From assembly GCA_043814545.1 (NCBI GenBank), contig JBDRJY010000011.1, positions 13,013 through 77,012 of the forward strand: a DNA stretch of 64,000 bases, written 5' to 3'. Below the pieces are notes generated by a model, which saw only the letters and a list, made by a program, of their open reading frames with translations, was not told the DNA's origin and searched no databases. Source of the stretch: an archaeon (lineage in GTDB: Archaea; Nanobdellota; Nanobdellia; SCGC-AAA011-G17; GW2011-AR17). The stretch's first letter is position 1, and each line of letters opens with the position of its first letter. This document shows positions 1 through 64,000 of this stretch, piece after piece. The position numbers were made by a program, and so were the translations under genes.

Positions 1-614
1 AAGAAGGATTTACAATAATAACATTTGACCCGGACGGTCGAGGGAAAAGTGGAGGATTTGATGATCAAAATGGTTTCACTCATCAAGACGGATTAGCTGC
101 AATAATTGAATTTGTTGCAACTTTGCCAGAAGTCGATCCTAATCAAATGGGAATATTTTCACAATCATATGGTGTAACTTTAGCTTCAGGCGTCTTAGCA
201 AGATATCCGCAATTACCATTATCTTTCTTGATTGATTATGAAGGACCAGCTAATAGAGATGACACTGGTGGTTGTGATGAAGCAGGAACTGGACATTTAC
301 AAGATTTAGTAACTTGCGATGATGAAATGTTTTGGGCAGAGCATGAAGCTGAAACTTTTATTTCACAAATCCATGTACCTTATCAACGTTTACAAAAAAT
401 AAGAGACCATGCCCAACCAGATTATGAACATACAATTATAATGAACAATGCAGCTGTTGAAGGGTTAAGTCCGTGGGTAAGGTTAAACTATTTACAACTC
501 AACATAATTTATACTGAAGAAAATTTGCCACCAATGCTATCAAATATGTTCGGTGAAAAGTTGTTAGAGGAATTGCCTAATTTAGTAAATGAAATGTTAG
601 CATTGCCTTATTAA
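1..614 (+). CDS. alpha/beta hydrolase (CocE/DLH-like), 5'-truncated by the window edge
   Basis: Frame is open from base 3 (EGFTIITFDPDGRGKSGG...), then VDPNQMGIFSQSYG nucleophile elbow. Confidence 0.7.
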   Translation, partial: EGFTIITFDPDGRGKSGGFDDQNGFTHQDGLAAIIEFVATLPEVDPNQMGIFSQSYGVTLASGVLARYPQLPLSFLIDYEGPANRDDTGGCDEAGTGHLQDLVTCDDEMFWAEHEAETFISQIHVPYQRLQKIRDHAQPDYEHTIIMNNAAVEGLSPWVRLNYLQLNIIYTEENLPPMLSNMFGEKLLEELPNLVNEMLALPY

Positions 615-674
615 ACCAAAAGCAAAACCCGTTCTTCACAAATTTTAAAAACACTTTACCTAAAAACAATTAGC

Positions 675-1604
675 ATGAAACATTTAATCTGTCTCAAAGA
701 TATTTCAAAAGAAGAAATCTTACAACTTGTAAACAAAGCCGTAAACATTAAACGTAACCCTAGCGATTATTCTACCATCTTAAAAGATAAAACTTTGTTA
801 ATGATATTTGAAAAACCTTCTTTGAGAACAAGAGTAAGTTTCGAAACAGGTATGACACGGATGGGAGGACATGCTATCTATTATAATACTTCTACCTCAC
901 CAATGGGGAAGAAAGAGTCTATAGCAGATACAGTGAAAGCTGCTTCACGTTACGTCGATATTATTATGGCTAGATTGTTTTCGCATCGTAGCATGGAAGA
1001 GATGGCTCAACATTCAGATGTTCCTGTGATAAACGGTTTAACTGACTTTTCACACCCTTGCCAGATTCTTTCTGACTTACAAACTATCTTAGAGAAGAAA
1101 GGTAAGTTAGTAGGTTTGAAAATTGCTTATTTAGGAAATTCTAACAATAATGTAACACATTCTATCATGTACGGTTGTTTGAAAGTTGGTATGAATGTTT
1201 CAATTGGTTGTCCTTCTGGAACTGAGTACGAACCTTTGCCTTCAGTTGTTGAAGAATGTAAACGTATTTGTTTGGAGTCTGGTTCTACTTTAACTATTAC
1301 ACACAATGCAATGGAAGCTGTTCGCGATGCTGACGTGATTTATACTGATTCTTGGATGTCGTACCATATTCCTGAAAATCAGAAAGAAGAACGGTTAAGA
1401 ATATTTCAACCTTTCCAAGTGAATGCATATTTAATGTCTCATGCTAAATCTAATGCAATCTTTATGAATTGTTTGCCTGCAATGCGCGGTTATGAACAAA
1501 CAGCTGAAGTTATTGACGGTCCTCAAAGCGTTGTGTTTGACCAGGCTGAGAACAGGTTACATATGCAAAATGCTATCTTGTTGAAATTGTTAGGATTTTT
1601 TTGA
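675..1604 (+). CDS. argF: ornithine carbamoyltransferase
   Basis: FEKPSLRTRVSFE, HPCQ, DVIYTDSW, NCLP and FDQAENRLH motifs. Confidence 0.95.
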   Translation: MKHLICLKDISKEEILQLVNKAVNIKRNPSDYSTILKDKTLLMIFEKPSLRTRVSFETGMTRMGGHAIYYNTSTSPMGKKESIADTVKAASRYVDIIMARLFSHRSMEEMAQHSDVPVINGLTDFSHPCQILSDLQTILEKKGKLVGLKIAYLGNSNNNVTHSIMYGCLKVGMNVSIGCPSGTEYEPLPSVVEECKRICLESGSTLTITHNAMEAVRDADVIYTDSWMSYHIPENQKEERLRIFQPFQVNAYLMSHAKSNAIFMNCLPAMRGYEQTAEVIDGPQSVVFDQAENRLHMQNAILLKLLGFF

Positions 1605-1671
1605 TTTTTCCCTTCGGGTTAAAGGTTTGTTTCTTAGTTAATTGGCTGGTTGACAATTTATTGAAATATAT

Positions 1672-2088
1672 TTAAAACCAAGTTTCTTTTTTGTATGTCC
1701 TATATTCTTTTCCAAATCTCTTATCCAAAATTTTTTCTTCAAAATAAGCCCGAATAATAAGAATCATAATTAAACTACTAAAAATAATCATTATAATCCA
1801 ATTTTGAAATAATATCATCCATCCTATAAGTATTAGACTTAAACCAAAATATATTGGGTGGCGAATTTTTGAATATATCCCTTTCTTCATTAATTTTTTT
1901 GCTTTGGGCATTGCGGTAAAAGCGTTATGTAAAGTAAGTTTCCCTAACCACCAAATGATTATTCCAATAATTGATAACAAAAAACCTAAAATAAAAAAAG
2001 TATTTAGTGTGAATTTACTTGTAATAAAATACACTATAAGTATAGTAAATAAAAAAGGAATAATATTTTCAATTTGGTAACGTTTCAT
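1672..2088 (-). CDS. isoprenylcysteine carboxyl methyltransferase / PEMT family membrane protein
   Basis: TM helices, GIYSKIRHPIY and EEKILDKRFGKEY motifs. Confidence 0.85.
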   Translation of the reverse strand: MKRYQIENIIPFLFTILIVYFITSKFTLNTFFILGFLLSIIGIIIWWLGKLTLHNAFTAMPKAKKLMKKGIYSKIRHPIYFGLSLILIGWMILFQNWIIMIIFSSLIMILIIRAYFEEKILDKRFGKEYRTYKKETWF

Positions 2089-2324
2089 AATAAATTAAAA
2101 GGAGTAAACCTATTTAAATAATAGTAATTGTCCTTAAAAACAATCAATTTATTAAAGATTTTTCTTAATATTTTATATAATAATCAATAGACACAATCAT
2201 TTAAGCCAAAGGCAAAAACCAATCCAACCCCTTAAATTTATAAAGAATAAAGTCATTTAGTTTTATATATGAAATATTCCTTGAAAACCAACATTATGCA
2301 GCGGGTAGTGAAGGGGGTGATCTG

Positions 2325-2957
2325 GTGAGAACAATACTAATATTTTGTGCTCATAGTGATGACGAGGCTGTTGGGATGGCCGGCACCATTGCCAAGTTCG
2401 TTGATGAGAAGTATCAAGTTATCAAAGTAGTTTTATCTTTTGGTGAGTCTAGCCATCCGCATTTTCAGGAAGATGTTGTTATCAAAAAACGTGTTCAAGA
2501 AACTGAAGAAGCCAGCAAGTTTATCGGTATTAAGAAAACAATGTTTTTAGGTTTAAAAGATTTCAATGTTAAGCAAGAGTTGAAAGAAAAAAACGGGAAA
2601 GAAATCATTAAAAAGATTATTGAAAAGTATAAACCTCTACAGATTTATGTACCGACTGATTCTGACCCTCACCCTGACCATAAAGCTGTTAACAAAGTTG
2701 TCTTGGAAGCTGTTGACGTGTTACGGAAAAATTATCCTATTTACGCGTTTGAAGTTTGGAACCTTGTACAAGAAGGTCATCCTTTAGTTTACATTGACAT
2801 TACTAAGTATTATAAGAAAAAAATTAAATATATTAAAACTTTTGCAAGCCAATGGGTTTACATGTATTCCCTTATGATACCTGTTTATATTCGATCACGG
2901 ACGTATGGATGGGCACACAATTGTAAATATGCAGAGAGGTTTTACAAAATAAGATGA
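2325..2957 (+). CDS. PIG-L/LmbE family N-acetyl deacetylase
   Basis: AHSDDE and HPDH motifs; GTG start after a GGGGTGA RBS. Confidence 0.9.
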   Translation: MRTILIFCAHSDDEAVGMAGTIAKFVDEKYQVIKVVLSFGESSHPHFQEDVVIKKRVQETEEASKFIGIKKTMFLGLKDFNVKQELKEKNGKEIIKKIIEKYKPLQIYVPTDSDPHPDHKAVNKVVLEAVDVLRKNYPIYAFEVWNLVQEGHPLVYIDITKYYKKKIKYIKTFASQWVYMYSLMIPVYIRSRTYGWAHNCKYAERFYKIR

Positions 2958-4054
2958 AAGTATTGTTTGTTGTTTCAGGAATAGGGTACGGTGACGCTAC
3001 GCGTGAGCTTTCAGTAATACGTAAACTATTAGATAAACATCCTCAAACAAAAATCATGGTTGCCGGTTATGATAATTCTTACGAGTTTTTCAAAAATATG
3101 TTTGACACTATCAAAATTAAAGGTTATAAGCTACCAGGGAAACGAATGAAACTTTCTATTCTACCTTTCCTATTCCAAAATATTTTGTTACCTGTCCATT
3201 GGTTATTTAGTATGGTTAAAATTAAATCTAAGATTAAAAATTTTAAACCAGATATTATTATAAGCGACTTTGAACCGAGTGGCATTGCATTTGCCAGATT
3301 AGTTTTTAAAAAATGTATCGTTGTTTTCGGTTATGATCCTTTAACATATAAAGAATTTAAGAAAGAGAATAAAGTTAGTTTGAAATTGCGTACCGAAGCT
3401 TTATACTTTGAAAAAGTGTATAATCGTGCTAATTTAGTTATTATTCCTAAAATTTTTGGTAAAAATTCTCGCGATGTGAGTTTCCCTTATATTTACGTTG
3501 ATTCAGTGGTAAGGCAACGACCCGAAGAGCTTCCCGATAATAAAATTCTTATGAAAAAATATAAGTTTGAGAAACGGCCAATAATTGTAATGATGGGCGG
3601 TTCAAAGTTAGGTATACAGTTAGCTAAAAATATTAACAATGTTGCTGACAAATTTAACGAACATTTTATTATTTTCGGTGGCGAATGTAACTTTAAACTA
3701 AACAATAACATAACTTATATTCCGTTTTCTTTTGAATTTCTTGAATATCTGAAAATCTCTAAAGGAGTTATAACTTTGGGCGGACAGAAAACGATTAGCG
3801 AAAGTCTTCTGTTCAAAAAACCTTTAATGTTATTTCCTATTCGAGGACACGTTGAACAAGTAATGAATGCATACGAAGCTCGAGAATATTCATATTTAGC
3901 AAAAAGTTATTCAGCTAAAGAAATTGCTAAAGAAATTAAAGAGTTTTTGAAAGTTCAGCCTGCTTTAGAACATAAGCTTAAGAAATTAAAAATTGAAACT
4001 AACGGTGCTAAACAAATTGTTAAAGTTATTGAAACTTTAGCTAAGAAGTCTTAA
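2954..4054 (+). CDS. GT-B glycosyltransferase (MJ1255/GT28-like)
   Basis: GIGYGDATR, PDIIISDFEP, GG...ISE...KP...EQ..NA motifs. Confidence 0.85.
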   Translation: MKVLFVVSGIGYGDATRELSVIRKLLDKHPQTKIMVAGYDNSYEFFKNMFDTIKIKGYKLPGKRMKLSILPFLFQNILLPVHWLFSMVKIKSKIKNFKPDIIISDFEPSGIAFARLVFKKCIVVFGYDPLTYKEFKKENKVSLKLRTEALYFEKVYNRANLVIIPKIFGKNSRDVSFPYIYVDSVVRQRPEELPDNKILMKKYKFEKRPIIVMMGGSKLGIQLAKNINNVADKFNEHFIIFGGECNFKLNNNITYIPFSFEFLEYLKISKGVITLGGQKTISESLLFKKPLMLFPIRGHVEQVMNAYEAREYSYLAKSYSAKEIAKEIKEFLKVQPALEHKLKKLKIETNGAKQIVKVIETLAKKS

Positions 4055-4765
4055 CCAGTTTTCAGGATTTTTCTTTTTCATTAAACCTTCTAAACAAAAT
4101 ATAGTAATACCTCTAACCTGATGATGTTTCAACCATTTAATATCGTCTTCCAAATCTTTAGGAGTTTTGTATTCTTTAGGAAAGTAAAATTTACCTTGCC
4201 CTATGTATCCAATAATATAATCACCGTCTTTATGTGTTCTTAAAAACAACGACAAGTAAGAATAGTATAATGGTTGTATGTACCAAGGAACTATCGATGG
4301 AAAAATCAAATAATTCTTAGGTACATTTATAGCTCCTAACCAGTTTAACATAAAATCTGGAAACGCAAACGTTGAGATTGTTAAATCGTCTTTTAATTCT
4401 GTTAAAACTTCTTGAAAATATTCAGTGTTTTTACCTTTCTTGAAAAACATTTTTAACCATTCCCATTTATTTTTTCTGTAAGGAGGTTCAAGGTCTATAT
4501 GCATTTCTATTCCTTTAAACTCTTTCAACCGATCAATATATTCTTTTTTTATTTGTCCAGAGAACCAGTAACCTTCTTCGTCTTTTAATAGCGGCCATGC
4601 AATAAGTTTTATTTTTTTAGAATTAATTTTCTTTTTCCATTGTAAAAAATCTTTTTTAGATGAACATGCTAAGCTAACTGTTAAAGACATGTCTAACTTT
4701 TTTAACAACCTAACTAGTTTTAACCAGTCTACTTGGTTCGGAAGTTCGCACGAAATTGAGAACAT
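4037..4765 (-). CDS. hypothetical protein, possibly a TIM-barrel glycoside-hydrolase-like fold
   Basis: 242-aa ORF in an operon with GNAT and dus; HIDLEP motif gives weak support for the fold. Confidence 0.55.
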   Translation of the reverse strand: MFSISCELPNQVDWLKLVRLLKKLDMSLTVSLACSSKKDFLQWKKKINSKKIKLIAWPLLKDEEGYWFSGQIKKEYIDRLKEFKGIEMHIDLEPPYRKNKWEWLKMFFKKGKNTEYFQEVLTELKDDLTISTFAFPDFMLNWLGAINVPKNYLIFPSIVPWYIQPLYYSYLSLFLRTHKDGDYIIGYIGQGKFYFPKEYKTPKDLEDDIKWLKHHQVRGITIFCLEGLMKKKNPENWLRLLS

Positions 4766-5415
4766 CTTTTTTTATGAAATTTCTCCTTTGTAAAATCTTT
4801 AATGAATGCTGTAGCAAAGTATGTATCTTTTCCAGGAAATAATTTAATTTGTTTATAATCGAAAATCTTGTATCCTTTTTCTTGATAATATTTAAATTTC
4901 CATCGGCCGAAGGCAATAAACTCGCGTACTAATCTTCTATTCTTAGTATTTTTCTTAACATATTTATAAAATACTTTAACTAATTTAGTACCAACTCCTT
5001 TACCACGATAACCTTCCTTAACATTCCTGTGGAAATGTGAAACATTTTTAACTTCTTTTGGATAACCGTTTGAGAATTGTTGAAAAAATAGGTTAATGAA
5101 CTTTCTATTTTTCTTTCCGTACTTGAAAATGTAACGGTAAATTACTTTAGGTACATTAGTTAACAAAACTTTAATCCAATAACGGTTGTGTTCTTTAGGT
5201 TTAATACAACCTGTAATATAACCAACTAATTTTCCTTTATCAACTGCTATGAAAGTGCTTTCAGGTTCAACATCTGTATAATATTTTGTTATAAGGTCAG
5301 CAAACAATTCTTTATCTGTGAATAAAACGTTTACACCCAACCCATTAAATGCTGTATCGTTACATAATTTTCTTAACTGTTTCCGATATTTTTTTTCGTA
5401 AGGTATTATTTTCAT
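4729..5415 (-). CDS. GNAT family acetyltransferase
   Basis: YRGKGVGTKL acetyl-CoA motif A; FIAVDKGKLVGYI. Confidence 0.85.
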   Translation of the reverse strand: MKIIPYEKKYRKQLRKLCNDTAFNGLGVNVLFTDKELFADLITKYYTDVEPESTFIAVDKGKLVGYITGCIKPKEHNRYWIKVLLTNVPKVIYRYIFKYGKKNRKFINLFFQQFSNGYPKEVKNVSHFHRNVKEGYRGKGVGTKLVKVFYKYVKKNTKNRRLVREFIAFGRWKFKYYQEKGYKIFDYKQIKLFPGKDTYFATAFIKDFTKEKFHKKRCSQFRANFRTK

Positions 5416-6356
5416 GTTAACTTCTCCAACAGTTCAATGATTTCTTCCGATGAATTAACATTATTTAACTGTGCACGAGTTTTGGCTCCACCATTCAAAC
5501 CTTTTGTAAATTCTTGTGCAAACTGTCTTAATTTAACTATACTGTCAACTTTATATTTTTTTGCTAAAACAATATATTCTTTGTAAAGTTTTATTTTATC
5601 TTTAGCCGAAGGGGAGTCCATTTGTTTTTTTGTTCGTAAATAATGATTGACTTCTTTGAAAAGGTGAGGATTACTCATTGCTGCCCTGCCAATCATTACT
5701 CCATCACATCCTGTAATGTCTAACATTTTTTTAGCATCAGGCCCAGTTTTAACATCACCATTACCTATTACTGGTATAGAAACAGATTCTTTAACTTGAG
5801 AGATTAAATCCCAATCAGCTTTCCCTGAATAACCTTGGTCCAATGTTCTTGCATGTAAAGTTATTGCTGACACGCCTGCTTCCTCCAACTGTTTTGCAAT
5901 TTGGATAGCATTGATTTCTCTTTTCGAAAAGCCAGACCTAATTTTGGCTGTGACCGGTTTGCCTGATTCTTTAATAATGATTTGAATAATTTCTTTCATC
6001 CTTTGAGGTCTTCTAAGTAATGCAGCGCCAGCACCTTGGTTAACCACAACTGGAGATGGACAGCCAAAGTTGAAATCAATAATATCCGCCTGATCTTTAA
6101 TCACTTTAACAGCTTTAGACAAGTTATCTAACCTAGAACCAAACAACTGAATAGCGACGGGACGTTCTTCCTCAACAGTCTTAGCTAAGTTCAACGTAGC
6201 TTGATTATTATTAGCCAATGCATTAATATTAACAAACTGAGTATAAACTAAAGCAGCACCATACTGTTTGCAAAGTAATCTAAATGCTACATCTGTTACA
6301 CCAGCCATTGGTGCCAGAATAAGTTTTCCTTTGAGGGTGATGTCGCCAATTTTCAT
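5412..6356 (-). CDS. dusB: tRNA-dihydrouridine synthase (DusB-like)
   Basis: LAPMAGVTD, NFGCP, HART, NGDV and GVMIGR motifs. Confidence 0.93.
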   Translation of the reverse strand: MKIGDITLKGKLILAPMAGVTDVAFRLLCKQYGAALVYTQFVNINALANNNQATLNLAKTVEEERPVAIQLFGSRLDNLSKAVKVIKDQADIIDFNFGCPSPVVVNQGAGAALLRRPQRMKEIIQIIIKESGKPVTAKIRSGFSKREINAIQIAKQLEEAGVSAITLHARTLDQGYSGKADWDLISQVKESVSIPVIGNGDVKTGPDAKKMLDITGCDGVMIGRAAMSNPHLFKEVNHYLRTKKQMDSPSAKDKIKLYKEYIVLAKKYKVDSIVKLRQFAQEFTKGLNGGAKTRAQLNNVNSSEEIIELLEKLT

Positions 6357-6367
6357 TTTAAAATAAG

Positions 6368-6442
6368 CGGACCCGAAGGGATTTGAACCCTCGACCTACA
6401 GCTTAGGAGGCTGTCGCTCTATCCAAACTGAGCTACGAGTCC
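6368..6442 (-). tRNA. tRNA-Arg(CCT)
   Basis: Reverse complement GGACTCG...CGGGTCC-G cloverleaf; anticodon arm ACAGC-CTCCTAA-GCTGT; TTCAAAT T-loop; CCA not encoded. Confidence 0.95.
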
Positions 6443-6617
6443 AGCATAACAAAAGAGTAAATGCTTAAGTTTTTAAGATTTTTGGATTGAGTTCAAAGTC
6501 CAAAGCCAAGAATAATCTCCGTCGGTAAAATCATAAAGTTTAAATACCCTTAAAGCAATTAGAAATGTATGGGGGAATTACATTCTTCCAAAAACTCTAG
6601 AGGTGAAATGGAAAAAA

Positions 6618-7034
6618 ATGGGAACCGTTGTATGCAAATGCGGAATTAAAAGAGAGTCTGGATTTTTATATTTTCTAGACAAAAATGGTGACGTAGCTAA
6701 AACAAAAATGGCACGTGCCGGAGACAAAAAAGGTAAACGAAAACAAATTGTTGTTTACAAAGCTGGTATTAAACGTAAAAAAGGATATCTTTACTTCATT
6801 GATAAGCAAGGTAATGTTGCTATGGCACAAATGGCTGTAGGACGAAAGAAATCTAAAAAGAAAGTTACTAAGAAAAAAGTTGTTAAAAAGAAAGTAACTA
6901 AGAAAAAACCAGTTAAGAAAAAAGTTACCAAAAAGAAAGTAGCTAAGAAAAAACCGGTTAAGAAAAAAGTTACCAAAAAGAAAGTAGCTAAGAAAAAACC
7001 AGTTAAGAAAAAAGTTGCTAAAAAGAAAAGGTAA
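6618..7034 (+). CDS. very basic protein: duplicated small domain plus histone H1-like Lys-rich tail
   Basis: Two copies of GIKR..G(F/Y)LYF.DK.G.VA...MA, then KKKV(T/A)/KKKPV repeats; ATG at 6618 follows GAGGTGA. Confidence 0.8.
   Translation: MGTVVCKCGIKRESGFLYFLDKNGDVAKTKMARAGDKKGKRKQIVVYKAGIKRKKGYLYFIDKQGNVAMAQMAVGRKKSKKKVTKKKVVKKKVTKKKPVKKKVTKKKVAKKKPVKKKVTKKKVAKKKPVKKKVAKKKR
6855..7028 (+). repeat. coding tandem repeat (15-bp units within a 45-bp period) encoding the KKKxx tail
   Basis: Repeated aagaaaaaagttacc / aaaaagaaagtagct / aagaaaaaaccagtt. Confidence 0.85.
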
Positions 7035-7037
7035 ACT

Positions 7038-8843
7038 TTATTCACTTATTTTTTTTAATTCTATTTTTTTATTTAATTCTAACGCACAGATTATTTTTTT
7101 ACCAAAATCAGAATGTTTGTTAACCTTAATCTCATTATTTTTTCCTGACATTGATGTAAAAAGATATTCGTCGTCGAGAAACATATCTACAATGTAGCCT
7201 GAACCACCTACTTCAAACACTAAACTGTTTGCACGTTCAGACGCTGTATATTCTAATGTAATACCCTCTTTCCTTGCAGACTCTTGCGGATAAAGTTCAA
7301 TAGAGATTCCCAATTTTCTTTGTAAATGAACAATTGTTTTTCCACCTTCACCAATAGTGTTAGTCATATCTTTTTTTGGAATATAAACGTATGCTTTAAA
7401 ATCACTTTTCATTGTAACTTCTACACTTGATGCATAATTTAAAATTTCTTTTTCAATCATTTTCGCTGCAAGGTTTCTTACAGGATTATCCTTAGTTTCT
7501 TTTTCAATAGGTAGAATAACAGTTTCTTCACCGAAAGTATAAATTTCATAAACAGGATTGTTCGTTAACAAATCTCGAATTTCTACAACAGGTCTTGCAA
7601 GATCAGCTTCAACCATTCCAGAAGGAACTTTTATTTTCATTTTTAATGTAAGAACATCTTTAACTTTACCATTCTCAACAAAAATTACTGTGTCAACAAT
7701 TGAAGGTATCATTCCAACATCTAGTCTGCCTAAAAATCTTTGCACAGCATCAATTGCAGATGCACTGTGTACAACACCTATCACTGCTGAACCACCTAAC
7801 CTTAAATCAATGAAAAGTTTAAAATCAGGAGTATCACGAATTTCGTCAAACACTAAATTGTCTGGCCTAGACAAAAATAATAAATCATGAATCTCTTCAC
7901 TGTCAGCAAAGTTTTTTGAATACTGCGTAACTTCATTAGGAAGAATTAAGTCACGGGGACTTTCAATAGTTTTTGTTATTCTTCCTTCTTTAAGATAAAG
8001 CTTTGCCACTGCCTGAACCAAAGTAGATTTACCACTTCCAGTTTCACCTGCAATAACCAACCCTGCAGCTTTTTCAACCATCCTGTTAACAATTTCTTTT
8101 GGAAGATCATAATCTTCAAGGTGTAAAACCCTAATAGGCCGCACTATAGTTATTTCCCATCCGTCAGATACAGGAGGTTTTACAATAACTATCCTATAAT
8201 GTTGGTACTGAATAATTGTTGAACTTTTACGCGAAATTTCTACAACTGCTTTCGAATCTATCCTTGCTTTCTCAACAATCTCCTTAGCAATACGTTGAAC
8301 ATCTACCAAGCCTAATTTTTCAGTATCAACTATCTCTAAGTTCCAGTTACCGGGAGCTCCACGTTTAGCTAGAGGAACACAATCTTCTTTCAAATGTAAA
8401 CTCATAGTGTTCTCGTCAAAGAATTGTTCAAATTCTAATTTCATTAAATCAGATTTTAATCGTATGAAAATAACATTAACTCCTATAGCCTTAGCTGTTT
8501 GTGCCTGGATAACATTAGCTGTGATTAAGCTCGCACTTTCATCATAAGCAATATCTTTAACCAAAGAATCAACATATAATCCACTATCATCGTTCTTTAA
8601 CTGGAAAACTGTAGGTTTTACGCCGACAAGTTTTATTGTGATATAACCTTGAGTTGCCAGGTTTTGTAGTTCTTCCAACTCTTCCAATCCTAATAAACCT
8701 ATTTCACGTCCTAAATTAGCTTCATATTCCAGCCTAGCAACTACTGCACGAGGTAAAAGAATATCTCCTTTAATTTTTTCACCATTAATCATCTTAGAAA
8801 CAGCTTTTTCTATAACAACCGAAGTATCTATAATATAAACCAT
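7038..8843 (-). CDS. PIN-domain ATPase with KH domain (PINA / MJ1533 family)
   Basis: N-terminal IIDTSVVI PIN, Walker A GETGSGKST, RPD...DEIR, C-terminal IGEGGKTI KH motif. Confidence 0.9.
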   Translation of the reverse strand: MVYIIDTSVVIEKAVSKMINGEKIKGDILLPRAVVARLEYEANLGREIGLLGLEELEELQNLATQGYITIKLVGVKPTVFQLKNDDSGLYVDSLVKDIAYDESASLITANVIQAQTAKAIGVNVIFIRLKSDLMKLEFEQFFDENTMSLHLKEDCVPLAKRGAPGNWNLEIVDTEKLGLVDVQRIAKEIVEKARIDSKAVVEISRKSSTIIQYQHYRIVIVKPPVSDGWEITIVRPIRVLHLEDYDLPKEIVNRMVEKAAGLVIAGETGSGKSTLVQAVAKLYLKEGRITKTIESPRDLILPNEVTQYSKNFADSEEIHDLLFLSRPDNLVFDEIRDTPDFKLFIDLRLGGSAVIGVVHSASAIDAVQRFLGRLDVGMIPSIVDTVIFVENGKVKDVLTLKMKIKVPSGMVEADLARPVVEIRDLLTNNPVYEIYTFGEETVILPIEKETKDNPVRNLAAKMIEKEILNYASSVEVTMKSDFKAYVYIPKKDMTNTIGEGGKTIVHLQRKLGISIELYPQESARKEGITLEYTASERANSLVFEVGGSGYIVDMFLDDEYLFTSMSGKNNEIKVNKHSDFGKKIICALELNKKIELKKISE

Positions 8844-8906
8844 CGCAATTAATTATTATCTTTAGTTATATATTCTTTATGGAATTATAACAACTCTATA
8901 TTTAAA

Positions 8907-9635
8907 CTAAACCTTTCTAACAAAGGTTAAGAATGCAGTATGGCCTTGCATTTGAGATTTAGGACGAACTTTCCTACCAGAAATGTACCATTCTCTCTCG
9001 AGCAACTCTACTGTACGCAAATGTAAAAAATTTTCTGGTAACGAGTTAACAAACTCTTGCACCTGAGTAATCGACGGTAAGTATGTAACAACCATTGCAC
9101 CATTTTTCAATGCATTAGAAGCCACAGGCAAAACTCGCCACGGTTCCGGCAAGTCTAAGGTTAAAACGTCAACATCTATCTCATCAAGACCATCATAAAT
9201 ATCTTTTTCTTTAACCATAACATTGTCAACATTAAGAAACTCTAAATTTTTTTTAGCTATTTTAGCATGAGAAGAATTCATTTCATAACTAATAACTTTC
9301 TTAGACACTCTGCCTAAACAAGCAGCTAACAAACCGCAACCCGCACCTGCGTCAACAACGAATGAATCTTGGTTAACACCTGAGTACATTAAAATTAAAC
9401 CTATATCTTTTAAAAGTAAAGTTTGAGGACCACGCTTAATTTTATCTATCTGGTCGACGAAGGAAGGGCTAAAACAAAAAAACTCTTTACCAGACCCAGA
9501 TTTAACTACACCTTGACCAGACTCTAACTCACTCTCTTTAATTGTACCAAAGTTAGTATGCAAATCACCTTCGTCCCAGTAAAATTTGTATTTGTTAAAC
9601 ATAGGGTTAGTACGCATTAAAATTTTCTTAACCAT
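8907..9635 (-). CDS. trmI: tRNA (adenine57/58-N1)-methyltransferase
   Basis: KRGPQ, DAGAGCG, LDLPEPW and GHTAFL motifs. Confidence 0.9.
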   Translation of the reverse strand: MVKKILMRTNPMFNKYKFYWDEGDLHTNFGTIKESELESGQGVVKSGSGKEFFCFSPSFVDQIDKIKRGPQTLLLKDIGLILMYSGVNQDSFVVDAGAGCGLLAACLGRVSKKVISYEMNSSHAKIAKKNLEFLNVDNVMVKEKDIYDGLDEIDVDVLTLDLPEPWRVLPVASNALKNGAMVVTYLPSITQVQEFVNSLPENFLHLRTVELLEREWYISGRKVRPKSQMQGHTAFLTFVRKV

Positions 9636-9763
9636 AATGAAAAACGAAATTCTATGGCTTTAAAAGGTTTGTTCTCTATATATTTCTACACGAAAGGTTT
9701 AAATATTAAAAAACAGGATATAATCTTTATATTTATCTTAGAAAAAAAGGAGGTTGATTTTAT

Positions 9764-10279
9764 ATGAAGAAAAAGGGAATTTCCCCGCTAATCGCTACCG
9801 TTCTAATTATCGGTTTTACCGTTGCTCTAGCAGCATTGATCTTGAACTGGGGCCAGACGTTTACACAAGACATACAAGAAAGTACTTCTGAATCTGGAGA
9901 ACAACAGCTAACATGTGCAACTGACGTGGTTTTTGATTTGCAAAATGTTTGTTCTAGTACACCTAATTTATTAATTACAATAGCTAACAATGGTGCAATA
10001 GATATCGAAGATTTTAGTCTTAGAATTTATAAAGATGAAAGTACTGTTTTTACAACAACAATAACCGAAATAACATCATTAACAGCACCGGTTTTAGAAG
10101 CTTTTGGTATTAAAACTTATATGGTTGATCTTACTGGAGCTTTACCGCCAACTGTAACAGCACTATCAGCAACCGTTGTAGAAATTATTCCACAAATCAT
10201 TGTCGGTGACGAAATTATTACTTGTTCAGCAACAATAGATGATTTTGGAATCTTAGGAACAGTATTCGACGTTTGTTAA
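9764..10279 (+). CDS. archaeal type IV pilin (probable major pilin)
   Basis: Class III signal KKKG/ISPLIATVLIIGFTVAL; strong GGAGG RBS. Confidence 0.9.
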   Translation: MKKKGISPLIATVLIIGFTVALAALILNWGQTFTQDIQESTSESGEQQLTCATDVVFDLQNVCSSTPNLLITIANNGAIDIEDFSLRIYKDESTVFTTTITEITSLTAPVLEAFGIKTYMVDLTGALPPTVTALSATVVEIIPQIIVGDEIITCSATIDDFGILGTVFDVC

Positions 10280-10305
10280 AACAATTTTTATTTTTTTTTA
10301 ATACA

Positions 10306-10836
10306 ATGAAAAAAAAAGGGTCACTTTGGGTATCAGCAGTTCTTTACCTAGCCTTAGGCTTAGTAGTTTTAACCTTGGTCCTGACAGCAGGTATGCCTAT
10401 GATATCTAAAATGAAAGATAAAAACACTGTTGCACAAACAAAAGAAATATTTTACACTCTTAACGAAAACATTCTTGAAGTTGTAAGCGAAGGACCAGGG
10501 TCAAAACGTGTTCTTTCACCGTTTGAAATTAAAGCAGGCGAGTTTAACATTGATAGTATTAATAGTAAAATAATTTGGCAAATGACTACAACGAACGAAC
10601 TTCTCGAACCAGGCATAGAAATTACCGAAGGACCGTTCAAAATGTTATTGTCAGAAACTAACATTGTAGACGAATATGAACTGCAACTAGCCATGTCTTA
10701 CGAAGATACTACAGTTTTGTCTGATACTTCAGATATTCTTGGACCTTATAGTGGTCGATATACTCTTACAGTGACCAGAACCGGTTGGGACACTAATTTA
10801 GAATTGCCTAGTATTGAGATTAAACTGACTGGATAA
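10306..10836 (+). CDS. pilin-like protein (class III signal peptide)
   Basis: MKKKG/SLWVSAVLYLALGLVVL; start reassigned to ATG at 10306. Confidence 0.8.
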   Translation: MKKKGSLWVSAVLYLALGLVVLTLVLTAGMPMISKMKDKNTVAQTKEIFYTLNENILEVVSEGPGSKRVLSPFEIKAGEFNIDSINSKIIWQMTTTNELLEPGIEITEGPFKMLLSETNIVDEYELQLAMSYEDTTVLSDTSDILGPYSGRYTLTVTRTGWDTNLELPSIEIKLTG

Positions 10837-10880
10837 TTCGAAACTTTTATATGTCCAGGATTCTTTAGTTAATTAAAGAG

Positions 10881-12626
10881 GTGCTTATATATATGGAAGA
10901 ACAAGTTAAACAGAATTCTGAAATAGTTCCTAAACCGTTAAAACAAGAAGTACCTAAACCTTTGAAAGAAGTTGAAATTCCACAAACTGAACCTGTTAAA
11001 ACCGATAAAAACGTTAAGCCTAAAAAAGCCAGTTTGATTGAACAAGTGCTGGAAAAATTTAAAGCGCAAGAAAAAGCCGAATACAAAACTGTTTTTGAAA
11101 TTAAACCTATTCTAGATATTCCTAAACTGCCTGATACTAAAGACCTGACACAAATTGATGTAAAATATAAAGTTATTGACCCGTACGTTTCAATACATAT
11201 TTATTGGGACCAAGAAAATAAAGAAATTATCTATAAAGTTGAAGAGCCGGAGCTTAACGAACTTGAAAAGAAACAGTTGAATATTATTGAAGAAGGTTTA
11301 ATCGAATTAATTAATATCAGTTTCATTAATATTAGCGACGAAAAAACTGTTATTGAATATTTAGAGAAAAATCTTAAAATTCTTTTAGACGAACTTTCAA
11401 TCAAAACTTCAATTGAAACATTCAAGAAGTTTATGTATTACATTTGGAGAGATTTTATCGGGATGAACGAAATTGAACCTCTCTTACGAGATTATTATAT
11501 TGAAGATATAGAATGTAACGGTGCTAACAGTCCTATCTATATTGTACATAGAAAATATCAAAACATTAAAACTACTCTTATTTACGAAGATATTACACAT
11601 CTTATACATTTTGTTGAAAAGCTTGCACAGAAATGTTCCAAGTATGTTTCTTATGCTAATCCTCTCTTAGACGGAGTGCTTCCTTCAGGTGAAAGGGTTA
11701 ATGCAACTTATACTGAAGATGTTTCGTCAAAAGGACCAACGTTTACAATACGTAAGTTTACAAAAGAACCTTGGACGCCAATCAAAATCATACAGTTCAG
11801 ATCTGTATCTCCAGAAATCTTTGCGTACCTTTGGATGGCCATCGAACATTCAGCTAACATAATGATTATTGGTCCTACAGGATCAGGAAAAACTTCGTTC
11901 CTGAATGCTATAGCATTTTTTATACCGCCAGCAGCGCGTGTTGTTTCTATCGAAGATACTCGAGAATTAAACCTTAAACATGAAAACTGGTTACCCTCAG
12001 TTGCACGTGCAGGCTTAGGATCTACAACTATTACCGGAGAAAAACATGGCGAAGTTAGTTTGTTTGCCTTACTGAAAGAAAGTTTTCGACAACGGCCCGA
12101 TTATATTATTGTAGGTGAAGTTCGTGGTAAGGAAGCTTTCGTATTATTCCAAGGGATGGCCTCAGGACATTCTAGCTTTGGTACGATGCACGCCGATTCT
12201 GCTGAAACTATGATTAAGCGTCTTGAAACTGCCCCTATCAATTTATCAGCTTCGTTAGTTGAATCCCTTGACATAATTGCTGTAATGATTCCTGCCAAAG
12301 TTAAAGGAAAACAAGTTCGACGATTGCGTGAAATTACTGAAGTTGTTTCAATAACTGAATCAGGTAACACGTTTAACCAACCTTTCCAATGGGACCCTGC
12401 AGCTGACCGTTTTCTTTTCAAAACCGCTAGCAAAGTTTTCCATAAAATTATGAAACGAACAGGAATGAACGAGGCTGAACTTTTACGAGAGTTTAGGTTG
12501 CGAACGTATTTACTTTTAGCAATGACACGACAAAACATTGTTGGGTTCAAAGAAGTGCAAGACATAATCAACGAATATTATAAAGATCCCTTAACAGTTC
12601 TTAGACGGTTTCAAATTATACGATGA
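10881..12626 (+). CDS. type IV pilus assembly ATPase (TadA/FlaI/VirB11-like)
   Basis: IEDIECNG, FTIRKF, GPTGSGKT, SIEDTRE, RQRPDYIIVGEVRG and GH...TMHA motifs. Confidence 0.95.
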   Translation: MLIYMEEQVKQNSEIVPKPLKQEVPKPLKEVEIPQTEPVKTDKNVKPKKASLIEQVLEKFKAQEKAEYKTVFEIKPILDIPKLPDTKDLTQIDVKYKVIDPYVSIHIYWDQENKEIIYKVEEPELNELEKKQLNIIEEGLIELINISFINISDEKTVIEYLEKNLKILLDELSIKTSIETFKKFMYYIWRDFIGMNEIEPLLRDYYIEDIECNGANSPIYIVHRKYQNIKTTLIYEDITHLIHFVEKLAQKCSKYVSYANPLLDGVLPSGERVNATYTEDVSSKGPTFTIRKFTKEPWTPIKIIQFRSVSPEIFAYLWMAIEHSANIMIIGPTGSGKTSFLNAIAFFIPPAARVVSIEDTRELNLKHENWLPSVARAGLGSTTITGEKHGEVSLFALLKESFRQRPDYIIVGEVRGKEAFVLFQGMASGHSSFGTMHADSAETMIKRLETAPINLSASLVESLDIIAVMIPAKVKGKQVRRLREITEVVSITESGNTFNQPFQWDPAADRFLFKTASKVFHKIMKRTGMNEAELLREFRLRTYLLLAMTRQNIVGFKEVQDIINEYYKDPLTVLRRFQIIR

Positions 12627-12790
12627 GCCTTGACACAATCGAACAGGATACGAAAACGTTAATAGAAGCGATTTACCAGTACGACAGCGTTAAAAAAAAT
12701 ACAAAGCAAGAAGCGAAAGCTAAAGAATATATTCTTCAAATTCTTGAAAAGATTAAAGCCGAGGTTGAGGACGCAAAGATTCAAAAATGA
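12623..12790 (+). CDS. small 55-aa helical protein, absent from the ORF track
   Basis: MSLDTIEQDTKTLIEAIYQYDSVKKNTKQEAKAKEYILQILEKIKAEVEDAKIQK; ATGA overlaps with both neighbours. Confidence 0.75.
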   Translation: MSLDTIEQDTKTLIEAIYQYDSVKKNTKQEAKAKEYILQILEKIKAEVEDAKIQK

Positions 12791-13995
12791 AAACTGAGAT
12801 TAAAAGACTTGCAAACGAAATGTATGAAAATATTAAACAAATTAAACAGCTAGAACAATCTCAAGAACAAGATAAAGAAACAAAAAAAAAGATTTTTAAT
12901 TATCTTATCCACATTGAAACTAACGCTGAAAAGATTGAAAGTGAATTAACTTCTACACATTTTTCCATTTTGAAAAAGAAAAAAGTTTTACTTGCACCTA
13001 AAATTAAAAAACAGTACATGAAAGATGTTAACATTGAAAGCGAGTATCTTAAACAATTTTCAAAAAAGGTTAAAGAAAAAAAGGGTATGGTTGTTGATAA
13101 GCCTTATACCTTATATAAGACGAATGAATTTGGTAAGATATCTAACAAATATTTTAAAAATTTAGTTTTTAATAGTATTCCTAAATATCCCAAGTTTTTT
13201 AAAGATTTTGAAATTGCGTTGCAGAAAGCTGACACCAAAATTTTTTCTAGAACATATTTTAGCATGATGATTCTAGGGAGTATTTTAGGTGCGATAAGCA
13301 CTTTCTTAGGCACATTATTATTTTGGCAAACTCCTCTTTTAATTACAAAAATTGTTGGAGCTGTTGCAATGTTTTTCATTGGCGGTATTGTAACTGCTGC
13401 ATTGTTTTATTATGCACCAGTAAGCTCAGCTAACTCCCGTGAAACTAAAATTAAAAATGAGTTGCCGTTTGTAATTGTACACATGTCTGCTGTTGCAGGC
13501 AGCGGTGCTAAACCAATTTCTATGTTTCAAACAGTTTTAGCGTCAAAAGAATATCCTACCTTACAACCTGAAATTAAAAAAGTTGTAAATTATGTTAACT
13601 TGTTTGGTTATGATTTAACTACCGCTTTACGCATAACTGCAAAAACCACTCCATCCCAAAGGTTTAAAGATATGTTAGACGGAATGGTTAGCACTCTTGA
13701 AAGTGGAGGTGATTTGAAAGAGTATCTTGAAGCTCTTGCTGACGAAGCTATGAACACTTACAAGCTTGAACGTCAAAAATATAGCGAAGTTATTTCGACT
13801 TATTCAGACATCTATACAGGATTGTTGATTGCTGCACCGTTACTGTTTTTTGTAACTTTAACTATAATCCAAATGCTTGGCGGATCAATTGGAGGTTTAA
13901 GCATTACGTCAATTGCAAGCATGGGGACTTATATTGCAATACCGTTACTTAACATAGGGTTCATGGTCTTTTTAGAGGTGGTAAGTCCAAAATGA
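12787..13995 (+). CDS. type II secretion F / TadC-FlaJ-like membrane platform protein
   Basis: ELPF...MSAVAGSG, GYDLTTAL...TPS, SGGDL motifs and TM segments. Confidence 0.9.
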   Translation: MKTEIKRLANEMYENIKQIKQLEQSQEQDKETKKKIFNYLIHIETNAEKIESELTSTHFSILKKKKVLLAPKIKKQYMKDVNIESEYLKQFSKKVKEKKGMVVDKPYTLYKTNEFGKISNKYFKNLVFNSIPKYPKFFKDFEIALQKADTKIFSRTYFSMMILGSILGAISTFLGTLLFWQTPLLITKIVGAVAMFFIGGIVTAALFYYAPVSSANSRETKIKNELPFVIVHMSAVAGSGAKPISMFQTVLASKEYPTLQPEIKKVVNYVNLFGYDLTTALRITAKTTPSQRFKDMLDGMVSTLESGGDLKEYLEALADEAMNTYKLERQKYSEVISTYSDIYTGLLIAAPLLFFVTLTIIQMLGGSIGGLSITSIASMGTYIAIPLLNIGFMVFLEVVSPK

Positions 13996-14861
13996 GGATT
14001 CAATTCAGAAACATATACTTTGCATGGTTCTTTGTAGCTTTCATTATCTTAACCACAAACTTTTATTTGTTCTTTAACTTTGGTGCAGATTTTGGTTCTA
14101 ACACTAGATGGTTCTTCCCCCTTTTCATTATCGGACTGTTAGTTGCATCCGGACAATTCTGGATTGATTTTATAAAAGAACGTGAACGGCAAAAACGAAT
14201 TGAAGTTAAATTTTTAGATTTTGTACGTAACTTGTCAAGCACTGTCAAGTCTGGAATTTCTATACCTGCTTCAATTGTACAAGCTGCTAGCAAAGATTAT
14301 TCGGAACTTAACCCTTACATTAAAAAATTGTCTAACCAAATTCAAACAGGAATCTCTGTGCATAAAGCTTTGCAAACATTTGCTAACGATACACATAACC
14401 CTATGATAAAACGTGCAGTAAGTATTGTTAACGAAGCTGAAGCAAGCGGAGGCGATATTGAAAATGTTTTAACTTCAGTTACAGCATCCGTAGTTTCAAT
14501 TAAAAAAATAAAAGAAGAACGTAAGTCTAGCATCTATTCGCAAATGGTACAAGGATACATAATCTATTTTGTTTTCATAGGTATCATGTTACTGTTACAA
14601 TTGAAACTTTTCCCTAAACTGACAGAAGTCGGTTCATCGTTAGGAACGAGTGGAGGGTTATTAGGCTCAGCTATTCAAACAGGTGCAGAAACTGTGAATT
14701 TAGACTTTACTTTTTTTATTTTAATATTAATTCAAGGATTTTTTGCAGGTTTAATGATCGGAAAATTTTCCGAAGGTTCTATAAAAGATGGAGTCATACA
14801 TTCTTTAATATTAGTAGTGACAGCAGCGCTAATCGTTACAACTGTAAAAGGAGGCATATGA
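13992..14861 (+). CDS. second T2SSF / TadC-like platform protein
   Basis: FLDFVRNL...SGISI, SGGDI, QGFFAGLMIGKFSEG. Confidence 0.9.
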   Translation: MRIQFRNIYFAWFFVAFIILTTNFYLFFNFGADFGSNTRWFFPLFIIGLLVASGQFWIDFIKERERQKRIEVKFLDFVRNLSSTVKSGISIPASIVQAASKDYSELNPYIKKLSNQIQTGISVHKALQTFANDTHNPMIKRAVSIVNEAEASGGDIENVLTSVTASVVSIKKIKEERKSSIYSQMVQGYIIYFVFIGIMLLLQLKLFPKLTEVGSSLGTSGGLLGSAIQTGAETVNLDFTFFILILIQGFFAGLMIGKFSEGSIKDGVIHSLILVVTAALIVTTVKGGI

Positions 14862-14862
14862 T

Positions 14863-15702
14863 ATGAAGAAAAAAGGTGCAGTACACGTTGATTGGATTAT
14901 TAGCATTTCAATCTTTATTGTTTTTGTTTTACTTTTAATAATTTTAATTCAACCGAGCATGACCCCTGTTTATGATTTAAGTTCTCTTTCAGAAATTGTT
15001 GATGCACGTTTAGATAAAAATACAAAGTGGGAAATAGAAAAAACTGCCATCTTCCTTGAAGGCGGTACCCAAATGGTAAATGGTATTGTGTCCATTACAG
15101 ACTTTTTTCCTTTTGAGAAAGATCCTACTTCACAAAATAAATATGCTATCGTTGACGAAATAAATAATGAAGTCGATTCAATAATTAATATTAATTCAAA
15201 TATTGGAAGCAAAGATAATATACAGTTCATAGGCACACCTGGAAATTATTATTGGTTGTTGTACAGTGCTGACGCAGATTTTGATCATGATGGTTTACCT
15301 CCTGCTGGAGATGTTTTTTGTTATGATGTTGATGATACTTTAGGTGTTTGCGAAGATAAGTATGTGTTAGGGGCGACTGAAACTCTTGAAGGCTTTAACT
15401 TTAAAGCTTTAGACGATCTTCAAACTTTATGCAATACTGATTATGAAATTATTAAAACAAATTTTAATTATCCTGAGAATAAAGAATTTTCAATTTATTA
15501 TGTTTACACTGACGATGCTGTTTATGATTTTACGGAAACTATTGGGTTGTGTAACTGGGACTATAACGCTAACCCTAACCGACCTCATACAGAAATTACA
15601 CCGTATGAACAAGCAAACATTTTTGTAAAAGAATATCTTTACTGGATATTAAACGAAGATGGAACTACTGACTCCATCTTGGTAAACATTAAGGTATGGT
15701 AA
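14863..15702 (+). CDS. minor pilin-like protein
   Basis: MKKKG/AVHVDWIISISIFIVFV class III-like signal. Confidence 0.75.
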   Translation: MKKKGAVHVDWIISISIFIVFVLLLIILIQPSMTPVYDLSSLSEIVDARLDKNTKWEIEKTAIFLEGGTQMVNGIVSITDFFPFEKDPTSQNKYAIVDEINNEVDSIININSNIGSKDNIQFIGTPGNYYWLLYSADADFDHDGLPPAGDVFCYDVDDTLGVCEDKYVLGATETLEGFNFKALDDLQTLCNTDYEIIKTNFNYPENKEFSIYYVYTDDAVYDFTETIGLCNWDYNANPNRPHTEITPYEQANIFVKEYLYWILNEDGTTDSILVNIKVW

Positions 15703-16130
15703 AAATGAATAAGAAAGGTTTTATCCGGACATTGGAAGCGGTCATAGCTATAATTTTATTATTAACCTTTGTATTTTGGTTAATGCCTACGCATATTGGT
15801 GATGAAAGTGAAACACCTGAAATAATTTCAGCTGCAGAAACTTTGATTAACCATCATCTGATTAACGACGGTAATGTTCGTACTTTGATTGTAAACGCTG
15901 ACCCTGATTCTCCTCAATCGCAAGCATACCAAGATGCTTACACTGAAATTGGAAATATAATGGAACTGTATAGCCCGCCTAACTATGAATACCAATTTTC
16001 AATTTGTAAAGATGTGAACTGTTATATTGAAGCTTCTGAATCTTCAGTTTACATGAATGATGTTTTGATTAGCTCCGACATGGATGGTACGCAACAAATT
16101 AGAATTGTACGTATGTGGTTCTATCAATAG
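15696..16130 (+). CDS. minor pilin-like protein
   Basis: MNKKG/FIRTLEAVIAIILL signal. Confidence 0.75.
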   Translation: MVKMNKKGFIRTLEAVIAIILLLTFVFWLMPTHIGDESETPEIISAAETLINHHLINDGNVRTLIVNADPDSPQSQAYQDAYTEIGNIMELYSPPNYEYQFSICKDVNCYIEASESSVYMNDVLISSDMDGTQQIRIVRMWFYQ

Positions 16131-16162
16131 TTATTTAAATTAAAACTCTTTTTCTTTTTTTT

Positions 16163-16573
16163 ATGAAATACAAGTTTTTAGAAGATATGACCTCAGACGT
16201 TGTGTACGAAGCTTATGGTAAAACTCTTAAGGAAATTTTTGTTAACGCAGCCGAAGGTATGTTTGAAGTTATTTGCCAAAAAGATAAGATTGAACCTAAA
16301 GATTTTGTTGAAGTTGATGTAAACGCTGATAATCTTGAAGATCTTATGTTTAGTTGGTTGCAAGAATTGATCGCTTTAGTAGATGTTGAAGAAATGTTTT
16401 TTTGTAAGTTTGAAATTCTTGAAATTTCTGAAACTAAACTGAAAGCTAAAGTTTATGGTGAACCTATTTCTCCTGCAAAGGGTGAAACTGTTGTGAAAAG
16501 TTTAACTTATTACAAATATAAATTTGAAAAAGTTGCTAAAAGGTATAAAGTTACTGTTAGCATGGATATCTGA
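16163..16573 (+). CDS. archease (RtcB activator)
   Basis: YKFLEDMTSDV..EAYG.TL.E.F.NAA, WLQEL, VKSLTY and C-terminal DI. Confidence 0.93.
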   Translation: MKYKFLEDMTSDVVYEAYGKTLKEIFVNAAEGMFEVICQKDKIEPKDFVEVDVNADNLEDLMFSWLQELIALVDVEEMFFCKFEILEISETKLKAKVYGEPISPAKGETVVKSLTYYKYKFEKVAKRYKVTVSMDI

Positions 16574-16575
16574 AG

Positions 16576-17316
16576 ATGGAATCTGAGAATAGAAACCTAA
16601 TTACTTTTGAGAAAATTCTTGGACAATATTCAATCGCTGGTGCGTTATGTTCTAATGCTGATGTTGTTGATTTTGTAGATGATACTAAACAAGGTATTCT
16701 CGTGGTAGATACTTGCGGGCATAATATTGAAGATGGAAATGAAATGAGAAACTTTGTAAGAAGAACTATAGAAGGTGGATGGGGTATCGAAGGAAATGCT
16801 GAACAAGAGTTAAAAAAATTGGGACAAATGTTTAATTCTCTTAGAAAACCTGGCGAAAGTCAATTTGTTGATAAATGGTACACTTGCGTCTCAGCATCAT
16901 ATACTCAATTTGATAATGATCTTATTACAATTGCTATGGGTGGTGCTCTTGGAAAGACTTATATTTTAAGATTAGATGAGACTCTTATTATAAATCATAT
17001 GGATCGTGTGATAGATTATGATTATCAAAAAAAACATAAGCCTGCTTATGAAACTCGGTTAGAAAATGATGATATATTATTTTTACAAACTGATGGTTTT
17101 TTAGATAATATTATAAAAAAATCTTTAAAAAAAGGGATTGAATGGGAGGTTGCAGATGAAACTGCCAATAAGTTATTAGATGATCTGTTGAGAGAATTTC
17201 AAAAAGAACCAGTAAATGTGATAAGAAACGCTTTAGTTAATTCTTTAAAACAATATTTTTTACCATTAAGTAATCGAGATGACGATACAACTTTTGTTAT
17301 AGTAAAATATATCTAA
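16576..17316 (+). CDS. PP2C/SpoIIE-like phosphatase-domain protein
   Basis: D..DF, VVDTCGH, LQTDGF and RDDDTTFVIV motifs. Confidence 0.75.
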   Translation: MESENRNLITFEKILGQYSIAGALCSNADVVDFVDDTKQGILVVDTCGHNIEDGNEMRNFVRRTIEGGWGIEGNAEQELKKLGQMFNSLRKPGESQFVDKWYTCVSASYTQFDNDLITIAMGGALGKTYILRLDETLIINHMDRVIDYDYQKKHKPAYETRLENDDILFLQTDGFLDNIIKKSLKKGIEWEVADETANKLLDDLLREFQKEPVNVIRNALVNSLKQYFLPLSNRDDDTTFVIVKYI

Positions 17317-17437
17317 TTTCTTAAAATTTGAATAAAATATTCTAAAAAGAATAAAATACAGATTACATTTACAAAAACTTTAAATAATTAAAACATAATT
17401 TTCTCCGATTAGCTATATAATAAAGGAGGCTCTAAAT

Positions 17438-19087
17438 ATGAAAAAACATTTTTTTACATCTGAATCAGTTACAGAAGGTCACCCTGACAAAATGTGCGAC
17501 CAAATTTCTGATGCAATCTTAGACGCAATGCTTGAACAAGACCCGGAATCGCGAGTAGCTTGTGAAACTCTTACAACAACGGGCTTAGTTGTAGTTGCGG
17601 GAGAAATCACTTCTAAGGCTATCGTTGATGTTAGAAATATTGTAAGAAAAACTATTAATGAAATTGGATACAATTCGCCAGAAATGGGTTTCGACGGTAA
17701 CAGTTGTTCCGTAATGGTTGCTCTTGACGAACAAAGCCCGGACATTTCGCAAGGTGTTTCCGAAGGTGAAGGTCTTCATAAAGAACAAGGTGCAGGCGAT
17801 CAAGGTATGATGTTTGGGTTTGCTTGTAACGAAACTCCTGAGTTTTTACCATTACCAATTGTACTATCACATAAACTAACAAAAAAACTTGCTGACTTAA
17901 GAAAATCTGGCCAATTAAATTATCTAAGACCAGACGGTAAATCGCAAGTTACAGTCGAATACCAAGATGGGAAGCCTCTAAGAGTTGATACTGTTGTTAT
18001 CTCAACACAACATAACGAAAATGTTTCTCACGAACAGTTAAAAAACGAAGTTATTGAACAAATTGTTAAACCTGTTTGTGGCGAATGGTTAGACGAAAAC
18101 ACTAATTACCATATTAACCCTACCGGAAAATTTATTATCGGTGGTCCTGTCGGCGATACTGGTTTGACTGGACGTAAAATTATTGTTGACACTTACGGCG
18201 GGTCTGCTTGCCACGGCGGTGGAGCGTTCTCAGGTAAAGATCCTTCTAAAGTAGACAGAAGCGGTGCATACATTTCTCGTTATATTGCGAAAAATGTTGT
18301 TGCTGCCGGACTTGCTGACAAATGTGAAATACAAATTGCATATGCAATCGGTGTAGCACATCCAGTTTCAGTTTTGGTTAACACTTTCGGTACACATAAA
18401 GTGCCTGAAGAAGAAATTGAACGTGCTGTAATTAAAATATTTAAACTAAAACCTCAACAAATCATTGAAGAGTTGAAGTTAAAAAGACCTATCTACAAAA
18501 AAACTGCAGCTTACGGTCACTTTGGTCGAACTGAACTTAGTTTTACGTGGGAATTAACCGATAAAGCTGAAGCATTACGTAAAGAAGCTTATGGTAACTT
18601 AACAACGCCGCAGATGGAAGATGTTGACAGAAATTCAACTGAAGAATTGGTAATGAACTTGCAAGGTATCCGACGTAAAATGCCTGAAATACATATTACA
18701 CCACCAAGTTTTACAGTGCAAGAAGAACGACCTGTTCAAGAATATGTGCAAGAATATGTACATGAACCTATAGTAGAACCAGTACAAGAATATGTACATG
18801 AACCTATAGTAGAACCAATACAAGAATATGTACATGAACCAGTAATAGAAGAAGTCTTTGTTAAAGAAACTCCTTGCTGCGATTCAATGTGTGAATGTCA
18901 ACCACAAGAAAATATTGAAGATTATGAATATTTACCAGTTGAAGAACCACAAATGAAACAAAGCATTAACGAAAACGGTGAAGCGCAAAACCATTTTGTA
19001 CCACCTTCTGAAAAAATTAACATCTATGAAGAAGTTTTTGAAGATGAAGACGACTGGGAAGAACAAGAAGATCCTAACTTCTTTTAA
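17438..19087 (+). CDS. metK: bacterial-type S-adenosylmethionine synthetase with a long acidic C-terminal extension
   Basis: [35 protein letters not shown] and YGHFGR motifs. Confidence 0.95.
18737..18850 (+). repeat. 36-bp coding tandem repeat (x3, [12 protein letters not shown]) in the MetK tail
   Basis: caagaatatgtacatgaacc at 18749, 18785 and 18821; partial unit at 18737. Confidence 0.9.
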
Positions 19088-19102
19088 TTTTTTTATTAAA
19101 AA

Positions 19103-19768
19103 ATGCGAATTGGAAAAAAATTTGAATTTGGGTATCCCTGTATTGGACAAGGTCTTGGCTATAGATGGCCGGATGAAGAAATTGATTATAATTTAAAACT
19201 AAAAGAACAAAAAGAAGAATTGGGAAAATTTTTATTAGAAAAAACCAAAGAATATATTGAAACTTTTGAAATTTCTACTTATAGAGGATACCCTTATTTG
19301 CAATTTGGAGATGATGGTTTTGCAATTCATATTGGCGACGGTGGCCGTTGGGTAGACATAGGCAATCAAATGTTTAATGCTTTAGGAAGTTTTCATAATT
19401 TAGATTATTATGGAGAACATTTTGCTGGTTTTAATCTTGCATCAGACACACTTGAATATCTTGATGAAACAATTAAAGCGCCACGGATTTTAAAAAATGA
19501 TATTGTACAATATTCTTTACCAAATGGTTCACAAATTATTCCGCCAGAAATATTTCCAAAACAAGAAATTTTACAAAGATTTTTTGACATTGCACAATTA
19601 GGTACAATTGAAAACATACAATTAGACGAAGATCAACAAATCATAAATAAATCGCAAGGTATTATTTCTATAACTAATGGTGTTTGTGAAGGAAAAGAGT
19701 TTCATGGTTTCCATTTAAACAAAGCAACAAAAGTAATTGCGTATTTGTTAACTGCATTTAATGTTTGA
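19103..19768 (+). CDS. hypothetical protein
   Basis: 221-aa ORF with no recognised motif. Confidence 0.7.
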   Translation: MRIGKKFEFGYPCIGQGLGYRWPDEEIDYNLKLKEQKEELGKFLLEKTKEYIETFEISTYRGYPYLQFGDDGFAIHIGDGGRWVDIGNQMFNALGSFHNLDYYGEHFAGFNLASDTLEYLDETIKAPRILKNDIVQYSLPNGSQIIPPEIFPKQEILQRFFDIAQLGTIENIQLDEDQQIINKSQGIISITNGVCEGKEFHGFHLNKATKVIAYLLTAFNV

Positions 19769-19833
19769 ACCCTTAACCAGAAGGGAAAACTCCATAAAAC
19801 TTAAATATCTTAACAAAGAGTATTAATAATTCT

Positions 19834-20721
19834 ATGAAAGTTAAAAGAGGTTTACAACTTTTGTTAATGGGTTTTGCTTTAACTATTTCTGGTAATGCTC
19901 AAGAACAACCAATAGAAAAACCTGTAACAGCAACTAAAACTAAAGAGGATTTTAGAAATAAGTATAGATTTGAAGGTTATGAACCTACTACATTCTCAAC
20001 TGAGAAACAAGATTATGGTAATTGGAAAAATCTTGTAATAACACATCCTGAATCTGAACCTTACCTAGATTATATTGAACAGTCATGTAACAAATACCAA
20101 GACATTTATCCTGTCGATCCTATCTTAATTCTTAACCTTCTTGAACAAGAATCACATTTTGACCCTAACGCTGTATCTTACATGGGTGCTGCTGGTATTG
20201 CACAGTTTATGCCGTCCACTGCAAAATATGAATATGGTTTGAAAATTTATGAGCCTAAGTATTATAACGAATGGTTGAAAGCTTTCAGGATGAAACGTAA
20301 GTACAAAAATCTTGCCCAAAGTAGTTTAATGTTTGACGGTCCTAACGAAGAAGATATGAAAATTGATGATTGGGTTAACTATGTGCAAACGTATAAACAC
20401 GGACAGTACGTTGAACTTTATAACAAATATTCTGATCAAGAACGTGAGTTAAGAGATTTGTACAAAAATGATCTTTTAGAACATAAAGATGAAGATGAAA
20501 GATTCAACCCAGAAATTGAAATTGATGTTTGTGTATATTACATTGCCAAGTCAATGAAAACTCGAGATGGTGACATACGTGAAGCTTTATCGTCATACAA
20601 CGCTGGGATGCATAATGTTAAGATTTATGATGGTATTCCACCTTACAAAGAAACAGTTCTTTACCAAAATAGAATTTATAACGGATACAAAAGCGATAAA
20701 AAATTTTTAGAAAGAAAATAG
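19834..20721 (+). CDS. secreted lytic transglycosylase (SLT domain)
   Basis: Signal peptide; QESHFDPNAVS, GAAGIAQFMPSTA, ALSSYNAG and IPPYKET..Y motifs. Confidence 0.9.
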   Translation: MKVKRGLQLLLMGFALTISGNAQEQPIEKPVTATKTKEDFRNKYRFEGYEPTTFSTEKQDYGNWKNLVITHPESEPYLDYIEQSCNKYQDIYPVDPILILNLLEQESHFDPNAVSYMGAAGIAQFMPSTAKYEYGLKIYEPKYYNEWLKAFRMKRKYKNLAQSSLMFDGPNEEDMKIDDWVNYVQTYKHGQYVELYNKYSDQERELRDLYKNDLLEHKDEDERFNPEIEIDVCVYYIAKSMKTRDGDIREALSSYNAGMHNVKIYDGIPPYKETVLYQNRIYNGYKSDKKFLERK

Positions 20722-20740
20722 GTTTTTGCCTTCGGCTTAA
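20721..20740 (+). repeat. consensus copy of the dispersed ~20-bp hairpin repeat GGTTTTTGCCTTCGGCTTAA
   Basis: Other copies: 612-630(-), 1603-1622(+), 2201-2220(-), 19773-19792(-), 23250-23268(+), 23665-23683(-), 29874-29893(+), 38395-38414(+), 39554-39573(-). Confidence 0.8.
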
Positions 20741-20763
20741 TACAAAGTTAAAAAATAAAAAAA

Positions 20764-21726
20764 TTAATCTGATCTTTCATATTGTACTTCGATTATTGAA
20801 CCGTAGTCAGGAACATGATCCTGTTCAAAAATAACTGCATTAGGACCTTCCTCATAATCCCATGTGTAAAATTCAGGATAACTGTCGACGTAAACATCTA
20901 TTGTACCTAAAACTGGATTATGGCTTAAGTAAAAAGTATCTTCCAAGCCTAACAACATGTTATCCAAATCATTTACCAAATCTAAAACCCAGTCCCATTG
21001 TTCAATGTTATACATTTTTCCGCCAGTATCGTTAGCTAACCACGGATAATCAGTGTCAAAGTTTCCTACAACATGAACGTATGCGTCAGTAGGATCTGCC
21101 TTAAGATCATTCTCGTACCAGTCAATAAAATCTCCTAAACTTATTTCTGAATTGTCTGGTTCGTCAGAAACAATTATTGTATGTAACTTTGAATTGTCCC
21201 TTAAGAAAAAATCATCGTCTTCAGTAACATTATAACCAGTTTCTTCTGTCAATGCTGCATAAATTGGTTGGCGACCCTTTTCGGTAGATGCACCGTTTGT
21301 TCCTAACCCAGCAACAGTTGTAAAGAATTTTAAAGCACCGTCAGGTGTTTCCGGTGTAATAACCTTAGGGTTACCTTGAAACCTTCCTGACTGAGTTGGA
21401 TCTTCCATATCAGTAGTTACTAAACCTAACCTATAATCAGCTCCAGAAGTGTCAAACCATCCAAGGAACTGTTGTAAATTGTAAGCTAATGCATTTTGGT
21501 CGTCAGACATGCTACATGAATTGTCTATAACCCAAAGAACATCAGTCGGTTGCTGATACTTGTCTTGTTCAAAAGTATCAGTTATTGTTTTACCATTAAC
21601 ATCTGTGTCAGTTGGCTGTGAAGTGTCTACTTCCTCAACTTTAGAAAGTTCATATTCAGTACAACCAGTAAAAGTAGCTGTGCCTAAAGCTAAGGCGCCT
21701 GCCAAGATTAGTCCTTTGAGATTCAT
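20764..21726 (-). CDS. VWA-domain lipoprotein
   Basis: Lipobox-like TFTG/C; DVLWVIDNSCSM MIDAS motif; IIVSDEPD. Confidence 0.85.
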   Translation of the reverse strand: MNLKGLILAGALALGTATFTGCTEYELSKVEEVDTSQPTDTDVNGKTITDTFEQDKYQQPTDVLWVIDNSCSMSDDQNALAYNLQQFLGWFDTSGADYRLGLVTTDMEDPTQSGRFQGNPKVITPETPDGALKFFTTVAGLGTNGASTEKGRQPIYAALTEETGYNVTEDDDFFLRDNSKLHTIIVSDEPDNSEISLGDFIDWYENDLKADPTDAYVHVVGNFDTDYPWLANDTGGKMYNIEQWDWVLDLVNDLDNMLLGLEDTFYLSHNPVLGTIDVYVDSYPEFYTWDYEEGPNAVIFEQDHVPDYGSIIEVQYERSD

Positions 21727-21840
21727 TGTGAATGAATTATAAAAAATATATTGTATATAAAGTTTATGATGGTTGTGCTTTATAGGTTATAAAGCTTAAG
21801 CAAAAAATTATATATACTAAAGGAATATTAAAAATTAACT

Positions 21841-23247
21841 ATGAAAGAAAAACTCAAAAAGATTAATAATTTTGAATGGCGGTTGCCTAAGACTGTACGT
21901 GAAGGCATGAATGTTGACGCTAAGATTATTGCTTCTAAAAAAATGCTTGAAGCTATTGAAGATGAAGCCGTTGAACAGTTAACAAATGTTGCAATGTTGC
22001 CAGGCGTTGTTGAACCTGTTATAGGTTTGCCTGACATGCACTGGGGTTATGGTTTGCCAATGGGTGCAGTTAGTGCTTTCGATGCTGAGAAAGGTATTAT
22101 TTCTGCAGGCCTTTGTGGTTTTGACATTGGATGCGGAATTAATTTGATTCGTACCAACTTAACTGTTAAAGAAGTTGAAGATAAAATGGAAAAGTTAGTT
22201 TCTGAACTGTTTAACCATATTCCTTGTGGTGTTGGTAGTAAAGGTAAATTAAAATTGGATAAAGAAAAGTTGAATGAAGTTTTGGTTAAAGGTGTTGACT
22301 GGGCTATTGCTAACGGTTATGGTACTGAAGATGATAAAAATCATTTGGAAGAAAAAGGTCGTATGGAAGGTGCAGACCCAAGTAAAGTTTCTGACTTGGC
22401 TAAACGTCGAGGAATGCAACAGTTAGGTACACTTGGTGCAGGTAACCATTTCTTAGAAGTGCAAAAAGTTTCTGAAATTTTTGACAAGAAAACAGCTAAA
22501 GAATGGGGAATTAATAGTAAAGATCAAGTTTTAATAATGTTACATTGTGGTTCAAGAGGTTTTGGCCATCAAGTTGCTACAGACTACTTGAAAATTCAGG
22601 AAAAAGCTGTGCAAAAGTATAACATTAAAGTTCCTGACAGACAACTTGCTTGCGCCCCAGCAAATTCCCAAGAAGGTCAAGATTATTTTGCTGCAATGAA
22701 ATGTGCAATTAATTATTCATTTACTAACAGATTTGTTATGACGCATTGGATTAGAGAAACCTTTGAAAAAGTTTTTGAAAAAACGTGGGAAGAAATGGAT
22801 ATGAAAACTGTTTATGGTTTATGTCATAATGTGGTTAAGTTAGAAGAACATGAAGTTAACGGTAAAAAGAAAAAACTTTATGTTCATCGTAAAGGTGCTA
22901 CCAGAAGTTTTGATAAACAGCCTGTTTTAATTGCTGGGTCAATGGGAACTTCATCCTATTTATGCGTTGGTACCAAGGAAGCTATGAAAGTTTCTTTTGG
23001 AAGTTCTGCGCATGGTGCTGGCCGTTTAATGTCTCGTAATAAAGCTATCAAAGAGTTTAGTGGCAATGAGATTCAGAAACAGTTGAAAGAGCATGGTACA
23101 ATTGTGCAAGCTACTCACCCTCGTTCACTTGCTGAAGAAGCGCCTGATGCTTACAAAGATGTTGACGAAGTTATTGAAAGTGTTCATGGTGCAAAAGTGT
23201 CTTTGAAAGTTGTACAGATGCTTCCTATCGGTGTGATTAAGGGTTGA
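21841..23247 (+). CDS. rtcB: RNA ligase RtcB (tRNA splicing)
   Basis: PDMHWGYG, GFDIGCG, GTLGAGNHFLE, HCGSRG, HRKGAT, HGAGR and EEAP.AYK motifs. Confidence 0.97.
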   Translation: MKEKLKKINNFEWRLPKTVREGMNVDAKIIASKKMLEAIEDEAVEQLTNVAMLPGVVEPVIGLPDMHWGYGLPMGAVSAFDAEKGIISAGLCGFDIGCGINLIRTNLTVKEVEDKMEKLVSELFNHIPCGVGSKGKLKLDKEKLNEVLVKGVDWAIANGYGTEDDKNHLEEKGRMEGADPSKVSDLAKRRGMQQLGTLGAGNHFLEVQKVSEIFDKKTAKEWGINSKDQVLIMLHCGSRGFGHQVATDYLKIQEKAVQKYNIKVPDRQLACAPANSQEGQDYFAAMKCAINYSFTNRFVMTHWIRETFEKVFEKTWEEMDMKTVYGLCHNVVKLEEHEVNGKKKKLYVHRKGATRSFDKQPVLIAGSMGTSSYLCVGTKEAMKVSFGSSAHGAGRLMSRNKAIKEFSGNEIQKQLKEHGTIVQATHPRSLAEEAPDAYKDVDEVIESVHGAKVSLKVVQMLPIGVIKG

Positions 23248-23347
23248 TAGGGTTTTGCCTTCGGCTGAGAATTTTGTTAAATCCGAAAATATGTTGTAAA
23301 TTTTTGAATAGCTTTTTTAAATTTATATTAAAATTCAATTATTTATA

Positions 23348-23563
23348 TGTGAAAAATATTATATTGATACGGCAATTTGGTGAGATTTATATGCAAATCG
23401 AGTAGATAAATTTAGACCGCTTGGAGAATGGGCTTTCGAATTGTTTAAAATGATAAGAAAAGAAAAAAGTAAAATATTATATTCCAATTTAATAATTAAT
23501 GAGCTTTCTAAAGGTTTTGATGAAAAAGAAATCGTTAAAATTTTTGGATTAATTCCTAAATAA
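23348..23563 (+). pseudogene. degraded PIN-domain (VapC-like) gene fragment
   Basis: Reads EKYYIDTAIW*DLYANRVDKFRPLGEWAFELFKMIRKEKSKILYSNLIINEL...; in-frame TGA, no in-frame start, truncated. Confidence 0.7.
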
Positions 23564-23749
23564 TTCTTAAAAAAATTTCATTAAATCAAACAATTAACAT
23601 ACAATCCAAAACACGATAAAAATCTAACTAATATTTTACATAAAAATCAATAAACACAAACCTCTAAGGCAAAGCCAATAACCAAAATATCACCGAAATT
23701 AATATAAATAAAAGAGGAATAGGGACTATATAGAAAAGAGGGAATATAA

Positions 23750-24406
23750 ATGCTTCAAGTACTAAAGAATTTTTTAGATTCATTAACAAAAAAACTGTTC
23801 AAAAAGAAAAAACATCTTAAGTTAGGTTTATACGGACCGCCTAATGCAGGTAAAACAACATTAGCTAACAGGATTTGTTATGATTGGTTAGGGATTCAAG
23901 AAGCTATGGGTACTGTTTCAAATGTTCCGCACGAAACTCGTGAAGTTAAAATACAAGAAAAAATTACAATCAAATCTAAAGGTAAACAAATTACCTTTAA
24001 CCTTGTTGATACCCCTGGTATCGCTACAAAAATTGATTATGAAGATTTCTTAAAATTCAAAACAGAAAATGGTGCTAAGTTTAACAAGAAAGATGCTAAA
24101 ATTCGAGCCAAGGAAGCAACCAAAGGTGTTATCGATGCAATAAAATGGCTGGATTCAATGGATTGTGTTATTGTTGTATTAGATTCAACTGAAAATCCTT
24201 ATTCACAAGTTAACATTACAATCATCGGTAACCTTGCTGCACGGAATATACCAGTATTAATCGTAGCTAACAAAGTCGACTTGAAAAAGTCTAACATTAA
24301 ACGTATCGAATCTGCATTCCCACAGTATCCTGTTGTAGGAATATCTGCAGCGCGAGGTAAAAACGTTGATAAATTTTATGATTCAGTATTCAAGGTGGTA
24401 AAATGA
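23750..24406 (+). CDS. Era-like small GTPase (OapA-like)
   Basis: GPPNAGKTT, DTPG, NKVD and SA motifs; first gene of a conserved three-gene set. Confidence 0.9.
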   Translation: MLQVLKNFLDSLTKKLFKKKKHLKLGLYGPPNAGKTTLANRICYDWLGIQEAMGTVSNVPHETREVKIQEKITIKSKGKQITFNLVDTPGIATKIDYEDFLKFKTENGAKFNKKDAKIRAKEATKGVIDAIKWLDSMDCVIVVLDSTENPYSQVNITIIGNLAARNIPVLIVANKVDLKKSNIKRIESAFPQYPVVGISAARGKNVDKFYDSVFKVVK

Positions 24407-24801
24407 CTTTAACATTACATTTTGTGCCGTTCCAAGAACTTGACCCTCTTGTATCAGAAGAAAAAATCGAAAAATTGCTAAGCATCGTTAAAAAAAATAA
24501 AGTTATTGTTATGCAAGGTCGATTGAAACCCTCAGAAGAAACACGACTTATCCAACGAACAATGGAAGAAGTTAGCAAAGAGTTCAAAGGGATTGAACTT
24601 TGTACCATTAAACCAGATAAAAAGAAAAATAAAGAATTTAAAGATATTTTAATGGACAGTGTTATGAAATTTTTAGTCGGTGAACGTGACGGGTTAACAA
24701 TTATTGGTCCTGCGACTGTTGTTAAGGAAATTAAACGTAACCCTGGCAAAATCGAGTTGTTAACATACGGCATAAAAAACGGAAAAAATAGGAGAAAATA
24801 A
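24403..24801 (+). CDS. DUF2073 family protein (OapB-like)
   Basis: GRLKPSEETRLIQRTM...FKGIE and GLTIIGPA motifs. Confidence 0.85.
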   Translation: MTLTLHFVPFQELDPLVSEEKIEKLLSIVKKNKVIVMQGRLKPSEETRLIQRTMEEVSKEFKGIELCTIKPDKKKNKEFKDILMDSVMKFLVGERDGLTIIGPATVVKEIKRNPGKIELLTYGIKNGKNRRK

Positions 24802-25176
24802 ATGCCACATCAATGTGTCAAATGCGGAACTATTTTTGAAGATGGTTCGCAAGAGTTGTTAACTGGTTGTAAATGTGGTGGTCGATTTTTCTTTTTTGTA
24901 AAAAAACAGGATATTGAGAAAGCTAAAGAAGTTACTATTAACCTTTCTGATCAAGAAAAAGAACAAATTGAACAGGATGTTTTCGATCTTATAGGAGAAG
25001 AAAACGCTGACAAACCAATTGTGCTTGACTTTGAATCTATTCGCATAATCAAACCTGGCAAATATGAAATTGATTTAGTAGATTTGTTTAAGGAAAAACC
25101 TTTGATTTTCAAGTTAGCTGAAGGAAAATATATGATAGACATAGATAGTACGTTTAAATCTGTCCGAAAAAAATAA
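24802..25176 (+). CDS. Zn-ribbon protein DUF2072 (OapC-like)
   Basis: MPHQCVKCG...GCKCGGRFF and ESIRIIKPGKYEIDL motifs. Confidence 0.88.
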   Translation: MPHQCVKCGTIFEDGSQELLTGCKCGGRFFFFVKKQDIEKAKEVTINLSDQEKEQIEQDVFDLIGEENADKPIVLDFESIRIIKPGKYEIDLVDLFKEKPLIFKLAEGKYMIDIDSTFKSVRKK

Positions 25177-25212
25177 TAATTCTTATATACTTTCAACTAA
25201 ACAGTTTTCTAA

Positions 25213-27087
25213 ATGGATTTTTTATTCCCGCATGAAATACCTAGGAAAATTCAAAATACTTTCATGAATCAGGTTTATGAAGTTATTAAAAACAAAAATA
25301 ATCTTTTAGTTCATGCACCTACAGGGATTGGAAAAACAGCTTCAGTTTTATCACCTGCCTTAAAATTTGCAAATGAAAATAGTAAAACTATCTTTTTCTT
25401 AACCTCTAGACATACTCAACATCTTATTGCAATTGAAACCCTCATGCAAACTAAGAAAAAGTTTAACATGAAACTTAACGTTGTTGATCTTATCGGAAAA
25501 AAATGGATGTGTAACCAGCCAAGTGTTAACATTCTTTCTTCTGGCGAATTTTCAGAATATTGTAAAGAGTTGCGAGAAAAAAATCGGTGTTTATATTTTC
25601 AAAAACTTAAGAATAAAGGTCAAAATTCTTTTGAAACTGAACGTGTTTTAGGAGAATTAAGAACGAAAAGCCCTCTACATGTTGAAGAAGTTAAAACCCT
25701 TTGCCATAACTCTAATGTTTGCGCGTACGAAATCTGTTGCCTGTTTGGAAAAGAAGCAACGGTTGTTATTGCTGATTATAACCATCTTCTAAACCCGCAC
25801 ATCCGAGATAATCTTTTGAAAAAAATGGAAAAAAATTTATCTGATATAATTGTAATTGTTGACGAAGCGCATAATTTACCAGCGAGGGCACGTAACGAAC
25901 TTACTTCTGACCTGTCTAGTTTTATTTTAGACCAAGCAATCAAGGAAGCAAGGAATTTGGATTACAAAGATGCAGCTAATTCTATCATGAAAATCCGTGA
26001 CGTGTTAACTGAACTTATCAACAAAAAAATTAGAATTGACCAAACTGAAGCTTTAGTTACAAAAGAAGATTTTTTTGATAAAATAGAAGAAGATGTTGAT
26101 AAAGTTATTATACAACTTATGCTGGTCACAGAAAAAGCGTTAGAAGTTAAAAAACGTAGTTTTGTCGGATCAGTTGCAATGTTTCTTAAAGCGTGGCAAG
26201 GCACGGACGACGGTTTTGCACGAATACTATCCCGAGACTTTAACAAATTTGGTAAAGTTGTAAACAATTTATCTTACAGATGCTTAGACCCTTCGTTAAT
26301 AATTTCTGATTTAGTTAACAACTCATACAGTTTTACTGCAATGAGCGGAACCTTAACACCGACAATAATGTACAAAGATCTTTTTGGTATGAAAGAGTCT
26401 AATACTGTTTTGATTGAATATGATAACCCTTTCCCTAAAGAAAATAGGTTAAACATTATCATACCAAGAACAACGACTAAGTTTACACAAAGGAACGAAA
26501 AAATGTATGAAGACATTGCGCAACATTGTGCTAACATAATTAACTCTGTCCCTGGAAACTCAGCAATATTTTTTCCTAGCTATAAAATCCTAGAAGATGT
26601 TTACAAATTTTTAAGAGAAAAAAGCGAAAAGACTATTTTCCAGGAAGAAAGCGGTTTAACCAAAGAAGCTAAAAACGAATTGATTGAAACTTTTAAATCG
26701 TACAACAAAACAGGTGCAGTTATCTTAGGTACGTCTGCCGGAAGTTTAGGCGAAGGTATCGATCTTCCAGGAGACCTGTTAAAAGCAGTAATTGTAGTAG
26801 GCTTACCATTAGGAAAACCGGATTTAGAAACTAAACAACTAATAGAATATTTTGACTCCAAATATGGGAAAGGATGGGACTATGGTTATATTTTTCCTGC
26901 TTTAATTAGATGCTTTCAAAATGCAGGCAGGTGTATTAGGTCTGAAACTGATAAAGGTGTCATAGCTTTCCTAGACGAACGTTATGTTTGGAAAAATTAT
27001 TTCAAATGTTTTCCCCATGACTGGAGCATGAAAATAATGGCTAAACCTGAAGGGAAAATCCAAGAGTTCTTCAACCAAAATTCTTAA
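25213..27087 (+). CDS. xpd: XPD/Rad3/DinG Fe-S DNA helicase
   Basis: HAPTGIGKT, four Fe-S Cys, DEAHN, SGTL, EGID and QNAGRCIRS motifs. Confidence 0.92.
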   Translation: MDFLFPHEIPRKIQNTFMNQVYEVIKNKNNLLVHAPTGIGKTASVLSPALKFANENSKTIFFLTSRHTQHLIAIETLMQTKKKFNMKLNVVDLIGKKWMCNQPSVNILSSGEFSEYCKELREKNRCLYFQKLKNKGQNSFETERVLGELRTKSPLHVEEVKTLCHNSNVCAYEICCLFGKEATVVIADYNHLLNPHIRDNLLKKMEKNLSDIIVIVDEAHNLPARARNELTSDLSSFILDQAIKEARNLDYKDAANSIMKIRDVLTELINKKIRIDQTEALVTKEDFFDKIEEDVDKVIIQLMLVTEKALEVKKRSFVGSVAMFLKAWQGTDDGFARILSRDFNKFGKVVNNLSYRCLDPSLIISDLVNNSYSFTAMSGTLTPTIMYKDLFGMKESNTVLIEYDNPFPKENRLNIIIPRTTTKFTQRNEKMYEDIAQHCANIINSVPGNSAIFFPSYKILEDVYKFLREKSEKTIFQEESGLTKEAKNELIETFKSYNKTGAVILGTSAGSLGEGIDLPGDLLKAVIVVGLPLGKPDLETKQLIEYFDSKYGKGWDYGYIFPALIRCFQNAGRCIRSETDKGVIAFLDERYVWKNYFKCFPHDWSMKIMAKPEGKIQEFFNQNS

Positions 27088-27125
27088 ATAACTTTAAATC
27101 TAATATAATATAAAGGTGATGATAA

Positions 27126-27695
27126 TTGGATGATGTTGTAAGAAAAGATCTCTTAACAGTTTTAAAAAAATCTATACCTGCAATAAAAAGTTGTGACGAA
27201 AACCAGTTAAAAATTCTTTCCAACCAAACAATACATAACGCTGGTTTATACCAAGATTCGAATTCTATATCTCTAGCAATAATAATGTACGCTTTCTCAA
27301 AAATTTTCAAAGAAAAAGAAAATGGAAGCCAAAAATGCCAAAAAATGATTAACATTCTCTTAAACAAAGTTCATAAAGCAATCGAAAATCTTAAACTGCA
27401 GCAAGATGTTAAGTATGAAGATACAATCAAAGAAATATTTCAAACCCTAAGCAAACTAGACAAAAAGTTTGGATTATACATAACCAATGTAATCAGTCAA
27501 GCTAAAATCAAGAAAGCGTCCAAAGTTTATGAACATGGTATTTCTGCAGGACGTGTAGCTGAACTGATGGGTGTTTCCCAGTGGGAACTTATGAGTTATC
27601 TAGGTAAAACGAAAATTACGGATATTATGCCGTTAATGACAATCACATCTATACAAAGGTTGAAAAATGCAAGAGGGATATTTGGTTTAAAATGA
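27126..27695 (+). CDS. hypothetical protein with C-terminal HTH (UPF0175-like, possible antitoxin)
   Basis: GISAGRVAELMGVSQWELMSYL; overlaps the downstream PIN gene. Confidence 0.65.
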   Translation: MDDVVRKDLLTVLKKSIPAIKSCDENQLKILSNQTIHNAGLYQDSNSISLAIIMYAFSKIFKEKENGSQKCQKMINILLNKVHKAIENLKLQQDVKYEDTIKEIFQTLSKLDKKFGLYITNVISQAKIKKASKVYEHGISAGRVAELMGVSQWELMSYLGKTKITDIMPLMTITSIQRLKNARGIFGLK

Positions 27696-28399
27696 AATCT
27701 ATAGTGTTTGACGCAGGGACAATAATTAGCCTTACAACTAACAACCTGTTATGGATCCTTGAACCGTTAAAAACAAAATATAAAGGAGAATTTTATATTC
27801 CGTTAAGCGTGAAACGAGAATTGATTGACAAACCGTTTAAAACGAAACGGTTTAAGCTTGAAGCTCTCCAAGTACTTTCAATAATCAATCGTGGTGTTCT
27901 TACTATATATGACGATAATCTTCTTAAAGTTGAAAAAGCACAGATTGCCAACCTTGCTAACAATATGTACCTAACCAAAAAACGACCATTAACAGTTGTG
28001 CACGAGGGTGAAGTTGCAGCTGTTGCAACTGCTTTACATTTGAAATCTGATGCCTTAGCAATAGATGAACGAACAATGAGAGTTCTTATTGAAGACCCAA
28101 CCTTACTTACAAAATTGTATAAACATAAGCTGCACATGAACATAAAAATTGATAAAAAAAATTTGAAAGCACTTGTTGACCTTGTACACAAAATAAAAGT
28201 TATTAGGTCAACTGAAGTAACAATGGTTGCATACGAGCTTGGTTTGTTAGATAATTGGATGAAAAAAAATGGCCAGATTGAGCGTAATTTGACAAAAGAG
28301 CTCTTAGACGGGTTTCTTTGGGGTTTGAAAATTAGAGGATGTTCAATTTCTAAGGAAGAAATTGCCGAATTGCTTAAATTCAAGGGTTTTAAGCTTTAA
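27692..28399 (+). CDS. PIN-domain protein (DUF3368-like)
   Basis: IVFDAGTII, V..EL, HEGEVAAVA and IDER acidic motifs. Confidence 0.75.
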   Translation: MKSIVFDAGTIISLTTNNLLWILEPLKTKYKGEFYIPLSVKRELIDKPFKTKRFKLEALQVLSIINRGVLTIYDDNLLKVEKAQIANLANNMYLTKKRPLTVVHEGEVAAVATALHLKSDALAIDERTMRVLIEDPTLLTKLYKHKLHMNIKIDKKNLKALVDLVHKIKVIRSTEVTMVAYELGLLDNWMKKNGQIERNLTKELLDGFLWGLKIRGCSISKEEIAELLKFKGFKL

Positions 28400-28529
28400 T
28401 TCTTACAAATTCTGTGTTTTGCACAGGTAGTTTTCCATAAACTATATAAATAGACGGTTTGTGAAAAACATTCAACCTATACGACTATTTCCCTATAGGA
28501 AAACTATGTATATGGGGGTACCTAAAAAA

Positions 28530-29837
28530 ATGAATAAAACACTAAAAGCACTTGGTATCATTATGCTTTTGCTGGTAAGTATGCTTGGAGTTACAAGCTT
28601 AGCTGCAGCTGATGCAAATGATGTTAAAGTGTTAAACGTTGAAATTAACGGTGTTGATATGCCTTCTACTGTTTCAGTAGAACTTGGCGAAACTATCGAC
28701 ATTGAAGTTGAACTTTGGAGTGAAGTCAACAATGCAGAAGACCTAAAAATTGAAGCTTGGGTTGGCGGTTACGAATACGATGATATTGAAGATACCACAG
28801 GTATGTTTGATGTTAAATCTGGCGTAACTTACACAAAAGACCTAAGTTTAAATATACCATCTGACATGGATGTAGAAAATAAAAACGAGTACACTTTGAA
28901 TCTTAGAATTTTTGACGGTGATTCAGTTGAATCATACGAATATGTTCTATTTATTGAAAGAGCTCGTCATACTTTGAACTTGTTAGACGTTGAATTTGAT
29001 TCAAATGTTAACGCTGGTGATGAGCTAGCAGTTGATGTAAGAGTTGAAAACTTCGGTGAAAACAAGGAAGAAGATATCCGTGTTGAAGCTGAATTAGTTG
29101 GCGTAGATTCTGATAGAGTTTACATTGACGAACTTGCAGCTTTCGAAGAAGATGGAGACGATGAACCAGAAAGTTCTGACTCAGCTAGTCTAACCTTAAA
29201 TGTTGGCGACGATGTTGTTTCAGGTGAATACGAGTTATTGGTTACTCTTACTTATAACAGAGGCCACGACAGTATGACTGAATCATACACCGTAACTGTT
29301 GACGGCGCAGAAGCTGCTGTTGCAGACAACGATGCTGTAACTGAAGTTACCGAAGGCACAATCATTGCGGTTGACTCAACCTCATTGAGCTTAGTTGCTG
29401 GTGAAGAAAACAGTTTGAAAGTATTGATTGCTAACCTAGGTTCAGAAAACGCTATGTACACTGTAGCTGTTTCCGGTACGCAACTATGGGCTGACTCTAC
29501 AGTTAGTTCAAGCTTTGTATCAGTTCCTGCTGGTCAAGTTGGGGAAGCTTATGTTTACCTAACTGCTAAAGACGATGCAGAAGCTGGCGACCATGTATTC
29601 ACTTTGCAAATTAGCGAAGGCAATGATTTGGTTGGCGAAGCAAGTTTGACTGCTACCGTAAGCGATGCTAACAATGCACTAAACGTTCTTGATAACGTTG
29701 GTTCAGCTTGGAAGTTAGCTTTCGTAGGTTTGATTGTTTTAATTATTGTTGTTGGTTTATTCCTAGCATTTAGGAAAATGAACAACGATGATGAAGACTA
29801 TCCTTTAGAACCTAAAGACGGTCAGACCTATTACTAA
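28530..29837 (+). CDS. acidic surface / putative S-layer protein with Ig-like domains and C-terminal TM anchor
   Basis: Signal peptide from ATG 28530 (GGGGGT RBS); beta-rich repeats (VRVENFGENKEEDI); C-terminal TM followed by a ...GQTYY tail. Confidence 0.75.
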   Translation: MNKTLKALGIIMLLLVSMLGVTSLAAADANDVKVLNVEINGVDMPSTVSVELGETIDIEVELWSEVNNAEDLKIEAWVGGYEYDDIEDTTGMFDVKSGVTYTKDLSLNIPSDMDVENKNEYTLNLRIFDGDSVESYEYVLFIERARHTLNLLDVEFDSNVNAGDELAVDVRVENFGENKEEDIRVEAELVGVDSDRVYIDELAAFEEDGDDEPESSDSASLTLNVGDDVVSGEYELLVTLTYNRGHDSMTESYTVTVDGAEAAVADNDAVTEVTEGTIIAVDSTSLSLVAGEENSLKVLIANLGSENAMYTVAVSGTQLWADSTVSSSFVSVPAGQVGEAYVYLTAKDDAEAGDHVFTLQISEGNDLVGEASLTATVSDANNALNVLDNVGSAWKLAFVGLIVLIIVVGLFLAFRKMNNDDEDYPLEPKDGQTYY

Positions 29838-29873
29838 AAAGGTTTTTTACCTTTTTTTTTCTTTTTTTATTTT
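29838..29873 (+). terminator. oligo-T archaeal-type terminator
   Basis: Short aaaaggtt..ccttt palindrome then long T runs right after the stop. Confidence 0.55.
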
Positions 29874-30014
29874 GATTTTAGCCTTTGGCTATATGCATTA
29901 AATATTCTGTTTATTAAAAATATAGTCTTAATTCATTTAAACCATACCTCCTTCAACCATAATTCTTATATATAACAAAATCCATTCTCTTATGTATAAA
30001 AAGGAGGTTAACCT

Positions 30015-31361
30015 ATGATAAAATTATCAAAAATAATAATTTTAATTTTTGCAGTTGTCTTACTTTGTTCAACTTGTGCATCAGCAGGGTTTTTTGACTT
30101 TTTCACAGGGTTCTTGATAAAGGAAGATTTCTGCGGCGACGGATACTGTTCAGCTAAGGAAGAAGCTGGGTATGCAAGTTGGGGCGAGTGTCCTGACGAT
30201 TGTGCAGGCCGAGTTGTGCCTAGCGAAACAGATATGTACTTAGACATACCAGACGCAAACAATCCTAAAATTCTTTTTGATGCAGTAAGCAAACATATCT
30301 TTGTTGCATGGGAAGAGAATGATGCTATCTACGGTCAAATTGTTAGTCTTGAAGGTAGAACTATTGTCAAAAAATTTATGATCAGTTATGAAGGTGAAAA
30401 ATCTTTTGACGTTCAAGTTGACATTGATTCTAACACGGCTTACATTATCTGGGCGGTTGATGAAAGTAGTAACAAAATCCGTATGAAAACTTACGATTTT
30501 GATGGCCAACAATTAGATGTTAAAACTATTGCACAGTCTATCAACGAACTAAGTTCGCCCGACATTGCAGCCTTAGACTATAAGTCTGTTGTAACATGGA
30601 CTGAGACAAGTTCTGAAAAACAGTCCACTGGACCAATAGCTTACACATGGGACATTAAAGTAAAACTAATGGAATTTGGTCAGGAAGATGCTGACGGTGT
30701 TGTTGCAACTTTGACTGACGATACTAAACGTGATAATGGTCTTGAAACTCCGAGAGTTGCTGTAAGTGAAAAGGAACGGTTTATTATAACATGGACGGAT
30801 TTGTCTGGCGAAGGCGACGGTAGCGGTTCATCAATTCACGCTCAAGAGTATTATCTTAAAGCTACAGGAATTACTCCTAAAAAGAAAGGTGATACTTTCC
30901 GAGTGAACACAATTAAAGCCGGTGATCAGAAAAACGCTGACGTTTCGTATACAAAAGATGGTTATTTTGTTGTAACATGGGAAACCAACCCTTCAACTGC
31001 AGGATTTTCGTCAATTGTTGCTAAAAGATTTAGGCCTAACCATAAAACTAAAAATGAAGAACTTCAAGTTAGCAGCAGTCGTAAAGGACACCAGTATAAC
31101 CCTAACATTGTCGGTAACAAACATCATTACATTATTAACTGGCAAGGTGGCGGTAACGAGGACGGATACGGGTACGCAATCTTTTCACAGTTTTTCGATG
31201 AAGGCGGTAACAGGATTGGAACTAATGATATGATTAACGGATACGGTGGCGGTGAACAAATCATGCCAGCTATCGCATACTATGATTCCAATCAAGCGTT
31301 ACATGCTTGGTACGGTAAACAGAAAGACGGTGACGAAGGTATTACGTTAAAAATCTTTTAA
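30015..31361 (+). CDS. secreted protein with a Cys-rich CGDGYC motif and beta-repeat domain
   Basis: Signal peptide, CGDGYC..ECPDDC, repeated P.(V/I)A....F(V/I)(V/I)TW units. Confidence 0.7.
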   Translation: MIKLSKIIILIFAVVLLCSTCASAGFFDFFTGFLIKEDFCGDGYCSAKEEAGYASWGECPDDCAGRVVPSETDMYLDIPDANNPKILFDAVSKHIFVAWEENDAIYGQIVSLEGRTIVKKFMISYEGEKSFDVQVDIDSNTAYIIWAVDESSNKIRMKTYDFDGQQLDVKTIAQSINELSSPDIAALDYKSVVTWTETSSEKQSTGPIAYTWDIKVKLMEFGQEDADGVVATLTDDTKRDNGLETPRVAVSEKERFIITWTDLSGEGDGSGSSIHAQEYYLKATGITPKKKGDTFRVNTIKAGDQKNADVSYTKDGYFVVTWETNPSTAGFSSIVAKRFRPNHKTKNEELQVSSSRKGHQYNPNIVGNKHHYIINWQGGGNEDGYGYAIFSQFFDEGGNRIGTNDMINGYGGGEQIMPAIAYYDSNQALHAWYGKQKDGDEGITLKIF

Positions 31362-31412
31362 TTTTTTATTTTTTTCTATAACTTTAAATATTAAGAACGC
31401 TTCTAATAACTT

Positions 31413-32198
31413 ATGGTTCCTCAGGTAAAAGATACTATTGTAAGTAGTACAATCATAAATAATAATTCTTTGAAAAAAGCTTTACAGTTAGCTGTCAAAA
31501 ACCAAACTGACATTACACAAACTTTTACTGAGTCTATAATATTCCATCATGGTGTTAAGGTAAAACTTATGAAAGATGTTCACTTCCTGATAAAAGATTT
31601 TCACGGTTTAAAAATTTTACAATTACGGTACCCGATGTATGAAAAAAAGATGCGGCCAATGAAAGGTTTACATTACGTTGCGTTGCATAATACCGAAAAA
31701 AGTTTGCCTGAGATTATGAAAGATCATCTTCGCAGGTTCCCGGGAATAGGGTTCCATTACCTGATTACTAAAGAAGGTGTTATTATCCAAACGCGTAGTC
31801 ATAAATTTGAAGGTGATCATACCAAAAACCAAAACAACGGTAAAGTCGCTGTATGTTTTATGTTAGATTTGGATAAACATAAACTTAACAAAAATATGAT
31901 TTCTGCCTATAACAACCTGTTGAATTTTATTAAAAACCACCATATTATCAAAAAGGAATTTGGTCACGGTGAGTTAACTGTGTTAAAAGTAAACTGGATG
32001 TTGCGTGACAAAAAAATACCTTATCAAGTTAACCATAAAGATTTGTTTAACGTGAAAAATGTTAAAATGTTTGAAACTAAACTTAAAAAAGAATTAAGTA
32101 AGTTGAAACGTCTTAAAGTGCCTAAAAAAATTGCTAACGAGCTTGCAGAAACTACTACTTGTCCAGGAGTTCACGCCTATAAACTCTTTGATTTCTAA
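31413..32198 (+). CDS. N-acetylmuramoyl-L-alanine amidase (Amidase_2/PGRP family)
   Basis: VALHNT, GIGFHYLI, GDHTK..N, GH and TCPG (T7-lysozyme-like Zn ligands). Confidence 0.8.
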   Translation: MVPQVKDTIVSSTIINNNSLKKALQLAVKNQTDITQTFTESIIFHHGVKVKLMKDVHFLIKDFHGLKILQLRYPMYEKKMRPMKGLHYVALHNTEKSLPEIMKDHLRRFPGIGFHYLITKEGVIIQTRSHKFEGDHTKNQNNGKVAVCFMLDLDKHKLNKNMISAYNNLLNFIKNHHIIKKEFGHGELTVLKVNWMLRDKKIPYQVNHKDLFNVKNVKMFETKLKKELSKLKRLKVPKKIANELAETTTCPGVHAYKLFDF

Positions 32199-33163
32199 AT
32201 CCAAAAAGTTTTAACGTCGTCAATCCTTTGCCTTGGCTTAATGTCAAAATCTTTTTGATTAGGTTTAACTTTGTACATTAATTCACCTAACCATGCTATC
32301 ATTGTAGCGTTATCTCCTGCGTATTCAATCGGCGCTGCATAAAATTTAGCTTTCCTTGCATTAACCATTAAAGTTAACATGTCGCATAAACGTTGGTTAG
32401 CTGCCACACCTCCAATAAGTAAAACCTCATTCTTATCACAATGTGCTAAAGCTCGTTCAGTAACTTCAGTTAACATTGCGAACATTGTTTCTTGCAATGA
32501 ATAACATAAGTCTTCAATCTTTTCACCTTTCTCATGTAATTGTAAAGCTCTTGTAACCAAACCTGAAAAATCAATGTCCATGCCTTTAACTTTGTACGGT
32601 AGTTCAATATATTTACCTTTCTTAGCTAACTTTTCTATCTTTGGTCCGCCAGGGAAACCTAAACCCACTCCTCTGGCAAACTTGTCTAAAGCATTGCCTA
32701 ATGCAATTGATAAACATTCGCCGAAAACTCTGTACCTATCTCCTTCATGAGAGATTATTTGTGTGTTTGCACCCGATACGAAAACGAAAATAGGATTTTT
32801 AGCTTTTGTTAACAGTTTACCTATTTCTAAATGTGCACAAATATGGTTAACGCCTATCAACGGAATGTTATATTTTTTAGACAGTTCTACAGCAAAATCT
32901 CTTACAACAAGTAAAGCAGGGGCTAAACCAGGGCCTTGCGAAAACGCTATGACATCTATGTCTTTTAGTTCTAGCTTAGAATCTTTTAACACTTGTTTCA
33001 GAATTTTGTTTTTTACTTTATCATGATGTTTAGCAACTTCAATAGGAATCATACCGCCCTTCTTAGTTGTAAACATGTCTCTTTTTTCTGTTAAAATATT
33101 TTTATTTTTAATTATTGAAATTGAGAATGTATGTGCCGTGCCTTCAATGCCTAAAACTATCAT
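32195..33163 (-). CDS. kae1: KEOPS t6A threonylcarbamoyltransferase Kae1
   Basis: LGIEGTAHT, GPGL, HICAH, VSGANTQ, GGVAAN and DNATMIA motifs. Confidence 0.96.
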   Translation of the reverse strand: MIVLGIEGTAHTFSISIIKNKNILTEKRDMFTTKKGGMIPIEVAKHHDKVKNKILKQVLKDSKLELKDIDVIAFSQGPGLAPALLVVRDFAVELSKKYNIPLIGVNHICAHLEIGKLLTKAKNPIFVFVSGANTQIISHEGDRYRVFGECLSIALGNALDKFARGVGLGFPGGPKIEKLAKKGKYIELPYKVKGMDIDFSGLVTRALQLHEKGEKIEDLCYSLQETMFAMLTEVTERALAHCDKNEVLLIGGVAANQRLCDMLTLMVNARKAKFYAAPIEYAGDNATMIAWLGELMYKVKPNQKDFDIKPRQRIDDVKTFWI

Positions 33164-33201
33164 GGTATTATTTAATTTATTTAATTTTATTAATGTTTGG
33201 G

Positions 33202-33894
33202 TTAAAATCTGTAAGCATAAGTTTCAATAAAATGGTCAACTTCATCGTATCTTGGCCTAATAATTCTTGTCTTAGCTTCTCGGATAGGGTTAGAAGTGTT
33301 TGTACACATTTCATGAAAATAATTTAAACCTATTGTATAATGATTAATCATTTTAACACCATCTATAACCATTACCGGGCTAGCAGCCAGTACATCTGAG
33401 AATCTATTAGTAGCAGACTTTTTTTCTTCTGTATTATAATATTCAAGAGCAAGGTGGCAAGCTAAATAGTCGGAAAAACCTTCGCTTAAACTATTGCGCA
33501 TGTGAAAACGTTTTGGATTTTGAATAGGTATCAAAAGGGTTTGTTCCAATAAATTTCCAAAATTCAAAACTGGGTTCATTTTAAAACTAAACAAATGACC
33601 TAACTCATGAACTAACTGCGATTTTATTTGATTCTCTTCTACCATTAAAGGATTTAACAGAAGTATTTCATCATTACGAACACAAAATGAAGCGAAACGA
33701 GAATTTTCTTTCCAATCATTTACATCTTTCCCTTTAATTCCCATGAAATATTTTTCAACCCAAGATAATTTGTCTAAAGAAGATATCTTTACATCATAGC
33801 CTAACTTTATTTCTAACAAATCTTCTATTTCAGATTGTAAATCTGGTAAAACATCTTTACAAACTTGTTTTGTATAGTGTCTTAATTTATCCAT
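33202..33894 (-). CDS. putative Zn metalloprotease (HExxH), paralog 1
   Basis: LVHELGHLFS...SEGFSDYLAC. Confidence 0.7.
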   Translation of the reverse strand: MDKLRHYTKQVCKDVLPDLQSEIEDLLEIKLGYDVKISSLDKLSWVEKYFMGIKGKDVNDWKENSRFASFCVRNDEILLLNPLMVEENQIKSQLVHELGHLFSFKMNPVLNFGNLLEQTLLIPIQNPKRFHMRNSLSEGFSDYLACHLALEYYNTEEKKSATNRFSDVLAASPVMVIDGVKMINHYTIGLNYFHEMCTNTSNPIREAKTRIIRPRYDEVDHFIETYAYRF

Positions 33895-33933
33895 AATCTT
33901 TCTATAAAACTGATATTTATATAATCTTGGATT

Positions 33934-34653
33934 TTAAGAAAAATACTCAACAACAATTGTTTCAGCAAAAAAAGTTAAAGCTTCTCTCTTAGGAAAAGCT
34001 ACTAAAGATTTAGCACCCTCAACCTTATCTTCTTGAAACGTACACATTTGTCGGAAAAAACCAAACCCAGTCACATAGTAATCCCAATTAAAAGGGAAAT
34101 TAGCGTTAATAGGATTATTTGCTATTGTTATTGGCGGTGAATTCAATAATGCTTCCATACGTCCATCTGAATGATTTTTCTCGTTTTCATTATACAAATC
34201 TTTAGCCAGTATACAAGCTAAATATTCAGAAAAACCTTCAGCTATCATTACATTTTGATTAAAATTTTCCATTGTCTCTGTTGAGCTAAAAAATAAATTC
34301 TTATATACATTGCCGTAATCTAAATCAGGGTTCAGTTTTTGTGAAAATAAATGGCCCAACTCATGTACCAAATCTGATTTTAACGTCCAAGTTTCTAAAA
34401 TTTCATAATAATTTAACAAAAAAATATTTTTTTTGTAAACCAAAAAGGATGCTTCTTCAAGTTCTTCGTTAAACTTATTCAAAACAATCGAACGAATACC
34501 TAACAATTGTCGTTCAACATAACCTAAATCTTCCAAAGGCCTAACCTCTGCACGATAACCTAACTCCATCTCTAACAAATCTTCTACCTGTGGCTGCAAA
34601 TCAACAAGCATTTTAGTAGCTTTATTTTCAATCTTAGCACGTATATAACCCAT
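33934..34653 (-). CDS. putative Zn metalloprotease (HExxH), paralog 2
   Basis: LVHELGHLFS...AEGFSEYLAC. Confidence 0.7.
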   Translation of the reverse strand: MGYIRAKIENKATKMLVDLQPQVEDLLEMELGYRAEVRPLEDLGYVERQLLGIRSIVLNKFNEELEEASFLVYKKNIFLLNYYEILETWTLKSDLVHELGHLFSQKLNPDLDYGNVYKNLFFSSTETMENFNQNVMIAEGFSEYLACILAKDLYNENEKNHSDGRMEALLNSPPITIANNPINANFPFNWDYYVTGFGFFRQMCTFQEDKVEGAKSLVAFPKREALTFFAETIVVEYFS

Positions 34654-34736
34654 ACCTAAAAGGATAAATCTAATCTTTATATAATTTTTCTAAAAACAAA
34701 AAGTTTAAAGCCATAAAAGTCCTTATATATACGCTA

Positions 34737-36464
34737 ATGACAAATATCGAACTTGCTTCATTATTCTATGAAATGGCCGAGATTTATCAAATTAAAGGTG
34801 TAGATTGGAAACCGCAAGCTTACATCCGTGCTGCGCAAAATATTGAAGCTTTACCTAAAGATGTTCAAGACATTTATGAAAAAGGCGGAAAAAAAGCTTT
34901 GAAAGAAATACCTGGCGTAGGTGGTGGTATTGCTAAAAAAATTATTGAATATATTAACAAAGGGAAGATAAACGAACTTGAACGGTTAAAAAAATCTATT
35001 CCTAAATCAATGACACAAATGTTGTCCGTCCCAGGAGTAGGTCCTAAAACTGTTAAAATTCTTTCAAAAAAACTTAAGATACGTACAATTGATCAATTAA
35101 TGAACGCCGCAAAAAAACAAATGATTCGTCGTTTAGAAGGTTTCGACGAGAAAACTGAAAAAAATATTATTAAAAGTATTGAACTGATTAAAAATAAAAA
35201 AGAACGGCAATTATTAGGTTTAATTTTTCCTTTAGCACATAACATTGAACGTGAACTGAGAAAACAATGGTTCGTTGAAAAAGTTGAAATTGGAGGATCT
35301 ATCCGACGGGGAAAAGAAACTGTCAAAGATATAGATATCCTTGTCGTGTCAAAGTATCCAAAAAAAGTTATGGATTATTTTAGCCAGCTCAAAACAATTG
35401 CAAAAATTAATGCTCAAGGTGATACTAAATGTAGCGCTATCCTTTCCAACTTAATACAAATTGATTTGCGTGTCGTGAAAAAAGAAAGTTTCGGCGCAGC
35501 CTTACAATATTTTACAGGTAATAAACAGCATAATATTCAGTTAAGAGAAATTGCTATCCAGAAAAGATACAAATTAAACGAATACGGATTGTTTACCAAG
35601 AAAGATAACAAGTTAGTTGCAGGAGCTAAAGAAAAAGATGTTTATAATAAATTAGGTTTGAAATATATTCCCCCTGAGCTAAGACATGGGACAGGTGAGA
35701 TTGAATTTGCAAGAAAAGGTAAGTTGCCTAACCTAATAAAAGAAACAGATATTAAAGGAGATTTACACGTACATTCTACTTATAGCGACGGCGAAAATAC
35801 TGTTTTTGAAATGGCACAAGCTGCTAAAGATCTAAATTATCAATATATTTGTATCACTGACCATTCTCCAATGTTAAAAGTGTTTGGTGGTATGGAAGAA
35901 GATGATGTTTCTAAAAAAGTTAAAGAAGTTAAACGTATTGATAAAAAATTGCGTGGAATAAAAGTTCTTTGTGGAACAGAAGTAGACATTAAATCAGATG
36001 GTTCTTTAGATTATGATGAAAAAACTTTGAAAAAGTTTGACATTGTTGTTGCGTCAGTGCATAGAGGGTTTAATTATTCTAAACAGAAAAATACTAAACG
36101 TTTAATTAAAGTTTTAGAAAATAAACATGTTCATATATTAGGGCATCCCCAAGGAAGAATTCTTGGTAAACGAACAGGTATCGAAGTTGACTGGGACCAG
36201 ATTTTTGAAGTTGCTAAACAAAAAAATAAGGTTATGGAAATTAACGGACAACCTAAACGGTTAGATTTGAACGCAACTCTTACCAAACTAGCTATCGAGA
36301 AAGGCGTTAAGCTTTGCATAAATACTGATTCGCATACTGCTTACGGTCTTAAAGCAATGAGGCTAGGTGTATTACAAGCTCGTCGAGGATGGGCAGAAAA
36401 AAAAGATATAATTAATACTAAATCATGGAAAGAACTTTCTACTTCCCTGAAATTATCTCGATAA
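34737..36464 (+). CDS. polX: DNA polymerase X with PHP domain
   Basis: HhH motifs, GSIRRGKETVKDIDIL, YFTG.K.HN, DLHVHS..SDG, TDHS and NTDSH. Confidence 0.95.
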   Translation: MTNIELASLFYEMAEIYQIKGVDWKPQAYIRAAQNIEALPKDVQDIYEKGGKKALKEIPGVGGGIAKKIIEYINKGKINELERLKKSIPKSMTQMLSVPGVGPKTVKILSKKLKIRTIDQLMNAAKKQMIRRLEGFDEKTEKNIIKSIELIKNKKERQLLGLIFPLAHNIERELRKQWFVEKVEIGGSIRRGKETVKDIDILVVSKYPKKVMDYFSQLKTIAKINAQGDTKCSAILSNLIQIDLRVVKKESFGAALQYFTGNKQHNIQLREIAIQKRYKLNEYGLFTKKDNKLVAGAKEKDVYNKLGLKYIPPELRHGTGEIEFARKGKLPNLIKETDIKGDLHVHSTYSDGENTVFEMAQAAKDLNYQYICITDHSPMLKVFGGMEEDDVSKKVKEVKRIDKKLRGIKVLCGTEVDIKSDGSLDYDEKTLKKFDIVVASVHRGFNYSKQKNTKRLIKVLENKHVHILGHPQGRILGKRTGIEVDWDQIFEVAKQKNKVMEINGQPKRLDLNATLTKLAIEKGVKLCINTDSHTAYGLKAMRLGVLQARRGWAEKKDIINTKSWKELSTSLKLSR

Positions 36465-37629
36465 CGTCTCTATTGTTTAACTTATGGTCTTTACCAACAG
36501 TTCTTTTTGTTTTAACAACAATAGCACGAATAAATTTGTTTCCTAAGTCAGAATGTATTTTGTAAGCAAAGTCTAATGCAGTTGAACCATTTTTTAAAAG
36601 GAAACAATCAGGTAAACATCGACCGTCTTTGTCAACCAAGTTGTTTACACCGCCAGGGAAAATTGCAATCTGATCTAAAAGTTCGAAAACTCCTTTGTCC
36701 AATACTTGTTGTACACCTGTTGAACCAAACTTTTCTAAAATATTTTTTTTGATAAATTCTAAACCTTGCTTTTGTTGATTGTTCAAATTTCCTTTAATTT
36801 CAAAATCGTTTTCACCAGGAATATATTTTATTAAATCTTTTTTAGCTGCTTCCCTCAATGCCAATTCCGACTCAGCTGAACAAGGTACAATTATATAATC
36901 AGAAAATTCTTTTTGTAATCTTTCAAAATTATTTTCAGCACCTGGAACGTCTATCTTGTTAGCAGCAATTATCATTGGTTTAGTTATCTTTCTTAACTCG
37001 CATGCAAGATTTATTAAATCTTCATCGGTCCATTTCATAGATATTGAAGCCAAGTTTAATTTTTTAATAGAATTTTTTACCATCTCTTCAGTAACTTTTA
37101 ATGCTGAAAGTTGTTTTGCCAAGGATTTATTAATATCTAATTTTTCTTGCATAACTTGCCTAGCAAACTTTTCCCAGCCTTTCTTAAGAATTTGGAAGTA
37201 CCACATGTCTAACTCAACTTCTAAAAATTTTATGTCTTCAGCAGGATCGTAAGAACCAGCTTCAACTTCTTCACCTTGAGCATTTGTTGAACCTGAAACA
37301 TCTATAACATGTATCAAAGCGTCAGCTTGCCTTAGATCTTCCAAAAAAGCATTACCTCTTCCCAATCCAGTATGCGCCCCTGGCACTAAACCTGCAACAT
37401 CTAACAATTCTATTGGCACAAATCGTTTATGGTTAATACAAAAACCGGTCCTAGGATTGCATTGTTTGTCAAAGTCTTTATCAACACAGTCTATTTTTAC
37501 AAAGCCAAAACCCCGGTTAGGTTTAATAGTAGTAAACGGATAATTAGCTATCTCTACATCTGCTAAAGTAGCAGCTTTAAAGAATGTTGACTTGCCTACA
37601 CTCGGTTTACCGACCACTCCGATTAACAT
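36439..37629 (-). CDS. ychF: archaeal YchF/Obg-family GTPase with TGS domain
   Basis: GKPSVGKST, ANYPFTT, DVAGLVPGA, NKID and C-terminal TGS motifs. Confidence 0.92.
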   Translation of the reverse strand: MLIGVVGKPSVGKSTFFKAATLADVEIANYPFTTIKPNRGFGFVKIDCVDKDFDKQCNPRTGFCINHKRFVPIELLDVAGLVPGAHTGLGRGNAFLEDLRQADALIHVIDVSGSTNAQGEEVEAGSYDPAEDIKFLEVELDMWYFQILKKGWEKFARQVMQEKLDINKSLAKQLSALKVTEEMVKNSIKKLNLASISMKWTDEDLINLACELRKITKPMIIAANKIDVPGAENNFERLQKEFSDYIIVPCSAESELALREAAKKDLIKYIPGENDFEIKGNLNNQQKQGLEFIKKNILEKFGSTGVQQVLDKGVFELLDQIAIFPGGVNNLVDKDGRCLPDCFLLKNGSTALDFAYKIHSDLGNKFIRAIVVKTKRTVGKDHKLNNRDVIEIISGK

Positions 37630-37709
37630 GAGTTTAATTTAAATGCAAAGATTTTAAAAACCTTTTGGAAACCTTTAAATATCAGGATTATTCAATTTTA
37701 ACTGTTTAA

Positions 37710-37811
37710 GGGTCCCTTGCTCAGTTTGGTTTAGAGCACTGGTCTTATAAGACGCTTTTGGCGATAGTCTAAGTTAGCCAGAGGTCGCGGGTTCGAATCC
37801 CGCGGGACCCA
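37710..37811 (+). tRNA. tRNA-Ile(TAT) with a 26-nt intron at 37/38 (37750-37775)
   Basis: GGGTCCC/GGGACCC acceptor stem, anticodon TAT at 37746-37748, BHB motif (CTTA/TAAG helix, TAA and TTA bulges, GAC/GTC outer helix). Confidence 0.92.
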
Positions 37812-37823
37812 CCTTTTATCAAA

Positions 37824-38387
37824 ATGAAACGAATATTCCTTATTCATGGATGGGATGGTAATCCTAAAAATTGTTGGTTTCCTTGGCTAAAACAAAAATT
37901 AGAAGAAAAAGGTTTTCAAGTTATAGTTCCTAAGATGCCTAATGCTGAAGAACCTAAAATAAATGTTTGGGTACCTTTTCTTACAGAATTAGTTAAAGAA
38001 GTTGATGAAGAAACTTATTTTGTTGGACATAGTATTGGTTGCCAAACTATAATGAGATTCTTAGAAACTCAAACTAATAAAATTGGAGGAATTATTTTTG
38101 TTGCAGGTTTTTTTAATTTACCCTACTTAGAAACTGAAGAAGAAAAAATAATTGCTAAAGAATGGATTGAAACTCCTATTGATACAGAAAAGATTAAATC
38201 TCTTACTCAAAATATAATTGCTATTTTTTCAGATAACGACGAAGATGTTCCCTTAAGTGATTCTAAACTTTTTAGAGAAAGGTTAAATGCTAAAATAATT
38301 ATTGAAAAAGAAAAAGGACATTTTGATGACTCTGCTAATATTAAAGAATTGCCTGTTGTGTTTAATGAATTATTAAAGATGAGTTAA
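37824..38387 (+). CDS. RBBP9/YdeN family serine hydrolase
   Basis: IHGW, WFPWL, GHSIG, SDND..VP and GHF motifs. Confidence 0.9.
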   Translation: MKRIFLIHGWDGNPKNCWFPWLKQKLEEKGFQVIVPKMPNAEEPKINVWVPFLTELVKEVDEETYFVGHSIGCQTIMRFLETQTNKIGGIIFVAGFFNLPYLETEEEKIIAKEWIETPIDTEKIKSLTQNIIAIFSDNDEDVPLSDSKLFRERLNAKIIIEKEKGHFDDSANIKELPVVFNELLKMS

Positions 38388-38421
38388 AGATTTGGGTCTT
38401 TGCCTTCGGCTGAATACAAAG

Positions 38422-39258
38422 TTATTGTAACTTCTTTCTCTTTTTGTTCTCTAACCTTTTCTTCTTTTCAGGTTCAGTCAAATAATTTTCTTCAGAAACA
38501 ACTTTTTCTCCTGTTTCTATTTCTAAATTTTTTCTTGCATCACCAGCAATCTTCCCGCCCTTTTTCGCTGCATCTTGGTTTTCATTAAAACCTTGAGAAT
38601 CTTTGGATTTTGTAATTTCAGTTGTTGCTTTTTCACCGAGCATCGAAAATATTAACTCTAAATCATCCATATGATCCCGAAGATTTTCTCGTTTTAAACC
38701 TTTAACTTCTTTATATTCACTAGGAGTTAAATCAAAAGTAGCTTTTGAAATTTCTGCAGTAAGTATGGAAAACTCTTTTTGTTCTTTAATCCCTCTTTTT
38801 TCCCATTCATCAGTTAATTCGTCCCTGATTACTATGCCTCTTACGCGTTTTTCAATCCATTCATCAGAGTAACCTTTGACTCTGTAAATTTCTTTCATGC
38901 GTTTTTGCGCTAATTCTGGATTTTCAATCTCTTGTACTCTTTCATAGCCGACTTTAGCTAGCCATAGCTTGAATGGTTCAGCTTTCTTTGAAGGTATTGA
39001 TTGTATAATCCTAAATATGGATTTTGTGTTGGCACAGTCTGTAAACCTGAATTTACCATCTCTAGCTTGCAATTTCAAACCGTGACAAATTGTCACGAGT
39101 TGAGGTTCCCTTTGTTTAAGCTTCCTCCAATATGCTAATTCATCTTGACTATTTGTAAGTACTGCAATAATATCTGAAACAGAAAAATACCATTCGCTAT
39201 TATGCCAAACTCTTCTAATTTTCTTATCTTGAAATACTACTAGCTTATTTTCTTCCAT
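38422..39258 (-). CDS. BRO-N domain DNA-binding protein
   Basis: IRRVW....WYFSV.D, RIIQSIPSKKAEPFKLWLA and ENLRDHM motifs. Confidence 0.88.
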   Translation of the reverse strand: MEENKLVVFQDKKIRRVWHNSEWYFSVSDIIAVLTNSQDELAYWRKLKQREPQLVTICHGLKLQARDGKFRFTDCANTKSIFRIIQSIPSKKAEPFKLWLAKVGYERVQEIENPELAQKRMKEIYRVKGYSDEWIEKRVRGIVIRDELTDEWEKRGIKEQKEFSILTAEISKATFDLTPSEYKEVKGLKRENLRDHMDDLELIFSMLGEKATTEITKSKDSQGFNENQDAAKKGGKIAGDARKNLEIETGEKVVSEENYLTEPEKKKRLENKKRKKLQ

Positions 39259-39405
39259 ATGAAAAAGTAAATGTTAATAAGTTTATAAGCTTCACGCGTG
39301 TTTATCATGTCAAGTGGTTTTGTAAAATATAGTTTAGATAAATTTTGGACTTTCGCTGCGCGTGAATACAAGAAAGTGTCTCAGCCAATTAAGCTTGACT
39401 ATTCC

Positions 39406-39495
39406 AACAAACCGACCGTTATTGTTATTAAGATTGTTGTTGCCGTTCGCGTTGGCGTTGTTATTAAGATTATTGACACACCACAACCGCCCAAC
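39406..39495 (-). other. diversity-generating retroelement template repeat (TR)-like sequence, orphan in this window
   Basis: 30 codons: 14 AAC/AAT and 16 with no adenine (VGRLWCVNNLNNNANANGNNNLNNNNGRFV); hairpins on both sides. Confidence 0.8.
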
Positions 39496-39572
39496 AGTAG
39501 CTATTTCACTTCCTGGAAAGAGTTTAGAAATAGTATCAAAACAAAACAATAGTCTAAGCCGAAGGCAAAAAC

Positions 39573-40895
39573 CTATTTTCCAATATCACTTAACTTCTTA
39601 GAACTAATACGTGGTTTCAAACGTTTCCATAAAAAGTAAAATGTTATTATCAAAACTATCAGTAATATTATTCCAATAATTCTATTACGAGTAACATTCT
39701 CTTCATCTTCACTATCTTCTTCGCCAGTATCTAATTCAGAGTAATTGAAAGGTAATTCTAACGTTGTTTCTTCAGCATCAGTGGATTCAGTTACCTCAAA
39801 ATATAATGTAATTGAATCGGAAGGGCCTTCGTCTGACATCACACTTAAAGTGCCAAAATATAATTCAGCATCAGCATCAAAATTATCATTTACAATTAAG
39901 TCAAATTCACGTAACTCGTTAGAATCTAAAACTCCTATTGTCATCGGTGAAACTGTTAACACTTCTGCCAAATTACCGCCAAAAACAACCTGAACATTAG
40001 TCAAGCTATAATTATATTCGTTGTAAATAGGGACAGTTGCCGTCAACCGTTGTTTTTGTGTCAAAGTTGTTTCCAAAGAATCTTCGTCTATCATCAGTTT
40101 TAGTTCAAATTCAATAGCGGGTATAGATGGTTCTTCCATAGGACATTCTTCTTCAGGAAATTCTAAACAATCCCATTGATTCTCAGAACAAACGCAACGT
40201 TCAACCTCTGTACCGTCGTCACATTCGTACATTAAACTTTCATTTACAACACAGATTATTTCTTCTTCAGGTTCTTCAGGTATAGAAAAGAAAAAAGGGA
40301 CATAATACGTGTTGTTAACCATAGACAAAGTTAAAAACTTTTTTTCAGTTATACCCTCCTCAATATTAACAGTTAATTTACGCAAAGAAGAAGGTTCAAT
40401 TGTTAAACTTGTTCTTACAGGATTTAAACCGTCATCAGATGTGATAAAAATATCCGACGTTTCGTCGCCCCAGTTGAAAACAGTTAAATCTACTTTATCC
40501 AAATCTTCAATAAAAAATCCGCCAGGTTTTAATGTTAAATATTCAATCGTAGTATTATGATAAGTTAAACTAAACTCAATAGATTCGTTTTCCTCCTCGC
40601 CATCTTTCAAACCAGATACAAAAACTGAATATGATCCGGACGCAAGGTGGTTAGGTATATTAAAATATACAAAATAACTTTCTTCAGGCAAAGTTAAAAG
40701 AATTTTTCCAATTTCCACTTCCACGCCCTGCCAATTATACATAATAATATCAGAAACATCTACAGATTCATATTCAGTTATCTCTAACTGGAAAGTTTCG
40801 CCAACATAATAATCAGTCTTATAATGTTCTAAGTCAGCAAAAACCAGTGGAACTAAAAGTAAAATAAAAAATAAAAGGGTAAACAGTTTCATCAA
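39573..40895 (-). CDS. acidic secreted, membrane-anchored surface protein
   Basis: Signal peptide, Ig-like segments, Cys-rich insert, C-terminal TM with basic tail. Confidence 0.75.
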   Translation of the reverse strand: MMKLFTLLFFILLLVPLVFADLEHYKTDYYVGETFQLEITEYESVDVSDIIMYNWQGVEVEIGKILLTLPEESYFVYFNIPNHLASGSYSVFVSGLKDGEEENESIEFSLTYHNTTIEYLTLKPGGFFIEDLDKVDLTVFNWGDETSDIFITSDDGLNPVRTSLTIEPSSLRKLTVNIEEGITEKKFLTLSMVNNTYYVPFFFSIPEEPEEEIICVVNESLMYECDDGTEVERCVCSENQWDCLEFPEEECPMEEPSIPAIEFELKLMIDEDSLETTLTQKQRLTATVPIYNEYNYSLTNVQVVFGGNLAEVLTVSPMTIGVLDSNELREFDLIVNDNFDADAELYFGTLSVMSDEGPSDSITLYFEVTESTDAEETTLELPFNYSELDTGEEDSEDEENVTRNRIIGIILLIVLIITFYFLWKRLKPRISSKKLSDIGK

Positions 40896-40902
40896 ATGTC
40901 TC

Positions 40903-42834
40903 CTATTTTTTGCCTAAAAGTTTTTTAGCTTCGCCAATAGACTTGTCAAGCTGTTTATCTAAATCGGATCTATCTCTCGTAATAGGTCTTGCAGGAGCCT
41001 GGTATGTTGGCTGTTTTGCTGCAGGCTTTTTACTGCCTAACTTACTAGTGTAAGGTGTGTAAGCAGATTTTGTACTGTTACCTGTTTGAGGTTTACCGCC
41101 TGAAAACTTTGCAATAACTGCGTCCAAATATCCTTGACTATATGCAACGTATCCTGCTGCACCAAACAAACCTACCAAAATTAAAATCAACAAAATCCAT
41201 AACCAAGAATTGCTACCTTCTTCCTTAGGTCCAGGTTCAGTAGAATCTTTAATGTCATCTTCGTCAATGTAACAACGGTCAGCTGCGCAATCTTCATTTT
41301 TTTGACAATAACCGTCGCCACAATATAAGTTACAGTCAGCTAAACAATTGCTTCCGTCTTCACCGTTAGCAACATCACAAGTGCCGTCAACAATACAACA
41401 GTCTACCAAGCATGAACCGCCACAGTCAGTACCTTCCTCGTTACCATCTTTAATACCATTATAACAACTTACTTTTTCTTCACAATCAGAAGGACAATTA
41501 TCTACATCTTCTCCCTGTAACTCATCACAAACACCGTCTTCATCGCAAATGATTATGTCACCTAGACCTGAACAATAATCGCTAGTGTCAATATCTTCTT
41601 CGCCTTCATCCTGGATACCATTAGAACAACAAGCGTCAATCTCTTCACAAACACCACCACAGTCAACGCCTCTCTCATCTTGGTTCTGTGCACCGTCGTA
41701 ACATGAACCAGGCACAACATATTCAGTGTCAAAGGCCGAGTAAAGAACAATCGCAGTTGTTAACACGTCTTCGTTCCAGCTACCGTCAGGGTTTTGCTGT
41801 TCTTCTAACCAAGCTATAGCGTCAGAAACTTCTATGTTATATTCTGTGTTTTTCAAAGCTAAAACTGCAAAAGCTGTATCTTCAATGTCACGCTCAAAAC
41901 TGCCGTCGCTACGTTGGCGTTCTAAAAGGTTGTTAGCATAAAGATCATCGCCTGTAAACATATACAAAAACGCATTATCCATAATAGATGTTGTGTCAAT
42001 GTTTTCTTTCAAATAAATTAAAGTGTTATATTCGCTTAAAATTTTTGACAAAGCCCAGTTTGCGTAAAAGCTAGATTCCTTGTTACAAGTGTCGCCTGCC
42101 CCTCTACCAAAACATCCTGTGTTAAGCAAAAAATCGTGCACTGTACCGTAAACACTTTCAATAATGTAATACGAATTGCTAGACCTGTACAAATGTGTTA
42201 ACATTACATCACCTGACAAGTCTGCACAGTCTATGCTTAAATCTAATGAAGGGTTGTTGGTTACCAAATTTGTAACTAAACATTCTTTTAAGTCAAAAAA
42301 TGTTGAACCACCACAGTCAGGGAACTCGCCCGCTTCAACTGAAACTTCAACTTCGCTTGTCTGGTTATTCAATTCATATGAAAAAATGCAAGTTGCATTA
42401 TCAGAGGTAGATATTTCTAGTAACCATTCGCCAGAAACTGTTGCATCGTTCTGTGCGTCTTTAAGCCAAGCTTCAATATCTTCAGTGTAAGTATCATCGT
42501 TTAAAGATTCTAAAGCCATCATTGCTAACACAGTGTCTTTAACTTCACAGTCAGCTGACGGGAAACAGGTTTGTGTTTCAGACATTTCTGTCAAGATCCA
42601 TTCAACTGATGATTCAGCGTTAGCAGAATATCCTACAGCTTCCAAGGCCAAAGTAGCCCAAGCCGTAGTAAATACGTCGTCCTCGTAATTACCTTCAATG
42701 GATTTTGATGCAAGCCAGTCATAAGATAACTGTACGTTAAAATCAGTTTCATCAAGATCTTCAGCTGCAATGCTAACTGTTCCAAAAATTAAAGTAAAAA
42801 CGAGTAAAATTCCTATTATCACATTCTTTTTCAT
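40903..42834 (-). CDS. surface protein with prenyltransferase/squalene-cyclase-like repeats, Cys-rich repeats and TM anchor
   Basis: Q..DGS(F/W)...TA..VLAL repeats; C.DG.QN.DE.GVDCGG repeats; C-terminal TM. Confidence 0.8.
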   Translation of the reverse strand: MKKNVIIGILLVFTLIFGTVSIAAEDLDETDFNVQLSYDWLASKSIEGNYEDDVFTTAWATLALEAVGYSANAESSVEWILTEMSETQTCFPSADCEVKDTVLAMMALESLNDDTYTEDIEAWLKDAQNDATVSGEWLLEISTSDNATCIFSYELNNQTSEVEVSVEAGEFPDCGGSTFFDLKECLVTNLVTNNPSLDLSIDCADLSGDVMLTHLYRSSNSYYIIESVYGTVHDFLLNTGCFGRGAGDTCNKESSFYANWALSKILSEYNTLIYLKENIDTTSIMDNAFLYMFTGDDLYANNLLERQRSDGSFERDIEDTAFAVLALKNTEYNIEVSDAIAWLEEQQNPDGSWNEDVLTTAIVLYSAFDTEYVVPGSCYDGAQNQDERGVDCGGVCEEIDACCSNGIQDEGEEDIDTSDYCSGLGDIIICDEDGVCDELQGEDVDNCPSDCEEKVSCYNGIKDGNEEGTDCGGSCLVDCCIVDGTCDVANGEDGSNCLADCNLYCGDGYCQKNEDCAADRCYIDEDDIKDSTEPGPKEEGSNSWLWILLILILVGLFGAAGYVAYSQGYLDAVIAKFSGGKPQTGNSTKSAYTPYTSKLGSKKPAAKQPTYQAPARPITRDRSDLDKQLDKSIGEAKKLLGKK

Positions 42835-42911
42835 ATGTAACCTACCTCTATTTAGATTAATTAATAAAAGGGGGCAAAGAATTTAAAAACTTTTCTATCT
42901 CTTTATATATA

Positions 42912-43499
42912 ATGTTTGATAAAATTCCTTTCGCCCGCGGGCATCGTTCTATGGTTTATTTGATTAATAAACATGGGAAAACCTTTATTTTAAAAGAGGA
43001 AAGGAAAGATATTCAAGCTTTTAACCGTATAAAGAACGAAATTAACTGGCTTAAAATTTTGAATAAAAAAGGTATTGGGCCAAAATTTATTGAAGAAGGT
43101 GCTAACTCTTTCATTTGTGAATATATTAACGGAGATAGAATCATACCATGGACTGAGAAAAATTCTAAGGTTAAAATTAAAAACATGCTAACAAATGTTC
43201 TGAACCAGTGCCGAGAATTAGATTTGCTTAAAGTGAACAAACTTGAAATGAACTATCCGTACAAACATATCATGGTTGATAAAAAACCCGTCATGATAGA
43301 TTTTGAACGTATGAAGAAAACTCCAACGCCCAAAAATGTCACACAATTTTGCCAGTTTATTATTTCTAATAAGTATTATCGAATCTTGGAACAGAAAAAG
43401 TTTAGTTTTGAACCTGAAGAACTAATTAATTTAGCTAGAGATTATAAAAAAGATTATTCGAAAAAAAAGTTTGACAAAATAATTAATTATTTGAAATGA
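42912..43499 (+). CDS. archaeal Ser/Thr kinase-like protein (Bud32/RIO-like)
   Basis: GHRSMVY, NE..WL, EYING and IDFE motifs; catalytic loop divergent. Confidence 0.7.
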   Translation: MFDKIPFARGHRSMVYLINKHGKTFILKEERKDIQAFNRIKNEINWLKILNKKGIGPKFIEEGANSFICEYINGDRIIPWTEKNSKVKIKNMLTNVLNQCRELDLLKVNKLEMNYPYKHIMVDKKPVMIDFERMKKTPTPKNVTQFCQFIISNKYYRILEQKKFSFEPEELINLARDYKKDYSKKKFDKIINYLK

Positions 43500-44677
43500 A
43501 CCAAGATCTTTTTAAGTTCTCTTACAAACTTCATACACTCATCTTCAGTGTTATAAAAATATAAAGATGCTCTTGCTGAACCTTTAATTTTATGTTTGTT
43601 AAACCAAGAATGTACACAATGTGCTCCTGACCGGATTAAAATTTTTCTTGTAGTGTCAAGCATGATAGATATTTCGTGCGGGTCCATGCCATCTACTGTA
43701 AAATTAAAAATTCCTGCTCTTAGTTTAGGGTCCAATGGTCCAATAATGTTAACATGATCTTTTAGTTCGTCAGTTAAAATAGTGTTAAGTTTTGTTTCTT
43801 GTTTTTCAACTTTAACAATTATTTTTTTTAAGTATTGTGAAGCTTCGCCAAAACCTAAGATACCTGCGTAATGTTGTAACCCTGCTTCAAACTTCATTGG
43901 AGATTCTTCGTATGTATGGGTTGTGTAAGTCGAGTCTACAACTGTTTCTCCACCTACAATAAACGGTTTTAATTGATTTGGTTCTTTTGCGTAAAGTAAA
44001 CCCATTCCTGTTGGTCCTAGCATTTTATGACCTGAACATGCGAAAAAGTCTGCGTCTAATGATTTTAAGTTAACTTCCTTATGTGGTGCTGACTGTGCGC
44101 CATCTAGTAAAACTTTTGCACCTGCCTTGTGTGCTATTTTTATTATTTTTTTTGCAGGTATTGTTACACCATCTAAATTTGAAGTGTGTCCTAATGCTAC
44201 TAGTTTTATCCCTTCAACTTTTTCTTTGAATAAGTCCAAGTTAAAAGTGTTATCATCGTTTGAGTTTAATATGACTAAGTTTTGTTTTTGCCAAGGTATT
44301 AAGTTAGAATTATGTTCTTTATCTGAAATTAAAACTTTATCTTCAGGTTTTAAGCCAAAAGAATTTGCTACAAGGTTAATACTTTCAGTCGTGTTTTTAG
44401 TGAAAATTATTTGGTTGTCTGACTTTGCGTTAAAATATTTTCTTAAATTATTTCTTGCTTTATGAACTTCGTCGTTCAATTTTGTTGACAAATGGTGCGA
44501 GCTTCTTCCTGCACAAGAAGGATAGTTTCTGTAATATTCCATAACTTTATTTATCACCTGGTTAGGTTTCAAACTCATGCAAGCATTATCAAAATATATA
44601 ATTCCTGTATCAAGAATTGGAAAATCTTCACGGTTCACTACAATCACATTCCGTTGTACATTCTTCAGGTGTTTCAC
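43487..44677 (-). CDS. sufS: cysteine desulfurase (SufS/CsdA-like); true start probably near VNREDFP
   Basis: REDFP, YFDNA, EHNSN, DGAQ, SGHKMLGPTG and RSGAHC motifs. Confidence 0.9.
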   Translation of the reverse strand: MKHLKNVQRNVIVVNREDFPILDTGIIYFDNACMSLKPNQVINKVMEYYRNYPSCAGRSSHHLSTKLNDEVHKARNNLRKYFNAKSDNQIIFTKNTTESINLVANSFGLKPEDKVLISDKEHNSNLIPWQKQNLVILNSNDDNTFNLDLFKEKVEGIKLVALGHTSNLDGVTIPAKKIIKIAHKAGAKVLLDGAQSAPHKEVNLKSLDADFFACSGHKMLGPTGMGLLYAKEPNQLKPFIVGGETVVDSTYTTHTYEESPMKFEAGLQHYAGILGFGEASQYLKKIIVKVEKQETKLNTILTDELKDHVNIIGPLDPKLRAGIFNFTVDGMDPHEISIMLDTTRKILIRSGAHCVHSWFNKHKIKGSARASLYFYNTEDECMKFVRELKKILVHFK

Positions 44678-45080
44678 AACCGCATTCTTCTATACATTTT
44701 TCAGTTAAACAAGTATCATCATCTACTTTCCAATTCGGTAAAGGACAAACTAAATCCGAGTCTTCACCATAACAATTACCATACCTCGCATAGTTGTATA
44801 ATCCAGGTGCAGATGCAATTATTGATCCGATCATTAAAATTACAAAGATCCAAGAAATGATTTCAAAATGTTTGTAAGTGAACCTTGAAGCTCTTGGAGA
44901 ATGTTTAAGAAGTTTAGCTGAAAGATATGTTCTTAATCGTAAATCTAGCTTAGATTGACATTTCCGCAACGTCATTGTCCGGAAAACGCATTCGAACGCT
45001 TCCTTAGCCAACCGCCTATACTTTAATGAGAATAAACCCATTACTAACAATACTGGCAAAGCTATATAACATAAAACCAT
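44628..45080 (-). CDS. hypothetical membrane protein with Cys-rich C-terminus
   Basis: Two TM segments; EAFECVFR..TLRKC. Confidence 0.7.
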   Translation of the reverse strand: MVLCYIALPVLLVMGLFSLKYRRLAKEAFECVFRTMTLRKCQSKLDLRLRTYLSAKLLKHSPRASRFTYKHFEIISWIFVILMIGSIIASAPGLYNYARYGNCYGEDSDLVCPLPNWKVDDDTCLTEKCIEECGCETPEECTTECDCSEP

Positions 45081-45121
45081 AAAGAATTTTCAGGATTACT
45101 TATTTATATGTTTTATGCTAA

Positions 45122-45514
45122 TTAAGACCGGGCAGCTGCTTCTAAGTATCTTTGCAAAGTTTCCATCAAGCAAGAGTATTCTTCATTAGGCATATCTGGT
45201 TTAGTTAATAACCTGCTTAATCTGTCTCGAGCCAAACGCATGTTTCTTACCCTTTCTTCTAACCTTAAATCCCTAAACTCAGCTCCTACAATATAATTTC
45301 CTAAAGTACTAAGTCTTTCATAAGCTGTACCTTCTTTACCTTCCGGCACTTTACAAAGGTATTTAGTACCTTTCTGTTGTACAAGTTCGTAACCCCAAGG
45401 ACTTAAAAGATCTTGAAGAAACTCAGGTTTGTCTGCATATTCTCTACGCGGAGTTATTAAAATTTCTCCTGGCGCATGTCTCGGTTCGTATTCATCTCTC
45501 ATTTTTTTCTCCAT
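45122..45514 (-). CDS. hypothetical protein
   Basis: 130-aa ORF; PGEILI...KVPEGKE resembles a protease-propeptide-like fold (weak). Confidence 0.6.
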   Translation of the reverse strand: MEKKMRDEYEPRHAPGEILITPRREYADKPEFLQDLLSPWGYELVQQKGTKYLCKVPEGKEGTAYERLSTLGNYIVGAEFRDLRLEERVRNMRLARDRLSRLLTKPDMPNEEYSCLMETLQRYLEAAARS

Positions 45515-45680
45515 TTTGATATTTTATTAAAAAACGTAAATCATCTTTTTTTTCTTCATCTAGAATCATTAAAAATTCTTCAGATTTTTCTTCTTCATAT
45601 AATCGAGAAGGTTGTTGTGCCTGATATTCTACCATAAACCTTACAAATCTCTTATCATCTTCATTCATTTTATACCTCAT
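45492..45680 (-). CDS. small hypothetical protein
   Basis: 62-aa ORF overlapping both neighbours; internal DD.RF...(M/I).(E/K)YQ duplication. Confidence 0.5.
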   Translation of the reverse strand: MRYKMNEDDKRFVRFMVEYQAQQPSRLYEEEKSEEFLMILDEEKKDDLRFLIKYQNGEKNER

Positions 45681-46693
45681 AATAATTTTATTAAATTGCC
45701 AAACATTGTCTGGTAAGCTTCACAAGGTGTCCAACATTGTGTACACTTGCCTTTATGAATATCATTTCTGATTTTTTTAGATTCTTTCCAAATCTGTTTC
45801 AAAGATTTTTCCCTAATGTTACCTAATCTCAAATTATACATGCTACAAGGATAAACATCTCCCTTCGCGTCAAGGAAAACTGAAGCGTTTAACGCCTGGC
45901 AAGGCATAGGTGTTTTATCTGTAGCAAAATATGTTTTTACGTTTTGTAAATATTTGTGTTCTAAAAACATTATTGGATTTAAGTAAGCTGAACCTTTTCT
46001 TTTAGCAAATCTCTTTAACTCTCTTAATACTTCGGCCTTAGGAAAATTATCTTCACTGTTACCATAATAATGTTCAGAAGTATGGTAAATGTTAATATGC
46101 AAATCTTTGTATTTAAAATTCGGTATCCGTTTTTTAACTGCTGCAAAAGTTTCATCAATCTGATTATAATTTTGCGTTGACAAAGTCATTCCTAAGAAAG
46201 TTTCAACACCGGGAATGCGTTTTATCCTTTGATAAGTTTCCAATGCTTTATCGAAGCCTTCAACACCACGAATTTGTTTGTATAATTTTGGCGGACCGTC
46301 TAAACTAACACTAATAACAAACTTTTTTGGTTTTAATCTAGCAATTTGTGCAATACGTTTAACTATCAAATTTGGTAATAAACCGTTAGTAGGAAGATGA
46401 AACATGTAAAGATTTTTACAATTTTTAATTATAGCTTTTGACACTTCAACAATGTCAGGTCTTAAAAAAGGTTCTCCCCCTGAAATGTCTATCCAAACAA
46501 ACTGGTTGTTTTGCTTAAAAAAATGCTGGATTTCTCTCAAGGTTAATTCGTTTTTCGGTTTCTTTTTCCAAATGTTACAAGTTGTACACCGCGAATTACA
46601 TAAATCTGTTACTGGGAATGTTAATTTGTAAGGCAGATTTAACCTTTTCACATTTGATAATAAAATGTTTGACGCTAAAACAAATTCTTTCAT
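45677..46693 (-). CDS. radical SAM / SPASM protein
   Basis: CNSRCTTC, SGGEP, G.VYPC and C..CWTPC motifs. Confidence 0.92.
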   Translation of the reverse strand: MKEFVLASNILLSNVKRLNLPYKLTFPVTDLCNSRCTTCNIWKKKPKNELTLREIQHFFKQNNQFVWIDISGGEPFLRPDIVEVSKAIIKNCKNLYMFHLPTNGLLPNLIVKRIAQIARLKPKKFVISVSLDGPPKLYKQIRGVEGFDKALETYQRIKRIPGVETFLGMTLSTQNYNQIDETFAAVKKRIPNFKYKDLHINIYHTSEHYYGNSEDNFPKAEVLRELKRFAKRKGSAYLNPIMFLEHKYLQNVKTYFATDKTPMPCQALNASVFLDAKGDVYPCSMYNLRLGNIREKSLKQIWKESKKIRNDIHKGKCTQCWTPCEAYQTMFGNLIKLL

Positions 46694-47568
46694 GATAAAG
46701 TCTCCCTTAAACCATCTTCAAATCGAGTTAACTTAATTTCAAAATTATTTTTTAAACTTTTAATACTTCCAGACTTATGCTGGTTCATACTATAAACTTG
46801 TTCTAAGGAAACTGGCGGTTTGTTCATTAACTTTGAAAGAATTTTTGCTATTGAAATAATCAAAAGATAAGGTACATGTATTTTTCTTTTCTTAATATTC
46901 AATTCCTTACAAATCCTGTTAATATAACCGTTGAATGAAAAACAGTCCGGTCCGCCTGCAAAATAAATTCCTTTCTTAACCTTTTTCATAGTTGCAATTA
47001 CAATTATTTTTGCCAAATCTTCAACATAAATTGGCTGCATCTCAGCATAACCATCACCCAAAATAGGAATAACGGGTAAAGATTTAATTAAACTGATTGT
47101 TTTTGATAAACCTCTGTCACCTTTACCATAAATTAGTTCTGGACGAAAAATAACATAATCTAAATTGGATAAAGCAACAACCTTTTCAGCAATTTGTTTA
47201 GATTTACCATAAAAACTTTTTTGGCGTAACGTTGCGTTTACAGAACTAATAAAGATTATTTTTTTTACACCAGCATTCTTACACGCATTAACAACATTTT
47301 TTGTGCCTAAAACATTTACAACATAATTAGTTTTTTTGTCAATAGCAGTTGTTGCTGCAGCCAAATGTACAACAACGTCCATCCCTTTAACAGCCTTAGT
47401 TATTTTATTAAAATCAGTCAAATCACCTTCAATATAATGTACTCCTTTTTCACTTAATCTTGCATTAACTCTTTTATCAAAACCGTAAACAGTAACGCCA
47501 AGTTTTAACAAAATATCAGCAACATTACGTCCTAAAAATCCCGATGGTCCCGTTATAAGTACTTTCAT
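46690..47568 (-). CDS. NAD-dependent epimerase/dehydratase (extended SDR)
   Basis: TGPSGFLG, HLAA and YGKSK motifs. Confidence 0.9.
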   Translation of the reverse strand: MKVLITGPSGFLGRNVADILLKLGVTVYGFDKRVNARLSEKGVHYIEGDLTDFNKITKAVKGMDVVVHLAAATTAIDKKTNYVVNVLGTKNVVNACKNAGVKKIIFISSVNATLRQKSFYGKSKQIAEKVVALSNLDYVIFRPELIYGKGDRGLSKTISLIKSLPVIPILGDGYAEMQPIYVEDLAKIIVIATMKKVKKGIYFAGGPDCFSFNGYINRICKELNIKKRKIHVPYLLIISIAKILSKLMNKPPVSLEQVYSMNQHKSGSIKSLKNNFEIKLTRFEDGLRETLS

Positions 47569-48677
47569 TTTATTGTCCTAAAGTTAAACAATAAGTTAGT
47601 TTCAGTTTGATTATTCCAGTAACATTGCCGACAGTTCTTCATATTTTTCCTTCGACAATTAAAATGATTCGATTCCCAATATTTCCTTAACGGTATATCC
47701 CTTACATTTGCAAAAACTTTTTTACCTTCCATAAATGGAAAGCAAGGATATATCTCGCCAAAAGCGCCTACAACCAACGTAACATAACCTGCATAACATT
47801 TTATTGGTAAAGGTTCGCCTCTGAAACAATGTTTAAACAGTTTCAAATATTCTTCAGAAGTGTCAATAAACTTAGTTTTTCTTCTTAACTGGATTAATTT
47901 ATCTACTAATACATCTAATTTATGTAATTGTTCTTTAGTAACTTTAAGATCTTGCATGGTTGCAACGTTGTTTGTTAACTCGCCAATGTCGTGGAAAGGT
48001 ATAAAGCTAATATAATCAACACCTTTCTGTTTAGCAATCTTTACAATGTCTAATACTTCATCAATGTTATATTTGTTAACGCTACAAGTTACAACTATCG
48101 TGAAATGTTTATATTTTTTAGTTATACGTTTAAGATGTACAAAGTTGTCTATACCTCTCATGACCATATCAAAACTTCCTTTAACACCCCTAACTTTATC
48201 ATGGGTCTTTGAAGTTGAACCATCTAACGAAAATGCTATCGCGTCTAAACCAGCATCAAGAATCTTTTTTGCGTTATCTTTCGTCATATTAAAACCATTA
48301 GATGACATGTGCGCAATCAAACCTACCTCTTTTGTGTAACGGATAATTTCTAACATATCGGACCTTATGAAAGGTTCGCCGCCAGTTAAACCAATACCTA
48401 TCGTGCCAATCTTAGCATAATCGTCCAAAACTTTTTTTATTTCATCCGTCGTCAATTGTTTATTCTTAGTCTTAACACGTTCAACCAAATCACACATCTG
48501 ACATCTTAAATTACAAGCATAAGTTACAACGATACAACCATTCATTGGGCCTACCAATGGTTTTCCTATCATACGACCTAAAATCGTGCCAAAATATTGG
48601 TAAGCTACCTTCGGTACTATTCCTATGTTGCCTTTCCTTATTTGATCGTAAAAAAACTTCTTATACTCGTCTCTCAT
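47565..48677 (-). CDS. radical SAM / SPASM protein
   Basis: CNLRCQMC, TGGEP, CYAG...GEIYPC and CRQC motifs. Confidence 0.92.
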   Translation of the reverse strand: MRDEYKKFFYDQIRKGNIGIVPKVAYQYFGTILGRMIGKPLVGPMNGCIVVTYACNLRCQMCDLVERVKTKNKQLTTDEIKKVLDDYAKIGTIGIGLTGGEPFIRSDMLEIIRYTKEVGLIAHMSSNGFNMTKDNAKKILDAGLDAIAFSLDGSTSKTHDKVRGVKGSFDMVMRGIDNFVHLKRITKKYKHFTIVVTCSVNKYNIDEVLDIVKIAKQKGVDYISFIPFHDIGELTNNVATMQDLKVTKEQLHKLDVLVDKLIQLRRKTKFIDTSEEYLKLFKHCFRGEPLPIKCYAGYVTLVVGAFGEIYPCFPFMEGKKVFANVRDIPLRKYWESNHFNCRRKNMKNCRQCYWNNQTETNLLFNFRTIK

Positions 48678-49848
48678 TTTGTATTTTTGTCAAAAATGTT
48701 TTACTTTTTTCCATTACGTCTTTAACTGTAATCTGTTTCAAACATTTTGCATCTTTGCAATTGGTTGATTTATTATTAAAGTTAGTTATACAAGGACTGC
48801 AATCTAAGTCTAAGAAAAAATCTATCTTATTTTTTTGCCAAGGACCGTAAAGGTATGGCGTGTTTGGACCGAAGAAAGATAAAGTTGGTGTTGACACAGC
48901 TGCAGCCATGTGCATAGGACCAGTATCATTAGAAACAAAAACATCGCACCTGTCAATCAATGCTGCCAGTTGTGAGAGGTTTACTTTCCCAGTAGAATTA
49001 ACCACATTACCTTTATTTTTTATCATGTCAATAACTTCTTGAACTGCATCTTTTTCCGAGGGAGCACCAGTTAACACAATTTTAGCCTTATAAGTTTTAA
49101 TAAATTCGTCAGCAAGTTTAGCAAAGTTTTGTTTTGGCCAACGTCTTGCAGTTACATTTTCACCGCTACTGACATGCATACCGATGATAAAATCGTTTTT
49201 TGTAACACCGACCATATCCCAGTAATCGTTAACATATTCTTCATCTTCTTTTGAATAATCAAGTTTAGTTAAATCATAATTATCAGGATTGGCACCGACA
49301 GCTTTAGCAATGTCTGTAAAAGTTTTTACCATGTGTTGATCATTATTGTATACAACTTTGATTGGATACATGAAACCTCGACCTTGGCCTTGCGTTGTAA
49401 AACCTACACGCTTCTTTGTACCGCTTAAGTAAGCAAGAATTGATGATGTTCGTGCAAACTGTTCCAAGTCTAAGATTAAATCATATTTATTTTTCCTAAA
49501 TGTTAACATCAAGTTCAAAACATCTTTAACAACTTGTGATAAATTTTCAACTTGGAAATAAATAATTTCGTCAACATCAAGGTTCTTTTCTAAAATATTT
49601 TTATTTTTTGATAAAGTTACAAAAGTTATTTTTGCAAAAGGATATTTTTTCTTAACAGCCCTGATTGTAGGCGTAGCCATAATTATGTTTCCAAAACCCC
49701 AAAACTTCAACATTAAAATGTTTCTAACCTTTTTTGAGGACGGTACACGAAACGGACTAGTTATTTTATCAAAAGAGTATAATCCAACACAGATGGGAAT
49801 ACCTCCATACTTGTCCAATACCTTAATCATATCCATTTCCATTTTCAA
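48661..49848 (-). CDS. GT9 heptosyltransferase-like glycosyltransferase
   Basis: GFGNIIM, RRWP..NFA and SNDTGPMHMAAA...FFGP motifs. Confidence 0.92.
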   Translation of the reverse strand: MKMEMDMIKVLDKYGGIPICVGLYSFDKITSPFRVPSSKKVRNILMLKFWGFGNIIMATPTIRAVKKKYPFAKITFVTLSKNKNILEKNLDVDEIIYFQVENLSQVVKDVLNLMLTFRKNKYDLILDLEQFARTSSILAYLSGTKKRVGFTTQGQGRGFMYPIKVVYNNDQHMVKTFTDIAKAVGANPDNYDLTKLDYSKEDEEYVNDYWDMVGVTKNDFIIGMHVSSGENVTARRWPKQNFAKLADEFIKTYKAKIVLTGAPSEKDAVQEVIDMIKNKGNVVNSTGKVNLSQLAALIDRCDVFVSNDTGPMHMAAAVSTPTLSFFGPNTPYLYGPWQKNKIDFFLDLDCSPCITNFNNKSTNCKDAKCLKQITVKDVMEKSKTFLTKIQNERRV

Positions 49849-50834
49849 ACATGGTTCCTCAATAAATTTGATATAGCATCAGGTTTCATGTCAATAAGAT
49901 AATTCATTTCCATATGACAATTGAAATGGCAACCTTTACAAGGGAACCTGTGAAGTTCCTTAAACGCTTGCCTAAAACCTTTTTCCAAAATGTTAACAGG
50001 TTTAGCTTGATTTATTGCAACATAACAAGGATACATGTCGCCGTTACAATCAATGATAGAATACAATTCTCCTGCATAACATTTGACTCTTTTTGTGTAA
50101 GGGTAAGATTTGATTATGTAGTCTAAAAAAGTAAACGAATCTGCAACAGGATAACCTTGCTTTTTACGTTTCTTGATGAATTTAAAAGCTGTCACAATTT
50201 GTTCGCGTGAAGGAAAAATTGTACCATCAATATTTTCTGGCAAAATGTCAAAGTCTATTATTGGCTGGAACATGACTGAAAAGGCCATGCGTTTAGCTGT
50301 TTTTAACAAGTAATCAATATTATCTAAACTAATATTGTGCTTAGTAAATGTTGTTAAGGCACAAACATGAATCTTGTTAGCTAAAGCAAGTTTTATGAAA
50401 GATAAAGTGTCAGATTTAGTCCTATTTTTATCTTGATACTTTTGCATACCATCAAAGCTTATGAAAACGCCGTCAGATTTTTTTAACGTGTCCATGTGAA
50501 ACTTCATTAATGAACCGTTCGTTACAATATGAGTAATTAACCCTAACTTTTTACAATATCTTACAAGCTCGCCAATATCTTTTCTTAACAAAGGTTCACC
50601 GCCAGTAAACCCTATCTTATTAGCACCCATTTTTCTAGCATCATAAACAATTTTCTTAATCTGTTCAGTAGTCATTTCTTTTCTTTGAATCTTAATACAA
50701 TCGCAATATGAACAGTTAAAATTACATTTGTTTGTTATACGTAAATTGATAGACAACGGAGCTTTCTTTTTAGTTAAATGATAATTTAATACACGACAAC
50801 CTAAATCTATTGAATTCTTAATCATTCGTTCCAC
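49845..50834 (-). CDS. radical SAM / SPASM protein
   Basis: CNFNCSYC, TGGEPLL and CYAG...GDMYPC motifs. Confidence 0.92.
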   Translation of the reverse strand: MERMIKNSIDLGCRVLNYHLTKKKAPLSINLRITNKCNFNCSYCDCIKIQRKEMTTEQIKKIVYDARKMGANKIGFTGGEPLLRKDIGELVRYCKKLGLITHIVTNGSLMKFHMDTLKKSDGVFISFDGMQKYQDKNRTKSDTLSFIKLALANKIHVCALTTFTKHNISLDNIDYLLKTAKRMAFSVMFQPIIDFDILPENIDGTIFPSREQIVTAFKFIKKRKKQGYPVADSFTFLDYIIKSYPYTKRVKCYAGELYSIIDCNGDMYPCYVAINQAKPVNILEKGFRQAFKELHRFPCKGCHFNCHMEMNYLIDMKPDAISNLLRNHV

Positions 50835-52561
50835 CCTAATTCTTCAACATCATAAATATATACAATATCTTTACCTTGCATTTCAATGATATGCATAGGC
50901 GTGTACATATCCCTAAACTCAGCAATATCATCAGAAGTTGATCTGCCGTAAGGATGTAATAAAACATACCTTGTTGTCCATTGTTCTGTCTGGAAATACT
51001 GGGCTTTCTCTTCTAACGTAGGCATCTCGCCTGTTTCTTGCTGGAACCAATTTCTAAACTGTAAAAATATTGGTCCTTGTTCACTTCTCAAATAATAAAA
51101 TAAAATACCTTCCATTCCTACAAAAGTTTCGTCATCTTCCAAAATTGTTAGCAAATATTCTCCTGTTTCCTTAGCAGACATATCTGCAAGTCCTGTATAA
51201 ACGTAATCCCTACAAGAATCTGGACTGACTGCACAAAGTAAATGGTTAGTTGAAACAAAGTAAGGTGATGTTGTGTATGCTATGCCGAACGAAAATATAA
51301 TATAAATTCCTATGAAGATTAAAGCGTAAACTCTTTTTATTGCGAACGGAGCAGTTTTTCTCTGTGAAAATACCCAACACATTAACAAAACAAAACCGAA
51401 CATGTACGCTATTGCTACCCTGAATAAAGTCAAGGCTGAAAATAAAATCATGCCTAACAATCCTAGCATGGTTAAGTACAAAATGAACTTTTCCCGGGAG
51501 GATTTGTTTTTCTTTTTGATTAATTTTATGAAAACTATTATAGCTAAAATGAAGATTAATAAATCTAAAACGTTCATGTTAAGCAAAAACTCGTAAATGA
51601 TTTCGTAAAACTGGTAATTGAATATGATTCCTGAAACATCAGAATATTTTGAACCGAAAAACTGGTAAACTTCGATTAATTGTGAAGGTTTGAAACCGAA
51701 CGGTGCTAAAAGTAAAATTAGGTAACCTACAAAAGCTACGAAACAGTTTTTGATCATCTGTTGCATGTTATGTTCTTCAACGTCTTGAATTTTTTTTGCA
51801 AAATCTAAGTCTAAAGATAAAAACAGTTTTTTGCTAAGGAAAAGTAACTCTTTGAAATATTTTTCAGCTATCAAGAAAAACGTGAAAACTAAATATAAAC
51901 CTGCTGAGAATTTTGTTGCTGTTGCCAAACCAAAAAAACCACCTGCAAGGAAAAACCAAAGTGTGTCTTTTCCTTTATGAGATTTGTAAGCTAAATATAA
52001 GAAAATTAAACCTACTATTAAGAAAAACCATAAAATAACATCGTCATGTATCCATCTGCTAAACCTAAGTATATACGGGAAGAAAGCAAAAAAGCTTATC
52101 CCATATAATGCAGAGAGTTTTGGTAAAAGTAAAAGAAAGAAAAGTGAAATTGCTAAGAAAAATAATATTCCAAAGATATAAATCGGTAAATGGCATTCAT
52201 TGTTGGCATTGACCATAGGTTCACCTAATAATGCTTCACGTCCCGCATAATAATCCGGCTGTATATACGAAACTCCAGAGAAATCTTCGCCTGACATCAT
52301 ACAACCTTTACCTATCAGCCAGTTTGCAACAGGAGGTTTACCTGCGCCAGACAATCCAGGATAGTATTCATGAGGGTAAAACCATAATAAACCTGCAGGT
52401 ACTGTACCCATATCATCGTTCCAATAACCTACCTGTGAAAAATCGTTCAGTCTAATGAAAAGTCCTAATACAACTACTAACAGAATCAGACCTAGCACTA
52501 ACCTATCATTCTTTAATTTAGCGAAAGGTCCACCACTCTTTTCCATTAAACCCAAAGACAA
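50822..52561 (-). CDS. GT-C fold membrane glycosyltransferase (PMT/ArnT-like)
   Basis: Multi-TM; WNDD after TM1, KPP, and GLATATK motifs. Confidence 0.8.
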   Translation of the reverse strand: MSLGLMEKSGGPFAKLKNDRLVLGLILLVVVLGLFIRLNDFSQVGYWNDDMGTVPAGLLWFYPHEYYPGLSGAGKPPVANWLIGKGCMMSGEDFSGVSYIQPDYYAGREALLGEPMVNANNECHLPIYIFGILFFLAISLFFLLLLPKLSALYGISFFAFFPYILRFSRWIHDDVILWFFLIVGLIFLYLAYKSHKGKDTLWFFLAGGFFGLATATKFSAGLYLVFTFFLIAEKYFKELLFLSKKLFLSLDLDFAKKIQDVEEHNMQQMIKNCFVAFVGYLILLLAPFGFKPSQLIEVYQFFGSKYSDVSGIIFNYQFYEIIYEFLLNMNVLDLLIFILAIIVFIKLIKKKNKSSREKFILYLTMLGLLGMILFSALTLFRVAIAYMFGFVLLMCWVFSQRKTAPFAIKRVYALIFIGIYIIFSFGIAYTTSPYFVSTNHLLCAVSPDSCRDYVYTGLADMSAKETGEYLLTILEDDETFVGMEGILFYYLRSEQGPIFLQFRNWFQQETGEMPTLEEKAQYFQTEQWTTRYVLLHPYGRSTSDDIAEFRDMYTPMHIIEMQGKDIVYIYDVEELGWNE

Positions 52562-52728
52562 CTATATACTATTTATAAAATTTCTCTATTAATAGACTCT
52601 ATATTATACATTTGTTCCTTGCGAGGAGTCATTGTGTTCTTTTACTGAAGTTAAGAAAGCAATTGCATAATCTTTAAAAATCAATTATACAAAATTTCTT
52701 TAAGCAAATCTAAAAAAGGGGATTATAA

Positions 52729-54255
52729 ATGCAACTATTAAAAGCGGTGGAAAGTTTCAAAGATAAAAAAGTTCTTGTCATAGGTGATGTAATGCTTGAC
52801 AAGTTTCTTTTTGGTGATGTTAACCGTATTAATCCTGAAGCGCCAGTACCAGTGTTATGGGCGCGTAAAGAAACTTATTCATTAGGAGGTGCAGGGCATT
52901 TGGCGAATAATCTTTCCGCTGTCGGTGCGCAAGTTTACATTGTTTCAGTTGTTGGTAATGATAAAGCTAACACAAAACTTAAACAATTAATGAATGAAAA
53001 AGGTATGATCTCAGAGTTAATTATGGATGTATCTCGACCAACTATACAAAAGATTAGACATTACGGTCGCGGTCAACAAATGTTACGTTTAGACTTAGAA
53101 ACTGTTCAACCAATCTCTAATGATATTGAAAATTTAGTTTTACAAAAAATAAAAGAAGTTTTACCTAAATGTAATCTAATAATCTTTTCGGATTATGCAA
53201 AAGGTTTGATTACACAAAATGTTGCTCAACAAATTATACAATTAGCAAAAGAACAAAACAAGTTAACAATTGTCGACACAAAACCACATAACGCAAAGTT
53301 TTATCATGGTTGTGATTTGATTTCGTTAAATGTTGGTGAAGCAAAAAAGTTAACCAAGATTAAAGGAGAAAATGATACTGACGTTGCTGAAATGTGCCTT
53401 CTGCTGTTTAAACAATTTAACAGCGCAATTGCAATAACTCGTGGCCCAGATGGAATGACTGTTTGTGAGAAGAACGGACAAATTTCGCACATTTCCCAAC
53501 GTAAAGTTGAAGTTTGCGACGTGTCAGGTGCTGGTGATACCGTTACTTCTATTTTAGGATTGTCCTTGTCAATTGGATTAAGCTTATCAGAAGCTGCAAA
53601 AATTGCTAACCATGCAGGTGGTATTGCTGTATCTAAACAAGGCATCGTACCTGTTACATGTAACGAAATTAAAAGTACTTTGCGTCATGATATTCATGAA
53701 TATCTTAAAGAAAGTATCAAGGTTAAACAAAACGTTATTGAAAACCAAATGGATAAAGTCGAACAAATAACTAACATGATTATTGATACTTATAAAAATA
53801 ATAAAAAGATTTTAGTGTTTGGTAACGGTGGAAGTGCAGGTGATGCACAACATTTGGCTGCTGAATTAGTTGGCAGGTATAAAAAAGAACGAAAAGGTTT
53901 GTCTGCAATTGCATTAACAACTGATAGTTCAATCTTAACTGCTATAGCAAATGATTACGGATATGATTATGTTTTTTCGCGTCAAGTTGAAGCTAATTGT
54001 CAACCTGGGGATTTAGTAATTGGTATTACAACCAGTGGTAACTCGCCTAACGTTCTTTTAGCGTTTGATAAAGCAAAAGATATTGGCGCCCAAACAATTT
54101 GTTTTACAGGAAAAAATGGTGGAAAATCTGTTGAACGGTCTGACATCTGCATAGTTGTACCATCAGATAACACTCCCCGAATCCAAGAAACGCATATTGC
54201 ACTTATTCATATTATTTGTGAAATTTTAGAAAACACTTTGTTTCAAGATGAATAA
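52729..54255 (+). CDS. fusion of heptose-7-phosphate kinase (HldA/RfaE-I) and sedoheptulose-7-phosphate isomerase (GmhA)
   Basis: [30 protein letters not shown]; then [34 protein letters not shown]. Confidence 0.93.
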
Positions 54256-55276
54256 AATAATCACACGAGATGAACTTGTACCCTTAGTTGAACAATGGAA
54301 AGCTGAAGGGAAAAAAGTAGGTTTTACTAGCGGAGCTTTTGACATTGTCCATGCAGGACACATAAGTTATTTGCAAAAAGCTAAGAAACTTTGTGATATT
54401 TTCATTTTAGGCTTGAACACTGATGCGTCTATCAAAAGGTACAAAAGCGAAGATCGTCCCATTATCCCTCAAGAAGATAGGTTGAAACTTATTTCTGCTT
54501 TAAATTGTGTTGATTATGTTTTTTTGTTTGACGAAGATAATAATAATTTTAACATTGAAACTTTAAAACCTTCATATTATATCAAAGCTGGTGATTACAG
54601 TCCTGAAAAATTAACTTCAAAACCAATTGTTGAAAAACATGGTGGTGAAGCTATTTTAATACCAGTTGTCGAGGGTAAATCTACTACTAATATTATTAAA
54701 AAAATTTTAGATGTTTATGGTCCTGTAGGATTTTATCCAGAAATTAAACCTAAGAAAGGCCCAGTTGTTTTTTTAGATCGTGACGGCGTTATTAACGAAG
54801 ATATTGAATATTTACATGAGCCTGAAAAGTTTAAACTTTGTCCTAACGTAGTTGAAGGTTTGAAAAAATTGCAAGAAAATGGATATAGGTTAGTTGTTGT
54901 TACAAACCAAGCAGGCATGGGTCAAGGTTATTTCAAAAAAGAAGATTTTTATAAAGTTAACAGAGAAATGTTTAAACAAATCGGACCTTATGGAATAAAA
55001 TTTTCTAAAATATATTATTGTGGACATAATGCTAACGATAATTGCGATTGTCAAAAACCTAAAACTGGTATGATTGACCGTGCTAACAAAGATCTTAATG
55101 TTGATTTGGGTAACAGTTTTATTATTGGTGATAAAAATAGTGATATCTTGTGCGGTAAAAATGCTGGATTGAAAACTATTGGAGTATTAACCGGACAAAA
55201 CAAAAGTTTTGATAACGCTGATTTCGTTGCAAAAGATTTGGTTGAAGCTGCAAGCTATATCATAGGTGAAGAATGA
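54248..55276 (+). CDS. fusion of heptose-1-phosphate adenylyltransferase (HldC/RfaE-II) and heptose bisphosphate phosphatase (GmhB)
   Basis: [22 protein letters not shown]; then [26 protein letters not shown]. Confidence 0.93.
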
Positions 55277-56199
55277 GTAAGTATCAAGAACTGGAAATGC
55301 ATAATGTTCGAACATATTCAATTAAAGAACGTCATCATAAAGTTCATATTAATGATTTTTCCAACATACAATCTCATAACATTGAAGATTTTATGCCTAA
55401 CATTCTTGAATCTAAAGCGTTGAAAGAGTTCGTTAACCGTTTAGCTTTAGCTTACAAACAAAATCAACATGTTATCTTAATGATGGGAGGGCATGTTATC
55501 AAAGTCGGTTTAGCACCAATAATAATTGATCTTATGAAACGTGGAGTGATAAAAGCTATCGCTGTTAACGGTTCTACTGCGATACATGATTTTGAAGTCG
55601 CATATAACAGTTCTACGTCGGAAGAAGTTGCTGACACTTTGAAAACTGGCATGTTTGGAATGGTTGAAGAAACTGCACATTTCATGAATGAAACAGTAAA
55701 AGAAGCAGCTGTCCAAAATCTTGGCATGGGCGAGGCTTTAGGTAAAAAAATTGTTGAACAGAATTTTCCTAACAAAGAACTTAGTTTTCTTGCAAAAGCT
55801 TACGAACTTAACATCCCTGTTACTGTACATGTTTCTATCGGGAACGATACAATACATCAAATGCCTAACTGTGATGGGGCAGCTTTAGGTAAATGTACGC
55901 ATAAAGATTTTAAGATTTTTGCTAACGAAGTTTCAAAATTAGAAAATGGTGTTATCATGAATTTAGGTAGTGCTGTAGTTTTGCCTGAAGTTTTTTTGAA
56001 AGCTCTTACTTTAGCCCGAAACGTCGGACATAAAGTAGATGTTTTTACTGCAGCTAACTTTGATTGTATTAAACATTACAGGCCCATGGAAAATATTGTT
56101 AAAAGGCCAACAATGAATGGAGGATGGGGACATTATTTTATCGGATATCATGAAATTATGATACCTTTAGTTTATCAAATGCTCCTAAAAAGAATATGA
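55273..56199 (+). CDS. conserved hypothetical protein, deoxyhypusine-synthase-like fold
   Basis: GGHVIKVG, IHDFE, G.FGM.EET, GSAVVLPEVFLKAL and GYHEIM motifs. Confidence 0.7.
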   Translation: MSKYQELEMHNVRTYSIKERHHKVHINDFSNIQSHNIEDFMPNILESKALKEFVNRLALAYKQNQHVILMMGGHVIKVGLAPIIIDLMKRGVIKAIAVNGSTAIHDFEVAYNSSTSEEVADTLKTGMFGMVEETAHFMNETVKEAAVQNLGMGEALGKKIVEQNFPNKELSFLAKAYELNIPVTVHVSIGNDTIHQMPNCDGAALGKCTHKDFKIFANEVSKLENGVIMNLGSAVVLPEVFLKALTLARNVGHKVDVFTAANFDCIKHYRPMENIVKRPTMNGGWGHYFIGYHEIMIPLVYQMLLKRI

Positions 56200-57164
56200 A
56201 TGTAAACAAGATTGTAAATGAATTTCCTAACAAAAAGATTTTGGTTATCGGAGATATTATTTTAGACAGATTTTTAGAAGGTAATGTTGAAAGAGTTAGC
56301 CCTGAAGCGCCTATCCCTGTCTTAAACGTGAAAAAAGAAACTTTAATCCCTGGCGGCGCGGCAAACGTTGCAAATAATATTGTTCAAATGGGTGGTTTAG
56401 CTTACTTAGTAAGTGTTGTAGGTGATGATGATGAAAAAATTAAGCTATTAAATGTGTTAAACAAAAACGGAATTAATACTGGAGGTATTGTAACTGATTA
56501 TGACAGGCCTACAATTTGTAAAACAAGAATGGTTTCAGGAAGACAGCATCTTTTACGCGTTGACGTCGAGGAAACGCATCCTTTAAACCAAGAGTTAACT
56601 AACCAAATTTTATTTTTCATTCGTAATAATATTCAAAACATAGATTTTATTGTTGTATCTGATTATAATAAAGGTGTAGTTACACAGAATCTTATGGAAC
56701 AGTTAAAACAAATTGCTAACCAAAACCAAAAACGTATTTTTGTTGACCCTAAACCAAGCAATAAAGAATTTTACAAAGGTGTACATTATGTTAAACCGAA
56801 TTACAAAGAAGCGTGCGAATTAGTTGACGTTAACCAAACTGAAAATAAAGAAAATCATTTAGAAGTTGGACGTAAAACTTCAAGCGAATTAAACAGTAAT
56901 GTTATCATGACCTTAGCTGAAAAAGGTTTAACACTTTTTGAACTTGGACAAGAACCAAGAAATCTTCCTTGTCTACCATGCGAAGTTAAAGATGTAGTTG
57001 GAGCTGGTGACACTGTAGCCGCAGCGTTCGCTTTAGCCTTATCTTCTAACGCAACTTTAGATGAAGCTGCATACATTGCTAACCATGCAGCTAAGATAGC
57101 TGTTTCGCAGCATAGTACCTCTGCAGTAAAATTAGAAGAATTAAAAAATTCTTTAGGTTTATAG
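56196..57164 (+). CDS. second HldA/RfaE-I-type PfkB sugar kinase
   Basis: GDIILD, RVSPEAPIPV, GGAANVA, SDYNKG and DVVGAGDT motifs. Confidence 0.92.
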   Translation: MNVNKIVNEFPNKKILVIGDIILDRFLEGNVERVSPEAPIPVLNVKKETLIPGGAANVANNIVQMGGLAYLVSVVGDDDEKIKLLNVLNKNGINTGGIVTDYDRPTICKTRMVSGRQHLLRVDVEETHPLNQELTNQILFFIRNNIQNIDFIVVSDYNKGVVTQNLMEQLKQIANQNQKRIFVDPKPSNKEFYKGVHYVKPNYKEACELVDVNQTENKENHLEVGRKTSSELNSNVIMTLAEKGLTLFELGQEPRNLPCLPCEVKDVVGAGDTVAAAFALALSSNATLDEAAYIANHAAKIAVSQHSTSAVKLEELKNSLGL

Positions 57165-58391
57165 AACTTTTAAGCGTCTTAAATCTTCAACAACTTTGTT
57201 AGCAATAACTTCGTCACCACTTAAAGTTCCATATTGTTTTTCTACCTTGCCATAAACTTTGTTTACATTACGTGTACATTGATGTAATCTTTCGTAACTC
57301 ATTACTTGATCATCTAAAACTACAATTGTTCCATTTTTAGTGAAAGTTTGTTCGTTGAAAAACATTTCTGTATCGTCGTCTTTTTGGTAACCAAAAGTTA
57401 TCATTGGTTTACCATGTACATGTGCTAAATAAACAGCGCTTAAACCTAAACGACCAACAACAGCTTTAATGTTAGGATGAGCACAAGCTGTTTCCCTTGC
57501 ATAAACTTCTCCATGTTGTTTACTAGCACTGTAAACTGTTAATCCTGTTGCGCGAGCAGATGCTACTAAATTTTCAAGTTGATCTAACAAATGTGGAACA
57601 TTCAGACCAATACCACTACGGATAACGTAGATGCCTTCTTCATTAATTTCATCTTCTGGAATCATTCTATCCTTTAATGGCGGAACAATTATTTCGTTAG
57701 GTGCTAGATGTTTTTCGTGATTTATACCAGTTAAAGTCGAAGGTGTCGACGTGAAAAATATATTTTGTCTTTGTTCTATCTGACTTCCTATCAAAAATAA
57801 TATTTCTGGACCAGGTATTTCATAAATTGGAGTAAGCTTACATGATTGCATTGCCATAATAGAAGCTTCAATTAATCTTGAAAATGGTGCAATTGTTGAA
57901 AAATAACTAGGAGTTTGGCTTGGCATCATGTCTACAATAGGGTTATGGCCAAAAACAAAGTCTATTTCTTTAGGTGAGATAATAAAATTATTATCTGTAC
58001 CCATTTGTCTTACTTCAAATTGATTCTTAAGATAATTATCAACATCTTCTTGAACTGAATATTGTTTTTTCAAAATTGTTTGTAATCTATTACCATAATG
58101 GCCTTCACCTTTAAAATTTAAAGTGTCAATCATTGTTCCTAAATTTTTGTCAAACAAAATTGGTAAATCCGTGAACGGTTGGTCTTTTAGAAATATTTTT
58201 TCAGTTATAGGAAGTTTGCCTAAGACTGGATCGTTAACTTCCCAAGAGTTTACCATCGGCACAATCATTTGGTATTTGTCTTTACCAATACCAGCATGTT
58301 CCATTATCCTAGCTATTTCTGCAACTGAAACAATACCTGGACCAAAACCGTGCGGTGCGTGGTTTACTAATACTGTTAGTTTGTCTTTCAT
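57159..58391 (-). CDS. divergent GT-B-like hypothetical protein
   Basis: HGFGP N-terminal motif, VGRLGLS..Y.A...GKPM; ATGA overlap sets the start at 58391. Confidence 0.55.
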   Translation of the reverse strand: MKDKLTVLVNHAPHGFGPGIVSVAEIARIMEHAGIGKDKYQMIVPMVNSWEVNDPVLGKLPITEKIFLKDQPFTDLPILFDKNLGTMIDTLNFKGEGHYGNRLQTILKKQYSVQEDVDNYLKNQFEVRQMGTDNNFIISPKEIDFVFGHNPIVDMMPSQTPSYFSTIAPFSRLIEASIMAMQSCKLTPIYEIPGPEILFLIGSQIEQRQNIFFTSTPSTLTGINHEKHLAPNEIIVPPLKDRMIPEDEINEEGIYVIRSGIGLNVPHLLDQLENLVASARATGLTVYSASKQHGEVYARETACAHPNIKAVVGRLGLSAVYLAHVHGKPMITFGYQKDDDTEMFFNEQTFTKNGTIVVLDDQVMSYERLHQCTRNVNKVYGKVEKQYGTLSGDEVIANKVVEDLRRLKVL

Positions 58392-59563
58392 TTGCAACCA
58401 CAACCGCAACCTTTATTGTACAATTGATTTTTCATTGCTTCAGCTATTGCCTCTACACCTTCACCCATATCTCTAACACAATCAAACAATTTTTCATCGC
58501 CGCGTTTATAGATACAGTTTGTATCATCTTGGATTTTTCTGTTAGTTTTAATCAAACCTAGTTCTCTTCCAGCTTGTGTAACTTCTGATGCTGGATGGTA
58601 ACCGTGTGCACCGCATTTTCCAAAACCATCTTCAGTAACCATTGGACAGTTTGGTTCAGCTACCAAAGACCGAGTCTCACTGTACATATTTGAGTAAGGG
58701 TTTGAACTTATTGCTAATGCAATTCTTGTTGATAAACTTGGTTTCTGATATTTACCAAAGTTACCACCTTGAATACCTGCAATACCCATATGCCATGGAC
58801 CTGAGTCAACACCAATCATACCATCGGCAGTTGCTAACAATGCTGTAACTTTTCTTAAATCTCTGTCTGAAACTTGCACTGTTCCTTCGATAAGTTCTTC
58901 ACCTGGCGCAATTATCTGAACAGGTATTGCATATTCGCTAACTAATTTTGCTAAATGAACAGCATCTTCCATTCTTAAATCTCTATTAGAATATTCTAAT
59001 TCTCCAGGAAATGGATTAGCTGATTGACGTGAAATGACTACAACTTTTTCGAATTCAGGATATCCTTTTTGAAGAAGAGTTTGAATATAAATTCCATGTG
59101 CCCAATCAATCTCTTCTTCGCTTAACGCAACTTTTACGTCTGTAGTTTTTGTACCTAGGTTAACTTCTTTACCATACAACCGATCAATTTCGTTTTCTAA
59201 CTGGAAACGCATATGGTCTACCAAATGTGTACATCCTGATCTGTCTGGTAATGGTTTCAAGTGAACATGGTTTTGTAAATAAACGCCTAAATCAAGAAAC
59301 TCTGTTCGTACACGATTTTTTCCATTAACTTCAACTTTATCCCATTCGTCAAAGAAATCGCCTTTCTTTTCTTGTTCCCCTAGTTCAAGAAATCTAGAAT
59401 ATCCTAAGCCTTCAGTTAATCCTTTTGAAAAACCTCGGCCAATAATATTTATGTCAGTTGTACCTTCTGCTCTTAACATTGGTAACATTGCGCTTGTCAT
59501 AACCAGGTCGCCTAAAGCGCCAGTTGTTAATAATGTCAATTCAAATCCGTCTAATTGTCCCAT
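58388..59563 (-). CDS. divergent GT9-like glycosyltransferase
   Basis: GALGDLVM and IGVDSGPWHM motifs. Confidence 0.75.
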   Translation of the reverse strand: MGQLDGFELTLLTTGALGDLVMTSAMLPMLRAEGTTDINIIGRGFSKGLTEGLGYSRFLELGEQEKKGDFFDEWDKVEVNGKNRVRTEFLDLGVYLQNHVHLKPLPDRSGCTHLVDHMRFQLENEIDRLYGKEVNLGTKTTDVKVALSEEEIDWAHGIYIQTLLQKGYPEFEKVVVISRQSANPFPGELEYSNRDLRMEDAVHLAKLVSEYAIPVQIIAPGEELIEGTVQVSDRDLRKVTALLATADGMIGVDSGPWHMGIAGIQGGNFGKYQKPSLSTRIALAISSNPYSNMYSETRSLVAEPNCPMVTEDGFGKCGAHGYHPASEVTQAGRELGLIKTNRKIQDDTNCIYKRGDEKLFDCVRDMGEGVEAIAEAMKNQLYNKGCGCGCK

Positions 59564-59681
59564 TTTTTATTTTCTCCCCTTAAATATTATTTTAAAAATT
59601 TCCTAAATTTCCCTTTATAAAAATTATGCACATAGTATCATAAATTATTTAAACCAAACATAATTATTTGGAGTAAGAAAA

Positions 59682-60584
59682 ATGGTGAAAATACCAAAAG
59701 TTTCAATTGTAATTACAGCTTGGGACGAATCTGAAGCGACAAAAGAGTGTATCAAACGTTTTTTGGAACAAGATAAATTACCTATATTTGAAATGTTTGT
59801 TGTATGTCCTGACAAAGAAACTAAAAAAGTTGTTCTTGATTATCAAAAAAAGTATAAACAGATTTATCACGTCCACCAAGATCGTAAGGTTGGTAAAAAT
59901 GAAATGTTAATCCAATGTATGAACAAAGCTAAAGGCGAAGTTATTATTTTTACCGATGGTGATATTTATGTTAGCAAAAATACTGTGAAAGATATTGTTA
60001 AAGCGTTTAAGAATCCTAAGATAGGGTGTATTACTGGTCGTCCTATTTCATCTAACCCTAGAAATACAATGATGGGGTACTGGTCACATTTACTTTTAGA
60101 CGCTGGCGCGCATAACATGCGAAAGTATCGTGCTAAAAGAGGCGAGTATATTGAATGTTCCGGTTATTTATTCGCAATACGTAACGGTGTTATCAAAGAT
60201 ATGCCTTTGGATGTTGCTGAAGATTCTATCATACCTGCAATGTTTATTGACAAAGATTACAAAGTCGGTTATGTTTCTAAAGCTCTTGCAGCTGTAGAGT
60301 TTCCTGACAATTTTCATGACTGGATCCGGCAAAAAACACGGTGTGCTAAGGCACATGAAAAGATTAACGATTATGTTGACGTTCCTAAAATGAAATCTTT
60401 AGGCAACGAATTGTTTAAAGGCGCATTCTGGGCGTTAGATTATCCTCGAAACTTGAAAGAGTTTGTATGGACATTAGCATTGTTCCCAGCACGAGCTTAC
60501 ATTTGGGGACAGTATTATTATCAAACTAAAATCCAAAACAGCCATTATGGCGAAACTTGGAAAAAAATACATGCACGAAAATGA
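59682..60584 (+). CDS. GT2 glycosyltransferase
   Basis: VSIVITAWDE, FTDGD, AED and RQKTR motifs. Confidence 0.9.
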   Translation: MVKIPKVSIVITAWDESEATKECIKRFLEQDKLPIFEMFVVCPDKETKKVVLDYQKKYKQIYHVHQDRKVGKNEMLIQCMNKAKGEVIIFTDGDIYVSKNTVKDIVKAFKNPKIGCITGRPISSNPRNTMMGYWSHLLLDAGAHNMRKYRAKRGEYIECSGYLFAIRNGVIKDMPLDVAEDSIIPAMFIDKDYKVGYVSKALAAVEFPDNFHDWIRQKTRCAKAHEKINDYVDVPKMKSLGNELFKGAFWALDYPRNLKEFVWTLALFPARAYIWGQYYYQTKIQNSHYGETWKKIHARK

Positions 60585-61486
60585 ATATTAAAACTAAAAA
60601 AAGTAGGTTAGAAGTTATTGAAACTTTGAAAAATGTTGTTGATTCTTTAATGCCTGAATTTAATACGCGTTTGGTACAAAAGTTAAGGCCGCAAGAACGT
60701 AGGTTGTATCAACGGTTAGGTGAAATTACTTTTGACGAAGGTAACTGGTACAGACCGCACCATAATTTTATCGTGACTGCTGCAATGAACCAAATTTGTC
60801 GCAAAAATTCTTTTTTACGACGAGAAGCTTTAATGAGTCTTGCAATGTTACATGATATAGGATATTCTAGACTCAAAATTAATATCCAAGGCGCCGACTG
60901 GGAATCTGCTGATAAACGTATTGCGCATATGGTTGAAGGTGCTCACATGTACAGGGAGATTATGGTTGATATGCATAAAAATGGTAAGTATCATCTTAAT
61001 CCTATAAGACTAGATGATTTTGACGACGGACCTTATTCAAGTATTGAAGATTGCGCACACATAGTTGCAGTTCATGATAATCCTTACATTGGAAAAACTA
61101 TTGACAAACCTGACGGCTTACATTTACGTGACGCTGACAGGTTATATGTTTGTTCTTTTTCAAGTTTTGTTAAAGATTATTTGAATTATTTGGATAAAGA
61201 AATGAAATTAACAGCCGAGCAGTTTGTACAACGTAGGGCTTATAGTTTTATTAGGCCTGAAGAACAAAATCCTTTATTTTTAATTATGCCTGACAGGCCT
61301 GAACAGTTTTATGAAAAAAAATATGAACCATTTATCTTAGAACATCCAAAAAAACTTTGGACACAGCAAATAATGGACAGGGGTTTTGAAGTAAGGTGTA
61401 ACAGAATGTTTGACATGGATATACAAGAGTTTAAATATTATGCTGAAAAAGAGTTGCAAAGAGAAGCTGAACAATTTTTATCTTAA
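60581..61486 (+). CDS. HD-domain protein
   Basis: H...V, LHDIGYS, H..EG, HD and DADRL motifs. Confidence 0.8.
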   Translation: MNIKTKKSRLEVIETLKNVVDSLMPEFNTRLVQKLRPQERRLYQRLGEITFDEGNWYRPHHNFIVTAAMNQICRKNSFLRREALMSLAMLHDIGYSRLKINIQGADWESADKRIAHMVEGAHMYREIMVDMHKNGKYHLNPIRLDDFDDGPYSSIEDCAHIVAVHDNPYIGKTIDKPDGLHLRDADRLYVCSFSSFVKDYLNYLDKEMKLTAEQFVQRRAYSFIRPEEQNPLFLIMPDRPEQFYEKKYEPFILEHPKKLWTQQIMDRGFEVRCNRMFDMDIQEFKYYAEKELQREAEQFLS

Positions 61487-62622
61487 ATTCTAATATATTT
61501 TTCTATAGCATCCATCATTTCTGTAATAGAAATCCGTTCCATGCAATTAGGTTTTACTGTACACTTAAACTGATCATAACAGTTCATACAATCCAAATCC
61601 TTTGCGTACAAGGCTACGCCTCTATTATACATATGAATCTCTTGCCAAGGCGTCGGGCCAAACACTGCTATCGTCGGCGTTTTCATTGCTAAAGAAATAT
61701 GTAAGCCTGACGTGTCGCCAGTTAGTGTAATGTTACAAGATTTTAATAACCAGCCAAACTCTGTCAAAGATGTTTTAGCTGTCATGTCAAAAAGGAATAA
61801 ACTTGCATCGTCGTATTCTTTCGCCAAATCATTAATTATTTTTTTGTTTAACTCTAATTCTGATTTTGTGCCTAAGAAAATAAATTTAGCGTTATATTTT
61901 TTTCTTAACCTTCTGATTATTTCCTTGTAACCATCGTCAGTCCATTTTTTGTGAGGGTAAACAGGACCGCAGCCAGTGTTCATACCGATTATGATTTCGT
62001 TATCTTTTATTCCGTGTTTTGTTTTAAAATTTTTTAGGTATTCGTCTTCGCCGTCAGGAAAATATAACTCGTAATCGTTGTTAGTAAATTCTAATCCTAC
62101 TATGTCAAACATTAATTCTTGGTACGATTTTCTGTTTTGAGTTTTTTTACCATAATTGTCCATGCACATTTCAAAATGTTCTTGAGTTTCTTTGTTAAAC
62201 GGTACAATGTAACCTTTCGGGCTTAACGCGTAACCTAGTTTATTTTTTGCTTGACAATGCATTGCCAATGCGCAAGTTTTAGAATCTTTTTCTAAGTTAA
62301 TTAAAGTGTCAAACTGTTCTGCTACTAACTGCATATAGGTTTCAAAATTATATTCTAAAATTCTATCAATATATGGGTTTGCAACTAATAGTTCTTTTGA
62401 CACTTTGCCTACCAACCAAGTTAATTGTGCGTTAGGATATTTTTCTTTTAACGCTTTTGCTAACGGAGTTACCCTTACAACATCACCGATAGCACCTAAC
62501 TTAATTAACAAAATTCTTTTTTCTACATGTTCAAAATTTTTACAATCTTTACAATCGCAAGATTTGTCTACCCAATAGAATTTGCAAGGTCTGTCGCCTT
62601 TAAAATGTTTACAAAAACTCAT
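61483..62622 (-). CDS. GT9 heptosyltransferase-like protein with Cys-rich N-terminus
   Basis: IKLGAIGDVVR, KKW and TGDTSGLHISLA...FGPT motifs. Confidence 0.92.
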   Translation of the reverse strand: MSFCKHFKGDRPCKFYWVDKSCDCKDCKNFEHVEKRILLIKLGAIGDVVRVTPLAKALKEKYPNAQLTWLVGKVSKELLVANPYIDRILEYNFETYMQLVAEQFDTLINLEKDSKTCALAMHCQAKNKLGYALSPKGYIVPFNKETQEHFEMCMDNYGKKTQNRKSYQELMFDIVGLEFTNNDYELYFPDGEDEYLKNFKTKHGIKDNEIIIGMNTGCGPVYPHKKWTDDGYKEIIRRLRKKYNAKFIFLGTKSELELNKKIINDLAKEYDDASLFLFDMTAKTSLTEFGWLLKSCNITLTGDTSGLHISLAMKTPTIAVFGPTPWQEIHMYNRGVALYAKDLDCMNCYDQFKCTVKPNCMERISITEMMDAIEKYIRI

Positions 62623-63317
62623 TTTTTCTCCGCGACAACCACCATTTCTTTACAGTCCCTGAATAAGCCTAGCCCTGCTAGTAAAGGATAACTTATGAAA
62701 TCAGGTAGCCAGTAAAACATTGAAAAGCCATGAGCGTAATTGAATTTATTTTTTATAACTTCAAAACCGTTTTTGTGTAATAAATTTCCTATGCTTTGAA
62801 ATGTCCAGTTGTATAAGTGTTGGTCCACTGAAGGTTCAAACTTTCTAGGTTTAGAATTTTCGTGTGGCAAAACTAAAACTAATCTACCACCATATTTCAA
62901 AACTCTATTCATATGTTTAATAAATCTTGCAGGATCTTCCAAATGTTCCAAGCAATGTACACTTAACATTCCGTCAAACGAATGCGATGGTAACTTTGCA
63001 ATGTCTTTATGAACTTTTATACCTCTTTCTTCACATTTTTTAATACAGAAATCGCTGATGTCAACGCCTTGTGATTGGTCTTTATGACAAAACATGTTCT
63101 GGCCCAGACCAATACCTAGTTCTAAAAACTGTCCGGTATTTTTAGCTTTCAAATATTTCCAATATTTTTTATTTGCGTACCTAGCTCTAAAATTATAATA
63201 CTTTTCGTTCGTCAAAAGATGCTTATGGAAATAGGAATGATAATCTTCCTCATAACCCACCATTTTTTTCACCATTTTAGGTTTGAGATTAAGTATGGGT
63301 TTAAAAGATTTATGCAA
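62619..63317 (-). CDS. class I SAM-dependent methyltransferase
   Basis: LELGIGLG, GVDIS, HCLEHLEDP and LKYGGRL motifs. Confidence 0.88.
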   Translation of the reverse strand: MHKSFKPILNLKPKMVKKMVGYEEDYHSYFHKHLLTNEKYYNFRARYANKKYWKYLKAKNTGQFLELGIGLGQNMFCHKDQSQGVDISDFCIKKCEERGIKVHKDIAKLPSHSFDGMLSVHCLEHLEDPARFIKHMNRVLKYGGRLVLVLPHENSKPRKFEPSVDQHLYNWTFQSIGNLLHKNGFEVIKNKFNYAHGFSMFYWLPDFISYPLLAGLGLFRDCKEMVVVAEKK

Positions 63318-63359
63318 AAGTTAACTATAAATACTAGCTTAGACAAAGGTTTTAATCAT

Positions 63360-64000
63360 ATGGCAAAGGTTAGCGCTAGGCAAAAAAAACAAGAAAAAAT
63401 TAATGAATTAGAAGCTGAGTTAAGTAAGACCAAGTATAACAAACGTACACAACATTCAGTCGGATTACTTAAAGCTAAGATTGCTAGGTTGAAAGATGTT
63501 GAAGTTAAAGCTTCTGGTAAAAAAAGTGCTACCGATGGCTATAACGTACGTAAAACCGGTGATGGTACAATTATCTTGGTAGGGTTTCCTTCTGTAGGAA
63601 AAAGTACATTGTTGAACGCTATCACAAACGCTGAATCACCAGTTGGTGCTTATGATTTCACCACCTTATCTGTTATCCCAGGTTTGCTTGAACATAAACA
63701 TGCTAAGATTCAAGTTCTTGATGTTCCAGGTATTGTGGCTGGTGCTGCTGTAGGTACTGGTCGAGGTAAAGAAGTTCTTGCTTGCGCTGTCAATGCAGAT
63801 TTAGTTCTAATGCTAATTGATGTATTTAATATTAAACATCTTGATGTTATCAAAAAAGAAATTTATGATACTCGTATCCGTTTGAACCAGGAAAAACCCT
63901 TTGTTAAAATTACTAAAACTAGTAAAGGCGGACTTATTGTTGGTGCTACTGTTAAATTGACTAAAATTAATAAACAAACTGTTAAAGCTATCATGAACGA
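63360..64000 (+). CDS. DRG/Rbg-family GTPase, 3'-truncated by the window edge (not in the ORF track)
   Basis: MAKVS...TKYNKRTQH...LKAKIARL, VGFPSVGKST, YDFTT and DVPG motifs. Confidence 0.92.
   Translation, partial: MAKVSARQKKQEKINELEAELSKTKYNKRTQHSVGLLKAKIARLKDVEVKASGKKSATDGYNVRKTGDGTIILVGFPSVGKSTLLNAITNAESPVGAYDFTTLSVIPGLLEHKHAKIQVLDVPGIVAGAAVGTGRGKEVLACAVNADLVLMLIDVFNIKHLDVIKKEIYDTRIRLNQEKPFVKITKTSKGGLIVGATVKLTKINKQTVKAIMN

Follow-up and report, generated by a model that had tools for sequence, protein, structure and literature searches.

A short hairpin repeat is dispersed through the 1.03-Mb genome of a small archaeon. We read it, with a probability of about 0.5, as a lineage-specific and transposase-orphan family of REP-like miniature repeats, numbering approximately 90 to 125 copies. 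On the best reading, this family fills or marks the boundaries of transcription units. An initial annotation of one stretch of the genome (64,000 nucleotides, here called the window) had described intergenic hairpins that bracket accessory DNA as parts of a REP-like gene-capture system. The dispersed, pairing-conserving, REP-like repeat withstood closer analysis, whereas gene capture and the bracketing of accessory DNA did not.

Abundance, lineage restriction and stem pairing

The consensus unit, GGTTTTT-GCC-TTY-GGC-TKAA, is 20 nt long and comprises a 3-bp G+C stem with a T-rich triloop, preceded by a fixed GGTTTTT and followed by a fixed TKAA; it has asymmetric flanks of its own and carries no GTAG or CGTC tag. 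The hairpins reported initially were recovered at their places, and the genome-wide scan and shuffle comparison that had been proposed put the motif far above chance. Within the window, seven matches with at most three mismatches were found against a shuffle mean of 0.02 (seven was reached in 0 of 100 shuffles), and a scan combining position weights with stem pairing located 11 copies between positions 611 and 39573 (Table 1). Genome-wide, 93 copies scored at least 18 bits as compared to none in a Markov-1 control, and a 14-bit threshold yielded 125 copies as compared to six. No other 12- or 14-mer in the genome is as strongly over-represented, and copies are present on all large contigs. The copies at 20721 (run X3) and 23250 (run X1) are each spanned by a short contig of an independent public run that is identical to the window; these two are therefore not assembly artefacts. 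Four public runs of low depth gave the same sequence, and no presence/absence polymorphism was seen among them.

The family is restricted to this lineage. At no more than two mismatches, 38 matches occur in this genome (G000), as against none in 28 of 30 relatives and one in each of the other two; a degenerate 14-mer occurs 52 times here versus 0-4 times per genome across 60 relatives. No comparable repeat was found in 200 kb each of the relatives G001 and G003. Exact matches in a 185,579-species genome collection were only single ones (15 stretches), as were those in metagenome contigs (13 stretches), and the motif was not found in the viral contigs searched.

Stem pairing, rather than exact sequence, is kept through double changes. 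Among the 93 matches of at least 18 bits, the stems include GCC/GGC (51), CCC/GGG (13), GGC/GCC (8) and CGC/GCG (4), and the covarying stems described earlier at 1603 (CCC-TTC-GGG) and, on the minus strand, at 23664 (GGC-TTT-GCC) are indeed present. The arms are perfectly complementary in 51 of the 72 intergenic sites with an all-G+C 5' arm. When sites were detected by flanks and loop alone, three Watson-Crick pairs were formed in 70 of 225 matches, versus 3 of 119 in the control. The hairpin itself is thermodynamically marginal: its folding energies range from -1.2 to -6.9 kcal/mol, and 10 of the 14 folds did not outperform shuffled sequence (z above -1).

Subfamilies are also apparent. In one, a TACAAAG extension enlarges the 20-nt core to about 30 nt, and a weak YTTTG/CAAAG outer pairing is limited to this group. 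A TAC loop is found in 8 of 25 alternative-stem copies versus 0 of 51 GCC/GGC copies (p = 6e-5). Such linked loop and stem variants point to copying, and the family would have multiplied from a few master variants, rather than by independent evolution at each site. In line with copying, two paralogous 190-nt segments differ by a flipped stem, with GCC-TTC-GGC in one and GGC-TCC-GCC in the other. Most copies are single, although two head-to-head doublets, spaced 1-2 nt, occur. The minus-strand copies at 2201 and 23664 have a further ~57-99 nt of similarity in common.

Table 1. Copies of the hairpin repeat in the window.
Copy	Position	Strand	Score (bits)	Features and context
Degenerate	611..630	-	15.3	3 mismatches; stem GCT/GGT, one mispair; between upstream ORF stop at 614 and argF promoter
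Compensated stem CCC-TTC-GGG	1603..1622	+	33.4	First bases overlap TGA stop of argF (675-1604; Pfam)
Consensus GCC-TTT-GGC	2201..2220	-	31.6	0 mismatches; divergent region between PEMT gene (1672-2088, -) and PIG-L gene (2325-2957, +)
Decayed CCC-TTC-TGG	19773..19792	-	22.1	One mispair; 4 nt past stop of ORF 19103-19768, antisense to it
Consensus	20721..20740	+	35.1	0 mismatches; first G is last base of TAG stop of SLT-domain gene (19834-20721); 3' of copy, TACAAAGTT, then an A-run that is the T-tract read from convergent gene 20764-21726
Copy	23250..23269	+	32.9	2 nt past TGA stop of RtcB (21841-23247); then ~480 nt without long ORF
Flipped stem GGC-TTT-GCC	23664..23683	-	27.0	Opens a longer repeat of ~125 nt found at five places in the genome
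5-pair stem TAGCC-TTT-GGCTA	29874..29893	+	23.2	36 nt past stop of ORF 28461-29837
GGTCTTT variant	38395..38414	+	35.0	TACAAAG extension; convergent gap, 7 nt past serine-hydrolase gene (37824-38387) and 7 nt before Bro-N stop (38422-39258, -)
Variant, stem CGC-TGC-GCG	39347..39366	+	26.2	TACAAG extension; inside doubtful 84-aa ORF 39298-39552, in which no Pfam family was found
Copy	39554..39573	-	31.2	1 mismatch; first G is last base of TAG stop of ORF 39573-40895 (-)

Placement between gene ends and archaeal promoters

The genome is archaeal: TBP is present, TATA boxes peak genome-wide at -30 from start codons, and oligo-T tracts lie directly past stop codons, with runs of T5 or longer peaking 0-5 nt behind stops. 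The promoter and terminator logic assumed in the initial annotation, which took a bacterial frame, is therefore inapplicable. The window consists of archaeal DNA, in which promoters are leaderless and terminators are oligo-T tracts; whatever else is found in it should be read in this light.

By crude longest-ORF gene calls (at least 70 aa), which make some distances and 'inside ORF' labels uncertain, 85 of 125 copies at 14 bits and 68 of 93 at 18 bits or more lie outside ORFs, in approximately 8.5% of the genome. Per kb of intergenic DNA, there are 1.0 copies in convergent, 0.59 in tandem and 0.31 in divergent gaps. The motif is present at 47 of 1116 junctions, of which 13 are convergent and 9 divergent; in a gap table of 59 copies, 14 are convergent and 12 divergent. 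In tandem gaps, the nearer gene end is the 3' end of the preceding gene for 29 of the 30 copies (a manual count that includes gaps of 330-1336 nt). Sense copies at 3' ends lie at -5 to +2 from the stop codon in 16 of 28 cases and antisense copies at -9 to +7 in 14 of 30; overlaps with stop codons, as reported initially, were seen at 1603, 20721 and 39554, for example. This hugging of the stop codon, despite hundreds of free bases, favors a function or a target preference, and passive tolerance fits poorly. Copies keep at least 35 nt from start codons.

Orientation, by comparison, shows no bias. There are 28 sense and 30 antisense copies at gene 3' ends, the four neighbor classes hold 16, 14, 14 and 12 copies, and only one copy in two is followed by a gene in the same direction. 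In either orientation, copies occupy the slot that separates the stop codon or T-tract of one gene from the BRE/TATA of the following one. At the one clearly readable conserved junction, the motif is missing from G003, where stop, T-tract, TATA and ATG follow one another, and in G000 it lies after the T-tract and ahead of the TATA box. Copies may persist only in such narrow, signal-free slots, which would extend from the stop codon or oligo-T terminator to the next BRE/TATA.

Sense copies share with the archaeal oligo-T terminator a T5 run that lands 0-5 nt past the stop codon, at the T5+ peak of the genome. They differ from it as a family in that half of the 3'-end copies are antisense and copies occur in divergent gaps too. 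Antisense copies provide only an A-run, and a T5 run lies within 60 nt at 13 of these 30 gene ends. Archaeal terminators are not known to include a conserved hairpin or a 3' tag. A bacterial intrinsic (Rho-independent) terminator was also considered and rejected, given that the T-run lies 5' of the hairpin, an A-run follows the hairpin on the opposite strand, the folds are marginal and the host is archaeal. Canonical terminator-like sites were not enriched in the window (11 versus 9.6 expected, and 9 versus 10.1).

Gene capture and relation to mobile elements

Originally, the copies were proposed to serve a REP-like gene-capture system as its ends or attachment sites, with accessory genes being inserted between inverted pairs; this is hardly tenable. 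Three inward-facing pairs in the window (1603/2220, 23250/23683 and 38395/39573) have the orientation originally described, and Pfam agrees with the gene identities PEMT, OTCase (argF), SLT and Bro-N. However, the 30 neighboring pairs within 3 kb comprise 11 inward, 8 outward and 11 tandem arrangements, near the random expectation of approximately 7.5, 7.5 and 15. Motif-adjacent genes are conserved like others: with the single relative G003 as the yardstick, 55 of 111 have a homolog versus 494 of 1000 other genes (Fisher p = 1.0), with parity also within three length classes, and 5 of the 11 genes bracketed on both sides have one as well. The motif is somewhat more common at junctions between conserved and non-conserved genes (34/281) than at syntenic junctions (4/71), but this trend is not significant (p = 0.21). 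The supposed contents of two pairs were not confirmed. The region of the 'PIN pseudogene', 23270-23660, has no long ORF, the one frame translated being full of stops, and for the 'DGR template' the only likeness seen was a match of 50 nt (82%) between 39422-39471 and sequence near the genome's single reverse transcriptase.

A genomic context favorable to gene capture is an 8-kb island on contig C6 (107.6-115.3 kb), where 10 copies lie among cassette-type small genes (ParE-like, MazE-like, GNAT, HNH and DUF7768). Like integron attC, the repeat may act as a folded-strand site at or over the stop codons with which small accessory genes end; on C6, copies separate toxin-antitoxin and GNAT genes. 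It differs in its length (20-30 nt versus 57-141 nt) and in the absence of R/L box pairs. A uniformly oriented, integron-like array is likewise absent: copies are mostly single and of mixed orientation, including in the densest cluster, they are dispersed over all large contigs, and there is no genome-wide link to accessory genes. The genome has five tyrosine recombinase genes, and a motif array adjoins none of them; one is 275 aa by its ORF call, and integron integrases are longer.

The RAYT/TnpA(Y1) gene implied by gene capture was not found. A search for Y1/HUH transposases (RAYT, PF01797) was negative in this 98.7% complete genome and positive in 6 of 14 control genomes. An IS607-like element (contig C13) and a TnpB remnant (C21) have no motif copy at their ends. 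As for the features of a MITE (miniature inverted-repeat transposable element), no terminal inverted repeats were recognized beyond the 3-bp stem, and no target duplications were noticed in an informal look at the flanks listed. Near the single reverse transcriptase, we also observed a family of 250-aa paralogs, each gene being followed by TTTTTTCGYG-ACGCGC-TTC-GCGCGT-TAAAT. This long-form hairpin, with seven listings at six distinct places, occurs only beside that family. It appears similar to the dispersed motif in layout (T-run, G+C stem, TTC loop, TAA), but it has a 6-bp stem, and no variable or template repeat adjoins the copies of the dispersed motif. The known counterpart in this comparison is the hairpin that follows the variable region in targets of diversity-generating retroelements (DGRs).

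Some bacteria are classically known for dispersed repeats of the REP type. The present family resembles REPs and REPINs in being short (20-40 nt), hairpin-forming, high in copy number and species-specific, with a G+C-rich stem, a conserved, asymmetric tag flanking the palindrome on one side, compensated-stem subfamilies, occasional head-to-head doublets, and sites past genes, mainly in unidirectional and convergent gaps. The REP-like resemblance noted initially is supported. Differences are the archaeal host, the stem of three pairs with a triloop (REPs have approximately 8-12 pairs, and the stem here is far shorter than in any described REP), the absence of a GTAG/CGTC tag, the failure to find a RAYT gene, the mostly single copies and the many overlaps with stop codons. 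An account of REPs describes short species-specific extragenic palindromes past genes and includes CGTC-tagged ones without a known transposase (PMC3733652). Our literature search found no REP-type repeat described for DPANN-like or other archaea, nor a hairpin so small.

Competing explanations and implications

Together, these observations appear to suggest a REP-like repeat family, although no transposase or nuclease tied to the repeat was found. A possible but less probable alternative, and the main rival, takes up the terminator or protein-binding site that the initial annotation named as a fallback. It is a host cis-element marking the ends of transcription units, in which a lineage-specific DNA- or RNA-binding protein would read the hairpin and its flanks and stop or insulate transcription in both orientations, similar to a roadblock terminator or insulator. 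The abutment of stop codons in both orientations, even in long gaps, a three-fold higher density in convergent than in divergent gaps, the ending of copies at the edge of the next promoter, the sense T5 run exactly at the oligo-T terminator position, and pairing kept through compensatory changes would all be consistent with such an element. Yet only 47 of 1116 junctions carry a copy, nine of these are divergent (12 of 59 copies) with nothing to terminate, and the antisense motif lacks a T-tract, with a T5 run near fewer than half of such ends. Linked loop and stem subfamilies also resemble descent by copying. Since none of the 60 relatives has the motif family (0-4 core matches each), a general mechanism of the group is excluded.

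Two further explanations are each very unlikely. One is a self-recognition tag read in duplex form, of which a DNA uptake sequence would be an example, built up by biased uptake and recombination rather than transposition. An asymmetric motif of ~20-30 bp that is strongly over-represented, limited to this lineage and free of orientation preference would suit it, and placement past genes resembles that of Neisseria uptake sequences, which sit behind genes. However, uptake sequences (DUS/USS) number approximately one copy per kb, coding DNA included, whereas the motif reaches ~0.1 per kb, about ten-fold fewer, and is nearly excluded from coding sequence. A tag read as duplex would also not be expected to show compensatory changes in a stem, or subfamilies in which stem and loop variants are linked. 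The other is a promoter element, that is, an upstream activating site, a BRE-like element or a transcript start. TATA-like hexamers are two-fold enriched at -18 to -9 of the motif (21 versus 10 expected) and peak also at +43 to +46, and the motif, when read on the opposite strand, closes with A-rich sequence that may resemble a BRE. Yet the TATA boxes near the motif lie at the normal -30 from the start codon of the neighboring gene itself, 14 of 59 copies (13 of 47 junctions) are in convergent gaps, 16 copies abut stop codons with coding DNA upstream, and a same-direction downstream gene follows only half of the copies.

For the REP-like family, the random orientation relative to neighboring genes makes it most likely that the unit is recognized as DNA, which would be a folded single strand or small cruciform bound by a protein other than a Y1/HUH transposase. 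The host might conceivably profit from the unit, for instance if it served as a boundary element. More specifically, but with low probability, a non-HUH enzyme of small (DPANN-like) archaea may copy a folded single-stranded mini-hairpin of 3 bp with fixed flanks past stop codons, or the unit may be an orientation-independent boundary signal read by a protein.

Approximately 100 copies of a 20-nt unit are a notable investment for a 1-Mb genome that is more than 90% coding. If the unit is mobile, its copying enzyme would be something other than RAYT, and a substrate of a non-HUH enzyme would represent a new class of miniature mobile element. If the unit is functional, it would serve archaeal transcription, the termination of which is still poorly understood, as a sequence-specific boundary signal that is independent of orientation.

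Abundance, pairing and lineage restriction of the repeat

A search of the window for the mini-hairpin motif, a 20-nt unit with a 3-bp stem, a triloop and asymmetric flanks, was performed with the 20-mer GGTTTTTGCCTTYGGCTTAA at up to three mismatches. This returned seven matches, compared with a mean of 0.02 in dinucleotide-preserving shuffles of the window, and none of 100 shuffles attained seven; the motif thus stands above the level of shuffled DNA, the check set in the initial annotation. The genome of this archaeon (1,029,313 bases, 25 contigs designated C1 to C25, 33% G+C, 98.7% complete; window at C11:13013-77012) contains 53 matches to the 20-mer at up to three mismatches, and the motif core is its top over-represented 12-mer and 14-mer. 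We constructed a position-weight profile from the 53 seed copies, with an added score for pairing at the three stem positions, and used a first-order Markov copy of the genome as the control. The scan gave 93 matches at 18 bits or more versus none in the control, and 125 versus six at 14 bits or more. Eighty-five of these 125 copies lie outside crude ORFs (longest non-overlapping, at least 70 aa), which make up 91.5% of the genome. Eleven copies were located by the profile between positions 611 and 39573 of the window, and the degenerate copies noticed earlier at 19773(-) and 23664(-) were both recovered. The copies at 20721 and 23250 are covered by window-identical contigs from independent public runs, and runs containing the sequence, with no RNA run listed among them, are labelled groundwater; no informative variant was present at any motif copy in these low-depth contigs.

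Pairing in the stem is kept, as was noticed initially, with compensated stems and complementary arms found genome-wide. Intergenic matches to YTTT-NNN-TWY-NNN-T with an all-G+C 5' arm had a perfectly complementary 3' arm in 51 of 72 cases, and detection by flanks and loop alone gave three Watson-Crick pairs in 70/225 versus 3/119 in the control. Stems among the 93 copies are GCC/GGC (51), CCC/GGG (13), GGC/GCC (8) and CGC/GCG (4), the remainder being rarer paired types and copies with one mispair. The TAC loop occurs in none of the 51 GCC/GGC copies versus 8 of the 25 with any one of the three commonest other stems (Fisher p = 6e-5), and a pair of paralogous 190-nt segments differs by a flipped stem, GCC-TTC-GGC versus GGC-TCC-GCC. 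Stem and loop variants are not independent of one another, and such linked subfamilies are the pattern expected when a repeat is copied from a small number of master variants. The hairpin is weak (-1.2 to -6.9 kcal/mol in RNA or DNA folds) and 10 of 14 folds did not improve on shuffled sequences (z above -1); the stability of GAA-triloop DNA mini-hairpins may be underestimated by nearest-neighbour models. G-T and A-C mispairs are equal in number (56 and 56), giving no sign of which strand folds, and single folds showed no conserved RNA structure extending beyond the motif, nor did Rfam give a match.

The repeat is largely confined to this genome. At up to two mismatches it has 38 matches here, none in 28 of 30 relatives and one in each of the other two, one of these being a coding-sequence coincidence that is present in this genome too; genomes of the relatives span 0.5-1.7 Mb. 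A degenerate 14-mer occurs 52 times here versus 0-4 times per genome in 60 relatives that share its family or order. Exact matches elsewhere, in a genome collection and metagenome contigs, were single and scattered, and viral contigs contained none. No analogous repeat of their own was found within 200 kb of each of two relatives, G001 and G003, and a literature search covering chiefly titles and abstract openings found no such repeats described for CPR, DPANN or archaea.

Some copies belong to longer forms. About 16 have the extension TACAAAGTT in common, and five are followed by a shared stretch of about 125 nt. This stretch lacks conserved RNA structure (alignment fold -1.24 kcal/mol, no compensated pair) and did not match Rfam. 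The distal part of this 125-nt extension is also present without the motif. A second repeat, about 60-100 nt long and ending in TTAGATTGTGTTTTAATTGTTTGATTTGTGGACA, is also dispersed in the genome; some of its copies are joined to the motif and others stand apart from it. It lacks conserved RNA structure, matches nothing in Rfam and may be an upstream regulatory module.

Archaeal transcription signals and placement of copies

The initial annotation assumed a bacterial host; the genome is archaeal. It encodes, outside the window, a two-repeat TATA-binding protein, a search for which across control genomes matched only the four archaeal ones, and no tmRNA was found in it by ARAGORN. Genome size, the groundwater label and the archaeal markers suggest a DPANN-like organism; a protein search with RtcB matched mixed taxa. 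TATA-like hexamers peak at -30 from start codons (107 of 593 genes versus a background of about 10-20), a sharp peak at this distance being characteristic of leaderless archaeal promoters. Sense-strand runs of five or more T cluster right behind stops, with 107 beginning within 5 nt of the stop and about 35 by 30-40 nt, and A-runs are flat; T-runs in this position fit archaeal oligo-T termination. The window shows no enrichment of canonical bacterial terminators. Sigma-70 promoter readings (-35/-10) were dropped in view of the TATA-binding protein and the -30 TATA peak, and other window findings that assume such promoters or Rho-independent terminators need re-reading. The motif itself was rejected as a bacterial terminator on account of a T-run on the wrong side, a weak hairpin and an archaeal host, and K-turn or box C/D, boxA-like and dif-like readings were rejected because defining positions, judged by eye, misfit.

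Separately, the window contains a gene for a family X DNA polymerase with a pol-beta-like core, helix-hairpin-helix domains and a PHP domain, and a 102-nt tRNA detected by Rfam (55.7 bits) and missed by ARAGORN in bacterial mode. Judged by length alone, the tRNA probably contains an intron, which fits with the RtcB ligase gene in the window.

The orientation of copies relative to neighbouring genes is random. For 59 intergenic copies, the four classes of orientation relative to upstream and downstream genes number 16, 14, 14 and 12; within 60 nt of gene 3' ends, 28 copies are sense and 30 antisense. No replication-strand bias was detected against local GC skew (p = 0.21) or gene-strand bias (p = 0.31), and on C7 alone 7/7 copies occupy one strand. 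The position of copies is not random. Their density per kb of intergenic DNA is 1.0 in convergent, 0.59 in tandem and 0.31 in divergent gaps. Counted from the copy table, 29 of 30 copies in tandem gaps are closer to the preceding gene's 3' end, including six gaps of 330-1336 nt in which the copy-to-stop distance is still -1 to 17 nt. The stop codon often belongs to the unit in sense copies (TAG-G, T-GA); in antisense copies the TTAA/TTAG tail gives the convergent gene's TAA, or the copy follows that gene's T-tract. The distance to the start codon is at least 35 nt in 26 of 27 cases which, given the -30 TATA peak, coincides exactly with the outer boundary of the combined BRE and TATA elements. 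TATA-like boxes are two-fold enriched at -18 to -9 from the motif; they were rejected as its own promoter, being the promoters of neighbouring genes. At one conserved junction G003 has stop, T-tract, TATA, 24 nt and ATG, and at the corresponding junction here an inserted copy of the motif separates the T-tract from the TATA box.

Gene capture and candidate master elements

A REP-like gene-capture system, with inward-facing motif pairs bracketing accessory DNA, had been proposed initially. Among 30 neighbouring pairs at most 3 kb apart, 11 are inward, 8 outward and 11 tandem, which does not bear out the bracketing. The proposed tie to lineage-specific genes also failed: with 926 kb of the single relative G003 as the homologue yardstick (tblastn with all 1111 crude ORFs), a match was found for 55 of 111 motif-adjacent genes versus 494 of 1000 others (p = 1.0), the same in each of three length classes, and for 5 of 11 genes bracketed by copies on both sides. 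When junctions with gaps of at least 25 nt were sorted by G003 conservation of the flanking genes, the motif was present in 4/71 syntenic junctions, 9/82 with both genes conserved but non-adjacent, 34/281 with one conserved and 16/189 with neither (p = 0.21), at best a weak trend. The idea of gene capture finds no support.

An island on C6 contains 10 copies in 8 kb, between small genes encoding ParE-like, MazE/AbrB-like, GNAT acetyltransferase, HNH endonuclease, DUF7768, double-HTH AsnC-type regulator and unknown proteins. It is enriched in TAC-loop variants and includes both head-to-head doublets of the motif; it may reflect a local burst or have been imported.

The initial annotation also suggested looking for a REP-associated transposase (RAYT/TnpA(Y1)) or recombinase gene flanked by the motif; no Y1/HUH transposase was found in this 98.7% complete genome. 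Transposase, recombinase and reverse-transcriptase loci were rejected as master elements because no motif copy is present at their ends, one tyrosine recombinase gene (C4:9522-10349) simply being followed by a copy. Small contigs were rejected too, not being copies of each other.

Beside the reverse transcriptase is a multi-copy family of ORFs of about 250 aa with no Pfam family and 88-94% DNA identity, each followed by the hairpin TTTTTTCGYG-ACGCGC-TTC-GCGCGT-TAAAT (seven listings, six distinct places). This hairpin is laid out like the dispersed motif and has a 6-bp stem. The reverse transcriptase and the ORF family together resemble a diversity-generating retroelement that has several targets. 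A 50-nt segment of the window is 82% identical to one beside the reverse transcriptase, and these may be the template/variable repeat pair meant in the initial annotation; no such pair was found inside window positions 36000-46000.

Coordinates of features in the window and on contigs of the genome
Feature	Position	Remark
Motif copies sharing about 125 nt	C14:70294; C15:1012; C14:64171; C6:58198; window 23683(-)	
Second repeat with motif	C14:70314-70419; C15:915-1000; C14:64191-64285; C6:58259-58318; window 23555-23625(-)	
Second repeat without motif	C14:91664-91712; C14:73190-73252; C15:8744-8820; C7:8742-8812	
Paralogous 190-nt segments	C1:20998; C20:1964	
Motif island	C6:107597-115256	
IS607-like pair: serine recombinase and TnpB/Cas12f-like protein, 418 aa	C13	Contig of 2261 bases, filled by pair
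TnpB-like remnant	C21:17734-18659	Interrupted by TAA stop
Further serine recombinase (resolvase) gene	End of C18	
Five tyrosine recombinases, one rve integrase, one reverse transcriptase		Whole genome
Reverse transcriptase	C11:78445-79065(-)	Sole one in genome; just past window's end
ORF family of about 250 aa and hairpin	C9:98-880 and 2828-3616; C11:79561-80605; C19; ends of C12, C15	
50-nt similarity	Window 39422-39471; C11:79304-79353	
TATA-binding protein	C7:65120-65632	
RtcB ligase	Window 21841-23247	
Family X DNA polymerase	Window 34737-36464(+)	
tRNA	Window 37710-37811(+)	

A REP-like repeat and a possible boundary element

Taken in combination, these features best match the REP class of bacterial repeats. 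Like bacterial REPs, the motif is a high-copy, species-specific, small palindrome with an asymmetric tag, has compensated subfamilies and occasional doublets, and is placed behind genes with indifference to orientation. In contrast to REPs, it has no GTAG/CGTC tag and no RAYT was found in the genome, and the host domain and stem length differ; we therefore name it REP-like rather than REP. Within the REP class there is a superfamily for which no transposase is known (PMC3733652).

The main rival explanation is a host boundary element that is read by a protein, as the tight hugging of stop codons by the copies would suggest. However, such an element would be rare, with the motif in 47 of 1116 junctions, and its presence in divergent gaps as well as its restriction to one lineage also argue against this explanation. 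REPs themselves have acquired host roles, and the REP-like and boundary-element readings are therefore not mutually exclusive.

What the first reader, a model, noticed from the sequence alone, without database searches (positions are those of the whole stretch)
39290..39573. Orphan DGR-type template repeat with structured flanks and no RT, Avd or target in the window
Seen: on the minus strand, 39495 to 39406 reads gtt ggg cgg ttg tgg tgt gtc AAT AAT ctt AAT AAC AAC gcc AAC gcg AAC ggc AAC AAC AAT ctt AAT AAC AAT AAC ggt cgg ttt gtt. Every adenine lies in one of 14 AAY codons and the 16 other codons have none, which is striking in an AT-rich genome. Inverted repeats flank it: ctatttc/gaaatag at 39501-39533, an agtcaa/ttggct hairpin just downstream, and ttcacgcg/cgcgtgaa at 39291/39359. 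Known: this is the signature of a diversity-generating retroelement template, where A-specific mutagenic reverse transcription diversifies a C-type-lectin-fold target; DGRs occur in DPANN archaea and usually keep TR next to RT. Inference: where RT would be expected there is a BRO-N gene, so this is either a trans-acting stand-alone template RNA or the relic of a deleted DGR.
Basis: partly seen in the sequence, partly recalled or inferred. Interest (0 to 1): 0.9.

Follow-up and report, generated by a model that had tools for sequence, protein, structure and literature searches.

The report
Stranded DGR template repeat remnant
This is a real extra copy of the RNA template that a diversity-generating retroelement uses to rewrite proteins, but it sits without a partner gene and without its usual RNA element, 26 kb from the working retroelement of a small groundwater archaeon, so it is most likely a leftover.

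Summary
Window 39406-39495 (minus strand) has 14 AAY codons that carry all 28 adenines. Only one other place in the 1.03-Mb genome looks like this.

That other place is TR1, the template of a complete, active DGR on the same contig. The cassette starts 1.2 kb beyond the window end, about 25.7 kb from the finding. It holds tandem targets, an Rfam RT-16 RNA, TR1 and a 362-aa RT. Four full and two partial VRs match TR1 at every non-A position.

The finding (TR2) is a true TR paralogue. It shares the TR-type 3' boundary (GGAATAG) and the following hairpin with templates in relatives whose VRs differ only at template adenines.

TR2 has no VR in the assembly or in the public collections scanned. It keeps only about the last 25-30 nt of the ~145-nt RT-16 element, which precedes 21-22 of the 24 TR-like sequences examined. 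The homologous island is only ~150 nt, between a conserved surface-protein gene and a virus-like BRO-N gene.

Best reading (0.65): a stranded remnant of a second DGR module. Rival (0.15): a minimal template still used in trans.

Verdict: ordinary DGR turnover, moderate interest.

The parts
39406..39495 (-). TR2: template-repeat-like core, 30 codons with 14 AAY codons holding all 28 A
   Evidence: sequence; one of only two such loci in the genome; homology to TR1 and to templates of relatives.
39399..39405 (-). GGAATAG, the TR-type 3' boundary. In relatives the matching VRs read GGGGTAG here.
   Evidence: 3 of 3 computed TR/VR pairs (L004, L006, L007) show GGAATAG in the TR and GGGGTAG in the VR; invariant in alignment A2.
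39376..39400 (-). Conserved 3' hairpin block: AGTCAA, a 6-nt loop, TTGGCT, then GAGACAC
   Evidence: (A2): conserved in G021:C102, G002:C51 and G015:C106. G036:C34 keeps the stem with changed pairs. The stem is broken in the G021:C90 relic.
39496..39522 (-). Remnant of the 3' end of the Rfam RT-16 element: the 3' strand of its closing helix plus the GCUAC tail
   Evidence: (A3): only this part aligns with the RT-16 elements of 5 other templates; consensus structure; no RT-16 match here, even at E<=10.
39527..39533 (-). CTATTTC, complementary to GAAATAG at 39501-39507. Either the retained 5' strand of the RT-16 closing helix or a chance match.
   Evidence: 3.2% of random 60-nt genome windows hold such a 7-nt complement.
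39558..39566 (-). GCCTTCGGC hairpin just after the stop of the upstream gene. It is a recurrent post-gene motif in this window.
   Evidence: repeat families D13, I8, I14 and I16.
39573..40895 (-). Upstream 440-aa secreted, membrane-anchored protein. It has no VR. It is conserved and syntenic with the 643-aa gene in relatives.
   Evidence: a match in 25 of 37 family genomes, and the gene pair is kept in 7 of 7 loci examined.
38422..39258 (-). Downstream BRO-N gene (278 aa), virus-like
   Evidence: Pfam Bro-N, E 4.1e-10; phrog_15286, E 1e-91.
39291..39366 (-). 8-bp inverted repeat TTCACGCG / CGCGTGAA, between the TR2 island and the BRO-N start. It lies outside the region homologous to other templates.
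   Evidence: similarity to other templates ends near 39375.

Best explanation
TR2 is a genuine paralogue of a DGR template repeat that has been stranded. It is a ~150-nt island (about 39375-39522) left from a second DGR module. That module was of the type 'target gene with VR, then RT-16 RNA, then TR, then hairpin', which is intact in relatives.

In this genome the island has lost the target gene and the core of the RT-16 element (inferred: by deletion or rearrangement). It has no cognate VR. It now lies between a conserved surface-protein gene and a virus-like BRO-N gene.

The genome's one reverse transcriptase, 25.7 kb away, works with its own RT-16 and TR1 and rewrites at least six VRs. TR2 most likely contributes nothing to that.

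Shown: homology to working templates, absence of a VR, absence of RT-16, and activity of TR1. Inferred: that RT-16 is needed for template use, and that the loss came by deletion.
For: 1. No partner VR in the genome.
- An A-masked scan of all 25 contigs found only TR2 itself at >=55% of non-A positions. Half- and sub-segment scans (>=75-85%) also found only itself.
- The same method finds, for TR1, four VRs identical at 59 of 59 non-A positions with 10-14 of 27 A changed, plus two partial VRs.

2. No partner VR in public collections.
- The exact A-free 21-mer gave 0 hits in metagenome contigs, genome contigs and viral contigs.
- Two A-masked patterns gave 0 hits: the 5'-half pattern in viral contigs and the 3'-half pattern in metagenome contigs.

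3. The RT-16 element is missing.
- Rfam RT-16 (RF03019) lies directly 5' of the template in 21 of 24 TR-like sequences examined at or above the gathering score, and more weakly (34 bits) in 1.
- It is absent in 2: TR2, and G021:C90, a broken relic with a truncated target, an in-frame TAG and a broken hairpin.
- All four TR/VR pairs with verified A-only differences have RT-16.
- The whole genome has one RT-16 copy, at TR1.
- TR2 aligns only with the last ~25-30 nt of the element.

4. TR2's class differs from the resident RT's own template.
- Its 3' boundary and hairpin match templates that stand beside, or apart from, long-form RTs.
- The genome has one short-form RT and no match to the long-form C-terminal domain.

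5. DGR parts are evidently being lost in this lineage.
- There is an orphan VR with no template in the assembly (C15).
- There is a non-diversified paralogue of the target family on C14, with 30 non-A mismatches to TR2.

6. The junction of TR2 with the upstream gene is real. A contig of run X1 spans 39427-39738 with 0 differences.
Against: - TR2 is compositionally pristine, with no A outside AAY codons in 90 nt. Its GGAATAG boundary and 3' hairpin are intact, unlike the G021:C90 relic.
- A 7-bp helix that mimics the RT-16 closing helix is kept. It has two changed pairs relative to G021:C102, and the chance of such a match is about 3%.
- An active DGR RT is in the same genome.
- Relatives hold target/RT-16/TR modules with A-only VRs but no RT on the contig or within 1.5 kb: G021:C102, G002:C51, G064:C17 and G130:C27. 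So action in trans is plausible in this group.
- The assembly has no contig under 2041 nt, so a short VR-bearing contig could have been dropped.
- The collection scans may leave out records of this genome or of near relatives.
- That RT-16 is required for template use is an inference from co-occurrence, not a test.
Confidence: 0.65

Rival explanations
1. TR2 is a working minimal template. It would be transcribed on its own or by read-through, recognised by the single RT encoded 25.7 kb away through its retained closing helix and 3' hairpin, and copied into a target that is not in the assembly (an unassembled gene, an episome or a virus).
For: - TR2 has pristine AAY composition and an intact TR-type boundary and hairpin.
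- It keeps a 7-bp mini-helix with about 3% chance expectation.
- An active RT lies on the same contig.
- RT-less modules with A-only VRs exist in relatives.
- No contig of the assembly is shorter than 2041 nt.
- One X1 contig carries an in-frame 3-nt deletion of the last AAC codon (depth 2 of 4, weak).
Against: - No VR was found at any threshold in a 98.7%-complete assembly or in three public collections.
- The RT-16 core, present at every template with a verified VR, is missing.
- No other RT-16-less template with a VR was seen among the 24 TR-like sequences.
- The resident RT's own template has a different 3' boundary.
- TR2 sits directly after a terminator-like hairpin, and no AT-rich promoter-like stretch like the one upstream of TR1's RT-16 is visible (read by eye, not tested).
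Confidence: 0.15
2. The segment is part of a translated small gene: the 71-aa ORF at 39334-39549 (minus strand) that encodes an Asn-rich peptide.
For: An ORF with a TTG start spans the segment. Differences from the G021:C102 template are largely AAT/AAC and other third-position changes.
Against: - No Pfam family matches.
- The same open frame and synonymous pattern are expected of any template, because it must encode the target's C-terminus.
- In relatives the homologous stretch is a template with an A-only VR partner and a preceding non-coding RT-16 RNA.
- The ORF's N-terminus overlaps the RT-16 remnant.
Confidence: 0.03
3. The island has been taken over for another RNA role. Examples are part of the 5' leader or regulation of the BRO-N gene, or an antisense partner of TR1 or VR transcripts.
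For: It is on the same strand as, and 140 nt upstream of, the BRO-N start. The local hairpins are intact.
Against: - There is no excess folding stability (z = 0.05).
- No Rfam match.
- No such arrangement was seen in relatives: downstream genes differ at every homologous template.
- The TATA-like box of BRO-N lies downstream of the island (by eye).
Confidence: 0.05
4. Assembly or binning artefact: a template fragment from another strain or organism was joined into this contig.
For: DGR repeats break and confuse assemblies. Here five contig ends fall in TR1-type target genes.
Against: A contig from run X1 covers 39427-39738, across the junction with the upstream gene, with 0 differences, although X1 may be the source sample. 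TR2 lies 28 kb from the nearest contig end, and no second copy exists that could have caused a mis-join.
Confidence: 0.03

Closest known systems
The genome's own canonical DGR cassette (contig C11 about 77.7-80.6 kb; TR1 with a 362-aa RT)
   Same: The template core has the same layout (N N L N N N S/A N A N G N N N L N N N ...). Identity to TR2 is 74% over 89 nt. Both share a GUGAAA..GCUAC motif just upstream of the template.
   Different: TR1 has a full RT-16 element (65.8 bits), an adjacent RT and six VRs with only A-position changes. TR2 has none of these. The 3' boundaries also differ: CCAATAAC in TR1 and GGAATAG in TR2.
Target/RT-16/TR/hairpin modules without an adjacent co-directional RT in related archaea (G021:C102, G002:C51, G064:C17, G130:C27; G015:C106 has a convergent 566-aa RT)
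   Same: TR2 is 79% identical to the G021:C102 template. It shares the GGAATAG boundary and the AGTCAAGC...GGCUGAGACAC hairpin block almost letter for letter.
   Different: Those modules keep the target gene with a VR (0 non-A mismatches; 9-17 A changed in the three pairs computed) and a full RT-16 (66-84 bits). TR2 has neither.
G021:C90 relic (locus L030)
   Same: It is a TR-like sequence with the same 3' block and no RT-16, and it stands alone next to unrelated genes.
   Different: In that relic a truncated target gene runs straight into the TR-like sequence, which looks like a VR-TR deletion. It carries an in-frame TAG and a broken hairpin. TR2 keeps the RT-16 3' end, has no stop codon and has an intact hairpin.
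Rfam RF03019, the RT-16 RNA (Weinberg et al. 2017, PMC5737381; I read passages of the section on RT motifs)
   Same: TR2's 5' flank is homologous to the last ~25-30 nt of this element.
   Different: There is no match to the family at E<=10. The paper only says that RT motifs lie near RT genes and that some may serve DGRs. Its supplementary description of RT-16 could not be read because supplements are closed.
Leftover DGR parts after loss of the core, as described for Treponema denticola target genes (PMC4891356; passages read)
   Same: DGR components outlive the loss of their partners.
   Different: There the survivors are target genes with VRs. Here the survivor is a template. This genome also has an orphan VR, on C15.

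Membership tests
Functional DGR template repeat | Adenines concentrated in AAY codons of an open frame | tested here: met
   14 AAY codons hold 28 of 28 A in 90 nt. TR2 is one of two such loci in the genome.
Functional DGR template repeat | A cognate VR at the 3' end of a gene that differs from the template (almost) only at template adenines | tested here: not met
   No partner in the 25 contigs. 0 hits in three public collections. The nearest candidate by protein pattern, on C14, has 30 non-A mismatches. Caveat: short contigs and near-identical records may be missing.
Functional DGR template repeat | A DGR-type reverse transcriptase available, usually adjacent | tested here: inconclusive
   There is one RT in the genome (PF00078, E 5.7e-26; best PDB match 8ub7_A at E 8.4e-45). 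It lies 25.7 kb away with its own template. It is not adjacent and is of a different class from the RTs seen beside TR2's closest relatives.
Functional DGR template repeat (this archaeal group) | An RT-16 RNA element immediately 5' of the template | tested here: not met
   No RF03019 match at E<=10. Only the last ~25-30 nt align. 21 of 24 TR-like sequences have the element above the gathering score.
Functional DGR template repeat (this archaeal group) | TR-type 3' boundary (GGAATAG, against GGGGTAG in VRs) and the following hairpin | tested here: met
Functional DGR template repeat | Transcription of the template and its cDNA | not testable with these tools
   No RNA holder of the stretch was listed, and only contigs were available.
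Rfam RT-16 (RF03019) | A match to the covariance model at or above 50 bits | tested here: not met
DGR (the cassette beyond the window end) | RT plus TR plus VRs with adenine-only differences | tested here: met
   59 of 59 non-A positions are identical in 4 full VRs, with 10-14 of 27 A changed. The RT lies next to TR1.

The most novel reading that the evidence does not exclude
TR2 is a stripped-down, stand-alone DGR template. It would keep just the closing helix of RT-16, the template and the 3' hairpin. The lone RT 26 kb away would still copy it in trans, aiming at a target outside the assembled chromosome (an episome, a virus or an unassembled hypervariable gene). That would show that the conserved ~75-nt core of RT-16 is dispensable. 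It would also show that one archaeal RT can serve two unlinked templates of different classes.
Probability: 0.12. Interest if true: 0.6.

Novelty: new member of a known kind. Interest (0 to 1): 0.3.

Why it matters
The finding itself is mostly a clean example of DGR turnover in a reduced archaeal genome. One active cassette with at least six targets sits in the same genome as an orphan template, an orphan VR and a non-diversified paralogue of a target family.

It is a warning for DGR annotation in two ways. Template-like AAY runs can outlive their system. And a window edge can hide the RT.

The by-products may be more useful than the finding:
- In this order the Rfam RT-16 RNA sits immediately 5' of the template in nearly every case.
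- VR and TR differ in a fixed way at the 3' boundary (GGGGTAG against GGAATAG).
- Several relatives keep target/RT-16/TR modules apart from any RT.

TR2 is a natural RT-16-core deletion. It could serve as a ready-made negative (or surprising positive) control in a reconstituted system.

Tried and rejected
- Repeat search inside the window: no partner for TR2.
- Exact and A-masked pattern scans of metagenome contigs, genome contigs and viral contigs: 0 hits each. Records of this genome or of near relatives may be left out, so this is weak evidence.
- A 17-base motif of the TR2 3' boundary in viral contigs gave 3 hits. All 3 lie inside unrelated coding regions with no AAY run or RT-16-like flank, so I rejected them as chance.
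- Sequencing runs: 4 groundwater DNA runs hold 22-31% of the sampled words, and no RNA holder was listed.
- Laying their contigs on the stretch gave only thin cover of 39.3-39.7 kb (depth 0-4). One identical 312-nt contig crossed the TR2/upstream-gene junction, and one low-depth 3-nt deletion was seen. No A-position variation could be assessed. The parts without cover say nothing.
- Whole-region folding: z = 0.05, so no support for an unusually stable structure.
- ARAGORN found no tRNA in 30-50 kb. Rfam found an intron-bearing one.
- Synteny: the 643-aa/440-aa gene pair is conserved in 7 of 7 loci examined. What follows it differs each time and never includes a template, so the ancestral state of the TR2 site could not be reconstructed.
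- Orphan VR3 on C15 as TR2's former partner: rejected by eye, because they differ in length and at many non-A positions.
- The C14 paralogue as partner: rejected, with 30 non-A mismatches.
- The G036:C34 template (closest to TR2's 5' half) has no VR in its 71%-complete genome.
- A resemblance between the tail of the plus-strand ORF 39298-39552 and the C-terminus of long-form RTs (BLASTP E 2e-4 and 0.036 for single comparisons) partly overlaps the RT-16 remnant. I kept it only as a side note.
- NCBIfam gave only sub-threshold RT families.
- Literature: no paper in the library holds both 'RT-16' and 'diversity-generating retroelement' (0 papers). The search for 'orphan TR', 'multiple TRs' and similar terms gave only the T. 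denticola paper as relevant. Supplementary tables of PMC5758913 and PMC5737381, which may list extra templates or describe RT-16, are closed and were not seen. Paul et al. 2017 on DPANN/CPR DGRs was not read; it is recalled only.
- Structure prediction, complex prediction, the protein-atlas tool and the large protein searches were not used.
Full report
**Observation.** It has 30 codons. Fourteen are AAT or AAC, and together they hold all 28 adenines. The three inverted repeats are at the stated places.

The window is G000:C11:13013-77012. The genome has 25 contigs, 1,029,313 bases, 32.5% G+C and 34% A, and is rated 98.7% complete. I scanned all 90-nt frames of both strands. Twenty loci have >=10 in-frame AAY codons, but only two have >=13 AAY codons with <=6 other A. 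One is this locus. The other is at C11 about 79.3 kb. So the pattern is not a by-product of AT-richness.

**What lies just outside the window.** A Pfam RVT_1 search of the whole genome gives one match, at C11:78445-79065 on the minus strand (E 5.7e-26).
- It belongs to a 362-aa ORF at C11:78196-79281. That would be window coordinates 65184-66269, which is 1.2 kb past the window end and about 25.7 kb from the finding.
- Its best solved relative is 8ub7_A, 'Reverse transcriptase' (E 8.4e-45). Group II intron and retron RTs score lower. That 8ub7 is the Bordetella phage DGR enzyme is my recollection, not a tool result.
- NCBIfam gives only sub-threshold RT families. PHROGs gives phrog_1423, 'Reverse transcriptase' (E 2e-112).

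Reading the minus strand upstream of the RT shows a canonical cassette:
- a target gene cut by the contig end, with VR1;
- a second 283-aa target with VR2;
- a ~200-nt spacer;
- an 86-nt template (TR1);
- then the RT start within about 30 nt.

An A-masked scan with TR1 finds four full-length VRs (C9 twice, C11, C19). Each is identical to TR1 at 59 of 59 non-A positions and changed at 10-14 of 27 A positions. Two partial VRs were also found. VR2 carries a 1-nt insertion that brings in a stop codon, and a second C19 copy is cut by the contig end. This DGR is therefore active, or was so very recently. TR1-type target genes sit at five contig ends or on short contigs, which is the usual effect of DGR repeats on assembly.

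**TR2 is a true template paralogue.**
- It aligns with TR1 at 74% identity.
- Both share a GUGAAA..GCUAC motif just 5' of the template that the VRs lack.
- A DNA search of 61 related genomes, and then of 240 genomes of the order, found homologous template-like sequences in 15 of the 240 at E<=1e-6.
- The best is G021:C102, at 79% identity over 155 nt.
- In G021:C102, G002:C51 and G015:C106 the layout is: target 3' end with VR, a spacer of about 190-330 nt, TR, then a conserved block reading GGAATAG, AGUCAAGC, a loop and GGCUGAGACAC.
- The TR/VR pairs computed there have 0 non-A mismatches, with 17 of 30, 9 of 27 and 14 of 26 A changed.
- G064:C17 is similar but its VR has a 3-nt indel.
- In all three computed pairs the VR reads GGGGTAG where the TR reads GGAATAG. 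TR2 has the TR form, and its following hairpin block is nearly identical to that of G021:C102.

**What TR2 lacks: a VR.**
- A-masked scans of all contigs find only TR2 itself. This holds at >=55% of non-A positions for the 90-mer, >=75% for halves and >=85% for 18-40-nt sub-segments. The single exception is the shortest 18-nt piece, which gave only 12-of-14 chance matches.
- The A-free 21-mer and two A-masked patterns give 0 hits in the metagenome, genome and viral collections.

**What TR2 lacks: the RNA element that precedes the template.**
- The conserved ~145-nt spacer element is Rfam RF03019 (RT-16). It scores 83.5 bits in G021:C102, 74.7 in G002:C51 and 65.8 at TR1, against a gathering score of 50.
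- The genome has one copy, at TR1.
- In the family, 16 of 37 genomes have RT-16 and 18 of 37 have the RT. The element nearly always lies 100-250 nt upstream of an RT on the same strand.
- I examined 24 distinct TR-like sequences. They were chosen by similarity to TR2 or by lying beside an RT homologue, so they are not a random sample. Of these, 21 have RT-16 at or above the gathering score directly 5' of the template, and one has a weak match of 34 bits (G002:C31). Two have none.
- One of the two is TR2, with no match even at E<=10 in a 451-nt search. The other is G021:C90. There a truncated target ORF runs straight into TR-like sequence that carries an in-frame TAG and a broken hairpin, next to a tRNA gene. 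That is an evident relic.
- Alignment A3 shows that TR2 keeps only the last ~25-30 nt of the element: the 3' strand of the closing helix and the GCUAC tail.
- A 7-nt complement (CTATTTC) 19 nt upstream could be the retained 5' strand. However, 3.2% of random 60-nt genome windows hold such a complement.

**Context.**
- The TR2-homologous island is only about 150 nt (about 39375-39522).
- Upstream, after a GCCTTCGGC hairpin that recurs behind genes in this window, lies a 440-aa secreted, membrane-anchored protein. Its pairing with the 643-aa gene is conserved in relatives: 25 of 37 genomes have a match, and the pair is kept in 7 of 7 loci examined. What follows the pair differs in every relative and is never a template.
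- Downstream is a BRO-N gene (Pfam E 4.1e-10; phrog_15286 E 1e-91). Diverged homologues of it are abundant in four groundwater runs.
- A contig of run X1 covers 39427-39738 without a difference, so the junction is not an assembly artefact of this genome alone. X1 may, however, be the source sample.

**Class of the lost module.**
- The GGAATAG-plus-hairpin class of template stands next to long-form RTs in several genomes of the order. These RTs have open frames of about 500-566 aa and are co-directional in L077, L078 and L083-L085 (those RT frames are cut by the locus end).
- In G015:C106 the long RT is convergent.
- In G021 a long RT stands alone on C127, while the target/RT-16/TR module is on C102.
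- G002 and G064 gave no match to the long-form C-terminal domain with this query.
- G000 has only the short-form RT. tblastn with two long RTs matched residues 14-353 only.
- So TR2's nearest relatives work with an enzyme class, or in an arrangement, that this genome no longer shows.

**Other stranded parts in the same genome.**
- C15 carries a 251-aa gene with a clear VR-type C-terminus and a GGGTAG-type boundary. No template for it exists in the assembly.
- C14 carries a 230-aa full-length paralogue of the target family that goes with TR2-like templates (34% identity to the L077 target, E 6e-33). Its VR-equivalent stretch is AT-rich and has 30 non-A mismatches to TR2.

**Conclusion.** The evidence fits a second DGR module that has decayed in this lineage, leaving TR2 as a stranded template (confidence 0.65).

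The main rival is that TR2 is still copied in trans by the RT 25.7 kb away, onto a target missing from the assembly (0.15). In its favour:
- TR2's pristine composition and intact 3' elements;
- the possible mini-helix;
- the existence of RT-less modules with A-only VRs in relatives;
- the absence of contigs shorter than 2 kb from the assembly.

That RT-16 is needed for template use is inferred from co-occurrence only.

**Literature.**
- Passages read in Weinberg et al. 2017 (PMC5737381) say that the RT-1 to RT-19 motifs lie near RT genes. They place RT-10 between TR and RT in phage BPP-1 and speculate that others serve DGRs.
- Passages read in Wu et al. 2018 (PMC5758913) describe remote targets, and TR and RT on different strands.
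- Passages read in Nimkulrat et al. 2016 (PMC4891356) describe leftover target genes after loss of the core.
- A term search of Roux et al. 2021 (PMC8144416) returned only a figure legend and the detection-methods passage, neither bearing on orphan templates.
- I found no paper holding both 'RT-16' and the DGR term. Supplements were closed.

**Taxonomy.** The closest RT relatives (51-61% identity) are in MAGs titled Nanoarchaeota, Woesearchaeota, Pacearchaeota or Nanoarchaeia. More distant ones are in Patescibacteria. The runs that hold parts of the stretch are groundwater metagenomes.

Noticed in passing
G000:C11:77700-80605 (L002 7700-10606), which would be window 64688-67593, beyond the window end: A complete active DGR on the minus strand. 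It holds two tandem targets (VR1, VR2), an RT-16 RNA, an 86-nt TR1 and a 362-aa RT. No Avd-like gene was recognised: the 99-aa ORF after the RT has no family match.
   Followed up: yes
G000 contigs C9 (whole), C19 (whole), C12 end, C15 end, C11 end: TR1-type target genes occur in tandem arrays and sit at contig ends or on 3-6 kb contigs. The DGR target arrays are what fragments this assembly. There are at least six VR copies.
   Followed up: partly
L002 about 9610-9700 (C11 about 79.6 kb), VR2 of the 283-aa target: VR2 carries a 1-nt insertion relative to TR1 that shifts the frame into a stop codon. This copy of the target is truncated in its variable region.
   Followed up: partly
G000:C15, L025 4461-5216 (minus strand): A 251-aa gene with a VR-type C-terminus, a GGGTAG-type boundary and a G+C-rich hairpin, directly downstream of a TR1-type target. 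No template for it exists in the assembly: an orphan VR.
   Followed up: yes
G000:C14, L102 2184-2876 (minus strand): A 230-aa full-length paralogue of the DGR target family seen beside TR2-like templates in relatives. Its C-terminus is AT-rich and non-diversified. It is convergent with a Fic-domain gene. A Fic-like gene also lies beside the G036:C34 template (38% identity).
   Followed up: partly
Loci L004, L006, L007, L081, L082 and TR1 (L001 2429-2574): In this archaeal order Rfam RT-16 sits immediately 5' of the DGR template. VRs read GGGGTAG where templates read GGAATAG. Several modules (target, RT-16, TR, hairpin) have no RT on the contig or within 1.5 kb. In G021 a long-form RT stands alone on another contig.
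   Followed up: partly
window 39298-39552 (plus strand): The tail of this 84-aa ORF (antisense to TR2 and its 5' flank) resembles the extreme C-terminus of the 566-aa RT of G015:C106 (BLASTP E 2e-4 for a single comparison). It could be a trace of a convergent long-form RT, or a by-product of the RT-16 remnant.
   Followed up: partly
window 39418-39420: One low-depth contig of run X1 (depth 2 of 4) lacks exactly the last AAC codon of TR2.
   Followed up: no
window 37710-37811 (plus strand): An intron-bearing tRNA gene, found by Rfam (55.7 bits) but missed by ARAGORN.
   Followed up: partly
window 20721-20750, 23250-23279, 38395-38424, 39545-39576: A recurrent GGTTTTTGCCTTCGGCT-type hairpin motif directly after stop codons, on either strand. 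It is probably a shared terminator-like element.
   Followed up: no
window 38422-39258 (minus strand): The BRO-N gene matches phage family phrog_15286 over its full length. Many diverged copies at high depth occur in all four groundwater runs laid, so it is probably a mobile or viral gene.
   Followed up: partly
window 6823-7043: A 15-nt tandem repeat that encodes a Lys-rich (KKVTKKK-like) protein tail.
   Followed up: no
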